Assembly: GCA_963663765.2 (NCBI GenBank) | Contig: CAXXUA010000003.1 | Span: 224,001-288,000, forward strand | DNA from: Candidatus Poribacteria bacterium | GTDB lineage: Bacteria > Poribacteria > WGA-4E > WGA-3G | DNA length: 64,000 bases | Direction of reading: 5' to 3' | Shown: piece after piece, positions 1 to 64,000 of the stretch | Layout of the letters: every line of letters begins with the position of its first letter | Position numbering within the stretch: the first letter of the stretch is position 1 | Notes under the pieces: model-generated | Told to the model about the DNA's origin: nothing | Database searches by the model: none | What the model saw: the letters and a program-made list of their open reading frames with translations, nothing else | Made by a program: the position numbers and the translations under genes

Positions 1-3000
1 AACGCTGAAAGAATCAATGAATTAAGTACCAAATTTGGCAGAATCCAACCACTTCTTAGTGAACTCACCTCTTTAGTTAGACGTTTTCCGAATTCTCCAT
101 CACTTAAACGTGTTACTGCATATTTTAACGCAGTATCAGATGATTGGCAAGAGGCAATTCAAATATATAAAGAAGTGGCGATTACTTCAAAAGATTTCAT
201 TGACTGGTTTAATGTAGCGGTATCAGCGTTGAATTTGAATGAAGAAGAGTTCGCTTGTTATAGTTTAGAGAGATTCTTCAATGGTGTTTCTGTAATTGAT
301 AAGCCGAATGCATGGTATATTTATGTCAATCTCGTAGAGAAATTCAACAATCTTTCTGCATTCCGTGATCTGTGTAAAATAGACGAAAACGATGTTGCTG
401 AAAATGAAATTGAGATTTTATTGGACACGGCTATATATCTCTTTAAGAGGAAGGTTACCACAGAATTAGCAATAGAAATTGTACAAAAACGAATCAAAGG
501 TGAACCCGCTGTATCTTTGTTAAAAGAAGTCTCTGCAAAACTTGGTGGTCAGTCCGTTGAATCTTTCCGTCAATTCTTGGAAGAATTCATGAACGAGAGG
601 ATTGCTTCAGAAGAAAAAGACAACTCTATACATCTGGGATATTCTGAACCCTTTGGAAATACTAAAGCACCTACTCGCGATGTAACACTACAAAAACCTT
701 ATTCACGACCAACAGTTAAACTTACAGGGGAAGAACTTTATAGAAAAGCACAGAGAGCCGATAAAATAGACAAAAACCTTGCGAAAGCAGAAAAACTTTT
801 CCGAGAATGTATTCGTCAAAATATTCGGTATGACAGTGCAATTAAGGATTTAGCGATGGTGCTCGTGCGATTAGATCGTTCGTTGGAAGCCGTGGAACTT
901 CTTGAAAAATATCGGCCAGATGTAGAAGATAAACAGTCTTTAGATAATACTCTCATAATGGTATATCCAACTGCGGATCAGTATGAGAAAGCAATTGATC
1001 TTCTTAACAATTCTCTTAAACTAACTTCAGAGAGAGAAAAAAGGGCGCATATACACTCGCAAATATCCAGTAATTACATTAAATTAGGAAATTATTCAAA
1101 TGCAGAAAAACAATTCCGAGAGGTGCTAAAGTTACGGCCTAACAATATCACCGTGCAACGGAACCTTGCACTTTGTCTCTCAAAACAAGACCGTTATACA
1201 GAAGCAGAAGAAATCTTAAACCGAATTCAAAATATCTCTCCTAATGCTAAAACTGCTGAATTATTGGAAGCAATTGAAAAGGCAAAAGCAACTGGAGAAT
1301 TTATTCTTGATGATGACAGTTTTATTCCGACACCTTCAGATTTTTCTGGTGAATTAAGCGAATTTGCACATTTCTTTCTGAAACGTTGTGAGTTTGAAGG
1401 TCTGGAATCCAACATAATTGCCCAAAGAGTGCAAGATGGAAAATATACGGGGTCGGAAAAAGACGTAAAACGCGATATTGATAGACTTAGAGTAGTCTCC
1501 AGCAAACTGGGTCCTAGTAGTCCACGAGAACGTAGTAACTATAATCTATCTGCAGCCAGAATCTATTTTGATATAAGAGATAATAGGGATTCTTTTTATC
1601 AAGACCTTTGCCGTAGTTTTGCTTCAAGAGGCGATGCTGCAGTGATTGAAAATAGGGATTTAGATGCTGCGAGGGGGTGGTATTGTGAAGCACTGACCGT
1701 TTACGATGGAGCCAGAATTCATCATGGAAATGATGAAATAGGTTCTCTTGTAAAAGATGCAGATGGCTCACTTGTCAGGTATCTCTATTCAATATTGGGG
1801 GCTGAACGTATACCACGACCACCTAAGATTCCATCTGTCAGTACAGCGGTATCAGATGTTATTTGTACTGAGAGTGAAAAAGTTTTCGATGCAATAGTTT
1901 ATTTAGTTTCACACAGTGGATATGCTTCTGAAAAAATTTTACGTTGTCTTTACGAAAACACATCCTTACGAAGTATAGCTCTAAAATATTTAGAAAAAAA
2001 AGTGTTAGATCATCATCTTCCTGTTAAAGGTCAGAGTGATTTCATTCAATTGTGGAACGATTTACGACACAATCAATTTGGCAAAGCACACAGTATTTCA
2101 AACGGTTTAAGGGTTTTACAGACTTTTGAAATCTCGGTAGCTTGGTTGGAAGATAACATTAAACACATAGAAAATATTCGCACTAACCTTTTCTTTGAAT
2201 TAGACAAACAGAGAATTGCAGAATTACGGAGAATATTTTATACTGCATTAGAACTTTGCCAACAGAAAGTGTTTGGAGAACAGGAGTATCGTTGTAAGTT
2301 ACTCGATCGTTTCTGTGAAGATCTACTCGGACAAATTGAAATGAATCCAACAAAGTTTTCAGTAGAAGATGTTTATCCACTTATTGATGTTATTCACCAG
2401 AAAGTTAAAGAACATCTAGAAGGACTCTACGAAACTTTGAAACCTCAATTGACATTAAGGTTAGCAGAAGGAAAGGAATCTTGTGTGCCAGTTGATAGGA
2501 GAATTGAGGTGCAAATTGTTGTGGAGAATGAAGAAGGACGAATGCCTGCTGATGCATTAAAATTAGTAGCTCAGGCGGATGAATCATTTTTTGAAGTAAC
2601 AGTGCCAGATGTTGAATTAGCAGAATCATTGCGCGGAGGTAAAGACGCTCAGACAATTCTAAAGGTTCCTTTGCGTTTAACAGATGCAGCTTTGCAATCA
2701 GAAGCATTCTCTCTACCTATTTACGCTGAGTACGGTATCCGTGGAGGAAAACGAGATAAAACTCCAGTTCAAAATCTCTCTGTCAGACTTAATTCAGAAG
2801 ATGCGTTTGAGAAAATTGCAAACCCTTATGCGCGTTTTGCTGAAGGAGGCGTTGTTGGGGATGCGGAGATGTTCTTTGGACGTGATGAGTTAATTCAAAA
2901 TATTTCAAAGTCCATTAAAGAATCTCATTTTCAAAGTAAGTCAGTTGTTGTATTTGGACAAAAACGATCTGGAAAATCCTCAGTTTTGTATCACCTAAAG

Positions 3001-4011
3001 AAATCACTTCAAGAAGATAAAAATTTGCTTATTCTTGATTTAGAAAACATTGCTGCAATTCTGGGAGAGAATTCTAATGTCTCACTCTTAACCCTGATTT
3101 TCAAGAACATTTTATCAGAATTGCAAGATGCTATCGAAGATCACATAGATAAAGGTTTTACACCTTTAGAAATTGCTATTCCTTCTGATATGGACTTCTA
3201 TTCACATCCTAACCCTCAGCAGTGTTTTGGAAGTATATTTAGGAGTTTCAGACGTGAGATTTCTAAACAGGAAGATTGGCGTGATGTCCGGGTTGTCCTA
3301 CTGATTGATGAATTTCAGTATATTTATTCTCGAATTGTTGATGGTAAGATTCCCGAATCGTTCATGCAAAGTTGGAAGGCTTTTTTGCAAGCAAACTATT
3401 TCCATACAGTTTTAGTAGGTCAGGATGTAATGCCAAAGTTTAAAGCACGTTTTCCTAACGAGTTTGGTACAACTCAAGATGAGCGGGTTACTTATCTGAA
3501 ACCAGACGATGCACGAAGACTTATTGACGAACCCATACGCATTGGTGGCAGACAGGGTGACAGTCGCTATCGTGAACAAGCAATTGAACGGATTTTGGAT
3601 CTCACTGCTGGCAGCCCGTTCTACATTCAAATTATTTGCAACCGTCTTGTTGAATACATGAACGTTAAACACGCTGGACTTGTAACAGAGGCAGACGTTG
3701 ACCAGGTTAAGAATGAATTGATACGCGATGTAAATGCGTTAGGTTTAGACAAATTTGATAATCTCATCAATTCAGGAGATACCTCACCAGATGCTATAAC
3801 AGATGAAGATGTCATAAAAGTCCTTAAGATAATTGCTGACAATAGTAGTAAAACAGATCCTTGTCCTCGTGATAAAATTGTTTGCCAAACAGGTTCACCA
3901 ATTGATACTATTCTGGATGATCTTGAGAAGCGAGATGTTGTTAAACGCCGCGATCAATCTTATCAAATTCAGGTGGGACTTTTCAGAGAGTGGCTGATTG
4001 AGAACGGTTAA
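1..4011 (+). CDS. Large TPR-repeat + C-terminal STAND-like P-loop ATPase/wHTH protein (5' end lies outside the window)
   Basis: Frame is open from base 1, so the ORF-track start at 175 is an internal GTG. TPR-like repeats at about aa 185-370 of the track protein, then an Ig-like segment, NPY..G...FFGR, Walker A GQKRSGKSS, Walker B LLIDEFQ, and a GSPFYIQ helical motif. Confidence 0.8.
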   Translation, partial: NAERINELSTKFGRIQPLLSELTSLVRRFPNSPSLKRVTAYFNAVSDDWQEAIQIYKEVAITSKDFIDWFNVAVSALNLNEEEFACYSLERFFNGVSVIDKPNAWYIYVNLVEKFNNLSAFRDLCKIDENDVAENEIEILLDTAIYLFKRKVTTELAIEIVQKRIKGEPAVSLLKEVSAKLGGQSVESFRQFLEEFMNERIASEEKDNSIHLGYSEPFGNTKAPTRDVTLQKPYSRPTVKLTGEELYRKAQRADKIDKNLAKAEKLFRECIRQNIRYDSAIKDLAMVLVRLDRSLEAVELLEKYRPDVEDKQSLDNTLIMVYPTADQYEKAIDLLNNSLKLTSEREKRAHIHSQISSNYIKLGNYSNAEKQFREVLKLRPNNITVQRNLALCLSKQDRYTEAEEILNRIQNISPNAKTAELLEAIEKAKATGEFILDDDSFIPTPSDFSGELSEFAHFFLKRCEFEGLESNIIAQRVQDGKYTGSEKDVKRDIDRLRVVSSKLGPSSPRERSNYNLSAARIYFDIRDNRDSFYQDLCRSFASRGDAAVIENRDLDAARGWYCEALTVYDGARIHHGNDEIGSLVKDADGSLVRYLYSILGAERIPRPPKIPSVSTAVSDVICTESEKVFDAIVYLVSHSGYASEKILRCLYENTSLRSIALKYLEKKVLDHHLPVKGQSDFIQLWNDLRHNQFGKAHSISNGLRVLQTFEISVAWLEDNIKHIENIRTNLFFELDKQRIAELRRIFYTALELCQQKVFGEQEYRCKLLDRFCEDLLGQIEMNPTKFSVEDVYPLIDVIHQKVKEHLEGLYETLKPQLTLRLAEGKESCVPVDRRIEVQIVVENEEGRMPADALKLVAQADESFFEVTVPDVELAESLRGGKDAQTILKVPLRLTDAALQSEAFSLPIYAEYGIRGGKRDKTPVQNLSVRLNSEDAFEKIANPYARFAEGGVVGDAEMFFGRDELIQNISKSIKESHFQSKSVVVFGQKRSGKSSVLYHLKKSLQEDKNLLILDLENIAAILGENSNVSLLTLIFKNILSELQDAIEDHIDKGFTPLEIAIPSDMDFYSHPNPQQCFGSIFRSFRREISKQEDWRDVRVVLLIDEFQYIYSRIVDGKIPESFMQSWKAFLQANYFHTVLVGQDVMPKFKARFPNEFGTTQDERVTYLKPDDARRLIDEPIRIGGRQGDSRYREQAIERILDLTAGSPFYIQIICNRLVEYMNVKHAGLVTEADVDQVKNELIRDVNALGLDKFDNLINSGDTSPDAITDEDVIKVLKIIADNSSKTDPCPRDKIVCQTGSPIDTILDDLEKRDVVKRRDQSYQIQVGLFREWLIENG

Positions 4012-4021
4012 TGGAGAAGAT

Positions 4022-5527
4022 ATGAATTTTGAAAATCCTTTTGTAAATTATGGCAAAATTGTTCGTGGTGAACGTTTCATTGGACGTCATAAAATTCATA
4101 GTGTGATTGAAAACCGAATTATTTATCCTGTTAACCCTGGAAATTTAGCCATCATTGGTGTGCATCGCATTGGCAAAAGTAGTCTTGCTTACAAAACAAT
4201 CATTGAACAAAAAGAGAAACTAATTGCTAAGGGAATCCTGCCTATTTGGATTGGACTATCTTCCTACGATCAGTCATCAGAGTTTTTCAGTTCGCTGGTA
4301 GTTGAATGTGTCAATGAAATGGAAGATTTAGATTGGCTAACTGAGAAAATTCAACGTTTAGCTGATCGTGCATTAGAAGATGGTGCTACGTGGGACCGAA
4401 CAAGACGTTTTTTTAAAGAAGTGCAAAAAGCTGGATATGGTACACTTTTCATTCTGGATGAATTTGATCATGCTCGTTATATCTTCAAGGGTGAGACAGC
4501 ATTCCAACGTTTGCGAGAATTAGCCGATTATCCAGATTACCGTTTGTCGCTTGTGCTCACGTCCCGTCGTAGCATTAAGGATATTGAAACCGCGGCTGGT
4601 TCTTCATCTCCGTTTCATAACATTTTCCAAGTACAACGTTTAGCCATGTTCAATGATGATGACTTAGCAATCTACTTTTCCCGATTTTCAGATATGGGAA
4701 TATCTATATCTGATGAACAAAGACAACGGGTGTTGTTCTATTGTGGAGTTCACCCCTACTTGTTGGAAATGTTAGGTTGGGAAATCGTTGAGAGGTATCG
4801 TCAAAATCAAGAACAAGATGTTGATATCGATTTAGCAGCAGATACTATCCTACAGTCTATCTTTGGTCATTATGACGATATGATTCGGTTGCTGCGGGAG
4901 GAAGAAACCTTAAATAAACTTCTCCAGATTTTATTTGGTCCTGCCATTGATGTTACACCAACAGATGTAACAGAACTTGAAAACTACGGTTTGATTAAGT
5001 CAGTTAATGAATGTCCTTATATTGCATACTCAGAACACTTTCACGATTACCTAAAACTACATGAAAGTGCAACAGAATTTGTTGATGATTTACATTCTAT
5101 CTGGAGCAAAACTGAGAATGTGCTCCGCGAGGTAATCACAACAACCATGTTTGGTGTATTTGGAGATGATTGGATTGAAGAATTCGAGAAAACACGCCCT
5201 AATCTGAAACAGATTTTCGATAAATGTCGTCAAGCACAACAGAAGGAAGAAAAGTCATTTCCAGATCAAGCATCACAAAATCTAATTGATTATACCTATC
5301 CAGCAGATCTGTTTAGGATAATTCTTGGTAAAGGAATATGGGATCAGCATTTTCAAACAATCTTTGGTCAATATACGGGTTACTGGGACGAACGGGGTAA
5401 GTTTCTTGCGAAATGTAGAACTCCTTTGGATCACAACCGGGATAAAATACTTAAACCTCACCAACGAAAAATATTTGAAGCGTATTGTGATGAAATTCTG
5501 GGAGTGCTGTCTAATAGCATCCAGTGA
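4022..5527 (+). CDS. STAND-like ATPase with C-terminal Swt1-like HEPN domain (putative RNase effector)
   Basis: NPF...FIGR, Walker A GVHRIGKSS, Walker B FILDEFD, GVHPY motif. C-terminus has E..LR..I...FG.DW, DYTYPADLFRII and an Rx4H motif RTPLDH. ATG 4022 follows GGAGA (track start 3998). Confidence 0.75.
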   Translation: MNFENPFVNYGKIVRGERFIGRHKIHSVIENRIIYPVNPGNLAIIGVHRIGKSSLAYKTIIEQKEKLIAKGILPIWIGLSSYDQSSEFFSSLVVECVNEMEDLDWLTEKIQRLADRALEDGATWDRTRRFFKEVQKAGYGTLFILDEFDHARYIFKGETAFQRLRELADYPDYRLSLVLTSRRSIKDIETAAGSSSPFHNIFQVQRLAMFNDDDLAIYFSRFSDMGISISDEQRQRVLFYCGVHPYLLEMLGWEIVERYRQNQEQDVDIDLAADTILQSIFGHYDDMIRLLREEETLNKLLQILFGPAIDVTPTDVTELENYGLIKSVNECPYIAYSEHFHDYLKLHESATEFVDDLHSIWSKTENVLREVITTTMFGVFGDDWIEEFEKTRPNLKQIFDKCRQAQQKEEKSFPDQASQNLIDYTYPADLFRIILGKGIWDQHFQTIFGQYTGYWDERGKFLAKCRTPLDHNRDKILKPHQRKIFEAYCDEILGVLSNSIQ

Positions 5528-5584
5528 ACTCATCTGAAGCATCATTACACAAAAGTACTTTCATTTAAGACAGAAATGTAACGT

Positions 5585-7099
5585 TTATGCATACGCGAAG
5601 CGATCAACACGTTTTTCCAATGGCTCCATCTCCTCAAGAATGGCCCCTATGAGGTTTGCCTTATCAGCTGCATAAGCGGGATTATCCCAGTGGTTAACGC
5701 GTTCAGCAGGATCACTTTCCAAGTCGTAGAGTTCACCATACGGATGTCCGCAATACCATGTCAACTTCCGCGTGTCAGTCACAATGGTTTTAAGACGCAA
5801 ACCTTGTGGGTCGTCAACACATTCCACCAACAATGAATCTCTCACAGACTCTTGTTCTCCAGTAAGCATCGGCATTGCGTCCACACCATCAATATCGGAT
5901 GGGATCGGCAACCCGGCAGCAGCAAGAACAGTCGGGACAATATCAACATGACTGAAGAGAGCCTGTGAACGTTGTCCAGATGGAATAGCAGCAGGATACC
6001 GCATTAAAGTCGGCACGCGGACAAGTTGCTCATAATGGAAAGGTCCCTTCATCCAAAGTCCGTGGTCACCCAACAGTTCTCCGTGGTCTGTCGTAAACAG
6101 GACTAACGTATTATCGCGCATCCCTTGCGCATCAAGACATTCCAAAATGCGTCCCATCTGCTGATCAATAATCTTCACCATATTGTAATAATATGCTCTA
6201 CCGAGTCTCGCATCGTCCTCAGAGACTTTGCGAAAATCTGCACCGCCACCTTGTCCCGCCATCGCAAACTTGCCTTTTGTCTTTGAATTTCTAAGTTGAC
6301 CACACCGAGCTTCCATAAAGTGTGGAGGTTTGTCCTCCAACTCACCTTCAACAAAATCTGGCAGCAGTACTTCAGCAGGATTAACGCGTTCCTCAAATTC
6401 AGTTGGTACACAGTGTGGATGGTGCGGGTCTTGAAAACCGACTGACAACAAGAAAGGTTGATCAGCATCACGGTTTGTCAAAAAATCTATCGTTCGATCA
6501 GCAGTCCAAATACTGTTGTGGTATTTTAGGGGAATATCCCAATCGTGCGCGCCACCACCAAAACCTACTTTTGACAGACGTCTCGCTTTGCTGTAACTGG
6601 CAAAATCTTCTGCAGAAACCTGAGATTTCACCCACTCACCATAATGTCCGGCGATACCATACGTTGCATGACCGAGTGCTAATTCTATTGTCTCAAATCC
6701 GTAGTAAGGTCCGCAGAAATCTGGGTAACGATCCGTGTTGTTTCGCGTTTCCATTGATAGTTCTGGGGATGCACCAAAGGGTTGAAAATGAGCTTTACCA
6801 ATGTAGTGTGTGCGATATCCAGCTTCCGAGAGTCGGTTTGAGATCATCGGTTCATCTTCGGGGACATTCATACCAACATTCCATGCACCGTGCCGACTCA
6901 CATACTTACCAGAAAAGATTGAAGCACGGGCAGGAGTGCATACTGGATTTGTACAATACGCACGTTCAAAACAGACACCTTCAGCTGCAAATTTGTCTAA
7001 ATGCGGAGTATCTGTAAATGTTGAGCCGTAGCAGCTGAGACTATCCGTACGCTGCTGGTCGGTCGTAATAATGATTATATTCGGACGTTGTGTGTTCAT
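5585..7099 (-). CDS. Sulfatase (formylglycine-dependent, choline-sulfatase-like)
   Basis: TDQQR, CTPARAS (CxPxR), GKAH, DPHHP, TTDHGE and LYDLESDP motifs. Confidence 0.92.
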   Translation of the reverse strand: MNTQRPNIIIITTDQQRTDSLSCYGSTFTDTPHLDKFAAEGVCFERAYCTNPVCTPARASIFSGKYVSRHGAWNVGMNVPEDEPMISNRLSEAGYRTHYIGKAHFQPFGASPELSMETRNNTDRYPDFCGPYYGFETIELALGHATYGIAGHYGEWVKSQVSAEDFASYSKARRLSKVGFGGGAHDWDIPLKYHNSIWTADRTIDFLTNRDADQPFLLSVGFQDPHHPHCVPTEFEERVNPAEVLLPDFVEGELEDKPPHFMEARCGQLRNSKTKGKFAMAGQGGGADFRKVSEDDARLGRAYYYNMVKIIDQQMGRILECLDAQGMRDNTLVLFTTDHGELLGDHGLWMKGPFHYEQLVRVPTLMRYPAAIPSGQRSQALFSHVDIVPTVLAAAGLPIPSDIDGVDAMPMLTGEQESVRDSLLVECVDDPQGLRLKTIVTDTRKLTWYCGHPYGELYDLESDPAERVNHWDNPAYAADKANLIGAILEEMEPLEKRVDRFAYA

Positions 7100-7113
7100 A
7101 GATATTGACAGCC

Positions 7114-7713
7114 TTAATTTCCTTGTACTGCTTTGAAAACAGAATTCATTGCACCAAACAAGATAGGTAAATTTGCTAAAGTAAAGTTGGTTCGATTTCG
7201 TGTAAAGACATCACCAACAAGATTTCCAAATTGCCACATAATTCCATCGGTGACAATGCCATGCACAGGAAAATTTGTATTGTCATTTATTTTCTGTGCT
7301 GCGACTAACTCTGCCAAACACTGTCCCCATCCAAGTTCAAAGTCGTTCTTTTTCGCTTCAACCATCATTATCAATGGTGTTCCGACAACAGTGATACCCA
7401 ATTCAGACTTTGTGGCAATAAGATAATCTGGTGTTCCATTCAAAGTTTCATCATAAGTGATGGATTTCTTTACCCAAAGTCCGTAGTTTTCTGCATAATC
7501 TTTGTAGATCTCTCTTAAAATAGGAAATATGACCACTTCACATCTTGATCCTTCTGATGTAAAAAAATCAATGTGTTGTTGACTAAATTCAAGTTCTTTC
7601 AAAAAATGTTCTGAAGGAACTTTCGCCTCAGCTTTGAAAAAATCATTGTACGTGTATTTGATATTGAACTTTTCCTGAACTTCAGAAATTGTCTTGAAAT
7701 CACTAAATGCCAT
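7114..7713 (-). CDS. PD-(D/E)xK / HsdR-N-like nuclease-fold protein, paralog 1
   Basis: GTPDYL...VEAKK...GQC.AE..AAQ...GIVTDG..W motif. ATG 7713 follows GGAGG. Confidence 0.6.
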   Translation of the reverse strand: MAFSDFKTISEVQEKFNIKYTYNDFFKAEAKVPSEHFLKELEFSQQHIDFFTSEGSRCEVVIFPILREIYKDYAENYGLWVKKSITYDETLNGTPDYLIATKSELGITVVGTPLIMMVEAKKNDFELGWGQCLAELVAAQKINDNTNFPVHGIVTDGIMWQFGNLVGDVFTRNRTNFTLANLPILFGAMNSVFKAVQGN

Positions 7714-8057
7714 GAGGACTACCTCCACACTTCCAATATGAATTAGGTCTTACGCAAAAACGGTAAGCGCGCTTTGTCTGCTCGCTAAAAACTCAAGATA
7801 CTTCTAAGAATGGACTGTTTAGGCATATTTATTGAAAATCTGTGAAAATTGCGTCCATCCTATTAATTTTCGCATTTAGTCGTTTTGGACTTAGAAACGG
7901 TGCGCGAGCACCTGACAGGTTATAGTGGGGTCTATATGAGCATGATAGAGGTTTTAGTTGCTATTGAAGCATGCTTGGAATAGTTCGCATCATTATACGG
8001 ATCAGATCACCACTATAATGTTGCGTATACACCTTTGTATGTAGCGGAGTCATGCTC

Positions 8058-9478
8058 TGACATACTCCCCAAGCTAAAGCATGGGGGTTCTTAGTTCTTA
8101 TATTGGAAACGGTTTGAGTTGTTTCCAAACGACTTTTCCTGCTTCCGTGTCTCGTGCCCTTTCCTGAACAGCGTTGGGTCTTATTTGCACTCCACAGGCG
8201 TGACTTTCGGTGTGTCCCACCGTAGTTGGTTTCAAGTTTATTGCAGCATTGACATCTCTATCTATAGACATATCACATTGACTGCAGTGATACATTCTTT
8301 CTGAAAGTGTTAGGTCTTTCTTTTTGTGTCCACAACCGGAACAGGTTTTACTACTTGCAAAGAACATATCTGCTTCTTTGACAGGTATACCGTGCACTTC
8401 TGCTTTTGTCTTGAGTTTTAGCAGGAAACTGCCTAATGCTGTATCTGACAATGCTTTTGCGAGGTTTCTGTTCTTCAGCATATTAGTAACCTTGAGTGTC
8501 TCAATACCGATCGCAGATGCGAGGTTGACAATCTCTGTAGTTGCTTTATGATGTGCATCGTTTCGGATACAAGCGATACGATAGTAGATACGTTCTAACT
8601 TGTGTTTTTGTTTGAACCAGTTGTTAGACTTGAAAACTTTTCTACTTAATCTACGTTGTTCTCTTGCTAACTTCTTTTCATATCGTTTCAGGGGTCTTGG
8701 ATTATCATATTTCGTGCCATCACTCAATGTGGCAAGTGTGTTTATGCCTACATCTATACCAATCACAGGGTGCGTTGAGTTATCAACTGCTTCGGTGTCC
8801 TCTGTTTCTATGGTGATAGATACAAACCAACGATGTGCTGTCCTTGAGATCGTCACTTTCATAATCTTACCCACAAAACGCAATGATTCAAACATGCTAA
8901 TCCAACCAATCTTAGGAAGTTTGATACGCTTACCTTCAACTTCTACAGATTGATTATTTGTGGTGAATGCGTCCTTTTTGCCACGCTTCTTGAACTTCGG
9001 AAATCTCGCACGCTTACCAACCCAACTCGCAAGCGCAGCAGACAAGTTACCAAATATGCTTTTATTGGCTACAACCTGATCCATATCTTTAGTCCAAGCA
9101 TGTGCTTTCTTAGCAATATTAAATCGAGTGTTTAACTTCGCAGCGGATAAGAACTCATCATTTGCCAATGCAGACTTGAAATCTGCTAATGCATGATTAT
9201 ATGCAAATCTCGCATAGCCACACTGTTGTGCAAACCATTTTCGTTGATTGTTATTTGGATTCAATGCAATCTTATGTGTTTTTAGCATGATCATATTCCA
9301 GTCCTATGAAGACGTCAGTTCCCTCTACTAAAGGTGTGTAGGTGTTAGTAGCACCTACACTGAACTGGTATAATGAGTATCTCATGTTTTAAACCAAAAA
9401 TCAAGTTTTTTCTTGACACAAGCACTTAGCACGACTACATCCCACTACCTAAAGGTAGGGGTTTTGTCGTGATTCTTG
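8058..9478 (-). mobile_element. Non-autonomous IS200/IS605 (IS1341-type, tnpB-only) element
   Basis: Left-end hairpin cccactacctaaaggtagggg (~9441-9461), preceded on the minus strand by TTTAT|CAAGAATC. Right-end hairpin ccccaagctaaagcatggggg (~8067-8087), ending in TGTCA on the minus strand. Confidence 0.8.
8098..9294 (-). CDS. tnpB: RNA-guided endonuclease TnpB
   Basis: N-terminal HTH_OrfB; RuvC motifs GIDVG, IETL and DRDVNAA; Zn finger CSGC...CSQC. Confidence 0.95.
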   Translation of the reverse strand: MIMLKTHKIALNPNNNQRKWFAQQCGYARFAYNHALADFKSALANDEFLSAAKLNTRFNIAKKAHAWTKDMDQVVANKSIFGNLSAALASWVGKRARFPKFKKRGKKDAFTTNNQSVEVEGKRIKLPKIGWISMFESLRFVGKIMKVTISRTAHRWFVSITIETEDTEAVDNSTHPVIGIDVGINTLATLSDGTKYDNPRPLKRYEKKLAREQRRLSRKVFKSNNWFKQKHKLERIYYRIACIRNDAHHKATTEIVNLASAIGIETLKVTNMLKNRNLAKALSDTALGSFLLKLKTKAEVHGIPVKEADMFFASSKTCSGCGHKKKDLTLSERMYHCSQCDMSIDRDVNAAINLKPTTVGHTESHACGVQIRPNAVQERARDTEAGKVVWKQLKPFPI

Positions 9479-9581
9479 ATAAATATAACTATAGGAAAGA
9501 CCACCAAGTCTTTTGGATGTCTATGTTTGAGGCTGTGGGATGCGAGACTGCATTATCCTAAGTCCAAAACGACTAACAGCC

Positions 9582-10181
9582 TTAATTTCCTTGTACTGCT
9601 TTGAAAACAGAATTCATTGCACCAAAAAGTATCGGAAGATTATCTACAGTATAATTCGTCATGTTTTGTATAAAAGTATCACCTACGAGCCTGCCAAATT
9701 CCCACATTTTTCCATCGGTTACAATACCGTAGACAGGAAATTCTGGATCGTCATTGATTTTTTGTGCTGCAACCATCTCTGCTAAGCATTGTCCCCATCC
9801 TTGTTCAAAATCGTTCTTTTTTGCTTCAACGAACATAATCAAAGGTGTTCCGACAACAGTTATTCCCAATTCAGATCGTGTAGCAATAAGATAGTCTGGT
9901 GTGCCGCTCAATGTTTCATCATATATAATAGATTTCTTTACCCAAAGTCCGTATTTTTCAGCATAATCCTTATATACCTCTTTTAAAATTGGAAATATAA
10001 CTACTTCAGATCTTGCACCTTCGGATGCAAAAACATCAATATATTTTCTGCTGAATTTAAGATCTTGTATAAATGTATCTGATGGTTTCTTTGCCTCAAC
10101 TTCGAAAAAGTCATTTGACGTATATCTGATGCTAAATTTTTCTTGAACTTCAGAAATAGTCTTGAAATCAATAAATGCCAT
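9582..10181 (-). CDS. PD-(D/E)xK / HsdR-N-like nuclease-fold protein, paralog 2
   Basis: Close paralog of 7114-7713 with the same motifs, RBS and C-terminus. Confidence 0.6.
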   Translation of the reverse strand: MAFIDFKTISEVQEKFSIRYTSNDFFEVEAKKPSDTFIQDLKFSRKYIDVFASEGARSEVVIFPILKEVYKDYAEKYGLWVKKSIIYDETLSGTPDYLIATRSELGITVVGTPLIMFVEAKKNDFEQGWGQCLAEMVAAQKINDDPEFPVYGIVTDGKMWEFGRLVGDTFIQNMTNYTVDNLPILFGAMNSVFKAVQGN

Positions 10182-10208
10182 GAGGACTACCTCCACAATT
10201 TCAATTAA

Positions 10209-10296
10209 TACCAAATTAACATAAGTTGTATTGTTTGAGTGCCGAGAACATGGACGGGTACAGAGACCCGTCCCTACGATTTAGGTTAATTTGGTA
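10209..10296. mobile_element. MITE with TACCAAATTAAC terminal inverted repeats carrying a GTAG-type REP (empty-site copy)
   Basis: taccaaattaac ... gttaatttggta, with internal gacgggtacagagacccgtccctac. A sister copy lies at 33013-33144. Confidence 0.7.
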
Positions 10297-10321
10297 TAAC
10301 TTGTTTTCTGCAAAGCATAAA

Positions 10322-11143
10322 TTACGTACAAAAAGGTTTTAAATATGTAAAACTTTGTTCTGCAGCGTCTTCGGGTTCCATGATCTCTCGGAACGCTTGA
10401 TGTACCGTCACATATCCATCGTAAGCGATTGCTTCCAAACCGCGAAACACTAATGGAAAATCAATTCCACCCTCATCTTGCAACCGTATCGGATCGTGCG
10501 GGACTTCACCTTGTATCCATGTCAAAAGTCGTGTCTTCCCTTCCGGTCTACGTATGTGGTTCTGAAGATAGACATTGAACAGATATGGTGAAAAGCGTTT
10601 GAGAGTCTCAACGTCATACTTCTGCGCGCATAGATCGAGATTAGCAGGTTCATAGATAATACCAAAGTTCTTTCTGCCGACACGTTTTAGGACATCAATA
10701 GATCCCTCAACTGTTTCAAATAGACTCTGTGTATGCGATTGATGTGCAAGACAGATGCCACGTTCTGATGCTTCGTCAGATGCATGTTGTGCCCAAAGTA
10801 TATCTTCCTCAACCTTCATAGCGATCCGAATTAGTTCTGCCCCCAGCAGCTCCGTTAAATCAAGATATGGTGTAATATTGCGAAGTCCGTTCGGCCCTTC
10901 ATCGTTGTTGAGTGGGACAGGAAAATCACCGGTGACCATAGATATTTTTAGGTTGAGTGATTCTGCCTGTTTGCGTGCAGCGGTAATCTGCTCCAAAGGA
11001 GAATGGATGCCAACCTGCGAAGCACGCATACACATCGCCTCATAACCGAGGTTTGCTGCTAATTCTGTGAGTTGTGCAAATGTGTGTGTGGCATCTCTTT
11101 TTGATGCTGTCTCTGCAACGCGAACGGAAAGTGAGAGTTTCAT
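10322..11143 (-). CDS. Sugar phosphate isomerase/epimerase (AP-endonuclease-2 TIM barrel) family protein
   Basis: Length and pattern typical of the family: RIAMK, IIYEPANL, G.IDFP.VF..L....YDGYVTV. Confidence 0.75.
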   Translation of the reverse strand: MKLSLSVRVAETASKRDATHTFAQLTELAANLGYEAMCMRASQVGIHSPLEQITAARKQAESLNLKISMVTGDFPVPLNNDEGPNGLRNITPYLDLTELLGAELIRIAMKVEEDILWAQHASDEASERGICLAHQSHTQSLFETVEGSIDVLKRVGRKNFGIIYEPANLDLCAQKYDVETLKRFSPYLFNVYLQNHIRRPEGKTRLLTWIQGEVPHDPIRLQDEGGIDFPLVFRGLEAIAYDGYVTVHQAFREIMEPEDAAEQSFTYLKPFCT

Positions 11144-11294
11144 CTAATCCTTTTCTCCAAAGTTTGTCGTGAAAGTCTATATTATAACCCAAGTTGCAAC
11201 CTACTTCGGAATACTCTTATAGGAGGGGTTTCTAACCCCGATTTAGAACAAAAAACATTAATATTTGCGAAAAACCGTTGTTTTATTTGTAATA

Positions 11295-11440
11295 ACTAGT
11301 GCTTAGTCACGTGCTTATTGATGGGTCTAAAAAGAAGTCGGGAATCGGAGTTCCCTCCTACAATACACACAATACACAAGTCTTCTGTAGGAGCGATCTC
11401 CGAATCTCAACCTACAATAGTATGTTGACTCAACACTAGT
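11295..11440. mobile_element. MITE with imperfect ACTAGTG..AGTCA ends containing two REP palindromes
   Basis: actagtgcttagtca / tgactcaacactagt. Internal REPs gtcgggaatcggagttccctcctac and gtaggagcgatctccgaatc belong to the same REP family as 56041-56107. Confidence 0.55.
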
Positions 11441-11514
11441 AACTATCTGTTTGAAATTGTTTAGGTGGCAACTTTTGTGTATTTCTTGAGATTTCATAAG
11501 AATTTGCTACTATC

Positions 11515-11540
11515 AAAACCGTACCGTACGGTACGGTTTT
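11515..11540. repeat. Perfect 26-bp palindrome within a T/G-skewed non-coding tract
   Basis: AAAACCGTACCGTACGGTACGGTTTT, with half-sites repeated at ~11551 and ~11645. Confidence 0.8.
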
Positions 11541-11853
11541 TTCGGTTTGCGGTACGGTTTTGTAAACATGTAATGCGTCCAGTATCTATAAGGCTTTATC
11601 GTGGTTTTTGTAGTGTTTTTAATGTGAAATCATTTTCATTTTTTGGTACGGTTTTTACGGTTCGCGTTTTTATGTGTTTTGGTATTTGTTTTGCATAGTG
11701 TTTTTGTTGTGTGTTTTTCTTTTGTATATATTATATATGATTTTTTATGGTTTTTGTAGTTTTTCGGGTGTCTGTTTATTGGGATTTTCAATAAGTTTAA
11801 TGTGTATTTGGATTTACAGCAAAGTTTCTATTCAAAACTTTACACACCCTGTG

Positions 11854-12705
11854 TTATAGAAGTATATCAGTGATGGAAAGTACCATCAAAACCAAACTTA
11901 TCATACCGTTCAACGTGAAGAACGCGAGATTGACACGGGAAAGGTCATTTGGTTTGACAATAGCATGTTCATAAATGAAAATAAGGACGACAATTCCAAC
12001 ACCAATATAGTAAAAAAGTCCCAATTCCACAAGAAACGGTATACCGAATAGAAGTAAAACAGCGACCGCGTGAAACGCAGATGAAACCCATAATGCCCAA
12101 CGAATACCGAGCCGCGCTGGAATAGAACGCAGTCCATGTTTTCTGTCAAAGTTAACATCTTGACATGCATAGATGATGTCAAATCCTGCTGTCCAAAGCA
12201 ACACAACACAACAAAGTACTATGGGTGTCCAATTAAATCTACCTGTAATTGCTATCCACGCTCCAACGGGTGAGATGGATAGTGCCAATCCTAACCACAA
12301 ATGCGATAGTGCAGTGAACCGTTTCGAGTACGAATACCCCATGATGACAGCAAGTGCAACAGGTGACAAAGCAAAAGCAAGTGGGTTTAATCGCCACGCA
12401 GCGCATACTAACAAACCTGCAGATACAAGTGTAAAAAACCAAACTGCTCCTTTTGTGATTAAACCTGACGGGATGGCACGCATTGACGTTCGCGGATTTA
12501 CGCCATCAATTTCCGCATCAGCAAGACGATTGAACGCCATCGCACAACTACGCGCACCCATCATCGCAACAAGAATCCAACCGAGTTTGGGAAGCGGTGG
12601 AATCCCGTCCGATGCAATAAACGCACTCATGATCGCAAACGGAAGTGCAAAAACGGTATGTTCAAATTTGATCATCTCAAGAATGATTTTGAGTTTTCGC
12701 ATCAA
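11854..12705 (-). CDS. mqnP: UbiA-family prenyltransferase (MqnP-like, menaquinone futalosine pathway)
   Basis: IKFEHTVFALPFA, NRLADAEID..NPRT, YSYSKRFT and GFDIIYACQD motifs. Confidence 0.85.
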   Translation of the reverse strand: MMRKLKIILEMIKFEHTVFALPFAIMSAFIASDGIPPLPKLGWILVAMMGARSCAMAFNRLADAEIDGVNPRTSMRAIPSGLITKGAVWFFTLVSAGLLVCAAWRLNPLAFALSPVALAVIMGYSYSKRFTALSHLWLGLALSISPVGAWIAITGRFNWTPIVLCCVVLLWTAGFDIIYACQDVNFDRKHGLRSIPARLGIRWALWVSSAFHAVAVLLLFGIPFLVELGLFYYIGVGIVVLIFIYEHAIVKPNDLSRVNLAFFTLNGMISLVLMVLSITDILL

Positions 12706-12709
12706 CTAC

Positions 12710-13300
12710 CTATTCTTTCCACCTTTGCGTCAATCCTGAATCTACATCAAACTGGTCCAAGATTTTCGTGACAACAAAGTTAATTTGGTCATCTACCGTT
12801 TTCGGATAATGATAAAACCCTGGCATTGCAGGTAGAACACACACACCTATCCGTGATAGTTTGAGCATGTTTTCAAGATGGATGGAACTGAGCGGGGTCT
12901 CACGTGGCACGATAACAAGTTTTCTACGTTCCTTGATACATACGTCTGCTGAACGTTGGATAAGGTTACGGGAAATACCCGATGCAATAGATGCAACAGT
13001 CCCCATACTACACGGCACAACAATCATACCCTCTGTCCGAAAAGAACCACTCGCTATTGCTGCGCCGATATCAGATTCATGATGGTAAATCACCTGTTCC
13101 GTGTCAATACCAATAAGCGATTCCAACTTGAAATTATCAATATCAACTTCAATCTGCAGTTCTTCCCACAGTGCCCGCGCGCCAGACTTAGAGATAGTCA
13201 GATGCACTTCAAAATCCCGTTGTTGTGTCAGAACTTCAAGCAACCGCACTCCATAAACGACTGCACTTGCACCTGTGATACCGACTATCAATCGCTTCAA
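12710..13300 (-). CDS. ubiX: Flavin prenyltransferase UbiX
   Basis: GITGAS, ASGS, PCSMGT, RETPL, PAMPGFY. Confidence 0.93.
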   Translation of the reverse strand: MKRLIVGITGASAVVYGVRLLEVLTQQRDFEVHLTISKSGARALWEELQIEVDIDNFKLESLIGIDTEQVIYHHESDIGAAIASGSFRTEGMIVVPCSMGTVASIASGISRNLIQRSADVCIKERRKLVIVPRETPLSSIHLENMLKLSRIGVCVLPAMPGFYHYPKTVDDQINFVVTKILDQFDVDSGLTQRWKE

Positions 13301-14581
13301 TTAGTGTTTCTCCGATATAAACGGCAGAAGGTTGCCCGTTGTGTCAAATTCATAAGGAAGTGTCTTACCGACTACCTCAAGATTTGAATGTATTTGTGCA
13401 TCTTCAAGGAGTACCTCTGAAATATCCATTTCTGTCAATCTCAACGTGCTCTCAATGCGAATCACACGTGCATTCTCCGGTTTCGTCAGTCCAATGGTGT
13501 CAAGTGCAACTTCAATCGCTTCTCTGTCTGTATCGTAGTAGAAGGGGATCTTTGACTTCTGCGGACCAAGTGCGGTAATACCGTTCATATAGGTTGCATG
13601 TCGGTCAATCTGTTCAACGAGTCGCGTTGTTGTGAAATCTGCAAGACCAATTCCTGTTGCATTACCATCACTTTCTTCGGTGAGATCACGCACAAATATA
13701 CGTAGAATCGCAGGTTTGAGGGGTTCTGGTTCAAAATTCTGCATCATCCTACCGATAACATTGGTATCCATTCCTGTCCCACTGATGTTTTTCCCAACCC
13801 AGTCTACAATCAAGAGGTCAAGTTCATCAAATGGAAGCCGTCCCATCAAAGATTTTGACTCAACCAGCAGTTCGCGTTCGGTTTGCAGAAGTCGTGCAGC
13901 AGGCATTGCAACAACCTTCGCAGTGTCTTCATGAGCATTTTCTATCAGTCCTAAACCAAATGCAATCTTCCCTGAGTCAAGGATAAAACTCCCTGCTGCT
14001 GTAATAACATGTTCAAAACCGTATTGAAAGAAAGCACGGTGATAAAAGTTTGCCCCTTGCTGTTTACCGAGACCAATAACCATCATCTTCATCAATCCGC
14101 TTTCTATAGATCCGTTGAAATCCGTATGTGCTTTAATGCGGTTAAGTGGTACGACATGGTCAGCTTCTGCGGCATAACGATCCATGAAAACAGGTAGGTC
14201 GTCAGCTCCTGCTTGCGGTAAAGTGCCAAGTTTCACAACATCCATTGTCGCTTTGACAGGTGCGCCAACAGTTTCCTCCGTAATTCCGTAATGCTCCAGC
14301 ACGCTCCGCTGTCCTTCTGCTGTTGCCCCGCCGTGGCTGCCCATCGCTGGAACAACAAAAGGTTTCGCACCAATACCTTTGAGATAATCCACAGTCGCCT
14401 TAACTGCTGTTGCGACATTAGCAACTCCTCGACTCCCCGCAGTAATCGCAACAGTCTTACCGGGATGGACAATAGCTGCAGCATCAATCCTATCCAATTC
14501 TGCATGAATTGCTGCGGGCAGATCATTGAGAACCGGTGCGTCAAAATGCTGTCGGACTCGTGTCATTTTTGGAAGAGCCAT
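13301..14581 (-). CDS. Lactate-racemase (LarA)-like / DUF362 domain protein
   Basis: AITAGSRG, PAMGSHGGAT, NRIKAHTDF, ESGLMKM..IGLGK, GKNISGTGMDTNVIGR. Confidence 0.75.
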   Translation of the reverse strand: MALPKMTRVRQHFDAPVLNDLPAAIHAELDRIDAAAIVHPGKTVAITAGSRGVANVATAVKATVDYLKGIGAKPFVVPAMGSHGGATAEGQRSVLEHYGITEETVGAPVKATMDVVKLGTLPQAGADDLPVFMDRYAAEADHVVPLNRIKAHTDFNGSIESGLMKMMVIGLGKQQGANFYHRAFFQYGFEHVITAAGSFILDSGKIAFGLGLIENAHEDTAKVVAMPAARLLQTERELLVESKSLMGRLPFDELDLLIVDWVGKNISGTGMDTNVIGRMMQNFEPEPLKPAILRIFVRDLTEESDGNATGIGLADFTTTRLVEQIDRHATYMNGITALGPQKSKIPFYYDTDREAIEVALDTIGLTKPENARVIRIESTLRLTEMDISEVLLEDAQIHSNLEVVGKTLPYEFDTTGNLLPFISEKH

Positions 14582-14741
14582 CTGTTTCTGTCCTTATTCT
14601 AATAAAATGTATTGTCTTACTCAAATCTACTCTTACGGGCAATTCTAACAGAAATAACACAGAAATGCAAGCAAATTAGAGATGAACCAGGGTTATTTAG
14701 TTTTAAGAATTATCAGTTGATGGGTCTTATCCTTGTAATCT

Positions 14742-14776
14742 TGGGAATGTCATAAGACATTCATACCTTTGATGTG
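14742..14776 (+). repeat. Degenerate hairpin micro-insertion (GAATGTC-ataa-GACATTC-atacc-tttgatgtg)
   Basis: Same layout as 33048-33090 and the 27-bp array unit, with compensatory stem changes. Confidence 0.55.
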
Positions 14777-14840
14777 AACATCTGAGAATCCTGCAAATCT
14801 TGGTTCAGACATAATAAAAGACTTTACACCCCATAATTTT

Positions 14841-14869
14841 TTGACAAATTTACATTTTTATGTCATAAT
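14841..14869 (+). promoter_or_regulatory. Sigma70-type promoter for the PhyH gene
   Basis: TTGACA-17bp-(TG)-CATAAT. Confidence 0.55.
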
Positions 14870-14960
14870 TCCACACCTTAGTATTAGAAAATATTGACAT
14901 CTGGTTTTCATTCAAACTATAAGGGTCTACATGCAAACACACCGAAAGGGAGGTTGAGTT

Positions 14961-16115
14961 ATGGACTCAGATAAATCAACGACAACAGAAACTTACCGTG
15001 CAACCGCATTCGCTGATTTCAATCCAGAACATGCAGCACCAGGTGCCACACCAGAACGTTTAGCACACTTGAAAGAACAAGGTTTTGTCATCATCAACGA
15101 CTTTGTTGACAATCCGTGGATACCGATACTACGTGAAGCGGGTAGAGGTGTTACAGAAGCATGTGCACCTGAAAACAAATATGATGTAATTGACTGTTCA
15201 AAAGGGTACGTCCACAGAACAGGACAAGACCAACCGTGGGCAATTCGAGGAATCATTCATCCAGCATTCGGTGAATCCAGTTTTGCTGAATTCCACGGTT
15301 CAACTGAATTCTTAGACTTCGTGGCATCCTGGTGCTACGGACTTCAACCTGAAGATCTAACATTCAGCGGTATGCTGCTGTGGGCAAATCCACGCACACA
15401 TGAAAACAAACTCGGTTGGCACAGAGACGTGACATGGTGGGGGACGGGGAAAAGTTACTTTGCACAAAGGGAAGTCCGGGGCGATGGTCCTGAAGCATAC
15501 TCTGAAGAGACTGAAAGTAAAATTTGGAAAGAAATCCAAGAAAGAAACGTTAAGAACATAGAAAAACGGAACGGTGTAAGTATGTTTTTAGCACTTGTTG
15601 ACGACGAATGCCATGAACTCATCCCCGGCAGCCATGACAGATGGCGCACTCCTTATGAGCACGATGTACTACTGCCTAAAGCAATGAAAGATCAAGGTGT
15701 GCCGCATACACCAAGCTGGAATGGCACAGACCCCTTACCCGGACAAGTCGCAATACGACTAAAAGCGGGTGAAGCACTCATCCGAAACGGTGCAACAATC
15801 CACACAGGACACACTGTACCTGAACGCGAACGCAACACACTGTCAATCGGTTGGTCAAAATGGGGAGGTGAATTCACTGGAGAACCTTCCGTTACAGATG
15901 TCCGACATGCATGGCAGCTGGATTCAGCAGTAAGGGACACACTACCCCATGAATGGATGAAAACCGCATGGGATCGCTGGACAGAAACTCAAAAACTCGG
16001 CGATACACTTGAAGATCGTTACGTAGGATTTGATATTAGACACATCAAATCTGGAATGGTGCTTGGGTGGCGCGGCGAATTAGAACAGAAAGCCGCTGCT
16101 GGTAAAGAAGTCTAA
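14961..16115 (+). CDS. Phytanoyl-CoA dioxygenase (PhyH)-like Fe(II)/2OG oxygenase
   Basis: GFVII, WHRD, IPGSH and L.AGEA....TIHTG motifs; strong RBS GGGAGG. Confidence 0.75.
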   Translation: MDSDKSTTTETYRATAFADFNPEHAAPGATPERLAHLKEQGFVIINDFVDNPWIPILREAGRGVTEACAPENKYDVIDCSKGYVHRTGQDQPWAIRGIIHPAFGESSFAEFHGSTEFLDFVASWCYGLQPEDLTFSGMLLWANPRTHENKLGWHRDVTWWGTGKSYFAQREVRGDGPEAYSEETESKIWKEIQERNVKNIEKRNGVSMFLALVDDECHELIPGSHDRWRTPYEHDVLLPKAMKDQGVPHTPSWNGTDPLPGQVAIRLKAGEALIRNGATIHTGHTVPERERNTLSIGWSKWGGEFTGEPSVTDVRHAWQLDSAVRDTLPHEWMKTAWDRWTETQKLGDTLEDRYVGFDIRHIKSGMVLGWRGELEQKAAAGKEV

Positions 16116-17302
16116 TCTATCACCGATTCATAAACATCAACCAGTTTCTTCGCAATGTTGCGCCAATCGTAATCCTGTTCAACGCGCACACGACCACGCA
16201 GCCCTATTTTTTGACGTAACGAGATGTCTATTAGCAATCGGATGACCGCATCAGCAAACGCTTTCGGTTCATCAGCAATAAAAATATCTTCACCGTCTTG
16301 GAGTGCTAACCCCTCTGCACCCACGGTAGTGGACACAACCGCTTTCCCCATTGCTAACGCTTCAAGGATTTTGAGGCGCGTTCCACTTCCGATACGTAAT
16401 GGTACAACAAAAACTGTCGCCTCAGCAAAATAGGGTTTGATCTCAGGCACGCGTCCTGTGACCACAACACCTTCACGTTCAGCCAACTTTTGCACCCGTG
16501 CCGATGGTTTTCCACCAACAATAGAAAATCTGACATCCGACATACTCTTCTGAATTAACGGCAACACCTCTTCAGCAAAAAAGGCAACTGCGTCTTCGTT
16601 CGGATACCAATCCATACTGCCGATATAGATGAGGTGTGCGGAAGCCTCAACTTCAAAATCTGGAGAAAAATGCGTAACATCTACACCGTTCGGTACGACT
16701 TGGACAGCACCATCCTTGCAATACTTCTGAAAAACGGCAGCATCAATCTCAGACGTGCATGTAACCGCATCAAATTTCGGACTGAACACCCGCTCATAAC
16801 GTTGAAATGCAAGTTTCTGAGTCCAATACGCAAACTTGTAAAATAGATTCGTCGTTTCATCCTGTAGACGTTCCCAAATCGCAGAATCAACATTTTGTAA
16901 TGAAAGCACACTCGGAAGGTCGGTTTCTGTGTATAATTGTCCCGTGTGAAACATCTCATAGTGAACAAGGTCATAAGTTTCTGTTGACAACAATTCTTTG
17001 AATTTCTGCCTATATGCACCTACATTGTAACGGGCAACGGTGATGGGTTGTCTTTGGAAAAAAGCTGAAAGAAGTGTACTGAGTGATACGCGAGGTAACG
17101 AGGTGGTATTTGCTACAAGGTGTACGTTAATACCTAATTCCTGGAGATGTTCAATACTCTCAACATCTGTCGGCTGCGTCTCTAATGCAAGGAGGGACAC
17201 ATCGTTTTTTTCTGCAATCTGTTTGACGAGGTTATAGACGCGAATACGACCACCGTCTGTGAGAGGATAAGGCACGGTAGGCGAGAGGAAAAGTATCTTC
17301 AT
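16112..17302 (-). CDS. Glycosyltransferase family 4 (GT-B)
   Basis: PYP..DGGRIR, PNGVD, GSMDWYPN, GSGTRLKILEALAMG. Confidence 0.9.
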   Translation of the reverse strand: MKILFLSPTVPYPLTDGGRIRVYNLVKQIAEKNDVSLLALETQPTDVESIEHLQELGINVHLVANTTSLPRVSLSTLLSAFFQRQPITVARYNVGAYRQKFKELLSTETYDLVHYEMFHTGQLYTETDLPSVLSLQNVDSAIWERLQDETTNLFYKFAYWTQKLAFQRYERVFSPKFDAVTCTSEIDAAVFQKYCKDGAVQVVPNGVDVTHFSPDFEVEASAHLIYIGSMDWYPNEDAVAFFAEEVLPLIQKSMSDVRFSIVGGKPSARVQKLAEREGVVVTGRVPEIKPYFAEATVFVVPLRIGSGTRLKILEALAMGKAVVSTTVGAEGLALQDGEDIFIADEPKAFADAVIRLLIDISLRQKIGLRGRVRVEQDYDWRNIAKKLVDVYESVID

Positions 17303-17343
17303 GTTTAGGGGAAATTATTTCCAATATTAAACTAACGGGATTA

Positions 17344-18399
17344 TCACTTACTTGTCAACCCATCAAAAAATACAACCAACTTGTCTTTAAGTTGCTGACG
17401 TGAACTGAGGGAATGTTGGGGCGGCGTGAAAACAGTACCACGTTCTCGTTGTACCCATCCTTTCATACTCCCCTTTGCGCGGATAAGCAGCCATTTGCTT
17501 TCAAGATCAACAAAAACTTTCAACCATCCGTTCTCATTTCGGATGATGTATTTTTGAGAACCGTCCACCACATTCCAACTATTATCTACCTCTATTGTCC
17601 TAAGTTTAGCATTTCGTGATAGCGGTATCTCCTGCAACGTGAAACTTTGCTTTATTTCTTCAGATATTGATCCTTCGTTCAATGCGTTCATAGATGTTAA
17701 ATCCACACTAAAAAGAGACATTACAATAGGATACTTAGATTGTTGAAATACATCCAGTTTTTTGGTGCCATTTCGAATTTCATAAGACTGCTGTGTTTTG
17801 TTGTCAGTAATCAACCACGATTTACCAATCTTTTCAATTGTAGATTGCAAATCTGTTGATAGTGTAATGCGTTTATTGTTAAATGCCTCACGTAAGTTTG
17901 GAAGATAGATATCAAGACTATCACCTGCCTTCTCAATCCTATAGGCAGCCCCAGTTCTATCGGAAAGAACCCAATCCTGACCGCTGATTAACACTTCCAG
18001 TTTATGTGCACCCGAACTAAAACTCACATTTACATCCGCATCAGCAAACATTTTTTGCCAGTTATATTTAGTCTTTAATTCTTTATCTATTAATTCGTCA
18101 CCGTAACGTGAACGCATACCTAACACAACACTAAACAATAATTTCTCTGATAACACACCATAGTTCAAGTTGCTAATATATTTTTGGTCTATACTGAAAA
18201 GATATACATCTTTGGTATAAAACTTCGGTTTTGAGTTGACCGTTGGTCTGCCACGCACTGATGTACGCGAACGCACCTGCAATTTCGGCGGTTCTGTCTC
18301 TGGAATTGGCGGTGCTTGAAAAATATAGACACAGAAGCAGGCACCTACAAAAACAAAAATGAGAAAAACTAAGCCAATGCTCTTAAATACTGATTTCAT
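17344..18399 (-). CDS. Membrane-anchored protein: putative SH3-like domain split by three internal repeats
   Basis: N-terminal TM helix. SVRGRP and WLLIR...GWVQ flank three W..D...Y.I.....L.V[FY] repeats. Confidence 0.6.
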   Translation of the reverse strand: MKSVFKSIGLVFLIFVFVGACFCVYIFQAPPIPETEPPKLQVRSRTSVRGRPTVNSKPKFYTKDVYLFSIDQKYISNLNYGVLSEKLLFSVVLGMRSRYGDELIDKELKTKYNWQKMFADADVNVSFSSGAHKLEVLISGQDWVLSDRTGAAYRIEKAGDSLDIYLPNLREAFNNKRITLSTDLQSTIEKIGKSWLITDNKTQQSYEIRNGTKKLDVFQQSKYPIVMSLFSVDLTSMNALNEGSISEEIKQSFTLQEIPLSRNAKLRTIEVDNSWNVVDGSQKYIIRNENGWLKVFVDLESKWLLIRAKGSMKGWVQRERGTVFTPPQHSLSSRQQLKDKLVVFFDGLTSK

Positions 18400-18503
18400 A
18401 ACAATATTTCACAAGAAAAAAAACAATTCCAATTTTAAGACAATCTCTGCTGTTTAATTATAATATTAAATCACAGGAATATGCAAGGAATATCTAAAGG
18501 GTT

Positions 18504-19022
18504 GGTGTGTAAAGTTTTTGCACAAACATCCCACTCTCCATTGTAGGACATGTCTCTGTGCCCCGCCGCAACTGATTAAATGAGAGATTGCGGACACAGA
18601 GCTCTAATGAGTTTTGACGTTCAAGTTGTGTATTCGTAGGGGCGTGGTTGCCACGCCCGATCTACGCAAACTTAAAAACCAAACGGGTTGGCCAACCCAA
18701 CCCCTACGAATTCAACTACCGAATTTGATTGTCAAACTTCATTAGGTATCAATATAAAGAAATATTGTTAATATTAACCATATTCTTCAGTCCCGTAGGG
18801 ACGATATGTTTATAGAAATACATATCCCCACGTCTTTTTAGTCCCGACAAATGCCATACGCGCATTTGGCGTTGATTTGGTAGGGACGATATGTTTATCC
18901 TTCTATGTCGTTCCTACGGAACTAAAGAGAGGGGATGTGATAACGTCTTTCTATAAACATTGCGTCCCTACGGGACTAAAGAGAACAAAAGTTAGTACCT
19001 CTGTGCAAAAACTTTACACACC
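18504..19022. mobile_element. Composite MITE with 21-bp TIR GGTGTGTAAAGTTTTTGCACA, copy A
   Basis: Perfect TIRs. The backbone is an inverted copy of 28080-28876. It contains a nested TA-flanked MITE (18605-18744) with a REP pair and a 34-nt micro-insertion (18846-18879). Confidence 0.85.
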
Positions 19023-19189
19023 AGATCCACAACACCGCTATTGTATCAAGTGAAACATTTATGGTAAAATATTGAAATGGTATACGTTTTTCTTGGGAAT
19101 GGAACTCAAAACCATCAACCTCTAATCTTGTAAATCTTATAATCTTGAAAATCCTGGTTCAGACAAATGACAAAATTCTAAACATTGAC

Positions 19190-20491
19190 ATGCATACACT
19201 AAACCCATTAGCAGCTGAATTAAATCAACAAATCCGCGACACTTCTCCAGAAGTTTACGCGCTTCTCTCCGATTTAGGTAAACAAATCTACCTACCAAGA
19301 GGCATCCTAAGTCAAAGTGCTGAGGCAAGCGAAAAAGCATCTCGTTATAATGCAACCCGCGCAGTAGCATTAGCAGAGAAACAAATAATGCATCTGGACG
19401 TTTCGCATCATTTCGTCCCTGAACTGACACCTGAAACCGTTTACAACTATCCACCAATACTCGGCAACACGAAACTACGCAACGCATGGCAAACACACAT
19501 CCAAAAAAACAACCCACTACTTGCAGAGACAACACTCTGCCTCCCGATTGTGACAAGTGGAATGACACACGGCTTCAGTCTACTTGCCGATCTATTTGTC
19601 AATCTCGGTGACACGCTTGTTCTACCAGATAAAACATGGGGAAATTACAAACTTATATTCCAAACAAAAGTAGGAGCAAATATCCAATCCTATCCATTCT
19701 TTGATAGTGGCAAATGTTTCAACATCAGTGGATTTAGTGATGCCCTTTCAAAACATACCGGGAACAAAATGCTAATTCTACTGAACTTTCCTCACAATCC
19801 GACTGGATACGCTATCACACATGCCGAAGCACAACAAATCAGGAATTCGCTGCTCATGTGTGCAAAAACCGGATGTCGTATCCTTGTGATGATTGATGAC
19901 GCTTATGCTGGCTTTTACTACGATGACGCAGTCATGCAAGAATCACTTTTCGGTATGTTAGTAGATAGTCACAAAAATATCATTGCAGTGAAAATAGATG
20001 GAGCAACAAAAGAAGAATACGCATGGGGTTTACGTGTAGGTTTTATGACTTTCGGGCTTGCAGAAAAGGTGATGAAAGGAATTGAGGAAAAGTTAAGCGG
20101 ACTCATCCGCGCAAATACCTCTGGCGCATCACAAATCTCTCAAACGCTAATACTTGAAGCAATGAATGCACCAGAATATACAGAACAAAAACAACAAAAC
20201 TATCAAATCCTTAAGAAAAGAGCATTGAAGGTAAAACAGGTTGCGACTGATAAAAAATATGCAAACCTGTGGGAAGTCTACCCAAACCATGCGGGTTACT
20301 TCACATGCCTATCCCTAAAATCAGGTAATGCTGAAGAAATCCGTAATATACTTCTTGACGAACACGGTATCGGCATAATCGCACTAAGTGAAAATGAATT
20401 ACGAATTGCATATTCCTGTCTCCAAGAATCCGAAATTGAAGACGTCTTCAAAAAAATCGCACAAGTTGCCAGAACTATTCAATTGTCGTAA
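19190..20491 (+). CDS. Aminotransferase class I/II (PLP-dependent)
   Basis: NFPHNPTGY, DDAY, DGATKEEYAWGLRVGF. ATG 19190 is the likely start because the track start 19145 lies in an aatcctg..tcagaca repeat. Confidence 0.88.
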   Translation: MHTLNPLAAELNQQIRDTSPEVYALLSDLGKQIYLPRGILSQSAEASEKASRYNATRAVALAEKQIMHLDVSHHFVPELTPETVYNYPPILGNTKLRNAWQTHIQKNNPLLAETTLCLPIVTSGMTHGFSLLADLFVNLGDTLVLPDKTWGNYKLIFQTKVGANIQSYPFFDSGKCFNISGFSDALSKHTGNKMLILLNFPHNPTGYAITHAEAQQIRNSLLMCAKTGCRILVMIDDAYAGFYYDDAVMQESLFGMLVDSHKNIIAVKIDGATKEEYAWGLRVGFMTFGLAEKVMKGIEEKLSGLIRANTSGASQISQTLILEAMNAPEYTEQKQQNYQILKKRALKVKQVATDKKYANLWEVYPNHAGYFTCLSLKSGNAEEIRNILLDEHGIGIIALSENELRIAYSCLQESEIEDVFKKIAQVARTIQLS

Positions 20492-20553
20492 AGTGAAACA
20501 CGTAATGAATTAGTAAATTCAATACACAACATTACGCGCTTCACCAAAATGGA

Positions 20554-21141
20554 TTATTCCGTTAAGGTTATGACACCGCAACTAACTTGCGTGCCATCTG
20601 CTAAATCTCCAGATCCAATCTGTTCATGAATAACTAATACTTTACCGTTTATATCAGTTTCTGAATTGGTATCAAAAGTAAGGTCTACGAGATAACTACG
20701 GTTCCCGATCCCATTTACATCTGTTGTAAAAGAATAGGAATCAAAACCTTCAACATCCCAGATACTACCAGGAGTGTCGCAACTGTCCCCAGAATAGATA
20801 TATGCTGCGTACTTACGGTCAGGACCCGCATTCTGAATCTCAACATCAAAGTTCCGAATTATCGTGGATCCTATATCTTCAGTATCTGAATCTATATATT
20901 CCGTAAAAGTTGCTGTGCCAGTGATCCCACTTCCATTCTTTTCAGTGAGTGTTACTGTAATTGTCCTATTTTTAACAAGTATCGGTTCGGTAAATGCGTC
21001 GAGAAGTTCTGTTGTTGTCAAATTTTCGCAACCTGTGATGAAACATGCTGCGAGGATAAGAATAGTTAACATGCATAACTTATTATTTTTTAACGTAAAT
21101 ACGTTTGTTGCGTCAATAAAGGACGCTAAGTATTTGTACAT
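20554..21141 (-). CDS. Lipoprotein with Cu/Zn-SOD-like fold lacking most metal-binding histidines
   Basis: Lipobox FITGC. GTATFTE, GKVLVIHE and SCGVI resemble SodC, but the HGFHIH position reads YAAYIY. Confidence 0.6.
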   Translation of the reverse strand: MYKYLASFIDATNVFTLKNNKLCMLTILILAACFITGCENLTTTELLDAFTEPILVKNRTITVTLTEKNGSGITGTATFTEYIDSDTEDIGSTIIRNFDVEIQNAGPDRKYAAYIYSGDSCDTPGSIWDVEGFDSYSFTTDVNGIGNRSYLVDLTFDTNSETDINGKVLVIHEQIGSGDLADGTQVSCGVITLTE

Positions 21142-21622
21142 TTTGAATATCCCCTTTCTTACGCCAGGATTTGGCGTGTTTGAATTAGTTTGTTTGCCAC
21201 TTAGATATCTTTATGGATTAAATAAAAGAGACATGCCTTTGAATGTGGTTCTCTAAATAAACGAATATCTGGTTAATGTCTGGTGCCCTATAAGTTTACG
21301 AACCGAAAAACATCAGGCATATCTCAAGTCCTCAAATAACGAGGACGCTCTTTGAATTGGACTTTTCATAAATCTAAAACGATTTGTTAACAATGTCAAA
21401 ACTTTAATTGACTTTTCCATAATATATAGGCGGAGGTTTCAAGTCTCCCCGCAAGACTTGAAACGTTATTTTGCTTTAGTTTCTTCTGTGGTGGATTCTT
21501 TCTCTACACGCTTCCACCTGTCGCGAGTCCTATGAGTCTTTGTTATATTTGGTTATATTTGTTGTAAAAGGTATGCAGCTTGTGGGTAAATACTGAATTC
21601 CAAAAACATGCTCAATGTTGAT

Positions 21623-24600
21623 TTATTGCTTGTTCAAATGCTTATATGATAAATCTCCAAGTCCGATAAGTTGTAATCCCCCGTTTTCAGTGCCGACATA
21701 AAGCGTTTGGCCAGCAACAGCGACAGAAGTAGCAGTGTCTGGAATTTCTGGTGTTATCCGTTCCCAAGTGTTATCTGCACTTGTTAATCGATAGACCCCA
21801 CCTTGCGTATTCTTTGAGGAACTCACAGCATATAAAGTCGTGTTATCCGTAGTAAAACGGTCGAATATCAGCTGTTGTCCATCTAAATCGGTGATAATGT
21901 TCCATTCCGTGCCATCATTTGAATGCAAAGCACCTTTGTCTGTTGCAATCAAAACGGCTTCGTCAGTGATGAATATCTGCTTGAAAGAGACAACAGATAT
22001 TGGTAGTAAGACAGTATTCCAATTGCGTCCTCTATCAACAGAGCATAGGAGAACTCCATCAGGTTTGCCCACGTAGACAGTATCACCAGAAACACCTAAC
22101 GTGAAACGATTTAATGAGGTTAAATTCGCAAGATCACGAGTATCTTTGATATTAGGATCATGCCAACCTGCTTCGTCATTTTCTCGGGAAAAGTGACGCA
22201 GTATTAGCAGCTTTCGTTGGTGTTCAACGAACAATGTGTTACCACTGATAGCAAATGTACCTAAGATATTTGCCCCCATCTTGAAGAATTTTGATTGCAA
22301 ATTACGAGTATTTTCTCCATCATTCTCTACAGATGTCTGGACTGCTTCCATAAATGTTGCTATAAGATTCGTTCCTCCAAGTGTAGGAACACCTTGAATT
22401 GGAATAAGCGTGTCATTTTGTGCGTCTAAACGGAAAAAGTTTGGTTGGAGTGCTATGAGTCCTTTCGCGTAAAGGTTTCCATCTGCTAATACTAACTGTT
22501 GTATTCTTGCAATACTCTGTATTCTTGATTTGTTCAGTGGCACCTTCTTGTTATAAAAAGTCATCGTCATATCATCTGAATTAACAGGAATTGCTTGCCA
22601 TGATTGTCCATTGTTGGTTGATGTCACAAGTTTCTTATTTGCTATTGCATAGATTTTATTATTAAAGGCGATTAGATTCTGTATTTTGCCACCCAATCCG
22701 GAATTAAATCTGTTCCATGTGTACCCATCATCAGTTGAACGGCGAATTCCGTTGCTATCGCCTGTGTAAAATTGATGGTTCATACTTGTAGATTGATCCT
22801 GATTAGCGGTTCCACTAGGACTTTTTACATTCAAAGCAGCAATAACACGTTGACCTGAAGGGTGGACTAAACGTGCGGCTTCATCAACAGGCATCCATGT
22901 GTTTCCTTCATCAGTTGACCGTAAAGTGTCTTGTCCGATTAACAACACCGTTTTTCCTGCAGCAGCAATCGTCAGTGTTGCACTACGCTGATTTTTTTCA
23001 AAACCATTTTTCGGTGTTATATCTGTCCACGAATAGCCTTTATCTATTGACCTAAAGACTGTCCATAACGGTTGTCCACTTAGTACTGTCTTTAGTGTTT
23101 CCATAATACTTATATCGGAGAGAATTCTAAGTCGTCCTGCTACAATATAAATACGGTGTCCTACCACTGCAATTGCGTGAATGGATTGGGATTCTGCTAC
23201 CGGTAATTGTTCCCAAACACCTGATTTATCAGGACTCTCTTCAAAATAAGGTTTCATGTTGATGCGGAAGAGTCCTTTATCAGTACCAGCAAATAGTACC
23301 TTTTCTGCGGAAGTTATCGTATATATTCTTCTGTCTGCCAAACCTTTGTTTAGCGATGACCAAGAAACACATCTGTCATCAGAGTAAAATATGCCTTGAA
23401 GGAGAGCGAGATAAATCGCAATGGAGTCTGCTGTGTTATCCTTTACGACTACACCAATGGCATGTCCTTTCGGATAAGTACCGAGTGGTGTCCAAGTTTT
23501 GCCTTTGTCTTCCGATGCGAGTATTTCATCATCAGTTACAATATAAAGGGTGTCATTGTGCTCTACCATCGGTGTTGTGTCCTCCGAGGTTGGGAGACTA
23601 TTATTAATTAAATCCCACTTTTGGTTTTCATCTGTCATTCGATACAACCCTATTTGAGTCAATGCATAAAGATCATTTGATTTAGTGGCAAATAGTGTAG
23701 GCACTTTTACAGACTCAGGACTGTCAAACTGAGTCCACCATTCCGTTGAGAGTTGCTCCGCTGTTTCAATGGTCTGGAAAATATTGGTAAGGTTTACGTT
23801 TTGAGAGGTATCCGTTTTCTCGCCAATTCCTTGATTGTTACTGGGAATATCAGTGTTCCCAAGTTGATTACGCTGTTCAGGTTTTATTTCCTGTTCAATA
23901 TTGGTAGGAGTTTCAACGATTTCGACCATTAACACTGATTCGGAATCAAGATCATAAGGTAGAAAAGAAAGAGAAAGGTGTTGTATTCCAATACCTATTA
24001 AAAAAAGAACTAAAATAGCAGAGGCAGCAGAAAGGACCCACGGCAATAAAGGTTTGCTGCCTGAAGGAACAACAGGATTGGTGCGTGATATTTCCTTCAT
24101 TATGTTCTCTGTCAATTGTGTTGGGAGTTGGAAGCTGCTAAGATTCTCTCTAATTGTCGCTTCTTCCTTCTTTAGGCGGTTGCGAGCGCGATTCAGTCGA
24201 CTTTTTACCGTATTCAAAGATACACCGATCATCTTACTAATCGTTTCACAGGTCATTTCTCCGAGATAATGGAGTGTCATGACCGTGCGTTCACTCTCAG
24301 GTAGTTTTTGGAGTAGTTTTTGGACAACTTCACGTAAGGTCTCAGTCGTTTCAATGTCGCGCTTTTCTACCATATACTGTGAATGTGACACTTGATCAAT
24401 CTCCGTTATATCTGTCGTTTCTATTGATTGTATTGGAAGCCGTTTCTTTCGGTACCAGTCAGTACATAGGTTAGACGCAATCACATATATCCAACCTGGA
24501 AACAAGTTGTGGTCTTTCAAAGTTCTAAGTCTTTCATAAGCTCTGAGAAAGGCATCTTGGGTAATTTCCTGTGCTATGTGAAAATCTCCAATTTTACGCC

Positions 24601-24706
24601 ATGCAAGCGCGTGAATCCCTTTTTGGTATTTTTCAACGAGCTCTGTAAATGCTGTTTGATCACCGTCTAATGTCCGCTGAATCAATTCAGAATCGTTATT
24701 ATGCAT
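21623..24706 (-). CDS. ECF sigma-70 factor fused through a TM helix to an extracytoplasmic BNR/YCF48-like beta-propeller
   Basis: Sigma region 2 (AQEITQDAFLRAY, FPGWIY) and region 4 (LPESERTV, VKSRLNRAR); TM at about aa 220-242; several S.D.G.TW Asp-box repeats. Confidence 0.88.
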   Translation of the reverse strand: MHNNDSELIQRTLDGDQTAFTELVEKYQKGIHALAWRKIGDFHIAQEITQDAFLRAYERLRTLKDHNLFPGWIYVIASNLCTDWYRKKRLPIQSIETTDITEIDQVSHSQYMVEKRDIETTETLREVVQKLLQKLPESERTVMTLHYLGEMTCETISKMIGVSLNTVKSRLNRARNRLKKEEATIRENLSSFQLPTQLTENIMKEISRTNPVVPSGSKPLLPWVLSAASAILVLFLIGIGIQHLSLSFLPYDLDSESVLMVEIVETPTNIEQEIKPEQRNQLGNTDIPSNNQGIGEKTDTSQNVNLTNIFQTIETAEQLSTEWWTQFDSPESVKVPTLFATKSNDLYALTQIGLYRMTDENQKWDLINNSLPTSEDTTPMVEHNDTLYIVTDDEILASEDKGKTWTPLGTYPKGHAIGVVVKDNTADSIAIYLALLQGIFYSDDRCVSWSSLNKGLADRRIYTITSAEKVLFAGTDKGLFRINMKPYFEESPDKSGVWEQLPVAESQSIHAIAVVGHRIYIVAGRLRILSDISIMETLKTVLSGQPLWTVFRSIDKGYSWTDITPKNGFEKNQRSATLTIAAAGKTVLLIGQDTLRSTDEGNTWMPVDEAARLVHPSGQRVIAALNVKSPSGTANQDQSTSMNHQFYTGDSNGIRRSTDDGYTWNRFNSGLGGKIQNLIAFNNKIYAIANKKLVTSTNNGQSWQAIPVNSDDMTMTFYNKKVPLNKSRIQSIARIQQLVLADGNLYAKGLIALQPNFFRLDAQNDTLIPIQGVPTLGGTNLIATFMEAVQTSVENDGENTRNLQSKFFKMGANILGTFAISGNTLFVEHQRKLLILRHFSRENDEAGWHDPNIKDTRDLANLTSLNRFTLGVSGDTVYVGKPDGVLLCSVDRGRNWNTVLLPISVVSFKQIFITDEAVLIATDKGALHSNDGTEWNIITDLDGQQLIFDRFTTDNTTLYAVSSSKNTQGGVYRLTSADNTWERITPEIPDTATSVAVAGQTLYVGTENGGLQLIGLGDLSYKHLNKQ

Positions 24707-25165
24707 AAAATTTTCTCCAGAGTAGTACCACTACTTAACTTAAGTGACGAGATTAAAAATTAAAAAGGTTGCATTTTTTTAGAAAATAAACAGACTGCAC
24801 ACTTATGGAGTTGATTCATACACTTTCAACCTGCCAATCTTCTCCATTCCGAAAATAACGCCATACTTATGGGAAATCCTAATAAACAAACAGCAGAAAA
24901 CATCACATATCACATAACTATGATGTATAATATATCCCATGAAACACCAAACCAACATTCTACCATATATAAAAAGCCTAACGAAAAAAACCTCAAAAAA
25001 AGGTTAAATACGGGTAAATACGGGAGTCTGATTCTATAAACAGAGAAATTGTATATGAATCTAACTCGTATTCAGAATGTACCCAACTTCGTATTTAAGA
25101 CGTTAAAGTTAAGTAGTAAGTCTCACCTTAAAAATGTACACCCGAAAATAGATGGAGTTTATAAA

Positions 25166-27112
25166 ATGAAATTGAAAACTCTCGGCCTTATCAGTATTGT
25201 AGTCTTTATTTTAGGAAATATAGTGGTTGCAGAAGGATCATCCGGCATAGACAAACGAAATATCTTTGTCGGTGCAAGCGCACGAGCCGTCGGTATGGGA
25301 AGCGCATTTACCGCTGGACCCTCAGCAAATAACGGCTTTCTCTGGAATCCCTCCTCACTTGGGTTCATGAACGGATTGGAAGTGAACATGGGCGGTATTC
25401 CGTTTTCAGGTGATTCTTCAGGACCTGATCAGGCATTCTCATTAGCAGCAAGTCCAAACAGTCTCGGTATAATCAACAGAAATATCGGCAGTCTCTCTTT
25501 TGCATCTTGGTTCAATGGATGGAATAATAGCAATGACGAATCTACTCAGATTGTGCTCTTAGGATACGGTATCGCACTCGGAAAACATGCCTCCGCAGGT
25601 GCAAACTTACGATACTATCAAAACAACAAACCAACCAGAACCAACTATCTTTGGAGCGTTGATATCGGAATGCAGGCGACCTATCCACTTAAAAGGTTCG
25701 GGGATTCGGTCACATTGGGAATAAATCTATCGGAGTTAAGCAACGGAATACGCGATGCAGAAGGTGCGTTGATTAAACCTTTAGATGAAAGTATGCCGTT
25801 AACAACACGCTTCGGTTTGACATATCGTCCAGACAGTTCAACGCTATTATCCGCTGATATGGCTATCCGAGGAAAAAATGATGCGAGTTGGGGAGAAAGG
25901 TTACGCGTACATTTCGGTGTAGAACGATGGTTATTCCGAAAACACTTAGGTCTTCGCGTCGGATATACTGCACTTACTGCCTCTGAAAGATTTAGTGCAG
26001 GTCAATGGACACAAGGAATTAGCTTTCAGAACGCTACAGGACAGTTGGATTACGCCCATGTCAAAGGCGGCGATTTAGATCAAAGTCTACATTGGATTTC
26101 GGCGACTTTACGGTGGGGTGGGAAAAAGAAAGACTCCGCACATACTGAGAAAAAACCTTCTGTTACAGAGGTAAAGCACCAAGATGTTTCTAATACAAAC
26201 ACAACACCACCAATACTGATGCCAAAAACGCTGGATACGGAGACTGAAAATGTCGTTTCTTCTAGGGAATTACAACTTTCCGAAACAGCAATTTCTCCCA
26301 ACAGTGACGGCAATGCGGATACAACTACAATCCGCTTTCAAGTTAAAACAAATGAAAAATGGAAATTGACGCTCCACGATGCATATACAGAACAGGTCTG
26401 GGAAAAATCTGGGACAGGATCACCAACAGAAGGTGTTGTCTGGGATGGAAAAGGAAATGCCGATAAGGTGGTAACAGATGGAGATTATGTCGCACAATTG
26501 TATATCATAGACGAAAAAGGTACACCACATCTCAGAAGTAGTCAAAAAATCACTGTTGATCTGATTCCAGCAACATTAGAAATCTCTAAAAAATCAGACA
26601 CAAGTGTAGCAGTAAAAACTTGGGACATCAATTCCATTGCTGCTTGGAAACTGGAGATCTACGACGCGGCAAATAAACTGGTTGAAAAGAGTGAAGGAAA
26701 AGGTTCACCACCAGAAAACATCGTCCTGACGAAAATCCCGCAGTTGACATCAAAATCCTACAAATTTACCATAAGTGTTAGAGATATTGCAGGAAATCAG
26801 ACCGTTCAACAGGCACAATTACTGTTCGGTAGTGGACAACAAACCGTTAGTGGAACTGATACCACTGATAAACCCAAGTTAGTCCTTATGGTCGGATCAT
26901 TTACTGAGAGACGCAATGCGAACATGTTGGCTGATAACCTAAAACGCTTATATCCGAATGAGCAGGTAAAAATATACACGGTTTCAGTGAACGGGACAAC
27001 AATGCACCGGGTGACAATCGGGGAATTCACAGAACGATCAGAAGCGGCAGGACTCAAACAGCAAATTCAGGAGTCGCAAGGTGTTGAACCAATTTTGATT
27101 ACACCTCAATAG
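25166..27112 (+). CDS. Secreted protein: PorV-like beta-barrel + FlgD/Ig-like domains + C-terminal SPOR domain
   Basis: Signal peptide; GASARAVGMGSAF and WNPSSL; ISPNSDG..D and WDGK...VTDGDY; VGSF....A...HRVTIGEF..R.EA. ATG 25166 follows GGAG. Confidence 0.75.
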   Translation: MKLKTLGLISIVVFILGNIVVAEGSSGIDKRNIFVGASARAVGMGSAFTAGPSANNGFLWNPSSLGFMNGLEVNMGGIPFSGDSSGPDQAFSLAASPNSLGIINRNIGSLSFASWFNGWNNSNDESTQIVLLGYGIALGKHASAGANLRYYQNNKPTRTNYLWSVDIGMQATYPLKRFGDSVTLGINLSELSNGIRDAEGALIKPLDESMPLTTRFGLTYRPDSSTLLSADMAIRGKNDASWGERLRVHFGVERWLFRKHLGLRVGYTALTASERFSAGQWTQGISFQNATGQLDYAHVKGGDLDQSLHWISATLRWGGKKKDSAHTEKKPSVTEVKHQDVSNTNTTPPILMPKTLDTETENVVSSRELQLSETAISPNSDGNADTTTIRFQVKTNEKWKLTLHDAYTEQVWEKSGTGSPTEGVVWDGKGNADKVVTDGDYVAQLYIIDEKGTPHLRSSQKITVDLIPATLEISKKSDTSVAVKTWDINSIAAWKLEIYDAANKLVEKSEGKGSPPENIVLTKIPQLTSKSYKFTISVRDIAGNQTVQQAQLLFGSGQQTVSGTDTTDKPKLVLMVGSFTERRNANMLADNLKRLYPNEQVKIYTVSVNGTTMHRVTIGEFTERSEAAGLKQQIQESQGVEPILITPQ

Positions 27113-27145
27113 ATGTCGCACCTTGATGATAGAGCTAACACGTTC

Positions 27146-27985
27146 TCACATTTTGTAGAAATCTAAACCGTTCTGGTACAAGAATTGGTTTTTCTCTGCA
27201 TCAGTTGCATCGTCAATAACCGAGAGTAATGCCTCAAACCACTGACAATATTTGGCAGCTAAGGTGCAGACAGGCCAATCGCTACCAAACATAAGGCGAT
27301 CATAACCAAAGACTTCTACAAGATGTAGAATGTAAGGCTTTAGTTCCTCTGCGGTCCACTCTTCACTGGCAGTTGTAACAATACCCGATACCTTACAGTA
27401 TACATTGTCAAACGTGGCGAGTTTACGCATGTAGGTTGCCCACGGTTCAAACGTTCCATCTTTTATATTCGGTCCGCCACAGTGGTTGACTGCATGACGA
27501 ACCTCAGGGGTCGCTTTCACCAATTCCACTGCAGCAGGAAGTTGATCGTCTTTCGCACAGAGATCGAAAGAGAGATTGTATTTCGTTAATAATTTCACAC
27601 CGTTTATAAGTTCGGGAGTAGCGTAAAACTGGTTGTCCGTGCGGTGCCATGCCATCCTACGAATACCCACAATGAGATCAAACCCCGCAAGTTTTTCCAG
27701 GACAACCTCAACGTTGGGCTTCTCCAGTGGTGCTGCGGCGACAATTGCACCGATCATTCCATCTGTTTCAGCAATATTTGTTAGCCATTCCACTTCTTGC
27801 ACAACATACGTCTCGGCAGGATCACCTTCCACGTGAACAGATTTGACGACATTTATGTCCCCGACAGCATCACGGTAATTCTGCGGTGTATATTTCTGTT
27901 GAAGTAGATCAAATCCCTCTAACCACGGATAGTCTAAAATAGAAGTATCCCACAGATGTTGGTGCGTATCAATTATTTTTTGCAT
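27146..27985 (-). CDS. Amidohydrolase-2 family (L-fuconolactonase-like)
   Basis: IIDTHQHLWD, NHCGGP, NVYCKVSG, RLMFGSDWPV. ATG 27985 follows AAGGAGG. Confidence 0.88.
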   Translation of the reverse strand: MQKIIDTHQHLWDTSILDYPWLEGFDLLQQKYTPQNYRDAVGDINVVKSVHVEGDPAETYVVQEVEWLTNIAETDGMIGAIVAAAPLEKPNVEVVLEKLAGFDLIVGIRRMAWHRTDNQFYATPELINGVKLLTKYNLSFDLCAKDDQLPAAVELVKATPEVRHAVNHCGGPNIKDGTFEPWATYMRKLATFDNVYCKVSGIVTTASEEWTAEELKPYILHLVEVFGYDRLMFGSDWPVCTLAAKYCQWFEALLSVIDDATDAEKNQFLYQNGLDFYKM

Positions 27986-28420
27986 GTGCCTCCTTTTTAA
28001 CTGGCAAAAAGACCTATTCACTTGATCATATAGTAACTTACAATATTGGACATCAGAAAAATAAAATCACTAAACAAAGGGTGTGTAAAGTTTTTGCACA
28101 GAGGTACTAACTTTTGTTCTCTTTAGTCCCGTAGGGACGCAATGTTTATAGAAAGACGTTATAACATCCCCTCTCTTTAGTTCCGTAGGAACGACATAGA
28201 AGGATAAACATATCGTCCCTACCAAATCAACGCCAAATGCGCGTATGGCATTTGGCGGGACTAAAAAGACGTGGGGATATGTATTTCTATAAACATATCG
28301 TCCCTACGGGACTGAAGAATATGGTTAGTATTAACAATATTTCTTTATATTGACAACACCTATGGGTCCTGTTCCCGCAATCTCTTATTTAATCAGTTGC
28401 GGCGGGGCACAGAGACCCCA

Positions 28421-28594
28421 TAGGTGTCAACTTAAGGATTTTGACCTCTTGTGGGAGGGGTTTTCAACCCCGTCAGAAGCCAAACGCGCTTCTGACGTTG
28501 ATTTGGATTTTTTAGTGCATTTCCACTCAAATCGGGCTTACAAAGCCCTCCCACAAGAGAATATGCAAACACTTTTTTCTTAAATTGACACCTA
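28421..28594. mobile_element. TA-flanked MITE (TAGGTGTCAAcTTAAG ends) carrying an inverted REP pair
   Basis: taggtgtcaacttaag ... cttaaattgacaccta; relatives at 43228-43364 and 58956-59092. Confidence 0.75.
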
Positions 28595-28614
28595 TGCGGC
28601 GGACACAGAGACCC

Positions 28615-28829
28615 GGGGAATGCCTAAATTGACATTCATACCCGGGGAATACCATAAGGTATTCATACCAGGGGAATACCATAAGGTATTCATACCAGGG
28701 GAATACCATAAGGTATTCATACCAGGGGAATACCATAAGGTATTCATACCAGGGGAATACCATAAGGTATTCATACCAGGGGAATACCATAAGGTATTCA
28801 TACCGTTGATTTCTTGATTACTTGATTTC
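28615..28829 (+). repeat. Tandem array of a 27-bp hairpin unit (6 copies + 1 variant) ending in TTGATT repeats
   Basis: GGGGAATACCATAAGGTATTCATACCA x6 (28644-28804) with no spacers; tail gttgatttc-ttgattac-ttgatttc. Confidence 0.95.
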
Positions 28830-28955
28830 GTCCTACAATGGAGAGTGGGATGCTTGTGCAAAAACTTTACACACCTCTAAACAAAGATTGGTAATACCTA
28901 TGGTTTTATGTTAACATGCTACATAGAGAAATTCAACTATTGGAAAGTTCACTGA

Positions 28956-29735
28956 ATGTTAGTTAAACCTGCCTATTTTGCCCTATTTAAGTTAACTCTC
29001 CGTCAACTATTCTGGAGTCGACGAGGACTTCTAATCCTGATTGGTGGTCTTTTTCCGATTGCAATCGCTCTCGTGGTTCGATTCTATGCGCAAACATCGG
29101 GGTTAGTCAACAACTTTATCCCTCATCTGACGTTTTTTTATTATGGGTTTTTGACGAATTTATGTGCAATTTTTTACGGATCAGCAATCGTGTCTGATGA
29201 AATTGATGGTAGAGGACTAACATATCTTCAGATGCGTCCACTCCGAAAGTCATTGATATTACTTAGCAAATTCACCGCATATATGATCGGAACAATCGCC
29301 TTGATTGCTCTATCGCACTTGCTTCTAACAGCAATTATGGAAACGCATCCAAAATTAAGAGACCGAATGATAGTGTTTGGAATGAGTTTCTATTATATAG
29401 GCGCGTTATCGTTGGGAATGTTAGTTTATGGAACTTTTGCAATGCTATTGTCTGTTCGATTTAAGCATCCTGTTCTTTGGGGTTTGTTATTTGTGTTTGG
29501 TTGGGAAAGGATCACCTCAATCCCTCCAATGCCAAGTGGAATCAAACACATCTCATTATCACATTACTTGATGACACTGTTTCCAGATTTCAAATTACGG
29601 AGTGACATCCTTGATGATTTGTTAGGGAATACGCCGCCAGCCGCTTGGGTGGCAGCGTTAGTGATCTGCCTGCTAACAGCAAGCGCAATGTGGCTCGCTG
29701 TGCGAATCTTCAATGAAAGAGAGTATTTGATGTAG
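28956..29735 (+). CDS. ABC-2 type transporter permease
   Basis: About 6 TM helices; DEIDGRGLTYL..RP.RKS....SKF motif. Confidence 0.8.
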   Translation: MLVKPAYFALFKLTLRQLFWSRRGLLILIGGLFPIAIALVVRFYAQTSGLVNNFIPHLTFFYYGFLTNLCAIFYGSAIVSDEIDGRGLTYLQMRPLRKSLILLSKFTAYMIGTIALIALSHLLLTAIMETHPKLRDRMIVFGMSFYYIGALSLGMLVYGTFAMLLSVRFKHPVLWGLLFVFGWERITSIPPMPSGIKHISLSHYLMTLFPDFKLRSDILDDLLGNTPPAAWVAALVICLLTASAMWLAVRIFNEREYLM

Positions 29736-29770
29736 AAGATTCACGCCATAGTCAAGGAAATATTAACGAA

Positions 29771-30967
29771 CTATGCAGATAATACATGTGCAGTTTCACG
29801 GGATACAATAAGTTCCTCATTAGTAGAAACTACAAGAATTTTCACACGGCTATTTTCCGCTGATAGGTCGGTTTCTCCAGTAGCATTCTCATTTTTTTCA
29901 GCATCTAAATGTATGCCACACCATTCAAGTCCATCGCAGATTTTAGCACGGGTCGTTGAACTTTTCTCTCCGATACCACCCGCAAAGGCGATGACATCAA
30001 CGCCACCAAGTGCAGCAATATAAGCACCGATATACTTCTTCACACCGTAAGTGTATGTCTCTAATGCTAAGCGAGCATTGTCGTTACCAGCATCAATCGC
30101 CGCTTCTACATCGCGCATGTCACCGCTGGTACCAGAGATGCCTTTTACACCCGACTCCTCAATCAGTTGCCGTCTAATCTCGTCGGTAGAGTAATCTTCT
30201 TTGTCCATCAGATACAAAACGGCAAACGCATCTAAATCTCCGCATCGAGTGGATTGGACCATACCGTATTGTGTTGACGCACCCATTGAGGTATCAATTG
30301 ATTTTCCGTCTTTGATGGCACATAAGGAGGAACTACCACCGAGATGACAAGAGATAATCCGAAGCCCTTCACTGTTTTCTCGGCTAAGCATCTGCGGCAC
30401 ACGTTCGGAAATATAACGATGTGACGCACCATGAAATCCGTATTTACGGATACCGTGTTGTTCTACCCAGAACCGTGGCACACCAAAGTCGTAGGCGTAA
30501 TCGGGAATTGTCTGGTGAAACCATGTCTCAAAAACAGCAACCAGCGGGGTGTTCGGAAGGAGTTCCTGAAACGCACGGATAGACGCAATATATGCAGGAT
30601 TGTGCATCGGGGCAAGGGGTGTGGATGCTTCCAATGCAGCTATAACGTCATCTGTAATCCGTGCTGAACGCCAATATCCTTTGGCAAGAATGGTTTTGAA
30701 ACCGACACCGTCCAATTGGTTCAGGTCTGTCAGGCAACCGACTTCGGGATCAGTGATGAGTTGCATCGCATGTGCAATCGCATCAATATGTGAGGAGGCA
30801 TCAATTTCACCTTGGCGGGACGGTTTACCCGGTACTGCATGTGTAAAAGCAGATGGTGAATTACCGATACGGTCTACCCCTCCCTTGACGAGGGAGGCAG
30901 TTTTTTCCATGTCTATGATCTGGTATTTGAACGAGGTGCTACCAACGTTTGCACAAAGTATACGCAT
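29771..30967 (-). CDS. ackA: Acetate/propionate kinase
   Basis: NVGSTSFK, LAPMHN, RKYGFHGASH, HLGGSSS, FAGGIGE, TNEE. Confidence 0.93.
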   Translation of the reverse strand: MRILCANVGSTSFKYQIIDMEKTASLVKGGVDRIGNSPSAFTHAVPGKPSRQGEIDASSHIDAIAHAMQLITDPEVGCLTDLNQLDGVGFKTILAKGYWRSARITDDVIAALEASTPLAPMHNPAYIASIRAFQELLPNTPLVAVFETWFHQTIPDYAYDFGVPRFWVEQHGIRKYGFHGASHRYISERVPQMLSRENSEGLRIISCHLGGSSSLCAIKDGKSIDTSMGASTQYGMVQSTRCGDLDAFAVLYLMDKEDYSTDEIRRQLIEESGVKGISGTSGDMRDVEAAIDAGNDNARLALETYTYGVKKYIGAYIAALGGVDVIAFAGGIGEKSSTTRAKICDGLEWCGIHLDAEKNENATGETDLSAENSRVKILVVSTNEELIVSRETAHVLSA

Positions 30968-31018
30968 GGTGGTATTTATATCTATGAAGTCACTTGAATA
31001 TAAAAATAAAGTTCAGCG

Positions 31019-31777
31019 TTATATTCCAACCCCAGTATAAGCAAGAGGTAAATCATTCCAAAATTGCTCTTCTAACTTCCTTCCTTTTTGTCTTTTGTTT
31101 TGTCCACCCCATTGTTTAAAAAAGAAAGGTACTGAGGCTTGTTGACATTGGTCACGGATATCAGTTACCCATTCTTCTTGCATAGGTCGAGCCCCGGGGC
31201 CGGATTCACCTCCGACAATTACCCAATGTATATTTTCTAAATCAAGATTTCGGAGTTCACCTATAAGCGGTTCAAGAGACAAAAATTTGATGTGGGCATC
31301 TGTTTCTCGCAAATCGTCAATTCGAGATTTATAGTCTTGATTTTCAACACTAACTCCCATCCATACATTTTCTGGCCACTTTATTTTTGAATTGAATTCA
31401 ATCAACCGTTTTGATCGTTTTGTAAGTACTTGGAAGTGATGTTGAGTTGCATTACGCATTGTTTCAAAGACCTTTAGGATAAATTCTAATTTAACATCTT
31501 CATGAAATAAATCACTCATGGAATTGACAAAAATCAACTGAGGTTTTTTCCACTTCAAAGGCAAATCAAGTAATTCTTCAACAAGTCGAACCTTATTTGA
31601 CCATCTTGGACCTGTTTTTGTCATTTTCGCAAGACCTTCATAAGCAAGACCTTCTTTTGAAAACCGGGCAGCTATTCGTTCGGCATAACAAAACTTACAC
31701 CCCTCAGAAACACGAGTACAACCCCTTACAGGATTCCAAGTTGATTGTGTCCACTCAATTGCGGATTTAGTCGCCAT
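31019..31777 (-). CDS. DUF5131 (phage Gp37/Gp68) three-Cys radical-SAM-like protein
   Basis: IEWT..TWNP..GCTRVSEGCKFCYA, FVNSMSDLFH, SLEPL, WVIVGGESG, FFFKQWGG. Confidence 0.92.
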   Translation of the reverse strand: MATKSAIEWTQSTWNPVRGCTRVSEGCKFCYAERIAARFSKEGLAYEGLAKMTKTGPRWSNKVRLVEELLDLPLKWKKPQLIFVNSMSDLFHEDVKLEFILKVFETMRNATQHHFQVLTKRSKRLIEFNSKIKWPENVWMGVSVENQDYKSRIDDLRETDAHIKFLSLEPLIGELRNLDLENIHWVIVGGESGPGARPMQEEWVTDIRDQCQQASVPFFFKQWGGQNKRQKGRKLEEQFWNDLPLAYTGVGI

Positions 31778-31805
31778 TATTGTGGTTCCTCCTTAGATAG
31801 AAACA

Positions 31806-32933
31806 TTACTCGTCCCTAGTTGGAAATGTAACTTGAACATTATCGCCAAAAGTGTTTTCTTGTCGCTTATTTGCAGAGGGATCCGTTAAAATCTTTCCGT
31901 CATTTTCAAGTTTGATAAGTGCCTTTTTATAGTTCTTTTTAATATACGGTGTGTCAATGGTGTGCTGGTCGTAAATCTGCTGCATTGTCATGATCTTACC
32001 CGCAAAATCTCTCAACAAGATTTCAGCCAAAACGTCAAGTGGACTTGGAGCACCAAATAAGGGAAGTTGTTGAGGTTGATGATCCATAGGGTCATATTCA
32101 AACGAAGGAACACTCTGAACTGAGTCTGTGCTTTCTTTAGCCATGATGTCTTTCATAATTTGATAACCTCTGACATTCTTGGAAACAAAGATCAAATGAT
32201 GACTTAATCGCTTTATGCTATCAAACTTAAAACGAAATGGCAAAACATACTTACCTCCCTTTTCTTTTAGTGCTTGGCTAATTGTCTCAATTACAGATAA
32301 TTCTTTTTCAAATGAGTCCATATCATTTAGCAAAAGATTTCCAAGTTCAGTCGCTCGTTTTTTGCCGAAAAGTGCGTCTATATGTTTCTTAACACTTGGA
32401 TTATTAATGCTCATAGATATACGATTATAGTTGAAGAAAAATATGCAATCACAACCCCAGTTTCTAAGAGCAGAGCTAATAAGTTCCAAAGACAGTCCTT
32501 TGTAACCCCATGGATCAACAAAGAACAGGGTCGGTATTGTATTTATACTACCCAAAATCTGTGCTACTTCTTCATCTACATCCATATTTAAAATACGAGG
32601 CAAAATTCCCAGTTTATCAATATCTTTGATTGAGTCAATGGCATCCTTTAATCTATGAGCATGTTTCGAATCAATATCGTTAAAAATACAGGTGAGCATA
32701 TCCCGTATATCTTCATTTTCAATTGCCTTTTCAAGAATGAGAATTGGAGTAGACTTTGATCCATCTGCATATATACCTGGACCTGCGAAAAAATCTACAT
32801 AACCAATATTTGTATTCCTTTTTTTAGCATGAGGAATTATAATTTTTGCCCAAGCCCAGAAATATTTCACTACAATTCTTGTTTTTACCTTTGACGCTTC
32901 TTTAGCTTTATCAAAAAAATATTTATCCCGCAT
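31806..32933 (-). CDS. tcmP: Three-Cys-motif partner protein (SAM-methyltransferase-like fold + wHTH)
   Basis: YVDFFAGPG, GSKSTP, FFVDPWGY; adjacent to DUF5131. Confidence 0.85.
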   Translation of the reverse strand: MRDKYFFDKAKEASKVKTRIVVKYFWAWAKIIIPHAKKRNTNIGYVDFFAGPGIYADGSKSTPILILEKAIENEDIRDMLTCIFNDIDSKHAHRLKDAIDSIKDIDKLGILPRILNMDVDEEVAQILGSINTIPTLFFVDPWGYKGLSLELISSALRNWGCDCIFFFNYNRISMSINNPSVKKHIDALFGKKRATELGNLLLNDMDSFEKELSVIETISQALKEKGGKYVLPFRFKFDSIKRLSHHLIFVSKNVRGYQIMKDIMAKESTDSVQSVPSFEYDPMDHQPQQLPLFGAPSPLDVLAEILLRDFAGKIMTMQQIYDQHTIDTPYIKKNYKKALIKLENDGKILTDPSANKRQENTFGDNVQVTFPTRDE

Positions 32934-33012
32934 AACCTTCCCTTTATAAATAATACTATAAACCATGTTGTCTTGTCAAGATTTAATTAACGATTAATTC
33001 AATTTAGCATTA

Positions 33013-33144
33013 TACCAAATTAACCTAAATCGTAGGGACAGGTCTCCGGGGAATGCCAAAAGGCATTCATACCGTTGATTACTTGATTTGGTACCCGCCC
33101 GTGTTCTCCACATTAAAATCAATACAAATCACATTAATTTGGTA
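33013..33144. mobile_element. TACCAAATTAA-ended MITE whose REP carries a 43-nt hairpin micro-insertion (33048-33090)
   Basis: Aligns to the reverse complement of 10209-10296 except for inserted ggggaatgccaaaaggcattcataccgttgattacttgatttg. Confidence 0.75.
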
Positions 33145-33228
33145 TTACTTGTGTTGATTGTAAAAGCTTCCAACCCTAATAATAGTGTGTTTACACATTA
33201 ACATCGAATATTTTACAATAACAAAGTC

Positions 33229-33382
33229 ATACCATTTCTTATATAATGTCTCATTAGCTGCGGAGATCTGGTAGGAGCGACCTCCTGGTCGCGACCGGGA
33301 GGTCGCTCCTACCGTAGAGAGGACTTCTAACCAACGATAACAGTGGAATTCCTTATGAAACAAGTATTATTAGAAATGGTAT
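33229..33382. mobile_element. MITE (ATACCATTTCT TIRs) containing a 44-bp GTAG REP doublet palindrome
   Basis: ataccatttct / agaaatggtat; ggtaggagcgacctcctggtcgcgaccgggaggtcgctcctacc at 33270-33313. Confidence 0.65.
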
Positions 33383-36300
33383 TATTCCGTTTTAGGTAAG
33401 GTTGGGAGTGTGAGACGTGGACGGTCACCGAAATCGGGGAGTTCGGGTGGGTTCTCTTCCATCTCTTGCAGGAGTATCTCTATTGCCTTATCAAGTTGTG
33501 GGTCACCTTCAGCGATATAATCTTGTGGACGATAATCCACTTCAATGTCTGGGTCGGTGCCGTAGTTCTCAACGCTCCAACCGACATCAACGAACCAGAA
33601 AGAATACTCAGGTTGTGTTGTCCGTCCTCCATCAACAAATCCTTGATGTGGTGAGATACCGATAACACCTCCCCACGTGCGTTTGCCGATAAGTTGCCCT
33701 AATCCCATCAGTTTGAAGCAGTGTGAAAAGATGTCCCCATCGGAACCAGCGTTTTCGTTTGTGACAGCGATCATCGGACCTAACACGGAAGCAGTGGGAT
33801 ATGGGTGCGGTGTACCCCAACGTGGAATATCATATCCGATACGTCGGCGAGATAACTTCTCTAAAATTAGTTGTGACACATTGCCACCGCCGTTGTAGCG
33901 TACATCAACGAGTAAACCGGGATAACTCACTTCAGCAAGATAGCCGCGATGAAACTCAGCATAACCACGACTTCCCATATCGGGAATATGGACGTATCCG
34001 ACCTTACCATCTGTCTTTTCATGAACGTATTTCCGATTTTGCGCGACCCATTCGCGATAACGTAATTCGCCTTCGCCACCAAGTACCTTGATCGTAACAA
34101 CACGTTTCTCATCATCACTTTTATTCTTGAATGTGGTTTGCACCTCTTGTCCACCAAGACTTATTAATAACTCACCAGGTGAAACATTTTCGCTAAGCGG
34201 TTGTCCACCGATAGAAAGGAGGATATCCCCTTCTTGGATGTTGATACCGGGAGCATTGAGTGGTGAGGTTCTTCTATCATTCCATGTGTCGCCACGAACG
34301 ATATGTGTGATGCGATAGCCGTTGTTGTCTGGGTCGTAAACAAAATCAGCACCGAGAAAACCTTGTCCGTAGTTAGGTGAACTGCGGTAATCTCCACCAG
34401 ATTCATAAGCGTGTGAGGTGCCGAGTTCACCTTGCATTTCCCACATAAGGTCAGAAAATTCGGCACGGGTGGCAATTCTTTCCAGTTGTGGCAGATACCG
34501 TTGATACACGTTTTCCCAATCAACATCGGACATATCCTCAGTCCAGAAATAATCGCGCTGCAGTCGCCATGCTTCTCGATACATCTGTTTCCATTCAGCT
34601 GTGGGTATCACAGAGGGTCTGGCGCGATTGATTTCTATCCAACCGTTATGTCTGGGGTTGCCACCTTTATTATCAGGTTTTTGGTCCCCCTCTGCTTTTC
34701 TACCTGCTTTTATGATACGCAACCGATTTCCTGTGCGATATAAAAGGCTTTTGTAATCTCGCGAAAGTTGGAAGGAGTCAATATCTGGAACGAGTACATC
34801 TTTTTTCTGCTCTTTAAAATCGTAAGCGTGGAGTTTACCTTTCGCACTTGAACCATCACCTTCAGGGGTATTTTGCGCGTGCTGAACAGGAAAAGAAGTA
34901 AAAATCGCTTTGCCTTCAATACCAGCAATCTGTCTGTAACGTCCGTGTGAATAGGGAAAAGCAACAACGCGCTGTTCAATACCGTCTAACTCAATTTTGA
35001 TAGGTTTTTTCTTTTTCTCATCCTTTTGCTCATTAGAATCACCATCTTTTTCCTCGGAATTTTCTTCAGTATCCTTGTCGCCATTTTCCTTTTTATCTTT
35101 TTCCTTTTCATCTTCAGGTGGCGGTGTGGTAGGAAGAAACGGGTTCGGTAGTTCTTTCTGCAAAGTTACCAATAATGGTCGTGTGGCAATAGGAAAACTA
35201 AGTTCAAACTGCAACGCATCACCGACAGGGTCAAATTCACGATGAGAAAGAAAATAGAGATACTTTCCGTCTGGATCCCAAGCGGGAGCATAATCACTGA
35301 ATTCAGTTTTCGTGATATACGTAGTTTCTCCTGTTTCAATGTTGCACAGTTTGATTGACGATGTGGTCTCAGTAGCGGGAAAACTGTATACGATCCATTT
35401 TCCATCAGGTGACCATTTTGCACCTTGAATTCGATTATATAGACTTTTGTCAAGCACACGCATTTCCAGCTTTTCAAGTTCTATGTGCAGCAGTTCAAAA
35501 CGTTGGTTGACGATGAGGAGTTGGTCTTTCAGGTCATCCCCTTTCGGGCAGACAGCAAGTTGACGCACATGTCCTATGTCCAGTTCATCAAGACGGCGTA
35601 CTTCTTCACTCCCATCGCATGTGTGAATTTCAAGAGCTTCTTCACCATCAGCATCTGAAAGCGTCAAGATACGTTTGCCATCATTTAACCATCGTGGCAT
35701 ACGATACCGGGTGCCGTTGCGTTCTCCGTGCTGGAGGACAGCACCATCCCAGTTTGCCATCGTAAAAAGTTTGCCACGGGAAGTAAACGTTATAGATCGA
35801 CCGTCTGCGGACGGTGCGTAATCTTGAAGGTACTGTGAGGCGTTGACGAATTTGCGTTGGCGTTGAATGCGCGGACTGCGGAATTCCACGTCAACTTGAT
35901 GGTTTGTATCCTTTTCTATATCATAAATCCATAAATCGGCACCTGCATGATAGACAATGTGGTCACCATCAGTTTGTGCTGATCGTGCATAATAGGTTTC
36001 CTGATGTGTGTGCCGTTGTATGTCTTCACCAGAGGTTTGGCAGGAATAGATATTTCCAACGCCTTCATGGTCAGAGATAAAGTAGATACGATCCCCAATC
36101 CATAAGGGAGTCGTGAAATTGCTTTCAACAGGTGCAAAGGGTTCAAACTCCCCATTCCCATCAGTATCAATCCAGAGTTGTCCTGCCGTACCGCCACGAT
36201 AGCGTTTCCATCGTGCGGGTTCACGAGTTAACCTTCCAAGAACAACGCCACCGTTTTCTCCAAATGCAATGTGGTTAGCAGGACCATAAGGAAGTCGTTT

Positions 36301-36669
36301 CGGTTCACCACCATCAGGAGAGATGCTCCATAACCATGCGCCAAATGCCGATCCTGCACCACTGGAATAGAGGATGTTTTGTCCATCCGTATCCCATCCG
36401 ACAATACTTGCATTGCTTCCTTGGTAAGTAAGTCGTTTTGCTTCTCCTCCGAGTGCGGGCATGATATAGACTTCTGCTGGACCTTCTTCGCGTCCAGCAA
36501 AAGCAAGAAGTTCACCGTTTGGTGATAACTGTGGGGAACTGGTTGCGCCTAAATTTGATGTGAGTCTACGTGCTAAACCTCCTCTTACTGGAACTGTCCA
36601 TAAATCATCTTCACAAACAAAAACAATGGTGTCATTTGAAACAGTTGGAAATCGATAGTATCCTGACAT
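33382..36669 (-). CDS. Tricorn protease homolog (peptidase S41, beta-propellers + PDZ)
   Basis: YYRFP..IVF..EDDLW, WKRYRGG, GELGTSH, DVRYNGGG, NENAGSDGD, GKRTWGG. Confidence 0.95.
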   Translation of the reverse strand: MSGYYRFPTVSNDTIVFVCEDDLWTVPVRGGLARRLTSNLGATSSPQLSPNGELLAFAGREEGPAEVYIMPALGGEAKRLTYQGSNASIVGWDTDGQNILYSSGAGSAFGAWLWSISPDGGEPKRLPYGPANHIAFGENGGVVLGRLTREPARWKRYRGGTAGQLWIDTDGNGEFEPFAPVESNFTTPLWIGDRIYFISDHEGVGNIYSCQTSGEDIQRHTHQETYYARSAQTDGDHIVYHAGADLWIYDIEKDTNHQVDVEFRSPRIQRQRKFVNASQYLQDYAPSADGRSITFTSRGKLFTMANWDGAVLQHGERNGTRYRMPRWLNDGKRILTLSDADGEEALEIHTCDGSEEVRRLDELDIGHVRQLAVCPKGDDLKDQLLIVNQRFELLHIELEKLEMRVLDKSLYNRIQGAKWSPDGKWIVYSFPATETTSSIKLCNIETGETTYITKTEFSDYAPAWDPDGKYLYFLSHREFDPVGDALQFELSFPIATRPLLVTLQKELPNPFLPTTPPPEDEKEKDKKENGDKDTEENSEEKDGDSNEQKDEKKKKPIKIELDGIEQRVVAFPYSHGRYRQIAGIEGKAIFTSFPVQHAQNTPEGDGSSAKGKLHAYDFKEQKKDVLVPDIDSFQLSRDYKSLLYRTGNRLRIIKAGRKAEGDQKPDNKGGNPRHNGWIEINRARPSVIPTAEWKQMYREAWRLQRDYFWTEDMSDVDWENVYQRYLPQLERIATRAEFSDLMWEMQGELGTSHAYESGGDYRSSPNYGQGFLGADFVYDPDNNGYRITHIVRGDTWNDRRTSPLNAPGINIQEGDILLSIGGQPLSENVSPGELLISLGGQEVQTTFKNKSDDEKRVVTIKVLGGEGELRYREWVAQNRKYVHEKTDGKVGYVHIPDMGSRGYAEFHRGYLAEVSYPGLLVDVRYNGGGNVSQLILEKLSRRRIGYDIPRWGTPHPYPTASVLGPMIAVTNENAGSDGDIFSHCFKLMGLGQLIGKRTWGGVIGISPHQGFVDGGRTTQPEYSFWFVDVGWSVENYGTDPDIEVDYRPQDYIAEGDPQLDKAIEILLQEMEENPPELPDFGDRPRLTLPTLPKTE

Positions 36670-36817
36670 TTACACCTCCATAGAAAGAAATAACATTATA
36701 CTGAAAACAAGGTACAGAAAATATGAAAGGCGAGGCACCAAACCGCATCAACGGTAAGCAGCATAAGCACACATGACTTATGCCATGATTCGTTGGAGAC
36801 CTCGCCCTATAAATTTG

Positions 36818-36851
36818 ACGCTAAGACGAATTTGGAATTACGTCTTAGCGT
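36818..36851. terminator. Stem-loop downstream of the PPC/cytochrome gene
   Basis: 11-bp stem acgctaagacg / cgtcttagcgt. Confidence 0.45.
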
Positions 36852-36885
36852 TTTCGGTGTATTGTGCGAAAAAGAGACAGTAGAA

Positions 36886-39885
36886 TTAATTGTCCTCTAA
36901 CATTGCTTGTCTTTCAGTACTGGGTGGGTTTCCGAGCCAAAGTTTTACAGCTGGACTGCTTGCAATGCGTCGATTGCCAACTGAGGCAATGATGACAAAG
37001 GTATGCGGTCTTGTCTGTTGATTTCCAATGAATGGATTTCGCCGTATTTCGTCATTACCACCACTAATAATATCTGGAACAAGCCTTATTGTTGCTTCGG
37101 ATTTACCTCTTTGGAGTACGGTTGTCTGTCTCTGTAACCTTACGCCAGAAGGCAATCCAACTACAGTCAAGTTCATGTTTTGGCGGTTCCCTCTCTTGCG
37201 ATCAACTTTCACGGTAATATCAACCGGACCATCTTCCGTCATCACGACTTCATTAGGAGTCACAGCCACAGTGATAGGTGACGCTTCTGTTATGCTTACG
37301 ACAACATTTTTCCGCTGAACATTTTGATCGTTGTTCCGAATACGGTATATTTCCACTGGAGTTGCGGCACGTCGAATCTGATTTCCAGACGCGGTTGTAA
37401 CAGTACCGACTACCTGGACAACGCTGTGGGTTAGCTCCGCATCTGGAGCAGCTGTCAGTGTGAGATATCCTTGGTTATTACGACCTTCAGAAAGAATAGC
37501 ACTCTGACTTGCTATGATACCGGGTGGTAGATTTTCAACAGAGAGTAAGATAGGCTCTGTAAACCCAACTCGACGTCGCAATGAGACATCCAATAGTACT
37601 GTCCCCCCACGTCCAATGTTCGGGTTATCGGGTGTCACCGACAGGGCGAAGTCTGGGACAGTTGGTCGGACGTCTAAGTGGTAGACATAACCGGCGCCGC
37701 CTTTCCCAGAGACATCTTCTACACGGAGCGCATATTCCCCCGGTTGAGCGAAACTGTAATCAATAATGGCATTGCGTGCTCCACCTCTTCCTGCGTTATT
37801 TCTTAAAACCCGTCCTTCTGAATTCAATAAGGTTAACGAAGGGCTTAGCGGAGAATTCAGTTTTTCTGCAGACAAACCAATGGAATAACCACCAATATCA
37901 GCAAAAAATCCCCAAGGTCCAAAACCGTTTGTAATTTTAACGAGAATTTTGTTTTCGCCTTTAGTTACTGGCAGTTCAATGACATCATCACCACGGTTGA
38001 GAGGTCGGTGCACATATTTACTGAAGACCAGTTTATCGTTCACCCAAATCTTAATCGTATCATCTGAACCGAGTGACAAGATGTACTTTTGATCCCGTTG
38101 AGATTTGAAATAGGTTAACGCGTATCCTGTAACATCATCTTCTGCTACATCAGAGAAAACGCTTTCCCCTCTACGATTGGTCCTATACCATTTAATTTTC
38201 TGCTCATTCTTACCGGTATATTCTTTTTCAAGATCAATTTCGAGTTCAGGTGGATAGACGGTTTCATATCCTTTTTCGTCTGTGTTATCAAAGGGATGAA
38301 TGACCCACCAAGGTCCGAGACGAGAACCTTCTGTTATCGTAAAGCGATAATAGTCTACCTCTCCGGGTTGAGAAATACGACCACTTATTGCACCAGGGGT
38401 TTCAATGTGTTGTGCATTTCCGATCTGTTTTGCAATCAGTTGTCCCATGCGGACAACTTCTTCACCAACAAACGTGAGAATTTTGTCACGTTCAGTATCT
38501 GTAATATCAGAGTTTTCCTTCGCCGCCATGCGTGTGATAGTATTCTCCCATTGCTCAGCGGTTAGCGCGCGATTCTCTGGTGAGCGAAGTTCGTGACAAG
38601 CTGTACACTTCGTTTGGAAAAGGATTTCAGTTTCCACACTCTTTGCATGTTCTTCTTTTTCCGCAGAACCATTTTCAGTTGTCTGTTTAGTATTCGCTTC
38701 TATTGACTTTTCAATATCTTCACCAAATTCGTTAGCAATAAATGGAAAGATACCATACTGGGTGCGGACAAGTATAACACCCGGCTGTTGATCTTTAGGT
38801 AGTTTAACTTCAAAGTTAGTTTCAGGAAGATTTTCACCACCAATTTTCGTTTGGATGACGTTCCCAATTTCCCCACCTGTTGGGAAGATATATGTATTGT
38901 AAGGTACGACACCTATTGTTAAACGGTAAACAGAATCTGGATTTCCACGATAGAGCAGGTCACGTATTCGAAGATAATAGGTGCCATCCTCAGTAAGCGT
39001 ATGGTCAATTAGTGGGTCAAGACTGTAAAATCCATTACTTCGTTCTAATTCCTTACCTTTGGCATTGAAGAGTGAGATTGTCGGGTTGAAGAATTGTTGG
39101 CTAATGTGGTTATATCTATATGCTTTGACGTTGAAAACACAACGATCCCCTTTTGTTCCCTTAAATGTGAAATAATCTTCATCACCACCATAATTGATGA
39201 CGCCATTGACGATGGTTGGCAATTCAACGTATGTAGCGGATTCTGTATCGTTGTTTGATTCAGTTTCAACAGTATCAGGGACATTAGTGATTTCAAAGGG
39301 CCATGCTGTTGATGCTCCATTTTTACCAACAATACGTAGTTCACGTACACCGATCGGTGCATCAGGAGCAATAACTAATTCGGCAGTCATACCACCTGCT
39401 GCCCGCGCAGCGGATTTTAGATAATCAATGATTTTCGTCTGGTCGTCGTCACTGATATCCGCACCTTTGTCTTCCACCATGCGTTTCACAACGGCTGCCC
39501 ATTGTGTTCCTGTCATAGAACGGTTGCTTGGTGACCGAAGTTCATGGCACTGTCCACAATTTGCTTCAAAAACAGGTTTATGGGTTTCGTCAACTTTTCC
39601 ACCGCCGGCATTGAGTTTACCTGTAATGCCGGGTTCACCTTCAACAATGAGTGTATGTGCTCCATCCAAATCTGAACCTTGAATTTTCACCTCAACCGTC
39701 TTTCCGATTTGTGCCCCAGCGGGAAAAAGAGAATTCAGACGTGGTGTAGCTTGGGCAAATATAGAATTGGGAGTGGATATTATAACAAGAAACATCACAA
39801 GCAGCAACGGTTTCCAACTCCATATTGCTCGCGAATCAAGGTGTTGATTTAGACATGAAAGCATATATTTTTTCTTGACGCGCAT
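36886..39885 (-). CDS. Secreted PPC-repeat protein with two c-type heme domains and a PA14-like insert
   Basis: Signal peptide; FPAGAQ.G..VEV; E.E.N and G.I....D.DY PPC motifs; CGQCH and CTACH each followed by W...RM; GSDD.IKIWVN. Confidence 0.8.
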   Translation of the reverse strand: MRVKKKYMLSCLNQHLDSRAIWSWKPLLLVMFLVIISTPNSIFAQATPRLNSLFPAGAQIGKTVEVKIQGSDLDGAHTLIVEGEPGITGKLNAGGGKVDETHKPVFEANCGQCHELRSPSNRSMTGTQWAAVVKRMVEDKGADISDDDQTKIIDYLKSAARAAGGMTAELVIAPDAPIGVRELRIVGKNGASTAWPFEITNVPDTVETESNNDTESATYVELPTIVNGVINYGGDEDYFTFKGTKGDRCVFNVKAYRYNHISQQFFNPTISLFNAKGKELERSNGFYSLDPLIDHTLTEDGTYYLRIRDLLYRGNPDSVYRLTIGVVPYNTYIFPTGGEIGNVIQTKIGGENLPETNFEVKLPKDQQPGVILVRTQYGIFPFIANEFGEDIEKSIEANTKQTTENGSAEKEEHAKSVETEILFQTKCTACHELRSPENRALTAEQWENTITRMAAKENSDITDTERDKILTFVGEEVVRMGQLIAKQIGNAQHIETPGAISGRISQPGEVDYYRFTITEGSRLGPWWVIHPFDNTDEKGYETVYPPELEIDLEKEYTGKNEQKIKWYRTNRRGESVFSDVAEDDVTGYALTYFKSQRDQKYILSLGSDDTIKIWVNDKLVFSKYVHRPLNRGDDVIELPVTKGENKILVKITNGFGPWGFFADIGGYSIGLSAEKLNSPLSPSLTLLNSEGRVLRNNAGRGGARNAIIDYSFAQPGEYALRVEDVSGKGGAGYVYHLDVRPTVPDFALSVTPDNPNIGRGGTVLLDVSLRRRVGFTEPILLSVENLPPGIIASQSAILSEGRNNQGYLTLTAAPDAELTHSVVQVVGTVTTASGNQIRRAATPVEIYRIRNNDQNVQRKNVVVSITEASPITVAVTPNEVVMTEDGPVDITVKVDRKRGNRQNMNLTVVGLPSGVRLQRQTTVLQRGKSEATIRLVPDIISGGNDEIRRNPFIGNQQTRPHTFVIIASVGNRRIASSPAVKLWLGNPPSTERQAMLEDN

Positions 39886-40022
39886 CTTTTATTACCTCCA
39901 AAGTAGCTTTCAATATTCAATTATAGGCTGCCAGTTGAAGGGAACCTTTTTCATAACCGAAAACCGATTAAGAAGTACTATAATCGGCGGAATTCGGGTA
40001 TTCGTCCCCATAAAAAACAGCA

Positions 40023-41066
40023 TTAGAATTCGTGTATCAATCTATTATTTCGGATATTCCAGATTCGCACTTTTCCGTCACGTCCACCTGCAGCAACAAG
40101 ATTACCGTCAAGGTTTATCTGAACAGCATAAACAGGTTCTGGAGAGTCGTTAAAAGTTCGGCGTCGTCCACCAGTTTGGATATTCCATACGATCACTGAT
40201 GTGTCGGCACCGCCAGAGACGATATATTCTTGGTTGTTTGCAACACCGCAATCAACGCTATAGACAGGACCTTGATGTCCATTGAATTGCCGCACAAGTG
40301 TCCCACGTGTATTACCGTTATTGCCTTCTGTAACTCTCCAAGTTCGGACGACATTATCAGCGGCACCAGAAACAATAAGGTTTTCTCGTGTTGCATAAGC
40401 AAGCGAATAAACTGCGTCATCGTTACCATCAAAGCTAACAAGAACTGTATTATCTGCAGGATTCCACACCTTTAAGGTTTTATCTTCACTTCCAGTGACA
40501 TAGTAGTCTCCGTTAGGGTGATACAAAGTGGAAAGCACCCTACCGACGTGCTGCGTTAACCATTTTGCCTGATCCCCTAATGGCATGCCATCATCAAGGT
40601 TCTCTAAGTCAATGACAGTACTATATTCGTCCATGCTTGCGGTGAGTAATTTTTTATGATCCGGACTGATAGCGATAGATTCAATGGTATCACCGTGTAT
40701 CTCAAATGTCTTGATGAGTGCTTCTGTTTCTACGTTCCATAAACGGATTTCGCCGGTTCGGGCTGCTTCTCCACCACCTGCGTATAGCATTTTACCATCT
40801 GGTGAAAACGTTATGCATCGGACGCGACCAATGGTGGGTTCATAGGCATGAATCGTCTCTTGCGTTTCAAGGTCCCAGAGTTCTACCCACTGGTATCTTC
40901 CAACAGCAAGTGTTTTCCCATCAGGACTAAACTTGAGCGCCCAGATAGGAGATAGAATCTTTGCTTTTTCCTGTACCGGTTCATCCGCTTGCATAATACT
41001 TCCAAAAAGTATAGTAATCGCAAAGACTGATAAAACAGCAAGTATGTTGTATGTGAGTTTTTTCAT
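40023..41066 (-). CDS. Secreted WD40-repeat protein
   Basis: Signal peptide; about 7 FSPDG / GH....V / D..V..W repeats. Confidence 0.9.
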   Translation of the reverse strand: MKKLTYNILAVLSVFAITILFGSIMQADEPVQEKAKILSPIWALKFSPDGKTLAVGRYQWVELWDLETQETIHAYEPTIGRVRCITFSPDGKMLYAGGGEAARTGEIRLWNVETEALIKTFEIHGDTIESIAISPDHKKLLTASMDEYSTVIDLENLDDGMPLGDQAKWLTQHVGRVLSTLYHPNGDYYVTGSEDKTLKVWNPADNTVLVSFDGNDDAVYSLAYATRENLIVSGAADNVVRTWRVTEGNNGNTRGTLVRQFNGHQGPVYSVDCGVANNQEYIVSGGADTSVIVWNIQTGGRRRTFNDSPEPVYAVQINLDGNLVAAGGRDGKVRIWNIRNNRLIHEF

Positions 41067-41328
41067 AATCTCAATTTTTAAGGTAATGAGGGTAGGACAT
41101 TAATGATGAGAGAATATGTAGGAATGTAGTAGGGGACGACCTTATAATAGGGCGTGCAATAATTCTGCTACTACAGGTCACCTCATACCAAATTAACTTG
41201 ATATAACACATTCAATAATAGTAACTATGAAAGGAACGATTTCCTCACATAACATATTGTGTTAATTGGGTAAAAAGTCATCCGTAATTTCAGACAACAG
41301 CTATGTCTCAACCTCAGTTAGCAGCAGA

Positions 41329-41366
41329 TAATATAAGGTCAACGTTAGACTGTTGACCTTATATTA
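41329..41366. terminator. 15-bp stem-loop after the DUF1501 gene
   Basis: taatataaggtcaac-8nt-gttgaccttatatta. Confidence 0.5.
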
Positions 41367-41391
41367 CAATAATAACAGTATGTTTATCTGC

Positions 41392-42705
41392 TTAAGCTAA
41401 GACACCACGGATCGGCTGTCCGCCACGTGAAAGGACAATACGGACACCATCAGGCGATTCAATACTCTGATTGTAATCAATACCGAGGCTCTGATAAATA
41501 GTAGCAGACAAGTCTTCTGGCCGGACAGGTATTTCAGCGGGTTCCATTCCAAATGGATCGGATGCGCCGACAACTTGTCCACCTTTAACGCCACCACCAG
41601 CTAACATGATAGAGAAGACGCGTGGGTGGTGATCACGTCCACCGTTTCGGTTGATGACAGGTGTTCTTCCGAATTCACCCATAGTGACGACGAGAGTACT
41701 TTCAAGTAACCCGCGCTGTGCAAGGTCACTCATCAGTGTCGCCATTGTTTGATCAAAAGCTCTGAGTTTGCCTGACAGGGTTGAAAAGATGTTGTTGTGA
41801 TTGTCCCAGCCGCCATTGCTGACAGTGACAAAGTTCACACCAGATTCAACAAGCCTGCGTGCAAGGAGGCAGCTTTGTCCGAATGTGTCACGTCGGTATG
41901 CATCGCGCATATTCTTGGGTTCCTTTGACAGGTCAAATGCGGCGCGTGCATCTTCTGAACTCATAAGGTTGTAAGCTGACTTATAGAAATTGTCCATGGC
42001 TTCAACCCTTGGATTGCCTGCTTCGTATTTCTTGAATGCATTATCCACAGCTGCTCGCAAGTCTTTTCTGTTTTCAACCCGTTCATAAGTGACACCTTTG
42101 GGTGGTTCTAAATCGCGGACTTTGAAATTATTGCTTGCGGGGTTGCCATCTGGTGAAAACGGATCAAGTGATGCGCCTAAGAAACCACCACCAGCATAAG
42201 CAACAGGTGAGGGAATCGCGATATAAGGCGGTAACGCACTACGTTGTTCTTTGAGTTCTGCAACAACTGAACCGTGACCAGGAACAGCGAAGCCAGGTAA
42301 TGGTTGATAACCTGTGATCATATAATGTGTTCCACGTTCATGAGCACCTTCGGGAGAAGTCATTGAACGGATGACACACATTTTGTCTGCATGTTTTGCA
42401 AGTTTCGGCATGTGTTCACTGATTTGAACACCATCTGCATTTGTGGATATAGGTTTGAACAGACCACGGATCTCTTCGGGGGCATCGGGTTTGAGGTCCC
42501 ACATATCAAGGTGACTCGGACCGCCGCCTAACCATACCAAAATAACTGATTTTGCGCTGGCTGGTTTAACTGTCGCTTTCGCTACAGCTTTTAGACGGAA
42601 AAAGTCCGTAAGACCAAAACCAAATAACCCTAAGACACCAGCCTTAATCAGATCTCTGCGATAAAATCCTTCGCAGTCTGTTTTTGTGCAGTCTCTTTGG
42701 GACAT
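41392..42705 (-). CDS. DUF1501 family protein (Tat-like leader)
   Basis: RRDLIKAG, LGGGPSHLDMWDLKP, GQSCLLARRLVE.GV, GWDNH, GEFGRTP, GRDH. ATG 42705 follows AGGAG. Confidence 0.92.
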   Translation of the reverse strand: MSQRDCTKTDCEGFYRRDLIKAGVLGLFGFGLTDFFRLKAVAKATVKPASAKSVILVWLGGGPSHLDMWDLKPDAPEEIRGLFKPISTNADGVQISEHMPKLAKHADKMCVIRSMTSPEGAHERGTHYMITGYQPLPGFAVPGHGSVVAELKEQRSALPPYIAIPSPVAYAGGGFLGASLDPFSPDGNPASNNFKVRDLEPPKGVTYERVENRKDLRAAVDNAFKKYEAGNPRVEAMDNFYKSAYNLMSSEDARAAFDLSKEPKNMRDAYRRDTFGQSCLLARRLVESGVNFVTVSNGGWDNHNNIFSTLSGKLRAFDQTMATLMSDLAQRGLLESTLVVTMGEFGRTPVINRNGGRDHHPRVFSIMLAGGGVKGGQVVGASDPFGMEPAEIPVRPEDLSATIYQSLGIDYNQSIESPDGVRIVLSRGGQPIRGVLA

Positions 42706-42954
42706 AGTTGTTCTCCTAAAGTTGGTTAGTTGTTCTCTCATAGTTCTGATAAGTGTGCTAACACCGCACATCTATGAGATTAGTTCTGATGAATGAATGT
42801 TTGTTCGTTAAGACTTACCAGCAAAGGAACAAGTTGAACTTTCTTTTTTACAACATTTTTGCATATTACATCGGAGGGTTTTACCTTGGTAATAATGCGG
42901 GTTTCGGAGCGGAAAACCTTCCTAACCGCACTTCACGATGAGAATTTATTTATA

Positions 42955-42983
42955 ATTATATCTTATTAAAATCCTTATGTCAA
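42955..42983 (-). promoter_or_regulatory. Consensus sigma70 promoter for the DUF1501 operon
   Basis: Minus strand TTGACA-17bp-TATAAT. Confidence 0.7.
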
Positions 42984-43227
42984 GGGAAAAATCAATCAAG
43001 ATTACGTACAGTCCTGTATAATACATATTTTTGTTCGTTTTTTGTATTGCTAAAATAGAATTATGCATTCAATTTGTCGTTAGCACTGATTGTTCAAAAC
43101 ATACCACGTGGTATGTTTTGAAAATTGGCTTTTAATCCAGTCGTAGTAAGACTTAAAAGGCTTTTATTCGTAACTTCAAAATTTTTCATGTGTCTTTTTG
43201 GTGTGTGTTTTTTCTTTATGTTCGTCA

Positions 43228-43364
43228 TAAGCGTCAATTTAAGAAAAAGTGTTAGTTTTTTCCTTGTGGGTGGGGTTTTCAACCCCGAATTCACAATGGG
43301 AATAACGCATAATCGGGGTTAAAAACCCCTCCCACAAGAAAGTTTGTCCTTAAGTTTACACCTA
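43228..43364. mobile_element. TAGGTGT-type MITE with REP pair
   Basis: taagcgtcaatttaag ... cttaagtttacaccta; gtgggtggggttttcaacccc / ggggttaaaaacccctcccac. Confidence 0.65.
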
Positions 43365-43417
43365 TAGAGTTGAAAACCCCTCCCACAAAAGGTCAAAATC
43401 CTTAAACAGAAGGAGCG

Positions 43418-46400
43418 CTATTCTTCAGTTTGACTCTTTTCAACAAATGCTCCAACACGACATACCCGTTTGTAAGCGCAGTAATTGCACGGAGCACTAA
43501 TCTCTTTAGGTTTGATAGGTGTGTCACCCTCACCTTCCGATTCTACATAAGTATCAACACGTGTGATAAGAGGAAAGATGCCGTTTGAGATACTATCAAC
43601 ATACTGTTGAACATAACCATTTACGCGTTCAAGAAGTATATCAAAAGTTGTTTCTTCTAATAACTGACCGCTTTTACTCGCCTTTTTCCATTCTTGACCG
43701 TTGTAAGTTCTGTAGGTAACATCGTTCAATATTTCTGTTCCAATACCAAGTTCAACTTTGCATTCATCCAGTCTTATTTTGTGATAAAGTCCTGCCGCTG
43801 TCTCTAATCCGGGGAAACCATTTTCATCAAGCAACTGCTTTGCGATTTGTAGATAAATGGGTAGTTGCAGACTCCGTCCCTCAAGTATATCTCTAATTCC
43901 CACTCTTGAACTACCTGTCTTGTAATCAATGATGTTGAAACTGCCTGGACTGATGTCTATACGATCAATTTTACCTACTAATGATATGTCTCCAATGGCA
44001 ATGGGTTTAGGACAACTGAGTTGCGTATCTCTCTGTCCGTGTGTTCTGCCGATACTCACTTCAAAGAAACTTTGTCCAACATGTAAATCGTAGGTGTGTT
44101 CGGCTTCAAGCCATTTGTGTAGCGATACACGTAACTTATCATTATCAATTACCCAAAAAAGATTGTTTCCATCAATATCCGAACGTTTATCCAATCTTTT
44201 TTCTGATTTGTTCTTTAGTATTTCATTTAATTGTCGTTTTGCTTCTTCAAAGGTTTCATCATCACATCTGTTAATAGGAGGGTCCTTTCGATTTTTTCTT
44301 TCCGTATAGAACGCGTAGAGAATATCATGTACCAAGGAACCCTTTTCAAGACTGGATAATTCATCCTCAAGTTCATCCTCTTCTATCTTTGCCTTCAGCA
44401 CTTTAGTAACAAAGTACTGAAATGGACATTTGGCGTAAGTTTCCAAATCCGTCACTGAAAATGATTGCTTTCTTAGATTATGCAAAAAAGAATGGCTTTC
44501 AGTGGAAAGATTTTCCTCAGTCAAAATTCCTTCATACGCTATTTTGTCATGCGTTTCTTCGCGGCTCTTTTCAACATTAACGACATGATTTATGAGTTGT
44601 TTCATATCTGCTGCTTCGGTAGGGAATTCCACGTCTGAAGGTTCATCTACTTTCCACACATATTCACCGTAAGTACTAAGGAAACCGGGAACACTTCTCT
44701 TTGTGGGGTTTGTAATTTCTTCCTTTCCGATGTCCACGATTGCTGTTAATTGCGTTTGGAATAACGAAGGTATTAAGTCCGACACTTTTTCACGTTGCGG
44801 TACAAGGAGATAAAGTCGTTCACGAAAGGATTTGAGAACACGGTAAAACAGGAAGCGATTGTCGTATAGGAATTCGTCCTCAGTGCGATAAGGGGCATCA
44901 GGCAGCAATGGGTCAGGACGATAATGTGACGGGAATCCGCCGTCTACAAGATCACCTAAGAAAACGATTTTATACTCTAAACTTCTGAGTTGACCAAGTG
45001 TAGCAATTTTTACTGTTTCTGCTTTTGTCTGTGCTCTATTCTGATAGTGTGTATATTTTGCTACGTAGTTTAGTTTTTTTGCATAATCATTCAGATTGTA
45101 TGTCTCATCACGCTCAGATTTCAAGACATCACATAGCTCTTTGACAATCCTTCTGAATTGCTGTAATGCATTTATTTCACCTTCAACAATTTCGGTGTTT
45201 TTCCGAAACATAGGGTTCAAAATACGTTGAAGGACTTCACCATTGTTTAGGAGTTCCTCAACATATTGATGAAAATCATCTGGATGTAAGTTCTGATTAG
45301 ATGATTGATGATCAACATCTTCAAAATAGGTATTGCCTAAAGGTCTCCGGATTGGTGAAAGGCGAGAAAGGATTTCTTTGACGACCTCTGATTTTGTTAA
45401 CGGAATACTCTCTGCGAGTGAATACGGAATTCCAAAAGCAGGAAAAATCTCTACAATCCGCTGTTGATAGTAACTTAGATTATAAAACGTTACACAGATT
45501 TCACTCAATTGACATTTACCTTCTGACACATATCTTTGAATTAAGTAGGCAATTTGCTCAATTTCTTCAGTTCGATCAGATGGTTTCAAAACCCTAATTT
45601 GATCTGTTAGGTCAATTTTGTCATCTACATCATTCATCGTTTGGAACAAGTTTCTTGCAAAATGGTTGTGATTATCAGAATCGCGCTCATATTCGGAATC
45701 AATGTTAACACCTGCCTCTTCAAATTCTCTGACAAGGTCTATGATATTTTTGTAAAGGCATTCATTTTCTGGAAAACAGTCAGTGCGGAACCACATCTCT
45801 AATTCAGGTATTTCTGCAATACCTTTCAAGAGTTTGATGTCCGCTTTTGTCAGCACTGTGAAACCTTCAACGACAACAAGGTCTGCTTTCGGAAAAGCAC
45901 TTTTAAAGTAGTCATGTTCAAAGTGGTTTGCAAGGTAGAGATGTTTACCTCTGTCATCTATCCAGTTTTTTTGGAGTTTATCCTCATACTTATTATAGAT
46001 ATGAGATAGATCAGTCTTGGTGTGTGTATCTGTTGCGATGTTTTGGACAGTTTCGCCACGTTCCTTGAGGTTATTTATTGTGTCAGTGATGAGAGAGAGA
46101 GTGCTATCAGGTACAGCAACATCGGGATTTGGACGAAATGCGTTATATGCATAGGAGGCGGAATTATCCGAGTTTGGATTAACTATGTCGTGCAGCCAAA
46201 GGCTTTGGATTCCTGAGGAAATATGTTGTCTTGAAAGACGAACTTGGTTGTACAATCTTTGTACGAAATTTTCTATATCGTAGACCTGCAAATTGGCGAC
46301 TGCACTGTTTGGGTGAGATTCAATCAATTCGCGTTGTCGTCTTAAGCGCGCAGCATCGTTTGGTACAATGATAACACAAGCTTCTGCCTTATCGTCACGA

Positions 46401-46435
46401 ATACGCGTTTTGATGGTGTTTTCTATATCTTGCAT
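43418..46435 (-). CDS. addB: AddB-like helicase-fold/PD-(D/E)xK nuclease with 4Fe-4S cysteines
   Basis: SVTDLETYAKCPFQYF, GSLVH, GKIDRID, IIDYKTG, LQLPIY, CNYCAYKRVCR. Confidence 0.7.
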   Translation of the reverse strand: MQDIENTIKTRIRDDKAEACVIIVPNDAARLRRQRELIESHPNSAVANLQVYDIENFVQRLYNQVRLSRQHISSGIQSLWLHDIVNPNSDNSASYAYNAFRPNPDVAVPDSTLSLITDTINNLKERGETVQNIATDTHTKTDLSHIYNKYEDKLQKNWIDDRGKHLYLANHFEHDYFKSAFPKADLVVVEGFTVLTKADIKLLKGIAEIPELEMWFRTDCFPENECLYKNIIDLVREFEEAGVNIDSEYERDSDNHNHFARNLFQTMNDVDDKIDLTDQIRVLKPSDRTEEIEQIAYLIQRYVSEGKCQLSEICVTFYNLSYYQQRIVEIFPAFGIPYSLAESIPLTKSEVVKEILSRLSPIRRPLGNTYFEDVDHQSSNQNLHPDDFHQYVEELLNNGEVLQRILNPMFRKNTEIVEGEINALQQFRRIVKELCDVLKSERDETYNLNDYAKKLNYVAKYTHYQNRAQTKAETVKIATLGQLRSLEYKIVFLGDLVDGGFPSHYRPDPLLPDAPYRTEDEFLYDNRFLFYRVLKSFRERLYLLVPQREKVSDLIPSLFQTQLTAIVDIGKEEITNPTKRSVPGFLSTYGEYVWKVDEPSDVEFPTEAADMKQLINHVVNVEKSREETHDKIAYEGILTEENLSTESHSFLHNLRKQSFSVTDLETYAKCPFQYFVTKVLKAKIEEDELEDELSSLEKGSLVHDILYAFYTERKNRKDPPINRCDDETFEEAKRQLNEILKNKSEKRLDKRSDIDGNNLFWVIDNDKLRVSLHKWLEAEHTYDLHVGQSFFEVSIGRTHGQRDTQLSCPKPIAIGDISLVGKIDRIDISPGSFNIIDYKTGSSRVGIRDILEGRSLQLPIYLQIAKQLLDENGFPGLETAAGLYHKIRLDECKVELGIGTEILNDVTYRTYNGQEWKKASKSGQLLEETTFDILLERVNGYVQQYVDSISNGIFPLITRVDTYVESEGEGDTPIKPKEISAPCNYCAYKRVCRVGAFVEKSQTEE

Positions 46436-46458
46436 CTTGAGGAATTATAGTATGTATA

Positions 46459-48351
46459 TTACTGAACTTTTGTGCCAAGTGACACTTCCGTTTCAGGCGT
46501 TGCTAAGACGACAGAGTCACCACTTGCTGCGAGGATCATTCCTTGCGATTCAACGTTGCGAATCGTCGCGGGTTCCAAATTTACGACTACGATCACCTGT
46601 TTACCGATTAGGATATCCGGTTTATAGTGTTCTGCTATGCCTGCGACTACTTGTCGTTTTTCTGTGCCAAGGTCAACCAGTAGTTTGAGAAGGCGATCCG
46701 CACCTTCAATCGGTTCAGCAGATACAACGTTACCAACCCTTAAATCCAGTTTTTGAAAATCAGCAAAGGAGATAAGATTGGTCGGCTTCTTCTCCGATTT
46801 TTGTTTCGGTTTATCTGCTTTTGCTTGCGGTGCTTTTTCTTTTTCCAGATCAACACGCGGGAAGATAGGTTTGCCTTTGCTAACCTTTAGGTCAGCAGGT
46901 AAACGTCCCCATTCTGCGACATTATCAAATTCTGTTAATCCGATCTGTTTTTGTATTTTCTCTGCAGTCTCTGGAATAAACGGTGATAGCAGCACAGAAA
47001 TGAATCGTAGTGCTTCTAAGCTATTGTAGAGGATAGTTGCCATTCTCGGTTTTGTTTCAGGTTTTGCCAGTGTCCAGACTTCAGTTTGTTGCACATAACG
47101 GTTGACGCGGCGAACAAATTCCCATATCGTTTCCAATACACTGTCAAAAGCAAATGCCTCCATTTGTGCGTCCATTTTTTCCATTGTCGCTTGTGCCATT
47201 TCCTTGATTTCTTCGTCAAAATCCCCTGGTGTCGTTGGTTCAGGTATTTCATCAAAGTTCTTGTTGACCAAACCGAGAACACGGTTGAGCAAATTGCCGA
47301 GATCATTTGCAAGGTCTGCGTTATAGCGTGCATGCAAACGAGTAGGACGGTAATCACCATCATTCCCGAAACTAAATTCGCGCAGAAGGTAATAACGGAA
47401 CGCATCAACACCATAAGTTTCTATATCGCCATCCATATCAATGAAGATACCGCGTGTTTTGCTCAGTGCTTCACCATCCTTTGTCAACCAACCGTGCGCG
47501 ACAATCTGTTTAGGAAGTGGTAGGTTCGCTGCCATCAACATTGCTGGCCAAAGTAGTGCGTGAAAACGGGTGATTTCCTTCGCCATCATGTGTACATCAG
47601 CAGGCCAAAAAGAATGATACCGTTCACTATCGGCATCATAACCCAGTGCGGTTATATAGTTCGGCAGTGCATCTATCCAGACATAAGCAATGTGTTCGGG
47701 GTCAAACGGCAACGGTATCCCCCACGAGACAGAGGAACGTGAAATACTGGTATCTTCCAATCCTGACTCCAACACGTTTAAGAGTTCATTCCGTCTGCTT
47801 TCAGGATAGACAAAATCGGGGTTCTCATTGTAATGTTGTAGCAAACGGTCCTGATACTTGGAAAGGCGAAAAAAATAGTTTTCCTCTTTCAACCATTCTA
47901 ACGGTAATTTATGAATCGGACAAATATTTTCATCGGTTAACTCCTTCTCTGGGAAGAAACGTTCACACGGACGACAGTAATGCCCTTCATAAGGTGCTTT
48001 GTAGACATCTCCACTCTCATAGAGTGCAGTAAGGAACTTTCTTATACCGCGTTTGTGGAGTTCGCTTGTTGTTCGGAGAAAGATGTCATTTGATATATTT
48101 AATCGTTCCCACAATTTAGTAAAAATTGGTGCTAACTTGTCGCAAAATGCTTGCGGGGGAAGACCTTCGGTTTCAGCTGTCTTATCAATGTTTGCACCGT
48201 GTTCATCAACGCCAGTTAGAAAAAATACGTTATTACCTTTGATGCGGTGATAACGTGCTAATGCATCAGCAGCAATGGTCGTGTAGGCGTGTCCCGCATG
48301 GGGTTCACCATTGGCGTAGTAGATAGGGGTGGTGACGTAAAATGTATTCAT
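46459..48351 (-). CDS. metG: Methionine--tRNA ligase with C-terminal tRNA-binding domain
   Basis: FYVTTPIYYAN..HAGH, YVWIDAL.NY, LSKTRG (KMSKS-like), LANDLGNL, C-terminal DLRVG...SQGMILAA. Confidence 0.96.
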   Translation of the reverse strand: MNTFYVTTPIYYANGEPHAGHAYTTIAADALARYHRIKGNNVFFLTGVDEHGANIDKTAETEGLPPQAFCDKLAPIFTKLWERLNISNDIFLRTTSELHKRGIRKFLTALYESGDVYKAPYEGHYCRPCERFFPEKELTDENICPIHKLPLEWLKEENYFFRLSKYQDRLLQHYNENPDFVYPESRRNELLNVLESGLEDTSISRSSVSWGIPLPFDPEHIAYVWIDALPNYITALGYDADSERYHSFWPADVHMMAKEITRFHALLWPAMLMAANLPLPKQIVAHGWLTKDGEALSKTRGIFIDMDGDIETYGVDAFRYYLLREFSFGNDGDYRPTRLHARYNADLANDLGNLLNRVLGLVNKNFDEIPEPTTPGDFDEEIKEMAQATMEKMDAQMEAFAFDSVLETIWEFVRRVNRYVQQTEVWTLAKPETKPRMATILYNSLEALRFISVLLSPFIPETAEKIQKQIGLTEFDNVAEWGRLPADLKVSKGKPIFPRVDLEKEKAPQAKADKPKQKSEKKPTNLISFADFQKLDLRVGNVVSAEPIEGADRLLKLLVDLGTEKRQVVAGIAEHYKPDILIGKQVIVVVNLEPATIRNVESQGMILAASGDSVVLATPETEVSLGTKVQ

Positions 48352-48391
48352 ATATTTTCGCAATTGGTTTTGATTTTAAAATTGTCGGTCT

Positions 48392-48994
48392 TTAAGATTT
48401 TTCAATAAAAAGTGAATCGGGTATCCCCGCTTGAATTTCTTCAAATGAAAGGGAAAATCCTGTGCTAAGATAACCACCTTCAGCATTTGCGTACTGTCTA
48501 CGTTTCATATATACGTCTTCATTCTTTTATACGTCTTCATTCTTTATAAGCAGTGTTTGGAATTGTTTAAAATTTATGAAGATACATAATGATCGGGGCC
48601 ATATAGCATAGGCGAGGTAATCACATATGATATCGGTATCCCATCCCCATCCAACTTTCCAAATCCGTTTATCTTCCCATCTCTCCACAAAAACATCCCC
48701 GTAATCCTGATATCGAACTTTTTCCTCAACTATAAAACTTCTACCATCGTTAAATAAAATTCGCTTGTCTAAACCTTTTTTTTGAGTATCGTTATCTTGG
48801 TAGATTTTTATTTGGCTGCGCGGGAAGGGGTAATTCTCAAGATATGGGTTAGGATCAATTGAACAATTAAACTCCATATATGCTAATGTGCTGCCTTTCT
48901 TAGACGCAAATTCTTTGTAAAACTCAACCCATAACGGATCAAACGATCTCTTTTCACTTATGATACGTCTATGTTCAAAGGAATTATTTTTCAC
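48392..48994 (-). pseudogene. PD-(D/E)xK-like protein truncated by an in-frame 18-bp tandem duplication
   Basis: GLD...EEK.R....D...E motif. Duplicated TATACGTCTTCATTCTTT (48510-48527, 48528-48545) creates TAA, and the frame continues to a stop at 48392. Confidence 0.65.
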
Positions 48995-49036
48995 TTTACG
49001 TCCTCTAAGTCTTACATACCAATAGTGTTTTTCTTT

Positions 49037-49687
49037 TTATGAGTCTGAAAAGTTACGTGACACTTCTTTGTTGAAAAAGATAGGATCATGCCAATAACAC
49101 CCAACACATGTGCCTTTGTATTCACCATTGCCACGAACTTGACTGACTTGATAACCTAAACGTTTAGCATCAAAACGTTTTCCAGTGTCTCGGCATTCAA
49201 CACAATGCTGACGTTTAGCGTAATTACCAGGTTTAGATAACGGTTGAAAGTCGTCTAACTTTAAACATTTAACATCACTCAATCTCGGATCATCTAACCG
49301 TCCATCTTTATGGTCACAGTCAGGTTTGCTTGTACCTAAAACAACACAGTTTTTAGATGTGATAATTTGTCGAAAGCTGTCAGGGATTGGTTTTTGAGTT
49401 CCAGGTGCTTTTTTATATCCATGCAACTCTATATGTGTATTCTTATTGCCTTTGCCTTTTTTGTGTCTGAGAACATTGTAATATTTTGCTAATGTGCCAT
49501 CTGCGCGCGCCCAATCAGCACCGTTACCGAATTTAAGTCTTTCATATTTCCCTACAAATTCCTCCACTGAAACTTCACGACTGAAACCTAATTCATCAGG
49601 ATTTGCTAATTCTACAAATAAAGCGTTCTTACTTCCTAACTTGAATTTAGGTGGAAGGTTTGCATCATTTTTCTGGTTTCTGTTCAT
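49037..49687 (-). CDS. NlaIII/IceA1-like HNH restriction endonuclease
   Basis: LF.ELA.PD..G.SR.V.V.EFVG.Y..L..GNG..W, DHKDGR, DDFQPL, KRQ.C..C..TG.RFDA, CVGCY.. match the H. pylori IceA1/NlaIII pattern as I recall it. Confidence 0.8.
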   Translation of the reverse strand: MNRNQKNDANLPPKFKLGSKNALFVELANPDELGFSREVSVEEFVGKYERLKFGNGADWARADGTLAKYYNVLRHKKGKGNKNTHIELHGYKKAPGTQKPIPDSFRQIITSKNCVVLGTSKPDCDHKDGRLDDPRLSDVKCLKLDDFQPLSKPGNYAKRQHCVECRDTGKRFDAKRLGYQVSQVRGNGEYKGTCVGCYWHDPIFFNKEVSRNFSDS

Positions 49688-50381
49688 TTTCCATCCTCTC
49701 CTGTGAAATTCTCACATAATTATCATCTATATCACATCCGGAAAAATGTCTAAAATTTCTCAGTGCTGCAACGCCGGTAGTGCCAGCTCCGAGGAACGGG
49801 TCTACAACAAGATCCCCTTGGCTACTATGCTTACGGACTAAATCCTCAAACAATAATAAAGGTTTTTGTGTGGGATGTTGTCTTTTGCCTTTGTGTCGGG
49901 GAATCGGATACTCATAGATACCAGAGTCATATTTGCTATTGAAAGTAGGTTTGCCAACTTTGACACCGACAACAGCCATTTCTCTACTATTAGAGAGATA
50001 GGTTGCACGCATATTTAATGGCACGGGATTAGTCTTTTGCCATATAATCTGTCGGAGCATTTTGAATCCTGCTGATTCCATTGCATCCTTAACCTTACCT
50101 ATTTTCCAAAGGTCATACCAGACAATAGCAGTACCACCTCGGCGTAAGGACTGATAAAACACCTTTGCCATAACGTCAAGATTTATCTCAACATGATCCC
50201 ACGGACCAAAGTCCATACTAACAGCAAATCTCTTTACACCGTTTACAACATCTGAAAATCCCGTTTTTTTGCTGATGCAATAGGGCGGGTCTGTTAAAAT
50301 AAGATCCACTGATCCAGGGGACAATGAAGCCATAAAATCTTGATAATCTGCCACTGTGACGCTAAAATTTGTAAACAACAT
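49665..50381 (-). CDS. N6/N4 DNA methyltransferase (beta class)
   Basis: TDPPY before HPTQKP and DPFLGAGTTG; overlaps the endonuclease start. Confidence 0.92.
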   Translation of the reverse strand: MLFTNFSVTVADYQDFMASLSPGSVDLILTDPPYCISKKTGFSDVVNGVKRFAVSMDFGPWDHVEINLDVMAKVFYQSLRRGGTAIVWYDLWKIGKVKDAMESAGFKMLRQIIWQKTNPVPLNMRATYLSNSREMAVVGVKVGKPTFNSKYDSGIYEYPIPRHKGKRQHPTQKPLLLFEDLVRKHSSQGDLVVDPFLGAGTTGVAALRNFRHFSGCDIDDNYVRISQERMENEQKPEK

Positions 50382-50587
50382 CGTTGGTTTCCTTCTGATT
50401 AAAAAATACCTTCAGACCTTTAGAAACTACCTTTTGATGTCAGTTTCGGTTCTCTGCTATAGATAGGTAAATACATGTAGTATTAATCTGATTGGGTATG
50501 GGATACAAAACAATATCAAATGCTATCATATCGAGGTTTGTTTGTCAAGGGTGTGTAAAGTATTTACACTTGTCTGATCCATGTTTT

Positions 50588-50818
50588 TCAGACTAAATTC
50601 GTATCTATGGATGAACCCTCTGAAACCCAATCCGCTGTAGCTTCAGCGAATTCTTTAGATAGTTCTTCAGAAACAGTTTGCTCAAGAACTTCAATAATAT
50701 CTTGTCGGAATTTTTCCCAATCTTGACCGCGCCGCGTGAAACGATACATATCCGAAAATTCAATAAACATGGTATCATTCGTTTCAGACATTGATTCTAA
50801 ATAACGTTTAACTTCCAT
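50588..50818 (-). CDS. Small hypothetical protein
   Basis: 76-aa ORF with AGGAG RBS, co-directional after the HAD gene. Confidence 0.6.
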   Translation of the reverse strand: MEVKRYLESMSETNDTMFIEFSDMYRFTRRGQDWEKFRQDIIEVLEQTVSEELSKEFAEATADWVSEGSSIDTNLV

Positions 50819-50835
50819 TTTCTCTCCTCATAAGG

Positions 50836-51522
50836 TTATGTTGCTTTCATCCATTCATGGATTTCCCAATCTGTTTCAAGTGCAAGTTTACGCAACGCTT
50901 TGCTGGGGTTTACTGCTATCGGATTGCCCACACAATCTAACATCGGCAGATCGGATTTGCTATCACTATAAGCATAGCAGATATCCAAGGATATTCCTGC
51001 TTGCTCAGCAAACTTTTTCATAACAATTGCTTTTTGTTCACCGATAAGCGGTTCAGTTGTGAGTTCCCCCGTAAACTTCCCAGCATGTTCCGAAAGTTTG
51101 GCAGCTAAAACAGTATCTACACCGAAATGTTCCGCTATAGGACGCACAATAAAATCCAACGATCCTGTCAATAACACGACATGGTCTCCTTGTGCCTTAT
51201 GCTCCTCTATTTGTGAAATAGCTTCCGGAAAGACTTTTTTGCAGAGGTAATTGTTGAACATGTCATCTGCTAACGCCTTTACAAGTGCAGCATCCATACC
51301 ACGATAATTCCGATAGAAAACCTGATTAAATCGCACCCTGCTAATCTTGTCAAGAATTAGGTAGTATGCGATCTTCGGGAGAAACCCGATGATCCAGAAA
51401 AGTTTCTGAATAGAAAACATTGAGGAGGTCCGCAACCAGATGTAGCAATGTACAATCGTAGAACTCAACAACGTGCCGTCTACATCAAAAAAAGCAATGG
51501 TTTTTCTTTGAAACGTTTCCAT
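50836..51522 (-). CDS. HAD-IB family phosphatase (SerB-like)
   Basis: FFDVDGTL, LLTGS, K, YAYSDSKSD, NPS. Confidence 0.9.
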   Translation of the reverse strand: METFQRKTIAFFDVDGTLLSSTIVHCYIWLRTSSMFSIQKLFWIIGFLPKIAYYLILDKISRVRFNQVFYRNYRGMDAALVKALADDMFNNYLCKKVFPEAISQIEEHKAQGDHVVLLTGSLDFIVRPIAEHFGVDTVLAAKLSEHAGKFTGELTTEPLIGEQKAIVMKKFAEQAGISLDICYAYSDSKSDLPMLDCVGNPIAVNPSKALRKLALETDWEIHEWMKAT

Positions 51523-51530
51523 CTTATTTT

Positions 51531-54500
51531 CTAACCGAGTGTCGCACCGAGTTTCGCAACACGACTTTCAAGTTCTGTCAAGAATTTCTGATAGATATCC
51601 GAGTTCTCCGGGATGTCACCCGGTTTCTGTGATACTTCAAAAAGAAGCGGTTCCCCAAAAATAATCTGAATCGGATGTTTTTTCGGAATTCCTTGTCCTT
51701 TCGGAAGAACTTCATAAGCACCCTTTATGTACGTAGGGATGATCGGAACTTGCTGTCCATAAATCAGCAAACTAAGAATCCCAGGTTTGAAAGGCTGCAG
51801 TGTTCCATCAAGCGACCTTGTGCCTTCTGGGAAAATCAGTAACCCATTATTCTGCTCTGTCACTTCATTTGCCATTCGTAAATCCTGCAGAAATTGTGTG
51901 AAATTACCATCACGTTCAATCGGAAGTGCATTGAGACAATTATGCGCGAACCAGCCCTGAATCTTATTACCGAACCAGTAATCCCGTGCAGCGAGCGTCC
52001 ATAAGCGATGTGATTCTTGTCCCAGCGCGGTGATAACCGTCAATGTGTCTAAATGACTCGTGTGGTTCGGTGTAATAATAAAAGGCTTACCTTTTGGAAT
52101 ATTCTCAAGTCCGATACATTCAAACGAGAATCGGTGACGATACAGACTTCGGATACCCGCCCGAAGCGCACGCGCATACCAATGCGGTTTTTCACGTAAT
52201 TTTAATGGTCTTGTTGTCCTTGTTGATTCCACACGATCTGATTTCTCAAAAGACTGCGATAACTCAACGACATCTTTGACTGTCTGCAAATTAGCAAGCA
52301 TTGAGTCAGGAATAGTCTGACCGAGTCGTGATTCAAGCAGCATTAGCAAATCAAGCCGTGTCAGTGAATCAAGTCCAAGGTCTATGTCCAAATCACTATC
52401 AAGGTGAATCTTGTTTGCAGGCATGCGTGCTAATTGTGCAAGCGGTTTTAAAATATCTTCTGGTATGTTTTCAGTTAGAATTGAATCAGAACGCTCGTTC
52501 TGCTGTTCAGATTCATCTTCCTCTGCAGTTTGTTCTTTAGCAAGGTAATCTGCTAATACTACTCTGACACGCACTCTATCAATTGTTCCATCTTCTGACT
52601 TTGGCAAAGCTTTTGAAAACAGATGTAATTTGTGAAATTGTTGATAACTTGGTAGCTGCTTCGCCACCAGTTGCAGATGTTCATGAACTTCTGTTTCAGT
52701 CGTTTCATCGTTTTTTGTTGGAACTATCACCGCATGCACTGCAGTGTCAGCACCGTCTTCATCAGGGATACCAACGACACACATCTCAGCAATAGCAGGA
52801 CTATTCTGATAGAGTGCCTCCATTTCAACGGGGTAGATGTTTTTGCCGGAAGCAGGAACGATGATGTCCTTACAGTGTCCAGTGATATAGAGATAACCGT
52901 CATCATCAATATATCCAAGATCCCCTGTATACAACCATCCGTCGCGAATTGCCTTCTCTGTAGCGTTTTGATTTTGATAATATCCCTTCATATTGCTGGG
53001 ACCTTTGGCTATTATTTCGCCAATACCATCGCTATCAGAATCTACAATCTGAAATTCCACGCCTTCCACAGGGGGACCAACAGATCCGCGTTTGCTTTTT
53101 TGATATGGGTTGACACTGAGAACTGGAGCCGTTTCGGTCATACCATAGCCTTGATAAAGTGTCAAACCTAATTTTTGGAATCCATCGTATGTCGCATCCC
53201 CAAGTGCAGCCCCGCCACTCACAAGAACCCGAATGTGTCCTCCCATAATTGTCTGTACTTTTTCTGCTAAGGTTTCTCCCGGTGTGTCATCACGCAATGC
53301 TTGTCGCTCAATAGTGCTTCGCAACATCTGAAACAGACGTGGCACACTGATAAATGCGGTCGTTTTATCTTCCCGCATCGTTCTTAGAAGTGTTGTAGGA
53401 CGAAATGCATTGACATACGTAGCAGTAGTACCGCTATAGAGTGCCATCAACAGACTGCATGAAAAACTGAGCGCATGATACAGCGGTAATGCAGACAAGA
53501 TACGCTCATCATCTGTAGGTGGCAGTGCCTTAGCAACAGCCTTTACGTTGGAAATGAATCCTCCATGTGTCAGCATTGCCCCCTTTGCGTCAACTGTCGT
53601 TCCCATCGTGAAAATAATAGATGCAACGGTATCAGGTTTAATCTCTACATCAGGAAAATCTGCTGGTATGTCCTCATTTGTATCAACAGTTTCGTGGAAC
53701 GTATTTATATTTTGCACAAGTGAATTAGTTTTAGTCAACTGTGTGCCTGACTGAGACAACACAGAATCGGATGCAAGGATCGCTTTTGCAGTCGTGAATT
53801 CAGCAATTGCAATAATTTCTTGAGTTGGTGTTTGTGCATCAAGCGGGACAACCACACAACCAATTTGCGATGCTGCAAGGTAAGCAATACACCATTCCGG
53901 TTGATTTTCCGAAACCAAAACAACCCGTTCCCCTTCACGTATACCGCACTGCCATAATTGGAATGCTGCTTGACGTGAACGTGTATAGGTTTCAGCATAG
54001 GTAAATCGTTCCCATTCGCCATCAGTAACCATCTGGAGTGCAATTTTATCGGGAATACGTTTTGACTGAATCTCAATTAAATCTACAATTGTTTTAGGTG
54101 AAATACTATCAATCGGATTCGGAGCGGGGTCAGGAAGTTCGTCTGCTTCCTCTTGCTGCGTTGATTCTTTCTGTTCTTGTGCATTCGCTGTTCCGTCATC
54201 AAGTTTTAGCACATGCCGTTTGATACCGGGAATGTGTATTTCTTGGAAATATTGCTGCCACTGAATTTGCGATACATCAAAACAGAACTGTTTCTGTTCA
54301 TCAGGAGAGAGAGAGTCGTAAAGTGCTTGCATCTTTCCAGTTTCAAATTCAAAGTTGGTTCGCGTGTAAGGGGCATAAATCCGAATGTAATGAAGAAGTG
54401 CTTTAATCCCACTCTGTTTGATTGTCAGTCTTCGTCGTTGGCGTTTAGCTGATTTCAGAGGCAGTATTGAAAGCACTTTTATTGCTCTAGCAAGCATCCG

Positions 54501-55817
54501 CATCTTGCCTTCCACCTTCTCTTGGAAATCCTCTAAACTGGGAAATGTCCAAACTGGAACTGCAATAGGTTTCCCATTTTCTATCATCGGATGTTCAGTA
54601 AAATACCCAGAAGTCGCGTCAACAATACCACGAAAATATAACGGATTCTGTGTACCTGTAGCCACATGATAGACTTCAATTCCGCCGCTTTTCGCTATTG
54701 CCTCGGCAGCAGCTAACATCGCATTCACAACAAAATCTACAGGTATAATGTCTAATATAATGTCAGGATTTGCGGGAAAGTCAGGGATACGTCCTTTCGC
54801 GAAACCGACAATCAACGGTTCAGACATCCGATACTTACCGAGCCAACCCGGATGCGGTTCAGCATGGCTACTTTCAATGATGGAAGGACGAATAATCGCA
54901 GTCGGAAGGTCACCTCGCATATCCATCACAACTTGCTCTGCAAGGAATTTCATGTAGGTATAAGTATCGTTCCATCCGCGAGATCGCGCATGCTGGAGTC
55001 CTGCCTCAACAAGTTCGGTTTCAACCCATTCTGCTTTCACTTCTTCGGTAAGTGACTCAAGGGTTTTTCGACTTGGTCGTTTATCCGCATCTAATTGTTT
55101 CTGAGCGATTTGCTGAAAGTGTGAATATTTTGCTGGTGTGTCCGCTTCATCTCTAATAGATTGACTTAATTTAAGGAGATAGTCAATTTCATCCGAAAGT
55201 GTTGCGGGGATTGTGTTTTCGTTTTTTTCATTATGTTGTTGTGCGAACTGCTCATAAGGTGGGTGCAGTTCCTCTGGAACATGCCCCGGTTTATCACCAC
55301 AGACATAAGCAGTAGAAACATGCAAATAAATAGCTTTGGAACACCCTTTAGCGAACGTCACCACATGTTTGGCAGCAAGCGCGTTCCCCTTTAACGACGC
55401 ATCAAATGGTGGATCAAAATCAACTAGACCTGCAATATTAATAAATATGTCTATTTCATCTTGGAGTCGTGTATAGTCTGCATCGCTAAATCCAAGACGT
55501 TCATCAGTAAGTTCTCCTTCAATAGCAGTAACTTTCTCTTTCGCCCAATCCTCAAACTTCGCACCGTGTGATTGACGCAACGCTCCAAAAACATCTGAGG
55601 TTAACAACTCGTTTTCAAATCGTTCTTGTGCAGAAGTAACTTTGCCATTTGAATCGATCCGGCTTCTAATAAGGAGATAAATTTGTTGGATGTCAGGGAG
55701 GGAAGTTAGTATCTTAGCAACCATCGGTTGCCCAAGGAAGGCGGTACCACCTGTAATCAGTAAGACCTTCCCACGAAAAAAATCGGTTATTGACATAATT
55801 TCCTTTGCAGATTTCAC
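51531..55817 (-). CDS. ElbD-like multidomain lipid synthase: fatty acyl reductase + acyl-AMP ligase + ACP + acyltransferase
   Basis: TGGTAFLG, HVSTAYV and YTYMK (FAR); GYGMTE and YTGDLG (AMP-binding); LGLDSL (ACP); NHTSHLD and FPEGTRS (PlsC). Confidence 0.88.
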   Translation of the reverse strand: MKSAKEIMSITDFFRGKVLLITGGTAFLGQPMVAKILTSLPDIQQIYLLIRSRIDSNGKVTSAQERFENELLTSDVFGALRQSHGAKFEDWAKEKVTAIEGELTDERLGFSDADYTRLQDEIDIFINIAGLVDFDPPFDASLKGNALAAKHVVTFAKGCSKAIYLHVSTAYVCGDKPGHVPEELHPPYEQFAQQHNEKNENTIPATLSDEIDYLLKLSQSIRDEADTPAKYSHFQQIAQKQLDADKRPSRKTLESLTEEVKAEWVETELVEAGLQHARSRGWNDTYTYMKFLAEQVVMDMRGDLPTAIIRPSIIESSHAEPHPGWLGKYRMSEPLIVGFAKGRIPDFPANPDIILDIIPVDFVVNAMLAAAEAIAKSGGIEVYHVATGTQNPLYFRGIVDATSGYFTEHPMIENGKPIAVPVWTFPSLEDFQEKVEGKMRMLARAIKVLSILPLKSAKRQRRRLTIKQSGIKALLHYIRIYAPYTRTNFEFETGKMQALYDSLSPDEQKQFCFDVSQIQWQQYFQEIHIPGIKRHVLKLDDGTANAQEQKESTQQEEADELPDPAPNPIDSISPKTIVDLIEIQSKRIPDKIALQMVTDGEWERFTYAETYTRSRQAAFQLWQCGIREGERVVLVSENQPEWCIAYLAASQIGCVVVPLDAQTPTQEIIAIAEFTTAKAILASDSVLSQSGTQLTKTNSLVQNINTFHETVDTNEDIPADFPDVEIKPDTVASIIFTMGTTVDAKGAMLTHGGFISNVKAVAKALPPTDDERILSALPLYHALSFSCSLLMALYSGTTATYVNAFRPTTLLRTMREDKTTAFISVPRLFQMLRSTIERQALRDDTPGETLAEKVQTIMGGHIRVLVSGGAALGDATYDGFQKLGLTLYQGYGMTETAPVLSVNPYQKSKRGSVGPPVEGVEFQIVDSDSDGIGEIIAKGPSNMKGYYQNQNATEKAIRDGWLYTGDLGYIDDDGYLYITGHCKDIIVPASGKNIYPVEMEALYQNSPAIAEMCVVGIPDEDGADTAVHAVIVPTKNDETTETEVHEHLQLVAKQLPSYQQFHKLHLFSKALPKSEDGTIDRVRVRVVLADYLAKEQTAEEDESEQQNERSDSILTENIPEDILKPLAQLARMPANKIHLDSDLDIDLGLDSLTRLDLLMLLESRLGQTIPDSMLANLQTVKDVVELSQSFEKSDRVESTRTTRPLKLREKPHWYARALRAGIRSLYRHRFSFECIGLENIPKGKPFIITPNHTSHLDTLTVITALGQESHRLWTLAARDYWFGNKIQGWFAHNCLNALPIERDGNFTQFLQDLRMANEVTEQNNGLLIFPEGTRSLDGTLQPFKPGILSLLIYGQQVPIIPTYIKGAYEVLPKGQGIPKKHPIQIIFGEPLLFEVSQKPGDIPENSDIYQKFLTELESRVAKLGATLG

Positions 55818-55940
55818 CTACAGGACGCAAAAACACGTCTGCTTTGATTGATTACACCACTTGCAGTACTGTGAAAGTCTATGCAGGACTTACACAGAAA
55901 CGAACGTATAGATCAAAGTGTTCAGGTAATTTTAAAAACT

Positions 55941-55969
55941 ACTATAACATGTTCAGAATAAATTGTCAA
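55941..55969 (-). promoter_or_regulatory. Sigma70-type promoter for the ElbD-like operon
   Basis: Minus strand TTGACA-17bp-TATAGT with extended TG. Confidence 0.55.
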
Positions 55970-56004
55970 GATTATTGCGATTTTGGACCATAGGTATTCA
56001 GTTT

Positions 56005-56141
56005 TATAGTAGATTTTAGAATTATTTTTACACTTTCAGGTGTAGGAGGGAACTCCGATTCCCGACTATCAAGACGTTCAGTCGCGATTCGGAGATCGCT
56101 CCTACAGAAAAAGTGTAAACTTAATTGTATATTTCACTATA
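56005..56141. mobile_element. TA-flanked MITE with GTAG REP pair
   Basis: Imperfect ~30-bp TIRs tatagt...tttacacttt; gtaggaggggaactccgattcccgac / gtcgcgattcggagatcgctcctac. Confidence 0.6.
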
Positions 56142-56423
56142 AACTCACATTCTAACATAAGTATCTAAAGGCATTCCCCGCCTACAAGAAAATGAATGGA
56201 TACGGAAATCGGGGTTGAAAACCCACTTACAAGAGTAAATTTAGACAGTTAATTTGGCGATTCTGTGTGACAGAACTTTACACACCCTTTTCATTTCTAT
56301 ATTTGCAATTGGTTAAAATATCTGCTAAAATCAAATCACGGTTCTGTTGAAGTAGTTGAATGAACTAACATTTTGTTTCACTATCCGAGAACAAACATCC
56401 TGAAACCATAAGAATACACTCCT

Positions 56424-58034
56424 ATGTATAAACGATTTAATCCCTTTTCCAACAAGTTTCTGATATTGTGTATCGGGATGTATTTATTTTCAATGTATCT
56501 CTGTCCTAATACTCTACATGCAGAAAACAGAGAAGAACTCATAGCCAATGTCCAATCTGAATCACTGATTTCGCATGTAAAATCACTGCAAGAAAACGTA
56601 TCGTATTATCCAACCCAAAAAACACATCGCACACGCAACGCCTATAATAGAGAAGCAACTGAAGGCGCTGTAGAATATATAAAAGGACAATTTCAAAGAC
56701 ACAAAAGGTTACAGGTAAGCGAACAGCATGTCGGCGGCAGCCGAAATGTCATAGCAGTACTTCCCCCAAAGGAGACATCTACAAGCAAACGTGTTTTCAT
56801 AGTCTGTGCACATTACGACACCAAAGCAGACCGAGAACCGAACTGGAATCCATTGGCTTCAATCGCACCAGGCGCAAACAAAAACGGCACTGGGATCGCA
56901 GCAATGTTAGAAATCGCCAGTATCCTTAGTCAATATGATTATGACCACGAAATTAAGTTCATCGCATTCGGTAGTGAAGAAATCGGGTTCCAAGGTAGCC
57001 GAAACTACGTCAATGCAGCATTACAAAACGACAGACCAAACAGTGAAGCACTCAAAAAAAAACTAACACCTGAGTCAGAAAAAATCGTGGCTGTCTTCAA
57101 TTTAGATATGATCGGTTTTAACTGGAAAAGCGATCTCGTTGAAGTAATTGCTAACAGAGAATCACTGTGGATCAGTCGTGCACTCACCATTTCCAATACA
57201 TGGTACAATATCGGATTGAAAATACGCAGAACACAGGACGAATTTGTAGACACTGCTTCACACAAAACATTCTGGGATGTCGGATATTCAGCCGTGACAC
57301 TCATTGAGAGTTCGACTCCATGGCGAAACTCACAAAACTACAATGCAAATCCTTACTACCATACCTACGCCGATACCGTTGATAAAATCAACTTCCAATT
57401 GGTAGAAAAGGTAACACAACTTGTCCTTGCCACCATAGATAGCCTACTCAATGATATGTTCCAACCAGAACGAGAGATACCTAAGATCACACTTGAGTTA
57501 CCTGAAGTCGTCAAACAGAACCCGTTGCAAATCACAGGAACATTTCAAGCAGACTTCCCAATAGATATAATTGTTCATCCCAGCAATGTTTTCGCGGAAT
57601 TAAACAAAGAGAAAAACACTTATACAGCAATGATTCCTTTGTCTCCAGGGAAAAACACTATACATGTTGTCGCACAATACCCACTCGGTGCAGTATCCGT
57701 GAAACAGACGACTGTTTTAGAAGAAGGCTTTTTATGGAAAAGTATTCTCGTATCACCAAATCCAGTACGCTTTCACAACCGCACAGAATTTCGGGTTGAG
57801 GCAAATCTGGATATAACTGAAATGAAGGTCGTCATATACGACGTGCGTGGCAGCCTCATAAAAAGAATTGATGGTGTCGGAGATAGACTTGACAAACGGA
57901 TATGGCGAACTTGGTGGAATCAACAAACTTCCTACGGTTTAGCCGTATCTGGAGGCGTATATGTATGTCAAATTTCCGTTGTGTCAAAAGACCAAACTTA
58001 TACGATCATAAAAAAACTAGCTATCGTGCGTTAA
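56424..58034 (+). CDS. Secreted M28 family metallopeptidase-like protein with C-terminal FlgD/T9SS-like sorting domain
   Basis: RNVIA, CAHYD, FGSEEIG, NLDMIG, YHT..DT; C-terminal PNP....IYDVRG.LI......W.....GGVY......KLAIVR. Confidence 0.82.
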   Translation: MYKRFNPFSNKFLILCIGMYLFSMYLCPNTLHAENREELIANVQSESLISHVKSLQENVSYYPTQKTHRTRNAYNREATEGAVEYIKGQFQRHKRLQVSEQHVGGSRNVIAVLPPKETSTSKRVFIVCAHYDTKADREPNWNPLASIAPGANKNGTGIAAMLEIASILSQYDYDHEIKFIAFGSEEIGFQGSRNYVNAALQNDRPNSEALKKKLTPESEKIVAVFNLDMIGFNWKSDLVEVIANRESLWISRALTISNTWYNIGLKIRRTQDEFVDTASHKTFWDVGYSAVTLIESSTPWRNSQNYNANPYYHTYADTVDKINFQLVEKVTQLVLATIDSLLNDMFQPEREIPKITLELPEVVKQNPLQITGTFQADFPIDIIVHPSNVFAELNKEKNTYTAMIPLSPGKNTIHVVAQYPLGAVSVKQTTVLEEGFLWKSILVSPNPVRFHNRTEFRVEANLDITEMKVVIYDVRGSLIKRIDGVGDRLDKRIWRTWWNQQTSYGLAVSGGVYVCQISVVSKDQTYTIIKKLAIVR

Positions 58035-58046
58035 TCAAAAAAACAT

Positions 58047-58075
58047 TAGACAAAAATAACTTTTTATGATATAAT
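58047..58075 (+). promoter_or_regulatory. Sigma70-type promoter for the LamG gene
   Basis: TAGACA-17bp-(TG)-TATAAT. Confidence 0.6.
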
Positions 58076-58133
58076 TTCTCTATATTTGAGTTAATAACAA
58101 AGGTTGATCGTATATTACAATAGGAGGCAATTG

Positions 58134-58925
58134 ATGAAAATTTACGCTATCATAGGAATACTTGTATGTCTAAGTCTTGGATTTATAGTCGCATTAACCG
58201 AGGCAGCGATTGACCCAGATACAATCGTCGGGGTCTGGTTATTTGACGACGGTCAAGGAGATACCGCAAGCGACTTATCTGAAAATGAACTTCATGGCAC
58301 ACTTCAAGGAGACCCACAGTGGGTTGATGGAAAATTTGGCAAAGCATTGGAATTAGATGGTGTAGGAGCTTACGTTGAACTACCTGCCCATGAGAATCCA
58401 CGCGATGCTATCACTGTCTCTTTATGGGTAAAAAGTAAAACGGAAAATTGGAATAAACACGGTTTTATGCTAGAGAAACGGGACGCTTTTATTGTCCATC
58501 CGGTGACTGATACCAAGAATGTTGGATGGGCACTCTGCAATGGAGCTTGTTGGAATAAACCCCAAAATTGGAATACGAATGCCGCAGGACCTAATGTCAT
58601 TACAGAATGGCACTTGTATACTTTTACTTTTGACAGCAGTTCAGGGGATTGGAAAATCTACGTTGATGAAGAAGAAGTGAGCGCAATGGTCCTTGACAAT
58701 GTTCAAATTAATGAAGATACAGGGCCCGCCTTCATAGGAAGAGATACTTGCTGCGACGATAGGTTCGGAAATGTCTTTATTGATGAAGTCGCAATCTTCA
58801 ACGTCGCATTAGAACAAGATGAAATTGCGTCAATGGCCAATTCTGGTTTAGCTCCCATTGTCGCTTCTGTGGAAGCTGAAGGAAAAATGACAACGACATG
58901 GGGAAAGGTAAAGACCAAATATTAA
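58134..58925 (+). CDS. Secreted LamG/concanavalin A-like domain protein
   Basis: WLFDDG.G, W.DGKFGKAL, IDEVAIFN.AL; C-terminal KMTTTWGKVK motif; AGGAGG RBS. Confidence 0.9.
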   Translation: MKIYAIIGILVCLSLGFIVALTEAAIDPDTIVGVWLFDDGQGDTASDLSENELHGTLQGDPQWVDGKFGKALELDGVGAYVELPAHENPRDAITVSLWVKSKTENWNKHGFMLEKRDAFIVHPVTDTKNVGWALCNGACWNKPQNWNTNAAGPNVITEWHLYTFTFDSSSGDWKIYVDEEEVSAMVLDNVQINEDTGPAFIGRDTCCDDRFGNVFIDEVAIFNVALEQDEIASMANSGLAPIVASVEAEGKMTTTWGKVKTKY

Positions 58926-58955
58926 ATGTAGATTGGGTTTCACATACTCAACTCA

Positions 58956-59092
58956 TAGGTGTCAACTTAAGGGCAACTTTCTTGTGGGAGGGGTTTTCAA
59001 CCCCGATTTAACAATTTGAATACTGTATAATCGGGGTTAAAAACCCCCTCCCACAAGAGAAAGAACAACATTTTCTCTTTAGTTTACACCAA
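58956..59092. mobile_element. TAGGTGTCAACTTAAG MITE with REP pair, inserted inside another REP pair (58928-59122)
   Basis: Ends match 28421-28594. The flanks gtagattgggtttc..tcaac and gggtttcgcaaactcaacccgacctac form an interrupted REP doublet. Confidence 0.7.
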
Positions 59093-59197
59093 TAGGGTTT
59101 CGCAAACTCAACCCGACCTACGAAATAATGTTCTATTATCACATAAAAATGGTATAAGTAGTAACTTAGGTTTATAATTAAAAAAGGAGTTATCGTT

Positions 59198-59470
59198 TTG
59201 CATAGATTATCAGCAAAGAAACATGTTCGCGCAGATGCAAAAAAACGCGACCGGAACAGACATCGTAAAACAACACTTAGAACATCACTTAAAAACGCAG
59301 AACTTGCACTACAAGAAGGTGATGTGGAAACAGCACAGCAATTGTGTAAAACAACCACAAGCCTACTTGACAGGGCAGCAAGTAAAGGTGTTATTAAAAA
59401 GGGCACAGCGAATCGTCAAAAATCACGAATCACTCGCAAGTTGAACTCACTCATAACACAGACTGCCTAA
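59198..59470 (+). CDS. rpsT: 30S ribosomal protein S20
   Basis: SAKK..R....R..N...K..LRT..K and LDRAASKGVIKK..A.R.KSR; TTG start after AAGGAG. Confidence 0.93.
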   Translation: MHRLSAKKHVRADAKKRDRNRHRKTTLRTSLKNAELALQEGDVETAQQLCKTTTSLLDRAASKGVIKKGTANRQKSRITRKLNSLITQTA

Positions 59471-59660
59471 CATAAATACTACAACCTATCTCATAATTCG
59501 TAGGAGGGGTTTGTAACCCCGATTTACCGAACACGTGATCAAGTGAATTTGGGCAAAAATGCATTTATGAGATACACTGTACAATAAACAATTAGAAGTA
59601 GCAACATATAGGTAGGACAGAAACGCACACAATCAATCTGTAATATAGGGAAGATGTGAT

Positions 59661-61025
59661 ATGAATGCACGCGAAGCCGCATTGACATGTCTACTGCATC
59701 TTTCCGATGCAGTAGACATGTCAATTTCGTCCGTTGTTGACAAGGTATTTGAACAAACCAACCTAAACCATCGTGAACGTCGGTTAGCCAACGCTCTCGT
59801 CTACGGTGTTGTCCGTTGGCAACAACAACTGGATTGGGTGTTAGATAATTTCATCAATCCAAAGTTCCGATTAGATACAAAGCACCGTGCTATCCTCAGA
59901 CTCGGTACTTTTCAGTTGTTGCACCTTGATGGTATTCCTCCGCACGCCGCTATTTATGAAACTGTCCAACTTGTAAAAAATAGACGTAAGACCGCAGGCT
60001 TTATCAACGCAGTCTTACGTAACGTGCAACGTAAACGTTCAGAGTCATCCTATCCGTCACTTGAAACACACCCTGTAGAACATATATCTTACGCACTATC
60101 TTTTCCTAAATGGTTAGTCAAAAGATGGATTGAGACACACGGACTGCATTGGACACTTAAGTTCTGTCAAGCAAGTAATCAGGAAGCACCTCTTACCCTC
60201 CGAACAAACACACTACAAACAGATCGTGATAAGCTATGCAAAGAACTAAAGGAGTGTGGATATTCTGCCATTCCAACAAAACTTGCCCCTGAAGGAATTG
60301 TAATTGAAAGCCAAACTACCACAAACGATCAAATTCCTTCTCACCTCTCTGTCACATTGAAAGATATACTCAATCGCAAAGATCTTTATGTACAAGATGA
60401 AAGTGCAATGTTAGTTTCGAACCTGTTGAAACCTGAATCATCGAAATTAGTGGTGGATTTGTGCGCAGCTCCAGGAGGTAAAACAACACACATTGCTTGT
60501 TTGATGGGAAATTCAGGAAAGGTTATCGCTGTAGATATTTCCGATAAAAAACTTGTAATATTACAGGAGAATTGCAAACGACTCGGTGTCAATAACGTTG
60601 AATTCCGAACAATAGATGCAACAAAGACAGACTTCAGTTTTATCAACGCTGCGGATGCAGTACTTATTGATGTACCGTGTTCAGGGTTCGGCACACTCCG
60701 ACGGCATCCCGACATACGATGGAACAAGAATGCTAAACAAATTGCAGCACTCAATTACCTTCAATATCGTCTCCTAAAAAATGTTGCACCACACATAAAA
60801 AATAGCGGTGTCTTAGTGTACAGCACCTGCACAATTGAACCAAGTGAAAACGTGGGGGTTGTCCACCGTTTTCTGAAAAACTATCCGATGTTCACTATAG
60901 ATCATGCAAGTGATTTCTTACCCGATATTCCACAGAGTGCAATCACAACAGAAGGTTTTCTCCAGACATTCCCTCATGAACACGGAGTTGATGGCACATT
61001 CGCTGCGAGACTACGCCGAACCTAA
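59661..61025 (+). CDS. rsmB: 16S rRNA m5C967 methyltransferase
   Basis: NusB-like N-terminus, VQDES, DLCAAPGGKT, DVPCSG.G..RRHPD, YSTCT. Confidence 0.95.
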   Translation: MNAREAALTCLLHLSDAVDMSISSVVDKVFEQTNLNHRERRLANALVYGVVRWQQQLDWVLDNFINPKFRLDTKHRAILRLGTFQLLHLDGIPPHAAIYETVQLVKNRRKTAGFINAVLRNVQRKRSESSYPSLETHPVEHISYALSFPKWLVKRWIETHGLHWTLKFCQASNQEAPLTLRTNTLQTDRDKLCKELKECGYSAIPTKLAPEGIVIESQTTTNDQIPSHLSVTLKDILNRKDLYVQDESAMLVSNLLKPESSKLVVDLCAAPGGKTTHIACLMGNSGKVIAVDISDKKLVILQENCKRLGVNNVEFRTIDATKTDFSFINAADAVLIDVPCSGFGTLRRHPDIRWNKNAKQIAALNYLQYRLLKNVAPHIKNSGVLVYSTCTIEPSENVGVVHRFLKNYPMFTIDHASDFLPDIPQSAITTEGFLQTFPHEHGVDGTFAARLRRT

Positions 61026-61034
61026 TCTAAACAG

Positions 61035-61664
61035 ATGATTGACTTTAATCTTTATGTCATTACAAACAGACACCTCTGTGCACCAAAGTCACTATTGACT
61101 GTCATATCTGAGATTTTAGATGTAGGTGTCAAAGCAATCCAGTTGCGCGAAAAACACTTAGACGATGTTGCTTTGTACAAGTTAGCACACCCCATTTCAA
61201 AGTTGTGTAGAACGAACAACGCGAGACTATTTATTAACACCAATGTACAAGTCGCAATTGATGTAAGAGCAGCGGGTGTACATCTCCCTGATGTTGATGT
61301 ATCTATAGCGGAAATAAAAGCACAATCGGACAGCGATTTTTTGGTTGGTTGTTCGGTACACAGTGTTGATACTGCTAAAAAACGTGAGGTGGAATGCGCT
61401 GATTTTCTAACCTACAGTCCGATCTTTCCTACAACAAGCAAACCCACTTACATACCAGCAGTTGGTATAGAAAACCTTAAGAAGTTAACAGCACAAGTCA
61501 AGTTACCTATATTTGCACTTGGCGGGGTAACGCCAGCACGCGTGAGTGAGTGTTTGAAGACAGGAGCATCAGGTATCGCAGTCATGTCTGGTATTATATC
61601 ATCAACAGATGCAGCAGAACACGCCAAGTCTTATCTTAGCGCGTTGAGTGAATATCAATACTAA
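61035..61664 (+). CDS. thiE: Thiamine-phosphate synthase (ThiE/TenI family)
   Basis: LYVIT, QLREK, GVHL, GCSVH, SPIFPTTSK, ALGG. Confidence 0.8.
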   Translation: MIDFNLYVITNRHLCAPKSLLTVISEILDVGVKAIQLREKHLDDVALYKLAHPISKLCRTNNARLFINTNVQVAIDVRAAGVHLPDVDVSIAEIKAQSDSDFLVGCSVHSVDTAKKREVECADFLTYSPIFPTTSKPTYIPAVGIENLKKLTAQVKLPIFALGGVTPARVSECLKTGASGIAVMSGIISSTDAAEHAKSYLSALSEYQY

Positions 61665-61701
61665 AATACCGCTACATATTTTCAGAGAACCAAAAAATCT
61701 G

Positions 61702-62512
61702 TTAGAATTCGTAACTGATTCCTACTTGTAGGTTTAACGGATTACCTGGTGTAAAGTGTATCTCTGATACCGGTTGTGTTTCATCGGCTAAACGTGACTC
61801 AGTGTCGAACTGTGCTTCGTTCCAATCAACATCAAAGAGGTTTTCAACCGCGACAAAATACTTAAATGCACCATACCCGTAAGAAAGTCCAAGATTCACC
61901 ACTGTATAACCTACAGCAGTCACACTATTGTCCTCATTAGCGGGACGATCACCGATGTGGCGATAACGTAAACTTGTGCTGAAACCGGTAGGATGGATAA
62001 CAGTTAATCCACCTGTTGAAGTAAGTCGAGGAGCCAGTGGGATATGATTTGCTTCAGAGGGTTCATCAACGAATATCCCATTTGACAGGTTCACATCTGC
62101 ATCTATCCACAACCACGAAAGAATCTGTGCACGTCCTTCAATGTCAATACCAATTCGCTGTGATTTACCACTGATTTCGGTTTCCCCCGCATCACCGACA
62201 AAAACCAATTCTTCGTCTAATTCCAACCACCATCCAGCAATCCCAATATTGAATCGTCCCCATAATCTATGACGAGTACCGATTTCAGCACCGATCGCCC
62301 GCGGCAACGTCCGAATGCCAGCGAACTCACGATTGAAATTCACCTCGGTGAGACGTTCAGTAATCTGATTGTCGTCTAATCCTTGATCTGAATATGTCCG
62401 CTCAAGGTTAGAGATAGTTCGTTCAATTACGACATCACGGGCATCGTTGGAGTGAAAACCTGTGCCAAAATTCAGAAACACATCTGACACTTCTATTGGA
62501 CTATAGACTATG
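61702..62512 (-). pseudogene. C-terminal part of a TonB-dependent receptor, interrupted by an IS200/IS605 element
   Basis: GFHSNDAR, ENLFD and terminal ..GISYEF. The reading frame runs directly into the IS right-end hairpin. Confidence 0.8.
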
Positions 62513-62596
62513 GTCGTAGTACCCACTGCCTAAAGGCAGGGGCTTGTGTTTCCTTGCGGACAGCCGATCTGAACTACGTCTTACGTCTGCTCCACT

Positions 62597-63709
62597 TTAG
62601 GCAGCTAAGCCTGCCTGTTTGATATTTATAGCGGCGTTTATGTCTCTATCGTGTTCGGTTTTGCACGTAGGACATGTCCAGTGTCTATCTGAAAGTGTTA
62701 GATTGCCGTTTTTGCGTCCACAGCTGCTACAAGGTTTTGTTGTGGAATCCCATTGCCTAATTTGAACAAGTTTTTTATCATGTTTTGCACACTTGAATTC
62801 CAACAATTGAACAAACTGATAGAAAGCGAGATCACTCACTTTTCGTCCCCAGAGGCGTTTCATGCCGTCTATATTCAGGGTTTCAAAGCACAAGGTATCA
62901 AAATGTCTGCAAAGGTCTGTAGCAAGTTTCCATTGCCAATCTAACCTCTGTCTTGATACTTTCCTATATTGTCTTGACAATGCACGCTTAGCACGATACC
63001 AGTTATTAGAACCCTTGACTTTTCTACTAAAAGACTTGTTCAAAGTTCGCAACTTATTCAGTGATTGTTTCAGATATTGTGGTGATTGTATTTTGTTTCC
63101 ATCTGAGAGTGTGAGATATGTTTTCAATCCGAAATCAAAGCCAGCACTTTCACCTGTCTTTGCTATGGGTTTCGGTGTGTAAACATTATCACAAGAAAAG
63201 CATATCCAGTAATCGCCACACTTGTCACGCTTGATAGTAATTGTTTTGATATCACCTGTTATTTCACGATGTTTATGAAAGGAAAACCACGCATCTATAC
63301 AGTTGATCTTGATACGGTTCCCTTCAAGTTTATAACCTGCCTGTGTAAAGGTCATAGAGTTGTATTTGTGTTGGAGTTTGATTTTCGGTCTACCTACTTT
63401 GCGCGTTGTTTTGTCTGATACTCGTTCTTTGATATTCCGAAAGAACGCATCATACGCTTTGCCCATACGCAGCACAACGTCTTGCACAACTTGACTCGGT
63501 AAGTCTGCCCAATGAGGCTTTGTTCGCTTTTTCAACTTCGCAACATGCGCATTCATTCTATAGGCAGATACGTTTTTGCCATACATACGGTAATATCTAC
63601 GCTGCAATCGCATAATATGCACATGAATCTGGTGCATATCGTCAAGCATATTGCCTAACTTGATAGTGTTCTTTTGATTTTGTATCTTGTATTTATAGGT
63701 TTTTTTCAT
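62597..63709 (-). CDS. tnpB: RNA-guided endonuclease TnpB
   Basis: GFDFGLK, FETLNI, DRDINAA; CSSC...CPTC. Confidence 0.95.
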   Translation of the reverse strand: MKKTYKYKIQNQKNTIKLGNMLDDMHQIHVHIMRLQRRYYRMYGKNVSAYRMNAHVAKLKKRTKPHWADLPSQVVQDVVLRMGKAYDAFFRNIKERVSDKTTRKVGRPKIKLQHKYNSMTFTQAGYKLEGNRIKINCIDAWFSFHKHREITGDIKTITIKRDKCGDYWICFSCDNVYTPKPIAKTGESAGFDFGLKTYLTLSDGNKIQSPQYLKQSLNKLRTLNKSFSRKVKGSNNWYRAKRALSRQYRKVSRQRLDWQWKLATDLCRHFDTLCFETLNIDGMKRLWGRKVSDLAFYQFVQLLEFKCAKHDKKLVQIRQWDSTTKPCSSCGRKNGNLTLSDRHWTCPTCKTEHDRDINAAINIKQAGLAA

Positions 63710-63999
63710 TGTCCGCTTTGACTTTCAATATAGTCTTTTATAACTTCAAGGGTTACACCACCACAAGAACTAACGAATTTTGAACGCGTCCATAAAGACG
63801 GCAAGCGACTTTTCAAACTCGGATATTCTTCACGTAGAACTTTTGACGTATAAGCTTTGATTTTACCGATAACTTTATCAATAGAATCTGTTGGGGGTAT
63901 TTCTATCAGTAAATGGACATGTTCGGGTTGCGTTTCAACTTCCCTGATATAATACCTATATTCGTCCTGTTTTTCTTGTATGAGTTGTTTGAGCCTGCC
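63706..63999 (-). CDS. tnpA: IS200-family Y1 (HUH) transposase, 5' truncated by the window edge
   Basis: My manual translation (not in the ORF track): ...PEHVHLLIE...LPSLWTRSKF...IKDYIESQSGQ*, showing the HUH motif and catalytic Tyr. Confidence 0.92.
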   Translation of the reverse strand, partial: GRLKQLIQEKQDEYRYYIREVETQPEHVHLLIEIPPTDSIDKVIGKIKAYTSKVLREEYPSLKSRLPSLWTRSKFVSSCGGVTLEVIKDYIESQSGQ

Positions 64000-64000
64000 T

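Follow-up and report, generated by a model that had tools for sequence, protein, structure and literature searches.

Two linked genes for related STAND-type ATPases, one ending in a Swt1-like HEPN domain, form a widespread candidate immune-type module

Introduction

Going by its published description, the nSTAND2 operon is the closest published system to the gene pair reported here. It consists of a STAND gene and a STAND-HEPN gene and has been described computationally only (Kaur, Iyer, Burroughs and Aravind 2021, eLife, PMC8195603); in some cases, according to that article, the second protein carries a GT4 effector instead of HEPN. A one-line catalogue entry, covering three proteins, lists Swt1-like HEPN with "STAND-ATPase, TPR, S1" (Anantharaman et al. 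2013, PMC3710099). Avs proteins are described as single polypeptides with the order effector, NTPase, C-terminal sensor. In plants, paired NLRs of the NRC network split sensor and helper roles over two related NB-ARC/STAND proteins.

The pair analysed here, ORF1 and ORF2, lies at the start of a 64,000-nt stretch of Candidatus Poribacteria DNA (the window). Like nSTAND2 as described, it is a mobile two-gene operon in which each product has a STAND-type NTPase and a wHTH at its core, HEPN closes the second one, the effector position varies and a hetero-multimer is predicted. This common plan would suit a divergent member of the nSTAND2 system, a reading that is nevertheless very improbable. By published description, not by sequence comparison, the pair is set apart in several respects: the effector-bearing NTPase of nSTAND2 is inactive, with eroded NTP-binding motifs, whereas Walker A and B are invariant in ORF1 and ORF2 (35/35 homologues for the latter); the nSTAND2 TPRs lie between wHTH and HEPN of the second protein, here N-terminally in ORF1; the nSTAND2 NTPase clade is MNS-like, whereas ORF1 matches nSTAND1 and not nSTAND2; the hosts listed for nSTAND2 are Proteobacteria, whereas the present pair spans many phyla; and the alternative effectors are GT4 in one case and Schlafen, kinase and EAD7 in the other.

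With the 2013 entry the pair shares a Swt1-like HEPN, a STAND-type ATPase and TPRs; the entry also has an OB-fold RNA-binding domain, and relatives of the present proteins have a cold-shock domain (CSD). The likeness is by description alone, and two-gene pairing is not stated in the catalogue passages. With Avs it shares a STAND/AAA+ ATPase, TPR-type repeats and a nuclease-type effector, and the structural matches of ORF2 include Avs3 (8dgc; rank 23, E 2.5e-4). Unlike in single-chain Avs, the effector is on one protein and the repeats, N-terminal in position, are on the other, a reversal of the Avs order that the earlier note on this DNA had proposed and that the domain positions bear out. The Avs models in PADLOC matched neither ORF1 nor ORF2. 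The likeness to plant paired NLRs, namely sensing and execution on two related ATPases, is an analogy only: the fold matches include structures of NRC2/3/4, but the effector chemistry differs, the operon here is translationally coupled, and common descent of the pairing is unsupported.

Results

The two genes share a strand and are separated by 10 nt (Table 1). ORF1 is open at the 5' end of the window, which holds 1336 of its residues and its TAA stop codon (4009-4011); the full-length protein (P0123) has 1544 aa, the first 208 of which, including a Sm/SH3-like barrel, are encoded upstream. ORF2 is identical to database protein P0003. The tight linkage pointed out in the earlier note is kept across loci, homologues being linked to each other in nearly all of them: among the 52 informative loci, i.e. 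those in which the sequence 5' of the ORF2 homologue extends for 1.8 kb or more, 51 have an ORF1 homologue directly before it. The gap from the end of the ORF1 homologue to the ORF2 match is 4-31 nt in 50 loci and 268 nt in L046. In a 53rd locus (L023), with a flank of 306 nt, the last 37 partner residues are visible; a single locus (L054) has ORF2 without a partner gene. All-against-all clustering of 1046 ORFs from 57 sources returned two recurrent families (57/57 and 52/57 sources; the next family, 7) and no third conserved gene. As to abundance, matches at E<=1e-30 come from 541 clusters of 50% identity.

Table 1. Coordinates of the gene pair and its features in the window
Feature	Position (nt)	Strand	Remarks
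ORF1, 3' part of large partner ATPase	1..4011	+	1336 of 1544 codons plus stop
TPR region, ORF1 residues about 245-430	733..1290	+	Pfam TPR_19 E 3.4e-14, TPR_12, TPR_2, others; PDB TPR matches
Central region, ORF1 residues about 431-815	1291..2445	+	Without family match
All-beta domain, ORF1 residues 816-930	2446..2790	+	AlphaFold2 strands, block pLDDT 79-93
ORF1 core: NPY...FFGR lead-in, nSTAND1-type P-loop ATPase, helical domain, winged helix	2791..4008	+	PF20703, model
ORF1 Walker A GQKRSGKSS	2956-2982	+	G/K/S columns invariant
ORF1 Walker B LLIDE	3298-3312	+	D/E columns invariant
ORF1-ORF2 spacer, 10 nt	4012..4021	+	GGAG 4013-4016, five bases 5' of ORF2 ATG
ORF2: ATPase, winged helix, HEPN	4022..5527	+	501 aa, ATG at 4022
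ORF2 ATPase module, residues 1-350	4022..5071	+	NPF...FIGR lead-in, winged helix; AAA_22 E 6.5e-6
ORF2 Walker A GVHRIGKSS	4157-4183	+	Lys52 invariant
ORF2 Walker B FILDE	4448-4462	+	Asp146/Glu147 invariant
Swt1-like HEPN, ORF2 residues 357-501	5090..5524	+	Homologue matches to PF18731; all-helical in model
Rx4H motif RTPLDH, ORF2 466-471	5417-5434	+	Motif scan

The ATPase motifs that had been ascribed to both proteins are present in part. G..R.GK[ST]S matches once per protein (ORF1 986; ORF2 46) and hhhDE occurs in both (ORF1 1100; ORF2 143), but the literal NP[FY]..G...F.GR pattern matches neither ORF1 nor ORF2; the NP[FY] lead-in fits both only with looser spacing (NPYARFAEGGVVGDAEMFFGR in ORF1; NPFVNYGKIVRGERFIGR in ORF2). 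The Walker A Lys and the Walker B Asp-Glu are invariant in the two families alike. BLASTP found no similarity between ORF1 and ORF2. Profile-profile alignment (hhalign) covered 334 columns with a probability of 94.8% (E 5.4e-8), so that the likeness of the two ATPases goes beyond chance; as judged from these profiles, the modules are distant paralogues, in line with the original claim of relatedness. Archaeal Arch_ATPase (PF01637) proteins PABY2304 (2qen) and SSO1545 (2fna) head the PDB matches of both ATPase models, followed by ORC/Cdc6 and NB-ARC proteins (NRC4 and CED-4 for the ORF1 core; NB-ARC and Avs3 for ORF2), with moderate TM-scores of 0.41-0.45 on query length. Unlike ORF1 and ORF2, the proteins PABY2304, SSO1545 and ORC/Cdc6 are without HEPN, TPR or paired-gene context.

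From N- to C-terminus, ORF1 comprises the Sm/SH3-like barrel, TPRs, a helical region, a beta-sandwich, an nSTAND1-type ATPase (PF20703, E 3e-8; 34.2 bits against a cut-off of 27.1) and a winged helix. The TPRs thus lie upstream of the ATPase, as had been claimed. A Pfam search of window positions 1300-2850 gave no match; 184 proteins match ORF1 residues 430-940, and the conservation profile of the central region indicates about 40-50% identity among long orthologues. The AlphaFold2 model of residues 807-1336 (pLDDT 91.3, pTM 0.89) places an all-beta domain at model residues about 10-124. The "Ig-like segment" of the earlier note is therefore a beta-sandwich, for which an Ig-like fold is a putative label; a short natural ORF1 form, in L021, is without this domain. 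The idea that the TPRs are the sensor fared less well, ORF1 also having the barrel, some orthologues a CSD, and short forms no TPRs.

These N-terminal modules bear on a tentative alternative in which the module senses RNA (foreign, damaged or uncharged), not a phage protein, and thereby licenses the HEPN RNase. The ORF1 barrel and the CSDs of relatives would bind RNA and the TPRs would be a scaffold, a reading that modifies the main model in its trigger. Consistent with it, the N-terminal domain of about 60 aa is common to long and short ORF1 forms, the latter retaining it without TPRs, and it has weak matches to LSM (7/23 members, best 4.3e-5), RimP-SH3 (12/23) and Hfq/LSm structures (E about 0.02). 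A CSD (PF00313) precedes the TPRs in the ORF1 orthologues of L038 and L048 and is C-terminal in 4/30 ORF2-type relatives (see below), and the 2013 catalogue entry, as worded, places S1 in the company of Swt1-like HEPN (PMC3710099). However, every barrel match falls under its family cut-off, and the domain search found no CSD in the window's own ORF1. The top-ranking PDB entry for the barrel is the C-terminal SH3-like domain of a biotin ligase (E 5e-4), a match that does not imply binding of RNA. Sm-like folds also work as pure oligomerisation modules.

In ORF2, Lys52 and Asp146/Glu147 are invariant in 35/35 aligned homologues, as are R182/R183 among aligned homologues; ATPase_2 is matched by 15/35 of them and AAA_16 by 13/35. 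In the model, the HEPN-region helices begin a few residues past the winged-helix region. The window's own ORF2 scores below the PF18731 cut-off (E 0.014; 16.1 bits against 27.5), and 27/35 aligned homologues match this family at E<=0.001 (best 7.2e-11); all six homologues checked exceed the cut-off, with matches spanning residues about 360-490. None of the 35 homologues departs from R466 or H471; the motif loop 467-475 is modelled with low confidence (pLDDT below 50). The Swt1-like HEPN assignment made in the earlier note is thus upheld at the family level, and the domain is predicted to cut RNA.

Co-assembly of the two ATPases, another early proposal, is favoured because correlated divergence, a natural fusion and a passed complex prediction all point to it. 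Between loci, the identity of the ORF1 core rises and falls with that of ORF2 (Pearson 0.88; 946 pairs, 44 loci). In P0315, a fusion protein of 1108 aa without HEPN, residues 1-389 are an ORF2-type ATPase (E 3e-75) and residues 475-1106 an ORF1-type core (E 1e-169). The complex prediction scored 0.70 (best of three controls, 0.00), passing a mark reached by 116/157 solved complexes and 2/215 mismatched pairs, counts that apply here only approximately, our own alignments having been used for the prediction. Runs share at least 90% of contacts with a partner pLDDT of at least 80, and the predicted interface sets the NPY lead-in and Walker A region of ORF1 against ORF2 residues 24-41, 121-129, 158-172 and 184-208. 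The controls were unrelated proteins, with no other AAA+ ATPases among them, and the model may have passed the pair because it had learnt how AAA+ modules sit next to each other in solved ORC/Cdc6 or clamp-loader complexes.

Thirty relatives of the ORF2 ATPase were selected because they have extra length or because their profile match stops near position 350. They carry Pkinase (6), Schlafen AlbA_2 (5), cold-shock (4), tandem HEPN (2), EAD7 (1), AAA_21 (1) or an ORF1-type core (1), ten having nothing new. This pattern is effector swapping, with Schlafen, kinase, EAD7 or tandem HEPN domains taking the place of the single HEPN on a constant ORF2-type ATPase, and is typical of conflict systems.

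Direct binding, as predicted, would also suit a toxin-antitoxin-like pair, in which ORF2 would be a HEPN toxin gated by ATP and sufficient by itself, and ORF1 a restraint (antitoxin or chaperone-like), not a sensor, whose loss or titration frees the RNase. Such a pair would agree with the close translational coupling of the genes, the partner gene coming first, and with the orphan ORF2 of L054, and neutralising partners are described as common for HEPN toxins (PMC13000451, PMC3710099). It is unlikely all the same: an ATPase of 1544 aa, with its several domains and its invariant Walker motifs, far exceeds the needs of restraint, and effector swapping and the HEPN-less P0315 suggest signalling between ATPases.

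Neighbourhood evidence for an anti-phage role is mixed. The window flank, seen on the downstream side only, is housekeeping (sulfatase, UbiA/UbiX, glycosyltransferases) plus a TnpB. Among 141 neighbouring ORFs, 14, in 10/20 loci, match PADLOC models at E<=1e-10, with no baseline rate for comparison, several of the models being unspecific (kinase, UvrD, cysteine desulfurase). Defence-type neighbours include REase, MTase and SNF2 (L034), NERD+UvrD (L047) and CHAT (L036). The ORF1 input region is 40-50% identical across phyla and is not hypervariable; many sensors, unlike it, evolve fast. A tblastn search of 72,556 plasmid and 50,697 phage records returned no copies.

The housekeeping flank, the half of sampled loci without a PADLOC neighbour, the fairly conserved input region and the lack of copies in those plasmid and phage records would fit housekeeping or regulatory RNA processing (e.g. 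stress-linked RNA turnover) free of conflict with mobile elements. The distribution makes this quite improbable: a pattern-limited scan of 185,579 species genomes gave 56 loci, patchily spread over Poribacteria, Latescibacterota, Chloroflexota, Cyanobacteria, Bacteroidota, Desulfobacterota, Spirochaetota and others, with 47-50% identity between phyla. The pair alone is conserved amid varying contexts, and there are local paralogues, L015 and L039 having additional copies within one locus and one 10.3-Mb contig holding several. The output domain, moreover, is exchanged for Schlafen, kinase, EAD7 and others, and variable effector positions are given as a mark of counter-invader systems in the nSTAND2 article (Kaur et al. 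2021, PMC8195603).

Discussion

The best explanation, to which we assign a probability of roughly 0.55, is that the two genes make up an NTPase-centred conflict (immune-type) module that is self-contained and moves horizontally. We infer its anti-phage role, as we do its trigger, the direction of signalling and its RNase activity. The shared core is a paralogous ORC/Cdc6-STAND-like AAA+ ATPase plus winged helix in both proteins, to which ORF1 adds a proposed N-terminal input (Sm/SH3-like barrel, TPRs, helical region and beta domain, with a CSD in some orthologues) and ORF2 a C-terminal output, the putative Swt1-like HEPN RNase. The two ATPase modules would associate laterally in a hetero-oligomer, with the nucleotide-binding face of the first protein turned to that side of ORF2 which borders its invariant S-R-R patch. 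A trigger acting on the N-terminal modules of ORF1, perhaps a foreign protein on the TPRs or RNA on the Sm/cold-shock modules, would together with ATP promote higher-order assembly. In this assembly, adjacent ORF2 subunits would bring their HEPN domains together as an active RNase dimer, and cutting of cellular or invader RNA would stop growth, an abortive-infection-like outcome.

None of the system models in PADLOC or NCBIfam was reached by either protein; the best matches below threshold were mad8 and PDC-S01 (1.8e-4), PDC-M34B (2.4e-6) and DS41_1 (22 bits, cut-off 370). In this respect the view of the earlier note that the pair matches no named system stands, but precedents exist in the 2013 catalogue entry and in the nSTAND2 operon. 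The pair is a real, widespread and unnamed candidate immune-type module, related designs of which have already been published.

A two-gene operon encoding related ATPases

An earlier note had read, from the sequence alone, a candidate two-gene STAND/HEPN anti-phage system in two tightly linked genes at the left end of the window. Both genes are present, as same-strand ORFs ten bases apart. The TAA of ORF1 occupies positions 4009-4011, and the gap between it and the start codon of ORF2 carries a GGAG sequence (4013-4016). Both products occur exactly in the database, the full-length ORF1 protein as P0123 (1544 aa) and ORF2 as P0003 (501 aa); thus, the first 208 residues of ORF1 lie outside the window. 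ORF2 is followed by a sulfatase gene in convergent orientation. A search for an intrinsic terminator past ORF2 gave 0 sites in 5300-5800, and no further copy of ORF1 or ORF2 was found within the 64-kb window.

Positions of the ORF1/ORF2 pair and of other genes in the window
Feature	Position	Strand	Remarks
ORF1	1..4011	+	1336 codons; open at the window's 5' edge, start codon outside the window
ORF2	4022..5527	+	501 aa; begins with ATG at 4022; equals P0003
204-aa ORF	7114-7728	-	Between the sulfatase and TnpB genes; no Pfam match at E≤1e-5
TnpB/IS605 OrfB-type gene	8098-9294	-	OrfB_IS605 (1.2e-30), Cas12f1-like TNB domain, HTH_OrfB; 2.6 kb downstream of the pair
1027-aa ORF	21623-24706	-	Unusual sigma-factor fusion: ECF-type sigma factor (Sigma70 r2, r4), Sortilin/Vps10-type repeats, DUF6242

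BLASTP detected no significant similarity between ORF1 and ORF2. A profile-profile alignment matched them with 94.8% probability (E 5.4e-8) over 334 columns, which begin at the NP[YF] lead-in and take in the winged helix. The two ATPase modules are distant paralogues, a kinship visible by profiles only. Each is predicted to comprise a P-loop NTPase, a helical domain and a winged helix, forming a STAND/ORC-Cdc6-like AAA+ module with intact Walker A and B motifs. The ATPase motifs quoted in the earlier note are indeed present in both ORFs; the first of its regular expressions fits only with looser spacing.

Domain composition of ORF1

The order previously read in ORF1, with tetratricopeptide repeats (TPRs) ahead of the ATPase, was borne out by Pfam. 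TPRs span residues ~245-430 (TPR_19, E 3.4e-14, 53.4 bits against a cut-off of 25; TPR_12, TPR_2 and TPR_16 also match at 316-420), and nSTAND1 (PF20703) covers residues 954-1195 (34.2 bits against a cut-off of 27.1, E 3e-8), overlapped by AAA_22 and AAA_16. The nSTAND1 match recurs in the ORF1 orthologues of loci L001, L009, L048, L005 and L021 (E≤5e-6), above the cut-off in the first four and below it, at 26.8 bits, in L021. Residues 431-815 match no Pfam family; this unmatched middle is still conserved, as residues 430-940 are matched by 184 proteins. Residues 807-1336 were modelled in AlphaFold2 with 37 orthologues (pLDDT 91.3, pTM 0.89); the model places an all-beta domain (model residues 10-124) before the P-loop ATPase, the helical domain and the winged helix. 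Among PDB structures, two archaeal Walker-type ATPases, 2qen and 2fna, come closest, followed by ORC/Cdc6, NRC4 and CED-4.

Nearly all complete ORF1 orthologues share a conserved N-terminal domain of ~60 residues. Family scans of 23 members gave weak matches to LSM (7/23, best 4.3e-5) and to the RimP SH3 domain (12/23), with 0 families matched by the N-terminus of P0123 itself. Against the PDB, the domain profile matched the biotin-ligase C-terminal domain (5e-4) and Hfq/LSm chains (~0.02). These weak matches point to a small Sm/SH3-like barrel, for which RNA binding is only putative. A cold-shock domain lies N-terminal to the TPRs in two of eight orthologues scanned (L038 and L048). Natural short forms of ORF1, ~500-560 aa long, are found in L005, L010, L021 and L032. 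The L021 protein, examined over its full sequence, consists of barrel, linker, ATPase and winged helix, without TPRs or beta domain; the N-termini of the other three also show the barrel. It follows that barrel and ATPase form the constant ORF1 core and that the middle part of the long forms is an accessory input arm. Identity across orthologues is 40-50% in this arm, which is not hypervariable, and 60-80% in the ATPase.

ORF2 carries a probable Swt1-like HEPN domain

In the Pfam scan of the window's ORF2, AAA_22 was the sole family matched (26.9 bits); nSTAND1 was not found in ORF2 itself, and scored 28.1, 27.0 and 24.1 bits in the relatives P0356, P0293 and P0389, respectively. An alignment was assembled of 35 sequences, P0003 being the first and its homologues 53-88% identical to it. 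The families found among these sequences were HEPN_Swt1 (27), AAA_22 (23), ATPase_2 (15), AAA_16 (13), AAA_35 (7) and NACHT (2); TPRs were found by Pfam neither in ORF2 nor in any of the 35. The proposal that ORF2 ends in a HEPN domain holds at the family level. HEPN_Swt1 (PF18731) is matched at E≤0.001 in 27 of the 35 and exceeds the cut-off in all six homologues checked (29.4-38.6 bits, residues ~360-490); the window's own C-terminus scores 16.1 bits against a cut-off of 27.5 (E 0.014). The Rx4-6H motif, RTPLDH at residues 466-471, has R466 and H471 invariant in 35/35.

Walker A and B residues are invariant in both the ORF1 and the ORF2 families; in ORF2 these are G51-K52-S53-S54 and D146-E147 (35/35), and R182-R183 is also invariant in the alignment. 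The ORF2 model (pLDDT 77.8) shows ATPase and winged helix up to approximately residue 350, then an all-helical C-terminal domain from 357 to 500, with the motif loop (467-475) at pLDDT below 50. A fold search with the whole chain, dominated by the ATPase, returned 2qen, 2fna, ORC/Cdc6 and NB-ARC as the closest PDB structures; Avs3 ranked 23rd. When the PDB was searched by sequence, using ORF2 or its family profile, GrpB alone was matched, at chance level (E 0.25-0.36).

The two genes are conserved as a unit

One genome per species was scanned for relatives of ORF2, giving 56 loci from at least nine phylum-level groups. Fifty-two of these were informative, with at least 1.8 kb upstream of ORF2; the flank was too short in L018, L019 and L044, and the 306-nt flank of L023 shows the final 37 residues of a partner. 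Neighbourhood conservation, which the earlier note had named as a check, proved nearly complete: an ORF1 homologue lies upstream of ORF2 in 51 of the 52 informative loci. The gap between the end of the ORF1 homologue and the ORF2 match measures 4-31 nt in 50 loci and 268 nt in L046. The sole informative locus devoid of an ORF1-type gene within 10 kb is L054, where a molybdopterin oxidoreductase gene precedes an ORF2 relative of 34% identity (7711-9951). Clustering covered every ORF of 120 aa or more in the window and the loci (1046 ORFs, 57 sources); the only recurring families were the ORF2 and ORF1 types, found in 57/57 and 52/57 sources, respectively; the next family reached 7. From one pair of loci to the next, identity in the ORF1 core was correlated with identity in ORF2 (r = 0.88; 946 pairs, 44 loci), a value which kinship alone inflates and which would fit inheritance and transfer as one unit.

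Both L015 (16511-20172) and L039 (12407-13630) carry, a few kb further downstream than the pair, an extra ORF1-type paralogue, the one in L039 consisting of the ATPase core alone and being 70% identical to the window's core. Several copies are located on one 10.3-Mb contig. In the closest locus, L001 (86% identity; 10001-11509), the only ORF listed for the ORF2 homologue is 421 aa long and starts at 10138, and the corresponding protein, P0053, has 80% coverage; the 5' end of this gene may be disrupted. A complete pair, ~50% identical to that of the window, is found in L026 on a 7.4-kb contig binned with a Nitrososphaerota archaeon MAG, which could reflect either lateral transfer or a binning error.

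ORF1 and ORF2 probably assemble with each other

Co-assembly of the two ATPases, proposed at the outset, is rendered likely by two natural proteins and by structure prediction. P0315 (1108 aa) is a natural fusion joining an ORF2-type ATPase (residues 1-389) to an ORF1-type core (475-1106). Since the operon has the opposite order, the fusion is not an artefact of reading through the usual gene arrangement. A search for longer proteins found no ORF1-ORF2 fusion in operon order, a blank that constitutes weak evidence. Its single match was P0245 from Beggiatoa sp. PS (1225 aa), in which an N-terminus of ~550 aa, kinase-like by an HNDLH...DLGD signature read by eye, precedes two tandem ORF2-type ATPase modules; HEPN is absent. 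The tandem arrangement indicates that the module works in multiples.

Complex prediction was carried out with the ORF1 core (A3 residues 120-530) and ORF2, alongside three controls, none of them AAA+. The predicted complex scored 0.70 versus 0.00 for the best control. The mark for this score is reached by 116 of 157 solved complexes and by 2 of 215 mismatched pairs, figures that are approximate here since our own alignments were used. Runs shared at least 90% of contacts, with partner pLDDT of at least 80. In the model, the NPY lead-in and Walker A of ORF1 face ORF2 residues 24-41, 121-129, 158-172 and 184-208, and the predicted interface adjoins the invariant S-R-R patch of ORF2. Conceivably, ORF2 contributes a basic residue to the ATP site of ORF1 and thereby completes it. 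The predicted packing is side by side, as in AAA+ rings; such packing abounds among solved ORC/Cdc6 and clamp-loader complexes, so that the positive result may partly reflect the model's memory.

An exchangeable effector slot

Profile searches with the ORF2-type ATPase gave 4082 matches, 541 of them at E≤1e-30. Thirty relatives were chosen from the best 150 of the 4082, being either longer proteins or ones whose match ended near position 350. C-terminal to the ATPase, these carried a protein kinase (6/30), a Schlafen AlbA_2 domain (5/30), a cold-shock domain (4/30), tandem HEPN domains (2/30), or, in one case each, the effector-associated domain EAD7, AAA_21 and an ORF1-type core; the remaining ten showed nothing new. 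The position C-terminal to the ORF2-type ATPase is an exchangeable effector slot. HEPN RNases need two Rx4-6H motifs to be paired, and the tandem-HEPN variants fit this need. A passage of the DefensePredictor paper describes these enzymes as "typically dimeric ribonucleases". In section 15 of Kaur et al. 2021 (PMC8195603), counter-invader systems are recognised by an NTPase that stays constant while the effector slot varies.

Comparison with known systems

Neither ORF reaches any system-protein model in PADLOC-DB v2.0.0 or NCBIfam release 20, in line with the earlier failure to match the pair to a named system. Weak matches in the P-loop and HEPN regions were to mad8 and PDC-S01 (both 1.8e-4) and to PDC-M34B (2.4e-6, 25 bits). 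Identity with DS-41 (DefensePredictor) was rejected, as the DS41_1 match is confined to the P-loop and, at 22.1 bits, falls short of the cut-off of 370. Public names of relatives are "ATP-binding protein", "hypothetical protein", "DNA-binding protein" and "tetratricopeptide repeat protein".

Avs is a single protein with an N-terminal effector, a central STAND module and a C-terminal repeat sensor, whereas the pair splits effector and repeats over two proteins. The repeats of ORF1 are N-terminal to its ATPase, which agrees with the initial description of the layout as the reverse of the Avs order. No Avs family was among the PADLOC matches at E≤0.1. The nSTAND2 system is closer: it too is a two-gene operon in which each product combines a STAND NTPase with a wHTH. 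Section 15 of Kaur et al. 2021 predicts that the products form a hetero-multimer whose effector-bearing NTPase is inactive, its NTP-binding motifs being eroded, and the source data of that paper give the second protein as nSTAND2+wHTH+TPRs+HEPN. In ORF2, by contrast, the Walker residues are invariant (35/35), TPRs are lacking and the HEPN-region helices directly follow the winged helix; the TPRs of the pair reside in ORF1 rather than in the effector protein. ORF1, moreover, belongs to nSTAND1. Of the 23 mentions of "HEPN" that the source data of Kaur et al. 2021 contain for nSTAND1, none adjoins nSTAND1.

The Swt1-like HEPN fusions listed by Anantharaman et al. 2013 (PMC3710099) include "STAND-ATPase, TPR, S1", with three locus tags. 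CoCoNuT, ParA-HEPN/HINPO and the Avs families of the 2026 survey of bacterial STAND receptors were considered and set aside; no such pair is described in the available portions of that survey, the ParA preprint, the CoCoNuT paper or Kaur et al. 2020, and in the available main text of the last HEPN appears in references alone. The unnamed pair would belong with the NTPase-centred conflict systems having paired STAND-type proteins.

A proposed model for the pair and its possible significance

The interpretation in the earlier note finds support in four respects: the linkage, the paralogy, the HEPN effector and, as likely, the co-assembly. The exchangeable slot and the pairing need of HEPN domains led us to propose that ORF1 receives a signal, whereupon the ORF1 and ORF2 ATPases would assemble, bringing together the HEPN domains, which, once paired, would cut RNA as a predicted RNase. 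An immune role is a candidate one, on indirect grounds: patchy distribution, varying gene contexts, paralogue expansions and defence-type neighbours in some loci. The latter comprise a REase, an MTase and SNF2 in L034, NERD and UvrD in L047, CHAT in L036, PDC-S03 in L043 and an MTase in L051. PADLOC matches at E≤1e-10 were obtained for 14 of 141 neighbour ORFs, in 10 of 20 loci; several of the models are generic, and the figure has no baseline rate. Against an immune role count the window's flank, where housekeeping genes and TnpB are in view, the failure of tblastn to find a copy in plasmids and phages, and the moderate conservation of the input arm.

At roughly three chances in ten, we hold it possible that the pair is a prokaryotic sensor/executor in which active paralogous AAA+/STAND ATPases hetero-oligomerise like plant paired/helper NLRs, a Sm-like/TPR (sometimes cold-shock) arm reads RNA or ribonucleoprotein, and the output (HEPN, Schlafen, kinase or EAD7) is exchangeable; defence catalogues would then so far have missed an immune family that abounds in sponge symbionts, Chloroflexota and filamentous cyanobacteria. 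With its swappable output domains, the module lends itself to asking how a single ATPase chassis can drive various effectors. Should the model hold, the family would be a large one (541 clusters at 50% identity, E≤1e-30), and its principle, in which sensing and killing are shared out between two related NTPases that both seem to be active, would be one with few documented bacterial examples. It would widen the known STAND/AAA+ immunity architectures, provide an experimentally tractable heteromeric switch for a predicted HEPN RNase, and add defence content to the poorly studied Poribacteria, Latescibacterota and Chloroflexota.

What the first reader, a model, noticed from the sequence alone, without database searches (positions are those of the whole stretch)
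14742..36794. Family of 34-56 nt hairpin+GTTGAT(T)TG micro-insertions that parasitise REP repeats at CC^G
Seen, by comparing filled and empty copies of the same repeats inside the window. (a) 18846-18879 and 28223-28256 (minus): GCCAAATGC-catacgc-GCATTTGGC-GTTGATTTG (one stem mismatch in the 18846 copy) inside gtccc^gtagggacg, with the empty site at 18790. (b) 28472-28505: GTCAGAAGC-caaacgc-GCTTCTGAC-GTTGATTTG inside aacccc^gattt. It has the same length and tail, a near-identical loop, and three fully compensatory stem pairs. (c) 33048-33090: gggGAATGCC-aaaa-GGCATTC-atacc-gttgattacttgatttg inside tctcc^gtacc, with the empty site in 10209-10296. (d) 28615-28829 and 14742-14776 carry GAATACC/GGTATTC and GAATGTC/GACATTC stems. 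(e) Probably 36739-36794 (minus), inside gtctcc^gtgcctcgcc. There are no TIRs, no TSD and no ORF. Inference: a structure-conserved element, among the smallest I know of, moved as ssDNA or RNA, plausibly by a Y1 HUH enzyme (TnpA/RAYT). The apical T[A/G]CC-4nt-GG[T/C]A loop mirrors the IS605 end hairpins in this window, and TTGAT is a known IS200/IS605 cleavage motif (ISDra2). I know of no description of this family.
Basis: partly seen in the sequence, partly recalled or inferred. Interest (0 to 1): 0.85.

Follow-up and report, generated by a model that had tools for sequence, protein, structure and literature searches.

The report
Tiny hairpin insertions nested in Poribacteria repeats
A sponge-symbiont (Poribacteria) genome carries hundreds of copies of a 34-43 base DNA hairpin with a GTTGATTT tail, inserted precisely into other repeats, much like the little-understood "small dispersed repeats" of cyanobacteria, and the enzyme that moves it is still unknown.

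Summary
The window belongs to a Candidatus Poribacteria genome.

**What is there**
- Genome-wide there are 487 type B hairpin units. They form 352 B-type runs of hairpin, ATACC, then (G/C)TTGATTT tails. About 90-135 type A units are also present.
- Stems are kept by compensatory changes.
- Boundaries are exact, with no target duplication and no terminal repeats. The base before the insert is C in 302 of 352 runs.
- Filled and empty copies exist for at least 10 host repeats.
- Elements are nested in each other, and this recurs in a second genus with different hosts.
- Hosts are genuine GTAG-tagged REPs that flank RAYT genes, plus a MITE.
- The family occurs in two large genera (plus the one genome of a third) of one family. 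Copy number runs from 1 to 466 per genome.

- No Y1 HUH gene is flanked by the elements (2 of 60 loci).
- Copy-rich genomes lack any Y1 gene.
- The local IS605 elements target TTAT or TTAAC.
- RT and IS110 were not found either.

**Verdict:** a real, apparently undescribed family of SDR-like mobile micro-insertions. The catalyst is unresolved. Item (e) was not confirmed.

The parts
18846..18879 (+). Type A unit (GAC variant, one A.G stem mismatch) inserted in REP1 between GTCCC and GTAGGGAC
   Evidence: R2 63.8 bits; DNA fold -6.3 kcal/mol
18790..18802 (+). Empty REP1 site GTCCCGTAGGGAC
   Evidence: 602 such empty sites and 135 filled ones genome-wide
28223..28256 (-). Type A unit (GCC variant, perfect 9-bp stem) in the inverted copy of the same REP1 cluster
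   Evidence: 64.3 bits; -9.5 kcal/mol, z -3.15
28446..28559 (+). Host MITE with ends CTCTTGTGGGAGGG / CCCTCCCACAAGAG that carries the type A' unit
   Evidence: same host seen filled at other loci and empty
28472..28505 (+). Type A' unit (stem GTCAGAAGC/GCTTCTGAC) inserted at AACCCC^GATTTT
   Evidence: (59.3 bits); contigs skipping exactly this stretch in 4 of 4 runs
28615..28828 (+). Type B array: 8 hairpin units (7 of stem GAATACC/GGTATTC, 27-nt period) followed by 3 tail octamers, between CACAGAGACCC and CGTCCTACAATGG
33048..33090 (+). Type B unit, AAAA loop, two tail octamers, in the loop of a GTAG-tagged REP (GGTCTCC^GTACCCG)
   Evidence: (57.1 bits)
10250..10275 (-). Empty copy of the host of the 33048 unit (GGGTCTCT|GTACCCG)
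14742..14776 (+). Degenerate type B unit (stem GAATGTC/GACATTC, decayed tail TTTGATGTG)
   Evidence: (31.5 bits, E about 1e-6; not in the training set)
36739..36794 (-). Membership not shown.
   Evidence: no hit with R1 or R2 at E<=1; only a self-hit in the genome

Best explanation
These are copies of one family of non-autonomous, structure-dependent micro-insertions in Candidatus Poribacteria. A unit is 34-43 nt long. It has a 7-9 bp hairpin, a short spacer (none in type A, ATACC in type B), and a tail of one or more (G/C)TTGATTT octamers.

Shown:
- Units sit with exact boundaries, without target duplication, directly after a C.
- They lie in one fixed orientation inside GTAG-tagged REP hairpins, a MITE, and the loops or hairpin-tail junctions of other units.
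- Filled and empty copies of each host coexist.
- The same unit lies in different hosts in a sister genus.

Inferred:
- Units spread by occasional true insertion into new hairpin-forming (single-strand-prone) sites.
- Most of their copy number then comes from riding along when the host REP multiplies, and from local tandem expansion of hairpin units and tail octamers.
- The insertion step is most likely done in trans by an enzyme that reads the folded single strand. Y1 HUH enzymes are the only candidate class I found in this genome, but they fit poorly, so I treat the catalyst as unidentified.

In behaviour the family works like the cyanobacterial small dispersed repeats (SDR).
For: - Abundance and specificity: 352 B-type runs and 487 hairpin units. 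Control patterns scored 0.
- Hairpin kept by compensatory change, type A: 6 of 9 pairs changed on both sides, 94.4% of cells paired, 0 of 500 shuffles as high.
- Type B: 3 of 7 pairs changed on both sides.
- A set chosen by loop and tail only gave 88.1% paired cells against 78.5% when shuffled. Further stems appear in genus g13.
- Filled/empty pairs: REP1 135/602, REP2 179/358, A-type loop 62/125, MITE 15 filled. Exact boundaries GGGG...TTT are fixed by CACAGAGACCC|CGCCCTACAA (7 filled, 7 exact empties).
- Fixed orientation in hosts: 179:1, 133:2, 67:2.
- Many host x subfamily combinations: 63 non-empty cells.
- Nesting at CCATAC^GC recurs in another genus (L175).
- Copy number is 1 to 466 among 40 species of one genus.
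- Distribution by genus: g1 39/39, g13 57/65, g12 1/1, other genera of the family 0/6. Other families gave 1/51.
- Hitch-hiking: the AATA subfamily occurs only in one host (16), TTAAT mostly in A loops (37), and TAAAT mostly in REP2 (54).
- Tandem growth: 7 identical units in the window.
Against: - No event of movement was seen. Public runs are short-read contigs that break at the repeats, so the exact 34-nt skip may come from paralogues.
- Strong host-subfamily linkage means the number of independent insertions is far below the copy number.
- No candidate enzyme co-occurs with the elements.
- Two-hairpin runs (H-C-H with two octamers, 41 of 53) cannot be derived from two simple insertions without a base change at the junction (and my reading).
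- Strand bias equals that of empty hosts (68% against 65-67%). Its sign relative to GC skew differs in relative G094. It therefore gives no mechanistic support.
Confidence: 0.6

Rival explanations
1. One reading: the units are moved as single-stranded DNA by a Y1 HUH enzyme of this genome (IS200/IS605 TnpA or a RAYT). The hairpin is the binding site and TTGAT is the cleavage motif.
For: - No TSD or TIR, a conserved hairpin, fixed orientation, and targets in hairpin-forming REPs.
- Y1 genes exist here: 4 IS605 tnpA, 1 intact RAYT, 1 RAYT cut by a contig end, and 1 pseudogene. RVT_1 and IS110 DEDD gave 0 hits.
- The apex TGCC-TTTA-GGCA of the ISb right-end hairpin equals the complement of type B with one loop change.
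- Genus genomes with a RAYT homologue hold more copies: median 71 against 28.5, n 20+20, Mann-Whitney p 0.015. This is not corrected for kinship and is confounded by REP abundance.
Against: - IS ends here follow TTAT (17 of 17) and TTAAC (4 of 4), not C or TTGAT.
- 6 of 74 IS605 gene segments lie near an element.
- 2 of 30 RAYT loci and 0 of 30 g13 Y1 loci carry the motif.
- There is no PF01797 match at E<=1e-5 in G024 (one contig, 131 copies), G001 (96) or G010 (109). G009 has 20 matches and only 3 copies.
- All 41 sampled g13 genomes have Y1 genes, including four with no R1 match (G067, G089, G092, G098).
- There is a single hairpin instead of separate left and right ends. Only one flank base is conserved.
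- By the E. coli TnpA-REP rule, a GTAG guide gives C^T (PMC3479197, passages).
Confidence: 0.25
2. There is no transposition. The units are modules of a BIME-like mosaic. They spread among REP copies by ectopic gene conversion or recombination, grow by replication slippage, and reach new hosts by rare microhomology-driven template switching at hairpins.
For: - Host-specific subfamilies.
- Tandem arrays of hairpin units and of octamers.
- Nearly all units lie inside other repeats. Both 14-nt flanks are repeated in 208 of 352 runs. Neither flank is repeated in only 27, and by eye most of those (about 22 of 27) are diverged copies of the same hosts.
- It needs no enzyme, so it fits the HUH-free, copy-rich genomes.
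- Strand bias equals that of the hosts.
Against: - The same complete unit with the same 5' end (GGGG in 343 of 352) lies in at least 10 unrelated contexts, and in wholly different hosts in genus g13.
- Orientation is always fixed.
- Boundaries coincide with the structural unit.
- The stem is maintained by compensatory change, which implies selection on the fold.
Confidence: 0.2
3. RNA-mediated spread, as proposed for cyanobacterial SDRs: a transcript is copied back into DNA, and the octamer tail arises by repeated copying at the 3' end.
For: - The number of 3' octamers varies from 1 to 6.
- The hairpin would fold equally well as RNA.
- There is a conceptual precedent (Elhai 2008, recalled abstract).
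Against: - There is no RVT_1 match in this 97.8%-complete genome, which has the highest copy number.
- 5'-truncated copies are few. There are 57 orphan 3' halves by a loose screen, and a large share of them are explained by another element inserted in the loop or by chance matches.
- There is no orientation preference relative to neighbouring genes (171 same, 160 opposite).
Confidence: 0.07

Closest known systems
Small dispersed repeats (SDR1-8) of Nostoc punctiforme and relatives (Elhai et al. 2008, Genome Res 18:1484)
   Same: - Very short dispersed units without ORF, TIR or TSD.
- Shared fold kept by compensatory mutations.
- Precise insertion at a defined short site.
- Embedded in other repeats and in copies of themselves.
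- Confined to one coherent clade.
- Mechanism unknown.

The basis is my recalled abstract plus one passage in PMC4390886, which states that SDR5 lies exactly between bases 3 and 4 of HIP1.
   Different: - The phylum is Poribacteria, not Cyanobacteria.
- Units are 34-43 nt rather than 21-27 nt.
- They carry an octamer-repeat tail.
- Hosts are RAYT-type REPs rather than HIP1 or heptamer repeats.

Sequence likeness could not be tested because the paper is not held.
REP / REPIN elements mobilised by RAYTs
   Same: - Short extragenic hairpins in hundreds of copies.
- Clade-specific.
- Thought to move as single strands.
- The hosts of the units are such REPs and flank RAYT genes.
   Different: - The units have no GTAG or CGTC tag on the top strand. 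Type B has GTAT on the complement.
- They do not flank any RAYT (2 of 30 loci).
- They lie inside REPs as a second layer.
- Tandem copies are direct, not inverted doublets.
IS200/IS605 family and its palindrome-associated derivatives (PATEs)
   Same: No TIR, no TSD, a hairpin near the end, and insertion next to a fixed base. Members of the family are active in this genome: about 20 copies of a tnpB-only IS at 97-99.5% identity.
   Different: - There is one hairpin, not a left and a right end.
- No conserved 4-5 nt target is present.
- The local IS ends and targets differ.
- There is no spatial or phyletic link.
BIME mosaics of enterobacteria (REPs combined with short linker modules)
   Same: REP hairpins are combined with short conserved modules into variable arrays in intergenic DNA.
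   Different: Here the 'module' is itself a co-varying hairpin. It occurs in many unrelated hosts and nested in itself. This comparison is recalled, not tested.

Membership tests
SDR (Elhai 2008) | Very short (21-27 nt) dispersed unit | tested here: not met
   Units are 34-36 nt (196 of 352 runs) or 42-44 nt (71). The SDR size range is recalled.
SDR (Elhai 2008) | Common secondary structure kept by compensatory mutation | tested here: met
SDR (Elhai 2008) | Embedded in other repeats and nested in copies of itself, at a precise site | tested here: met
SDR (Elhai 2008) | Sequence likeness to SDR1-8; cyanobacterial host | not testable with these tools
   The paper is not held. No held paper prints the 12-mer core. 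The host is Poribacteria.
REP/REPIN-RAYT | Conserved GTAG or CGTC tetranucleotide at the 5' foot of the hairpin | tested here: not met
   The top strand starts GGGG (343 of 352) or GAC/GCC. The complement of type B has GTAT.
REP/REPIN-RAYT | Copies flank the cognate RAYT gene | tested here: not met
   The RAYT genes are flanked by other REPs. 2 of 30 RAYT loci carry the motif.
REP/REPIN-RAYT | Inverted doublets (REPIN) as the replicative unit | not tested
   My screens looked for direct arrays only.
IS200/IS605 PATE | Distinct left- and right-end hairpins matching those of a resident IS | tested here: not met
   There is a single hairpin. IS ends differ except for a 12-nt apex.
IS200/IS605 PATE | Insertion 3' of a conserved tetra- or pentanucleotide | tested here: not met
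   Only -1 C is conserved (302 of 352). Positions -2 and -3 are mixed.
IS200/IS605 PATE | No TSD, no TIR | tested here: met
IS200/IS605 PATE | Orientation bias to the lagging-strand template | tested here: inconclusive
   68% lie on the C-rich strand, the same as empty hosts. The sign is opposite in G094.
DDE-type MITE | Terminal inverted repeats and target-site duplication | tested here: not met
IS110-derived element | IS110 DEDD transposase in the genome | tested here: not met
   0 matches to PF01548

The most novel reading that the evidence does not exclude
Poribacteria harbour a so far unknown insertion system, neither HUH, RT, IS110 nor DDE. It places about 35-nt folded DNA hairpins without any duplication directly after a C in single-strand-prone hairpins, including the loops of its own products. 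That would make these units a minimal class of mobile DNA with a dedicated, still unidentified catalyst. The catalyst should be discoverable by phyletic profiling: genera g1 and g13 are positive, while g9-g11 and eight g13 genomes are negative.
Probability: 0.2. Interest if true: 0.85.

Novelty: new variant of a known kind. Interest (0 to 1): 0.62.

Why it matters
How DNA units far too small to encode or even resemble a transposon can multiply has been open since the SDRs were described in 2008.

This family gives a second, independent case in an unrelated and uncultivated phylum, with several practical advantages:
- It has hundreds of copies and exactly defined ends.
- It has a one-base target preference.
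- It has clear filled and empty sites.
- It has a sharp phyletic boundary inside one family: positive and negative genera, and 1 to 466 copies per genome.

This makes a search for the responsible gene, and a biochemical test, directly feasible.

It also matters for practice. These layered repeats break short-read assemblies of sponge symbionts. They have also expanded one intergenic spacer from about 90-455 nt to 934 nt.

Tried and rejected
- **Rfam.** There were no matches at gathering score in the window.
- **Cyanobacterial origin.** I suspected this first and rejected it. The acetate kinase neighbours are all Candidatus Poribacteria MAGs.
- **Plasmid collection.** No match.
- **Viral contigs.** No exact 20-mer.
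- **Reads.**
  - No RNA holder was listed.
  - All runs were Logan contigs. None bridges the repeat clusters (cover stops near 18533-19072, 28105-28802 and 33075-33285), so allele-level filled/empty polymorphism could not be read.
- **Orthologous comparison.**
  - 18 of 80 loci keep both flanking genes.
  - Their spacer is about 90-455 nt in 17 loci and about 1300 nt in one, against 934 nt here.
  - The relatives are too distant for base-level comparison.
- **Search for a long parent element.** Orphan halves of type B turned out in large part to be units split by a further small element in the loop, or chance matches.
- **Association with IS605 genes, RAYTs and other Y1 genes.** Negative.
- **Strand bias as a sign of single-strand transposition.** Not diagnostic.
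- **Terminator role.** Unlikely. There is no orientation preference to genes, and more units lie in divergent spacers (123) than in convergent ones (59).
- **Nested-insertion model for two-hairpin runs.** It does not reproduce the junction bases (my reading).
- **Integron attC likeness.** The tail GTTGATT resembles the core GTTRRRY (recalled). I considered and dropped this because there is no inverse core and no GTT in the targets.
- **A flaw in my own screen.** The type A part of my regex was faulty (0 matches). The 352 runs are therefore type B only.
- **Selection caveat.** The rows of alignments A2 and A3 were picked with a hairpin filter, which favours pairing. One search repeats the test without that filter.
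- **Supplements.** Supplementary files of papers were not consulted.

Full report
**Where the window comes from.** The window is G000:C3:224001-288000 of a 6.35 Mb, 15-contig, 41% G+C genome. Eighty loci encoding acetate kinase at 73-92% identity all come from records titled Candidatus or uncultured Poribacteria, or from unnamed sponge-associated MAGs. My first guess of a cyanobacterium was therefore wrong.

**The observation.**
- Two models built later recover the named items. Type A units lie at 18843-18879 (+), 28223-28259 (-) and 28469-28505 (+). Type B units lie at 33048, 28779 and, outside the training set, 14742 (E about 1e-6). Tail-less hairpins run from 28615 to 28777.
- The empty partner of the 33048 unit lies on the minus strand near 10250-10275. 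The empty REP1 site lies at 18790.
- Item (e), 36739-36794, is hit by neither model and has no second copy in the genome. I do not count it as a member.
- The 18846 and 28223 copies lie in inverted copies of one larger REP cluster, so they are one insertion that was later duplicated.

**Scale.**
- GTTGATTTG occurs 550 times and GGCATTCATACC 465 times in the genome.
- A structural screen found 352 type B runs. Of these, 196 are 34-36 nt, 71 are 42-44 nt and 38 are 70-72 nt. They hold 487 hairpin units in all.
- Type A was counted three ways: 61 by fuzzy match, 90 by loop plus tail, and 135 REP1 sites filled, nested forms included.
- The type A part of my regex was faulty, so the 352 runs are type B only.

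**Anatomy.**
- Type A is G[A/C]CAAATGC-CATACGC-GCATTTGGC followed directly by GTTGATTTG.
- Type B is GGG + GAATGCC + a 4-5 nt loop + GGCATTC + ATACC + GTTGATTT, then (CTTGATTT)n, often with a final G.
- The two types align over their full length. A bridging form combines the type B frame with the type A loop and occurs 37 times.
- As DNA the units fold at -5.5 to -9.5 kcal/mol, with z scores of -1.9 to -3.7.

**The fold is maintained.**
- On 18 distinct type A rows from four genomes, 6 of 9 pairs change on both sides. 94.4% of cells pair, and 0 of 500 partner shuffles reach the observed score. Slid registers pair in 23-49% of cells.
- On 22 type B rows, 3 of 7 pairs change on both sides.
- Those rows were picked with a hairpin filter. 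I therefore repeated the test on all 90 instances defined only by loop and tail. That gave 88.1% paired cells among 14 distinct arm pairs, against a shuffled mean of 78.5% and a maximum of 84.9%.
- Genus g13 adds the stems GAAGTGC/GCACTTC, GAAGTCC/GGACTTC and GAAGCCC/GGGCTTC in the same frame.

**Insertions, not mere repeat modules.**
- For each main host both states exist in this genome:

| Host | Filled | Empty |
|---|---|---|
| REP1 | 135 | 602 |
| REP2 | 179 | 358 |
| CATACGC loop of A-type hairpins | 62 | 125 |

  The MITE also occurs in both states, with 15 filled copies; I give no empty count because the two empty-site patterns I tried gave different numbers. More hosts are listed.
- The host CACAGAGACCC|CGCCCTACAA (7 filled, 7 exact empties) shares no base with the insert. 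It therefore fixes the ends as GGGG...TTT.
- Elsewhere a single G is ambiguous. There is no duplication.
- The base before the unit is C in 302 of 352 runs, and in 112 of 140 distinct contexts. Type A has CC before it in 59 of 61 cases and G after it in 59 of 61.
- Orientation relative to the asymmetric host is fixed: 179:1, 133:2 and 67:2.
- Units are almost never in unique DNA. Both flanking 14-mers are repeated in 208 of 352 runs. Neither is repeated in only 27, and by eye most of those (about 22 of 27) are diverged copies of the same hosts.

**What the hosts are.**
- The intact RAYT gene (C4:621598-622074, HUH and Y motifs present) is flanked by arrays of a GTAG-tagged REP.
- A second RAYT, cut by a contig end, follows an array of REP2. 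A RAYT pseudogene is flanked by REP3.
- The units therefore sit as a second layer inside true REPs. They often lie in the REP loops, as at 33048, in REP3 and in REP1.

**Two modes of increase.**
- The host-by-subfamily table has 63 filled cells, so the same subfamily entered several hosts.
- It also shows strong linkage: TAAAT in REP2 (54), TTAAT in A loops (37), AAAA in REP2b (22), and AATA only in one host (16). Most copies thus arose by riding on the host.
- Hairpin units and octamers also expand in tandem. Single hairpins mostly have one octamer (196 of 289), and double hairpins mostly have two (41 of 53).
- I could not derive the double form from two clean insertions.

**Distribution.**
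- A 17-mer of type B is present in 40 of 40 genomes of the genus, from 1 copy to 466. The reversed control scored 0.
- Model R1 finds the family in g1 (39 of 39), g13 (57 of 65) and g12 (1 of 1). It finds none in g9, g10 or g11 (0 of 6).
- In a phylum-wide sample, other families gave 1 of 51. That was a single perfect hit in an 88%-complete, 5%-contaminated MAG, possibly misbinned.
- In g13 the hosts are different repeats. A unit nested at CCATAC^GC of another unit recurs there.

**Who moves them.**
- Y1 HUH genes exist here, but the link fails in each test:
  - The resident IS elements are preceded by TTAT (17 of 17) or TTAAC (4 of 4). Their hairpins differ apart from a 12-nt apex.
  - 6 of 74 IS605 gene segments lie within 600 nt of a unit.
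  - 2 of 30 RAYT loci and 0 of 30 Y1 loci of g13 carry the motif.
  - G024 (one contig, 131 copies), G001 (96) and G010 (109) show no PF01797 match. G009 has 20 matches and only 3 copies.
  - All 41 sampled g13 genomes have Y1 genes, including four with no R1 match (G067, G089, G092, G098).
- RAYT-bearing genomes of the genus do hold more copies (median 71 against 28.5, p 0.015, uncorrected). More REPs also mean more hosts, so this is confounded.
- By the rule worked out for E. coli TnpA-REP, a GTAG guide specifies C^T (PMC3479197, passages read). The junctions here are C^G.
- RVT_1 and the IS110 DEDD domain gave no match in this genome.
- Strand bias is real, with 68% of units on the C-rich strand. 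Empty hosts show 65-67%. In the closed relative G094 the 50:8 forward excess lies where the plus strand is G-rich. The bias therefore does not point to a mechanism.
- There is no orientation preference to neighbouring genes.

**Comparison with the known.**
- In behaviour the family matches the small dispersed repeats of Nostoc (Elhai et al. 2008). I could only recall that abstract. One passage in PMC4390886 confirms precise insertion of SDR5 inside HIP1. The paper itself is not held.
- The family differs in phylum, length, tail and hosts, so I do not file it as an SDR member.
- It fails the defining tests of REP/REPIN, IS200/IS605 PATE, DDE MITE and IS110 derivatives (see the membership table).
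- No held paper prints the core 12-mer. None of the papers listed in the two searches deals with Poribacterial REPs, RAYTs or MITEs.

**Verdict.** This is a real, abundant and, as far as I could search, undescribed family. It is a new variant of the SDR kind of micro-insertion, layered on REPs in Poribacteria. Interest is moderate to high, because the sharp phyletic boundary and exact ends make the old question of how such tiny units move testable.

Noticed in passing
window 8057-9483 (-): A tnpB-only IS200/IS605 element of 1427 nt. It has about 20 copies at 97-99.5% identity across the genome. Each full copy is preceded by TTAT and ends ...GGGGAGTATGTCAG. It appears recently active although it carries no tnpA.
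   Followed up: partly
window 62513-64000 (runs past the window end): A tnpA+tnpB IS200/IS605 element of about 1750 nt. It has 3 full copies and 1 split copy, preceded by TTAAC. It is the likely source of TnpA for the tnpB-only element.
   Followed up: partly
window 18770-18960 and 28150-28330: Inverted copies of one REP1 cluster, both carrying the type A insert, bracket a 9.3-kb gene block. Some contigs in public runs join the two clusters (joints 18818 to 28119 and 18818 to 28179). These joints may be repeat artefacts or a rearrangement.
   Followed up: no
own genome C2:89669-89850, C5 near 1018252 (minus), and others: A further small element with ends ATGAAGATTAAT.../...ATTAATCTTCAT sits in the loops of type B hairpins. 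This gives three layers of hairpin within hairpin.
   Followed up: no
own genome, e.g. C2:135273 and C15:150043: A composite 'type C' form occurs in about 23 copies or more. It is a type B frame whose 3' arm region holds an inverted A-like hairpin, GAAGCATGC-GCGTATG-GCATGCTCC.
   Followed up: no
G094:C1 and G022:C1 (closed relatives): There are long runs of units in one orientation. In G094, 47 of 50 units are forward between 0.56 and 3.16 Mb and few lie elsewhere. In G022, about 60 consecutive forward hits lie between 0.89 and 3.0 Mb. Density as well as orientation is uneven around the chromosome.
   Followed up: partly
own genome C5:1704569-1705200: A RAYT pseudogene keeps only about 35 codons. 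It is flanked by REP3 and interrupted by a REP1 cluster.
   Followed up: partly
window 28022-28955: The spacer between the ABC-2 gene and the amidohydrolase gene is 934 nt and consists almost wholly of layered repeats. In 17 of the 18 relatives that keep both genes it is about 90-455 nt.
   Followed up: yes
G163:C13:7957-7992: This is the single perfect type B hit in a genome of another family (88% complete, 5% contaminated). It may be a misbinned contig or a transfer.
   Followed up: no
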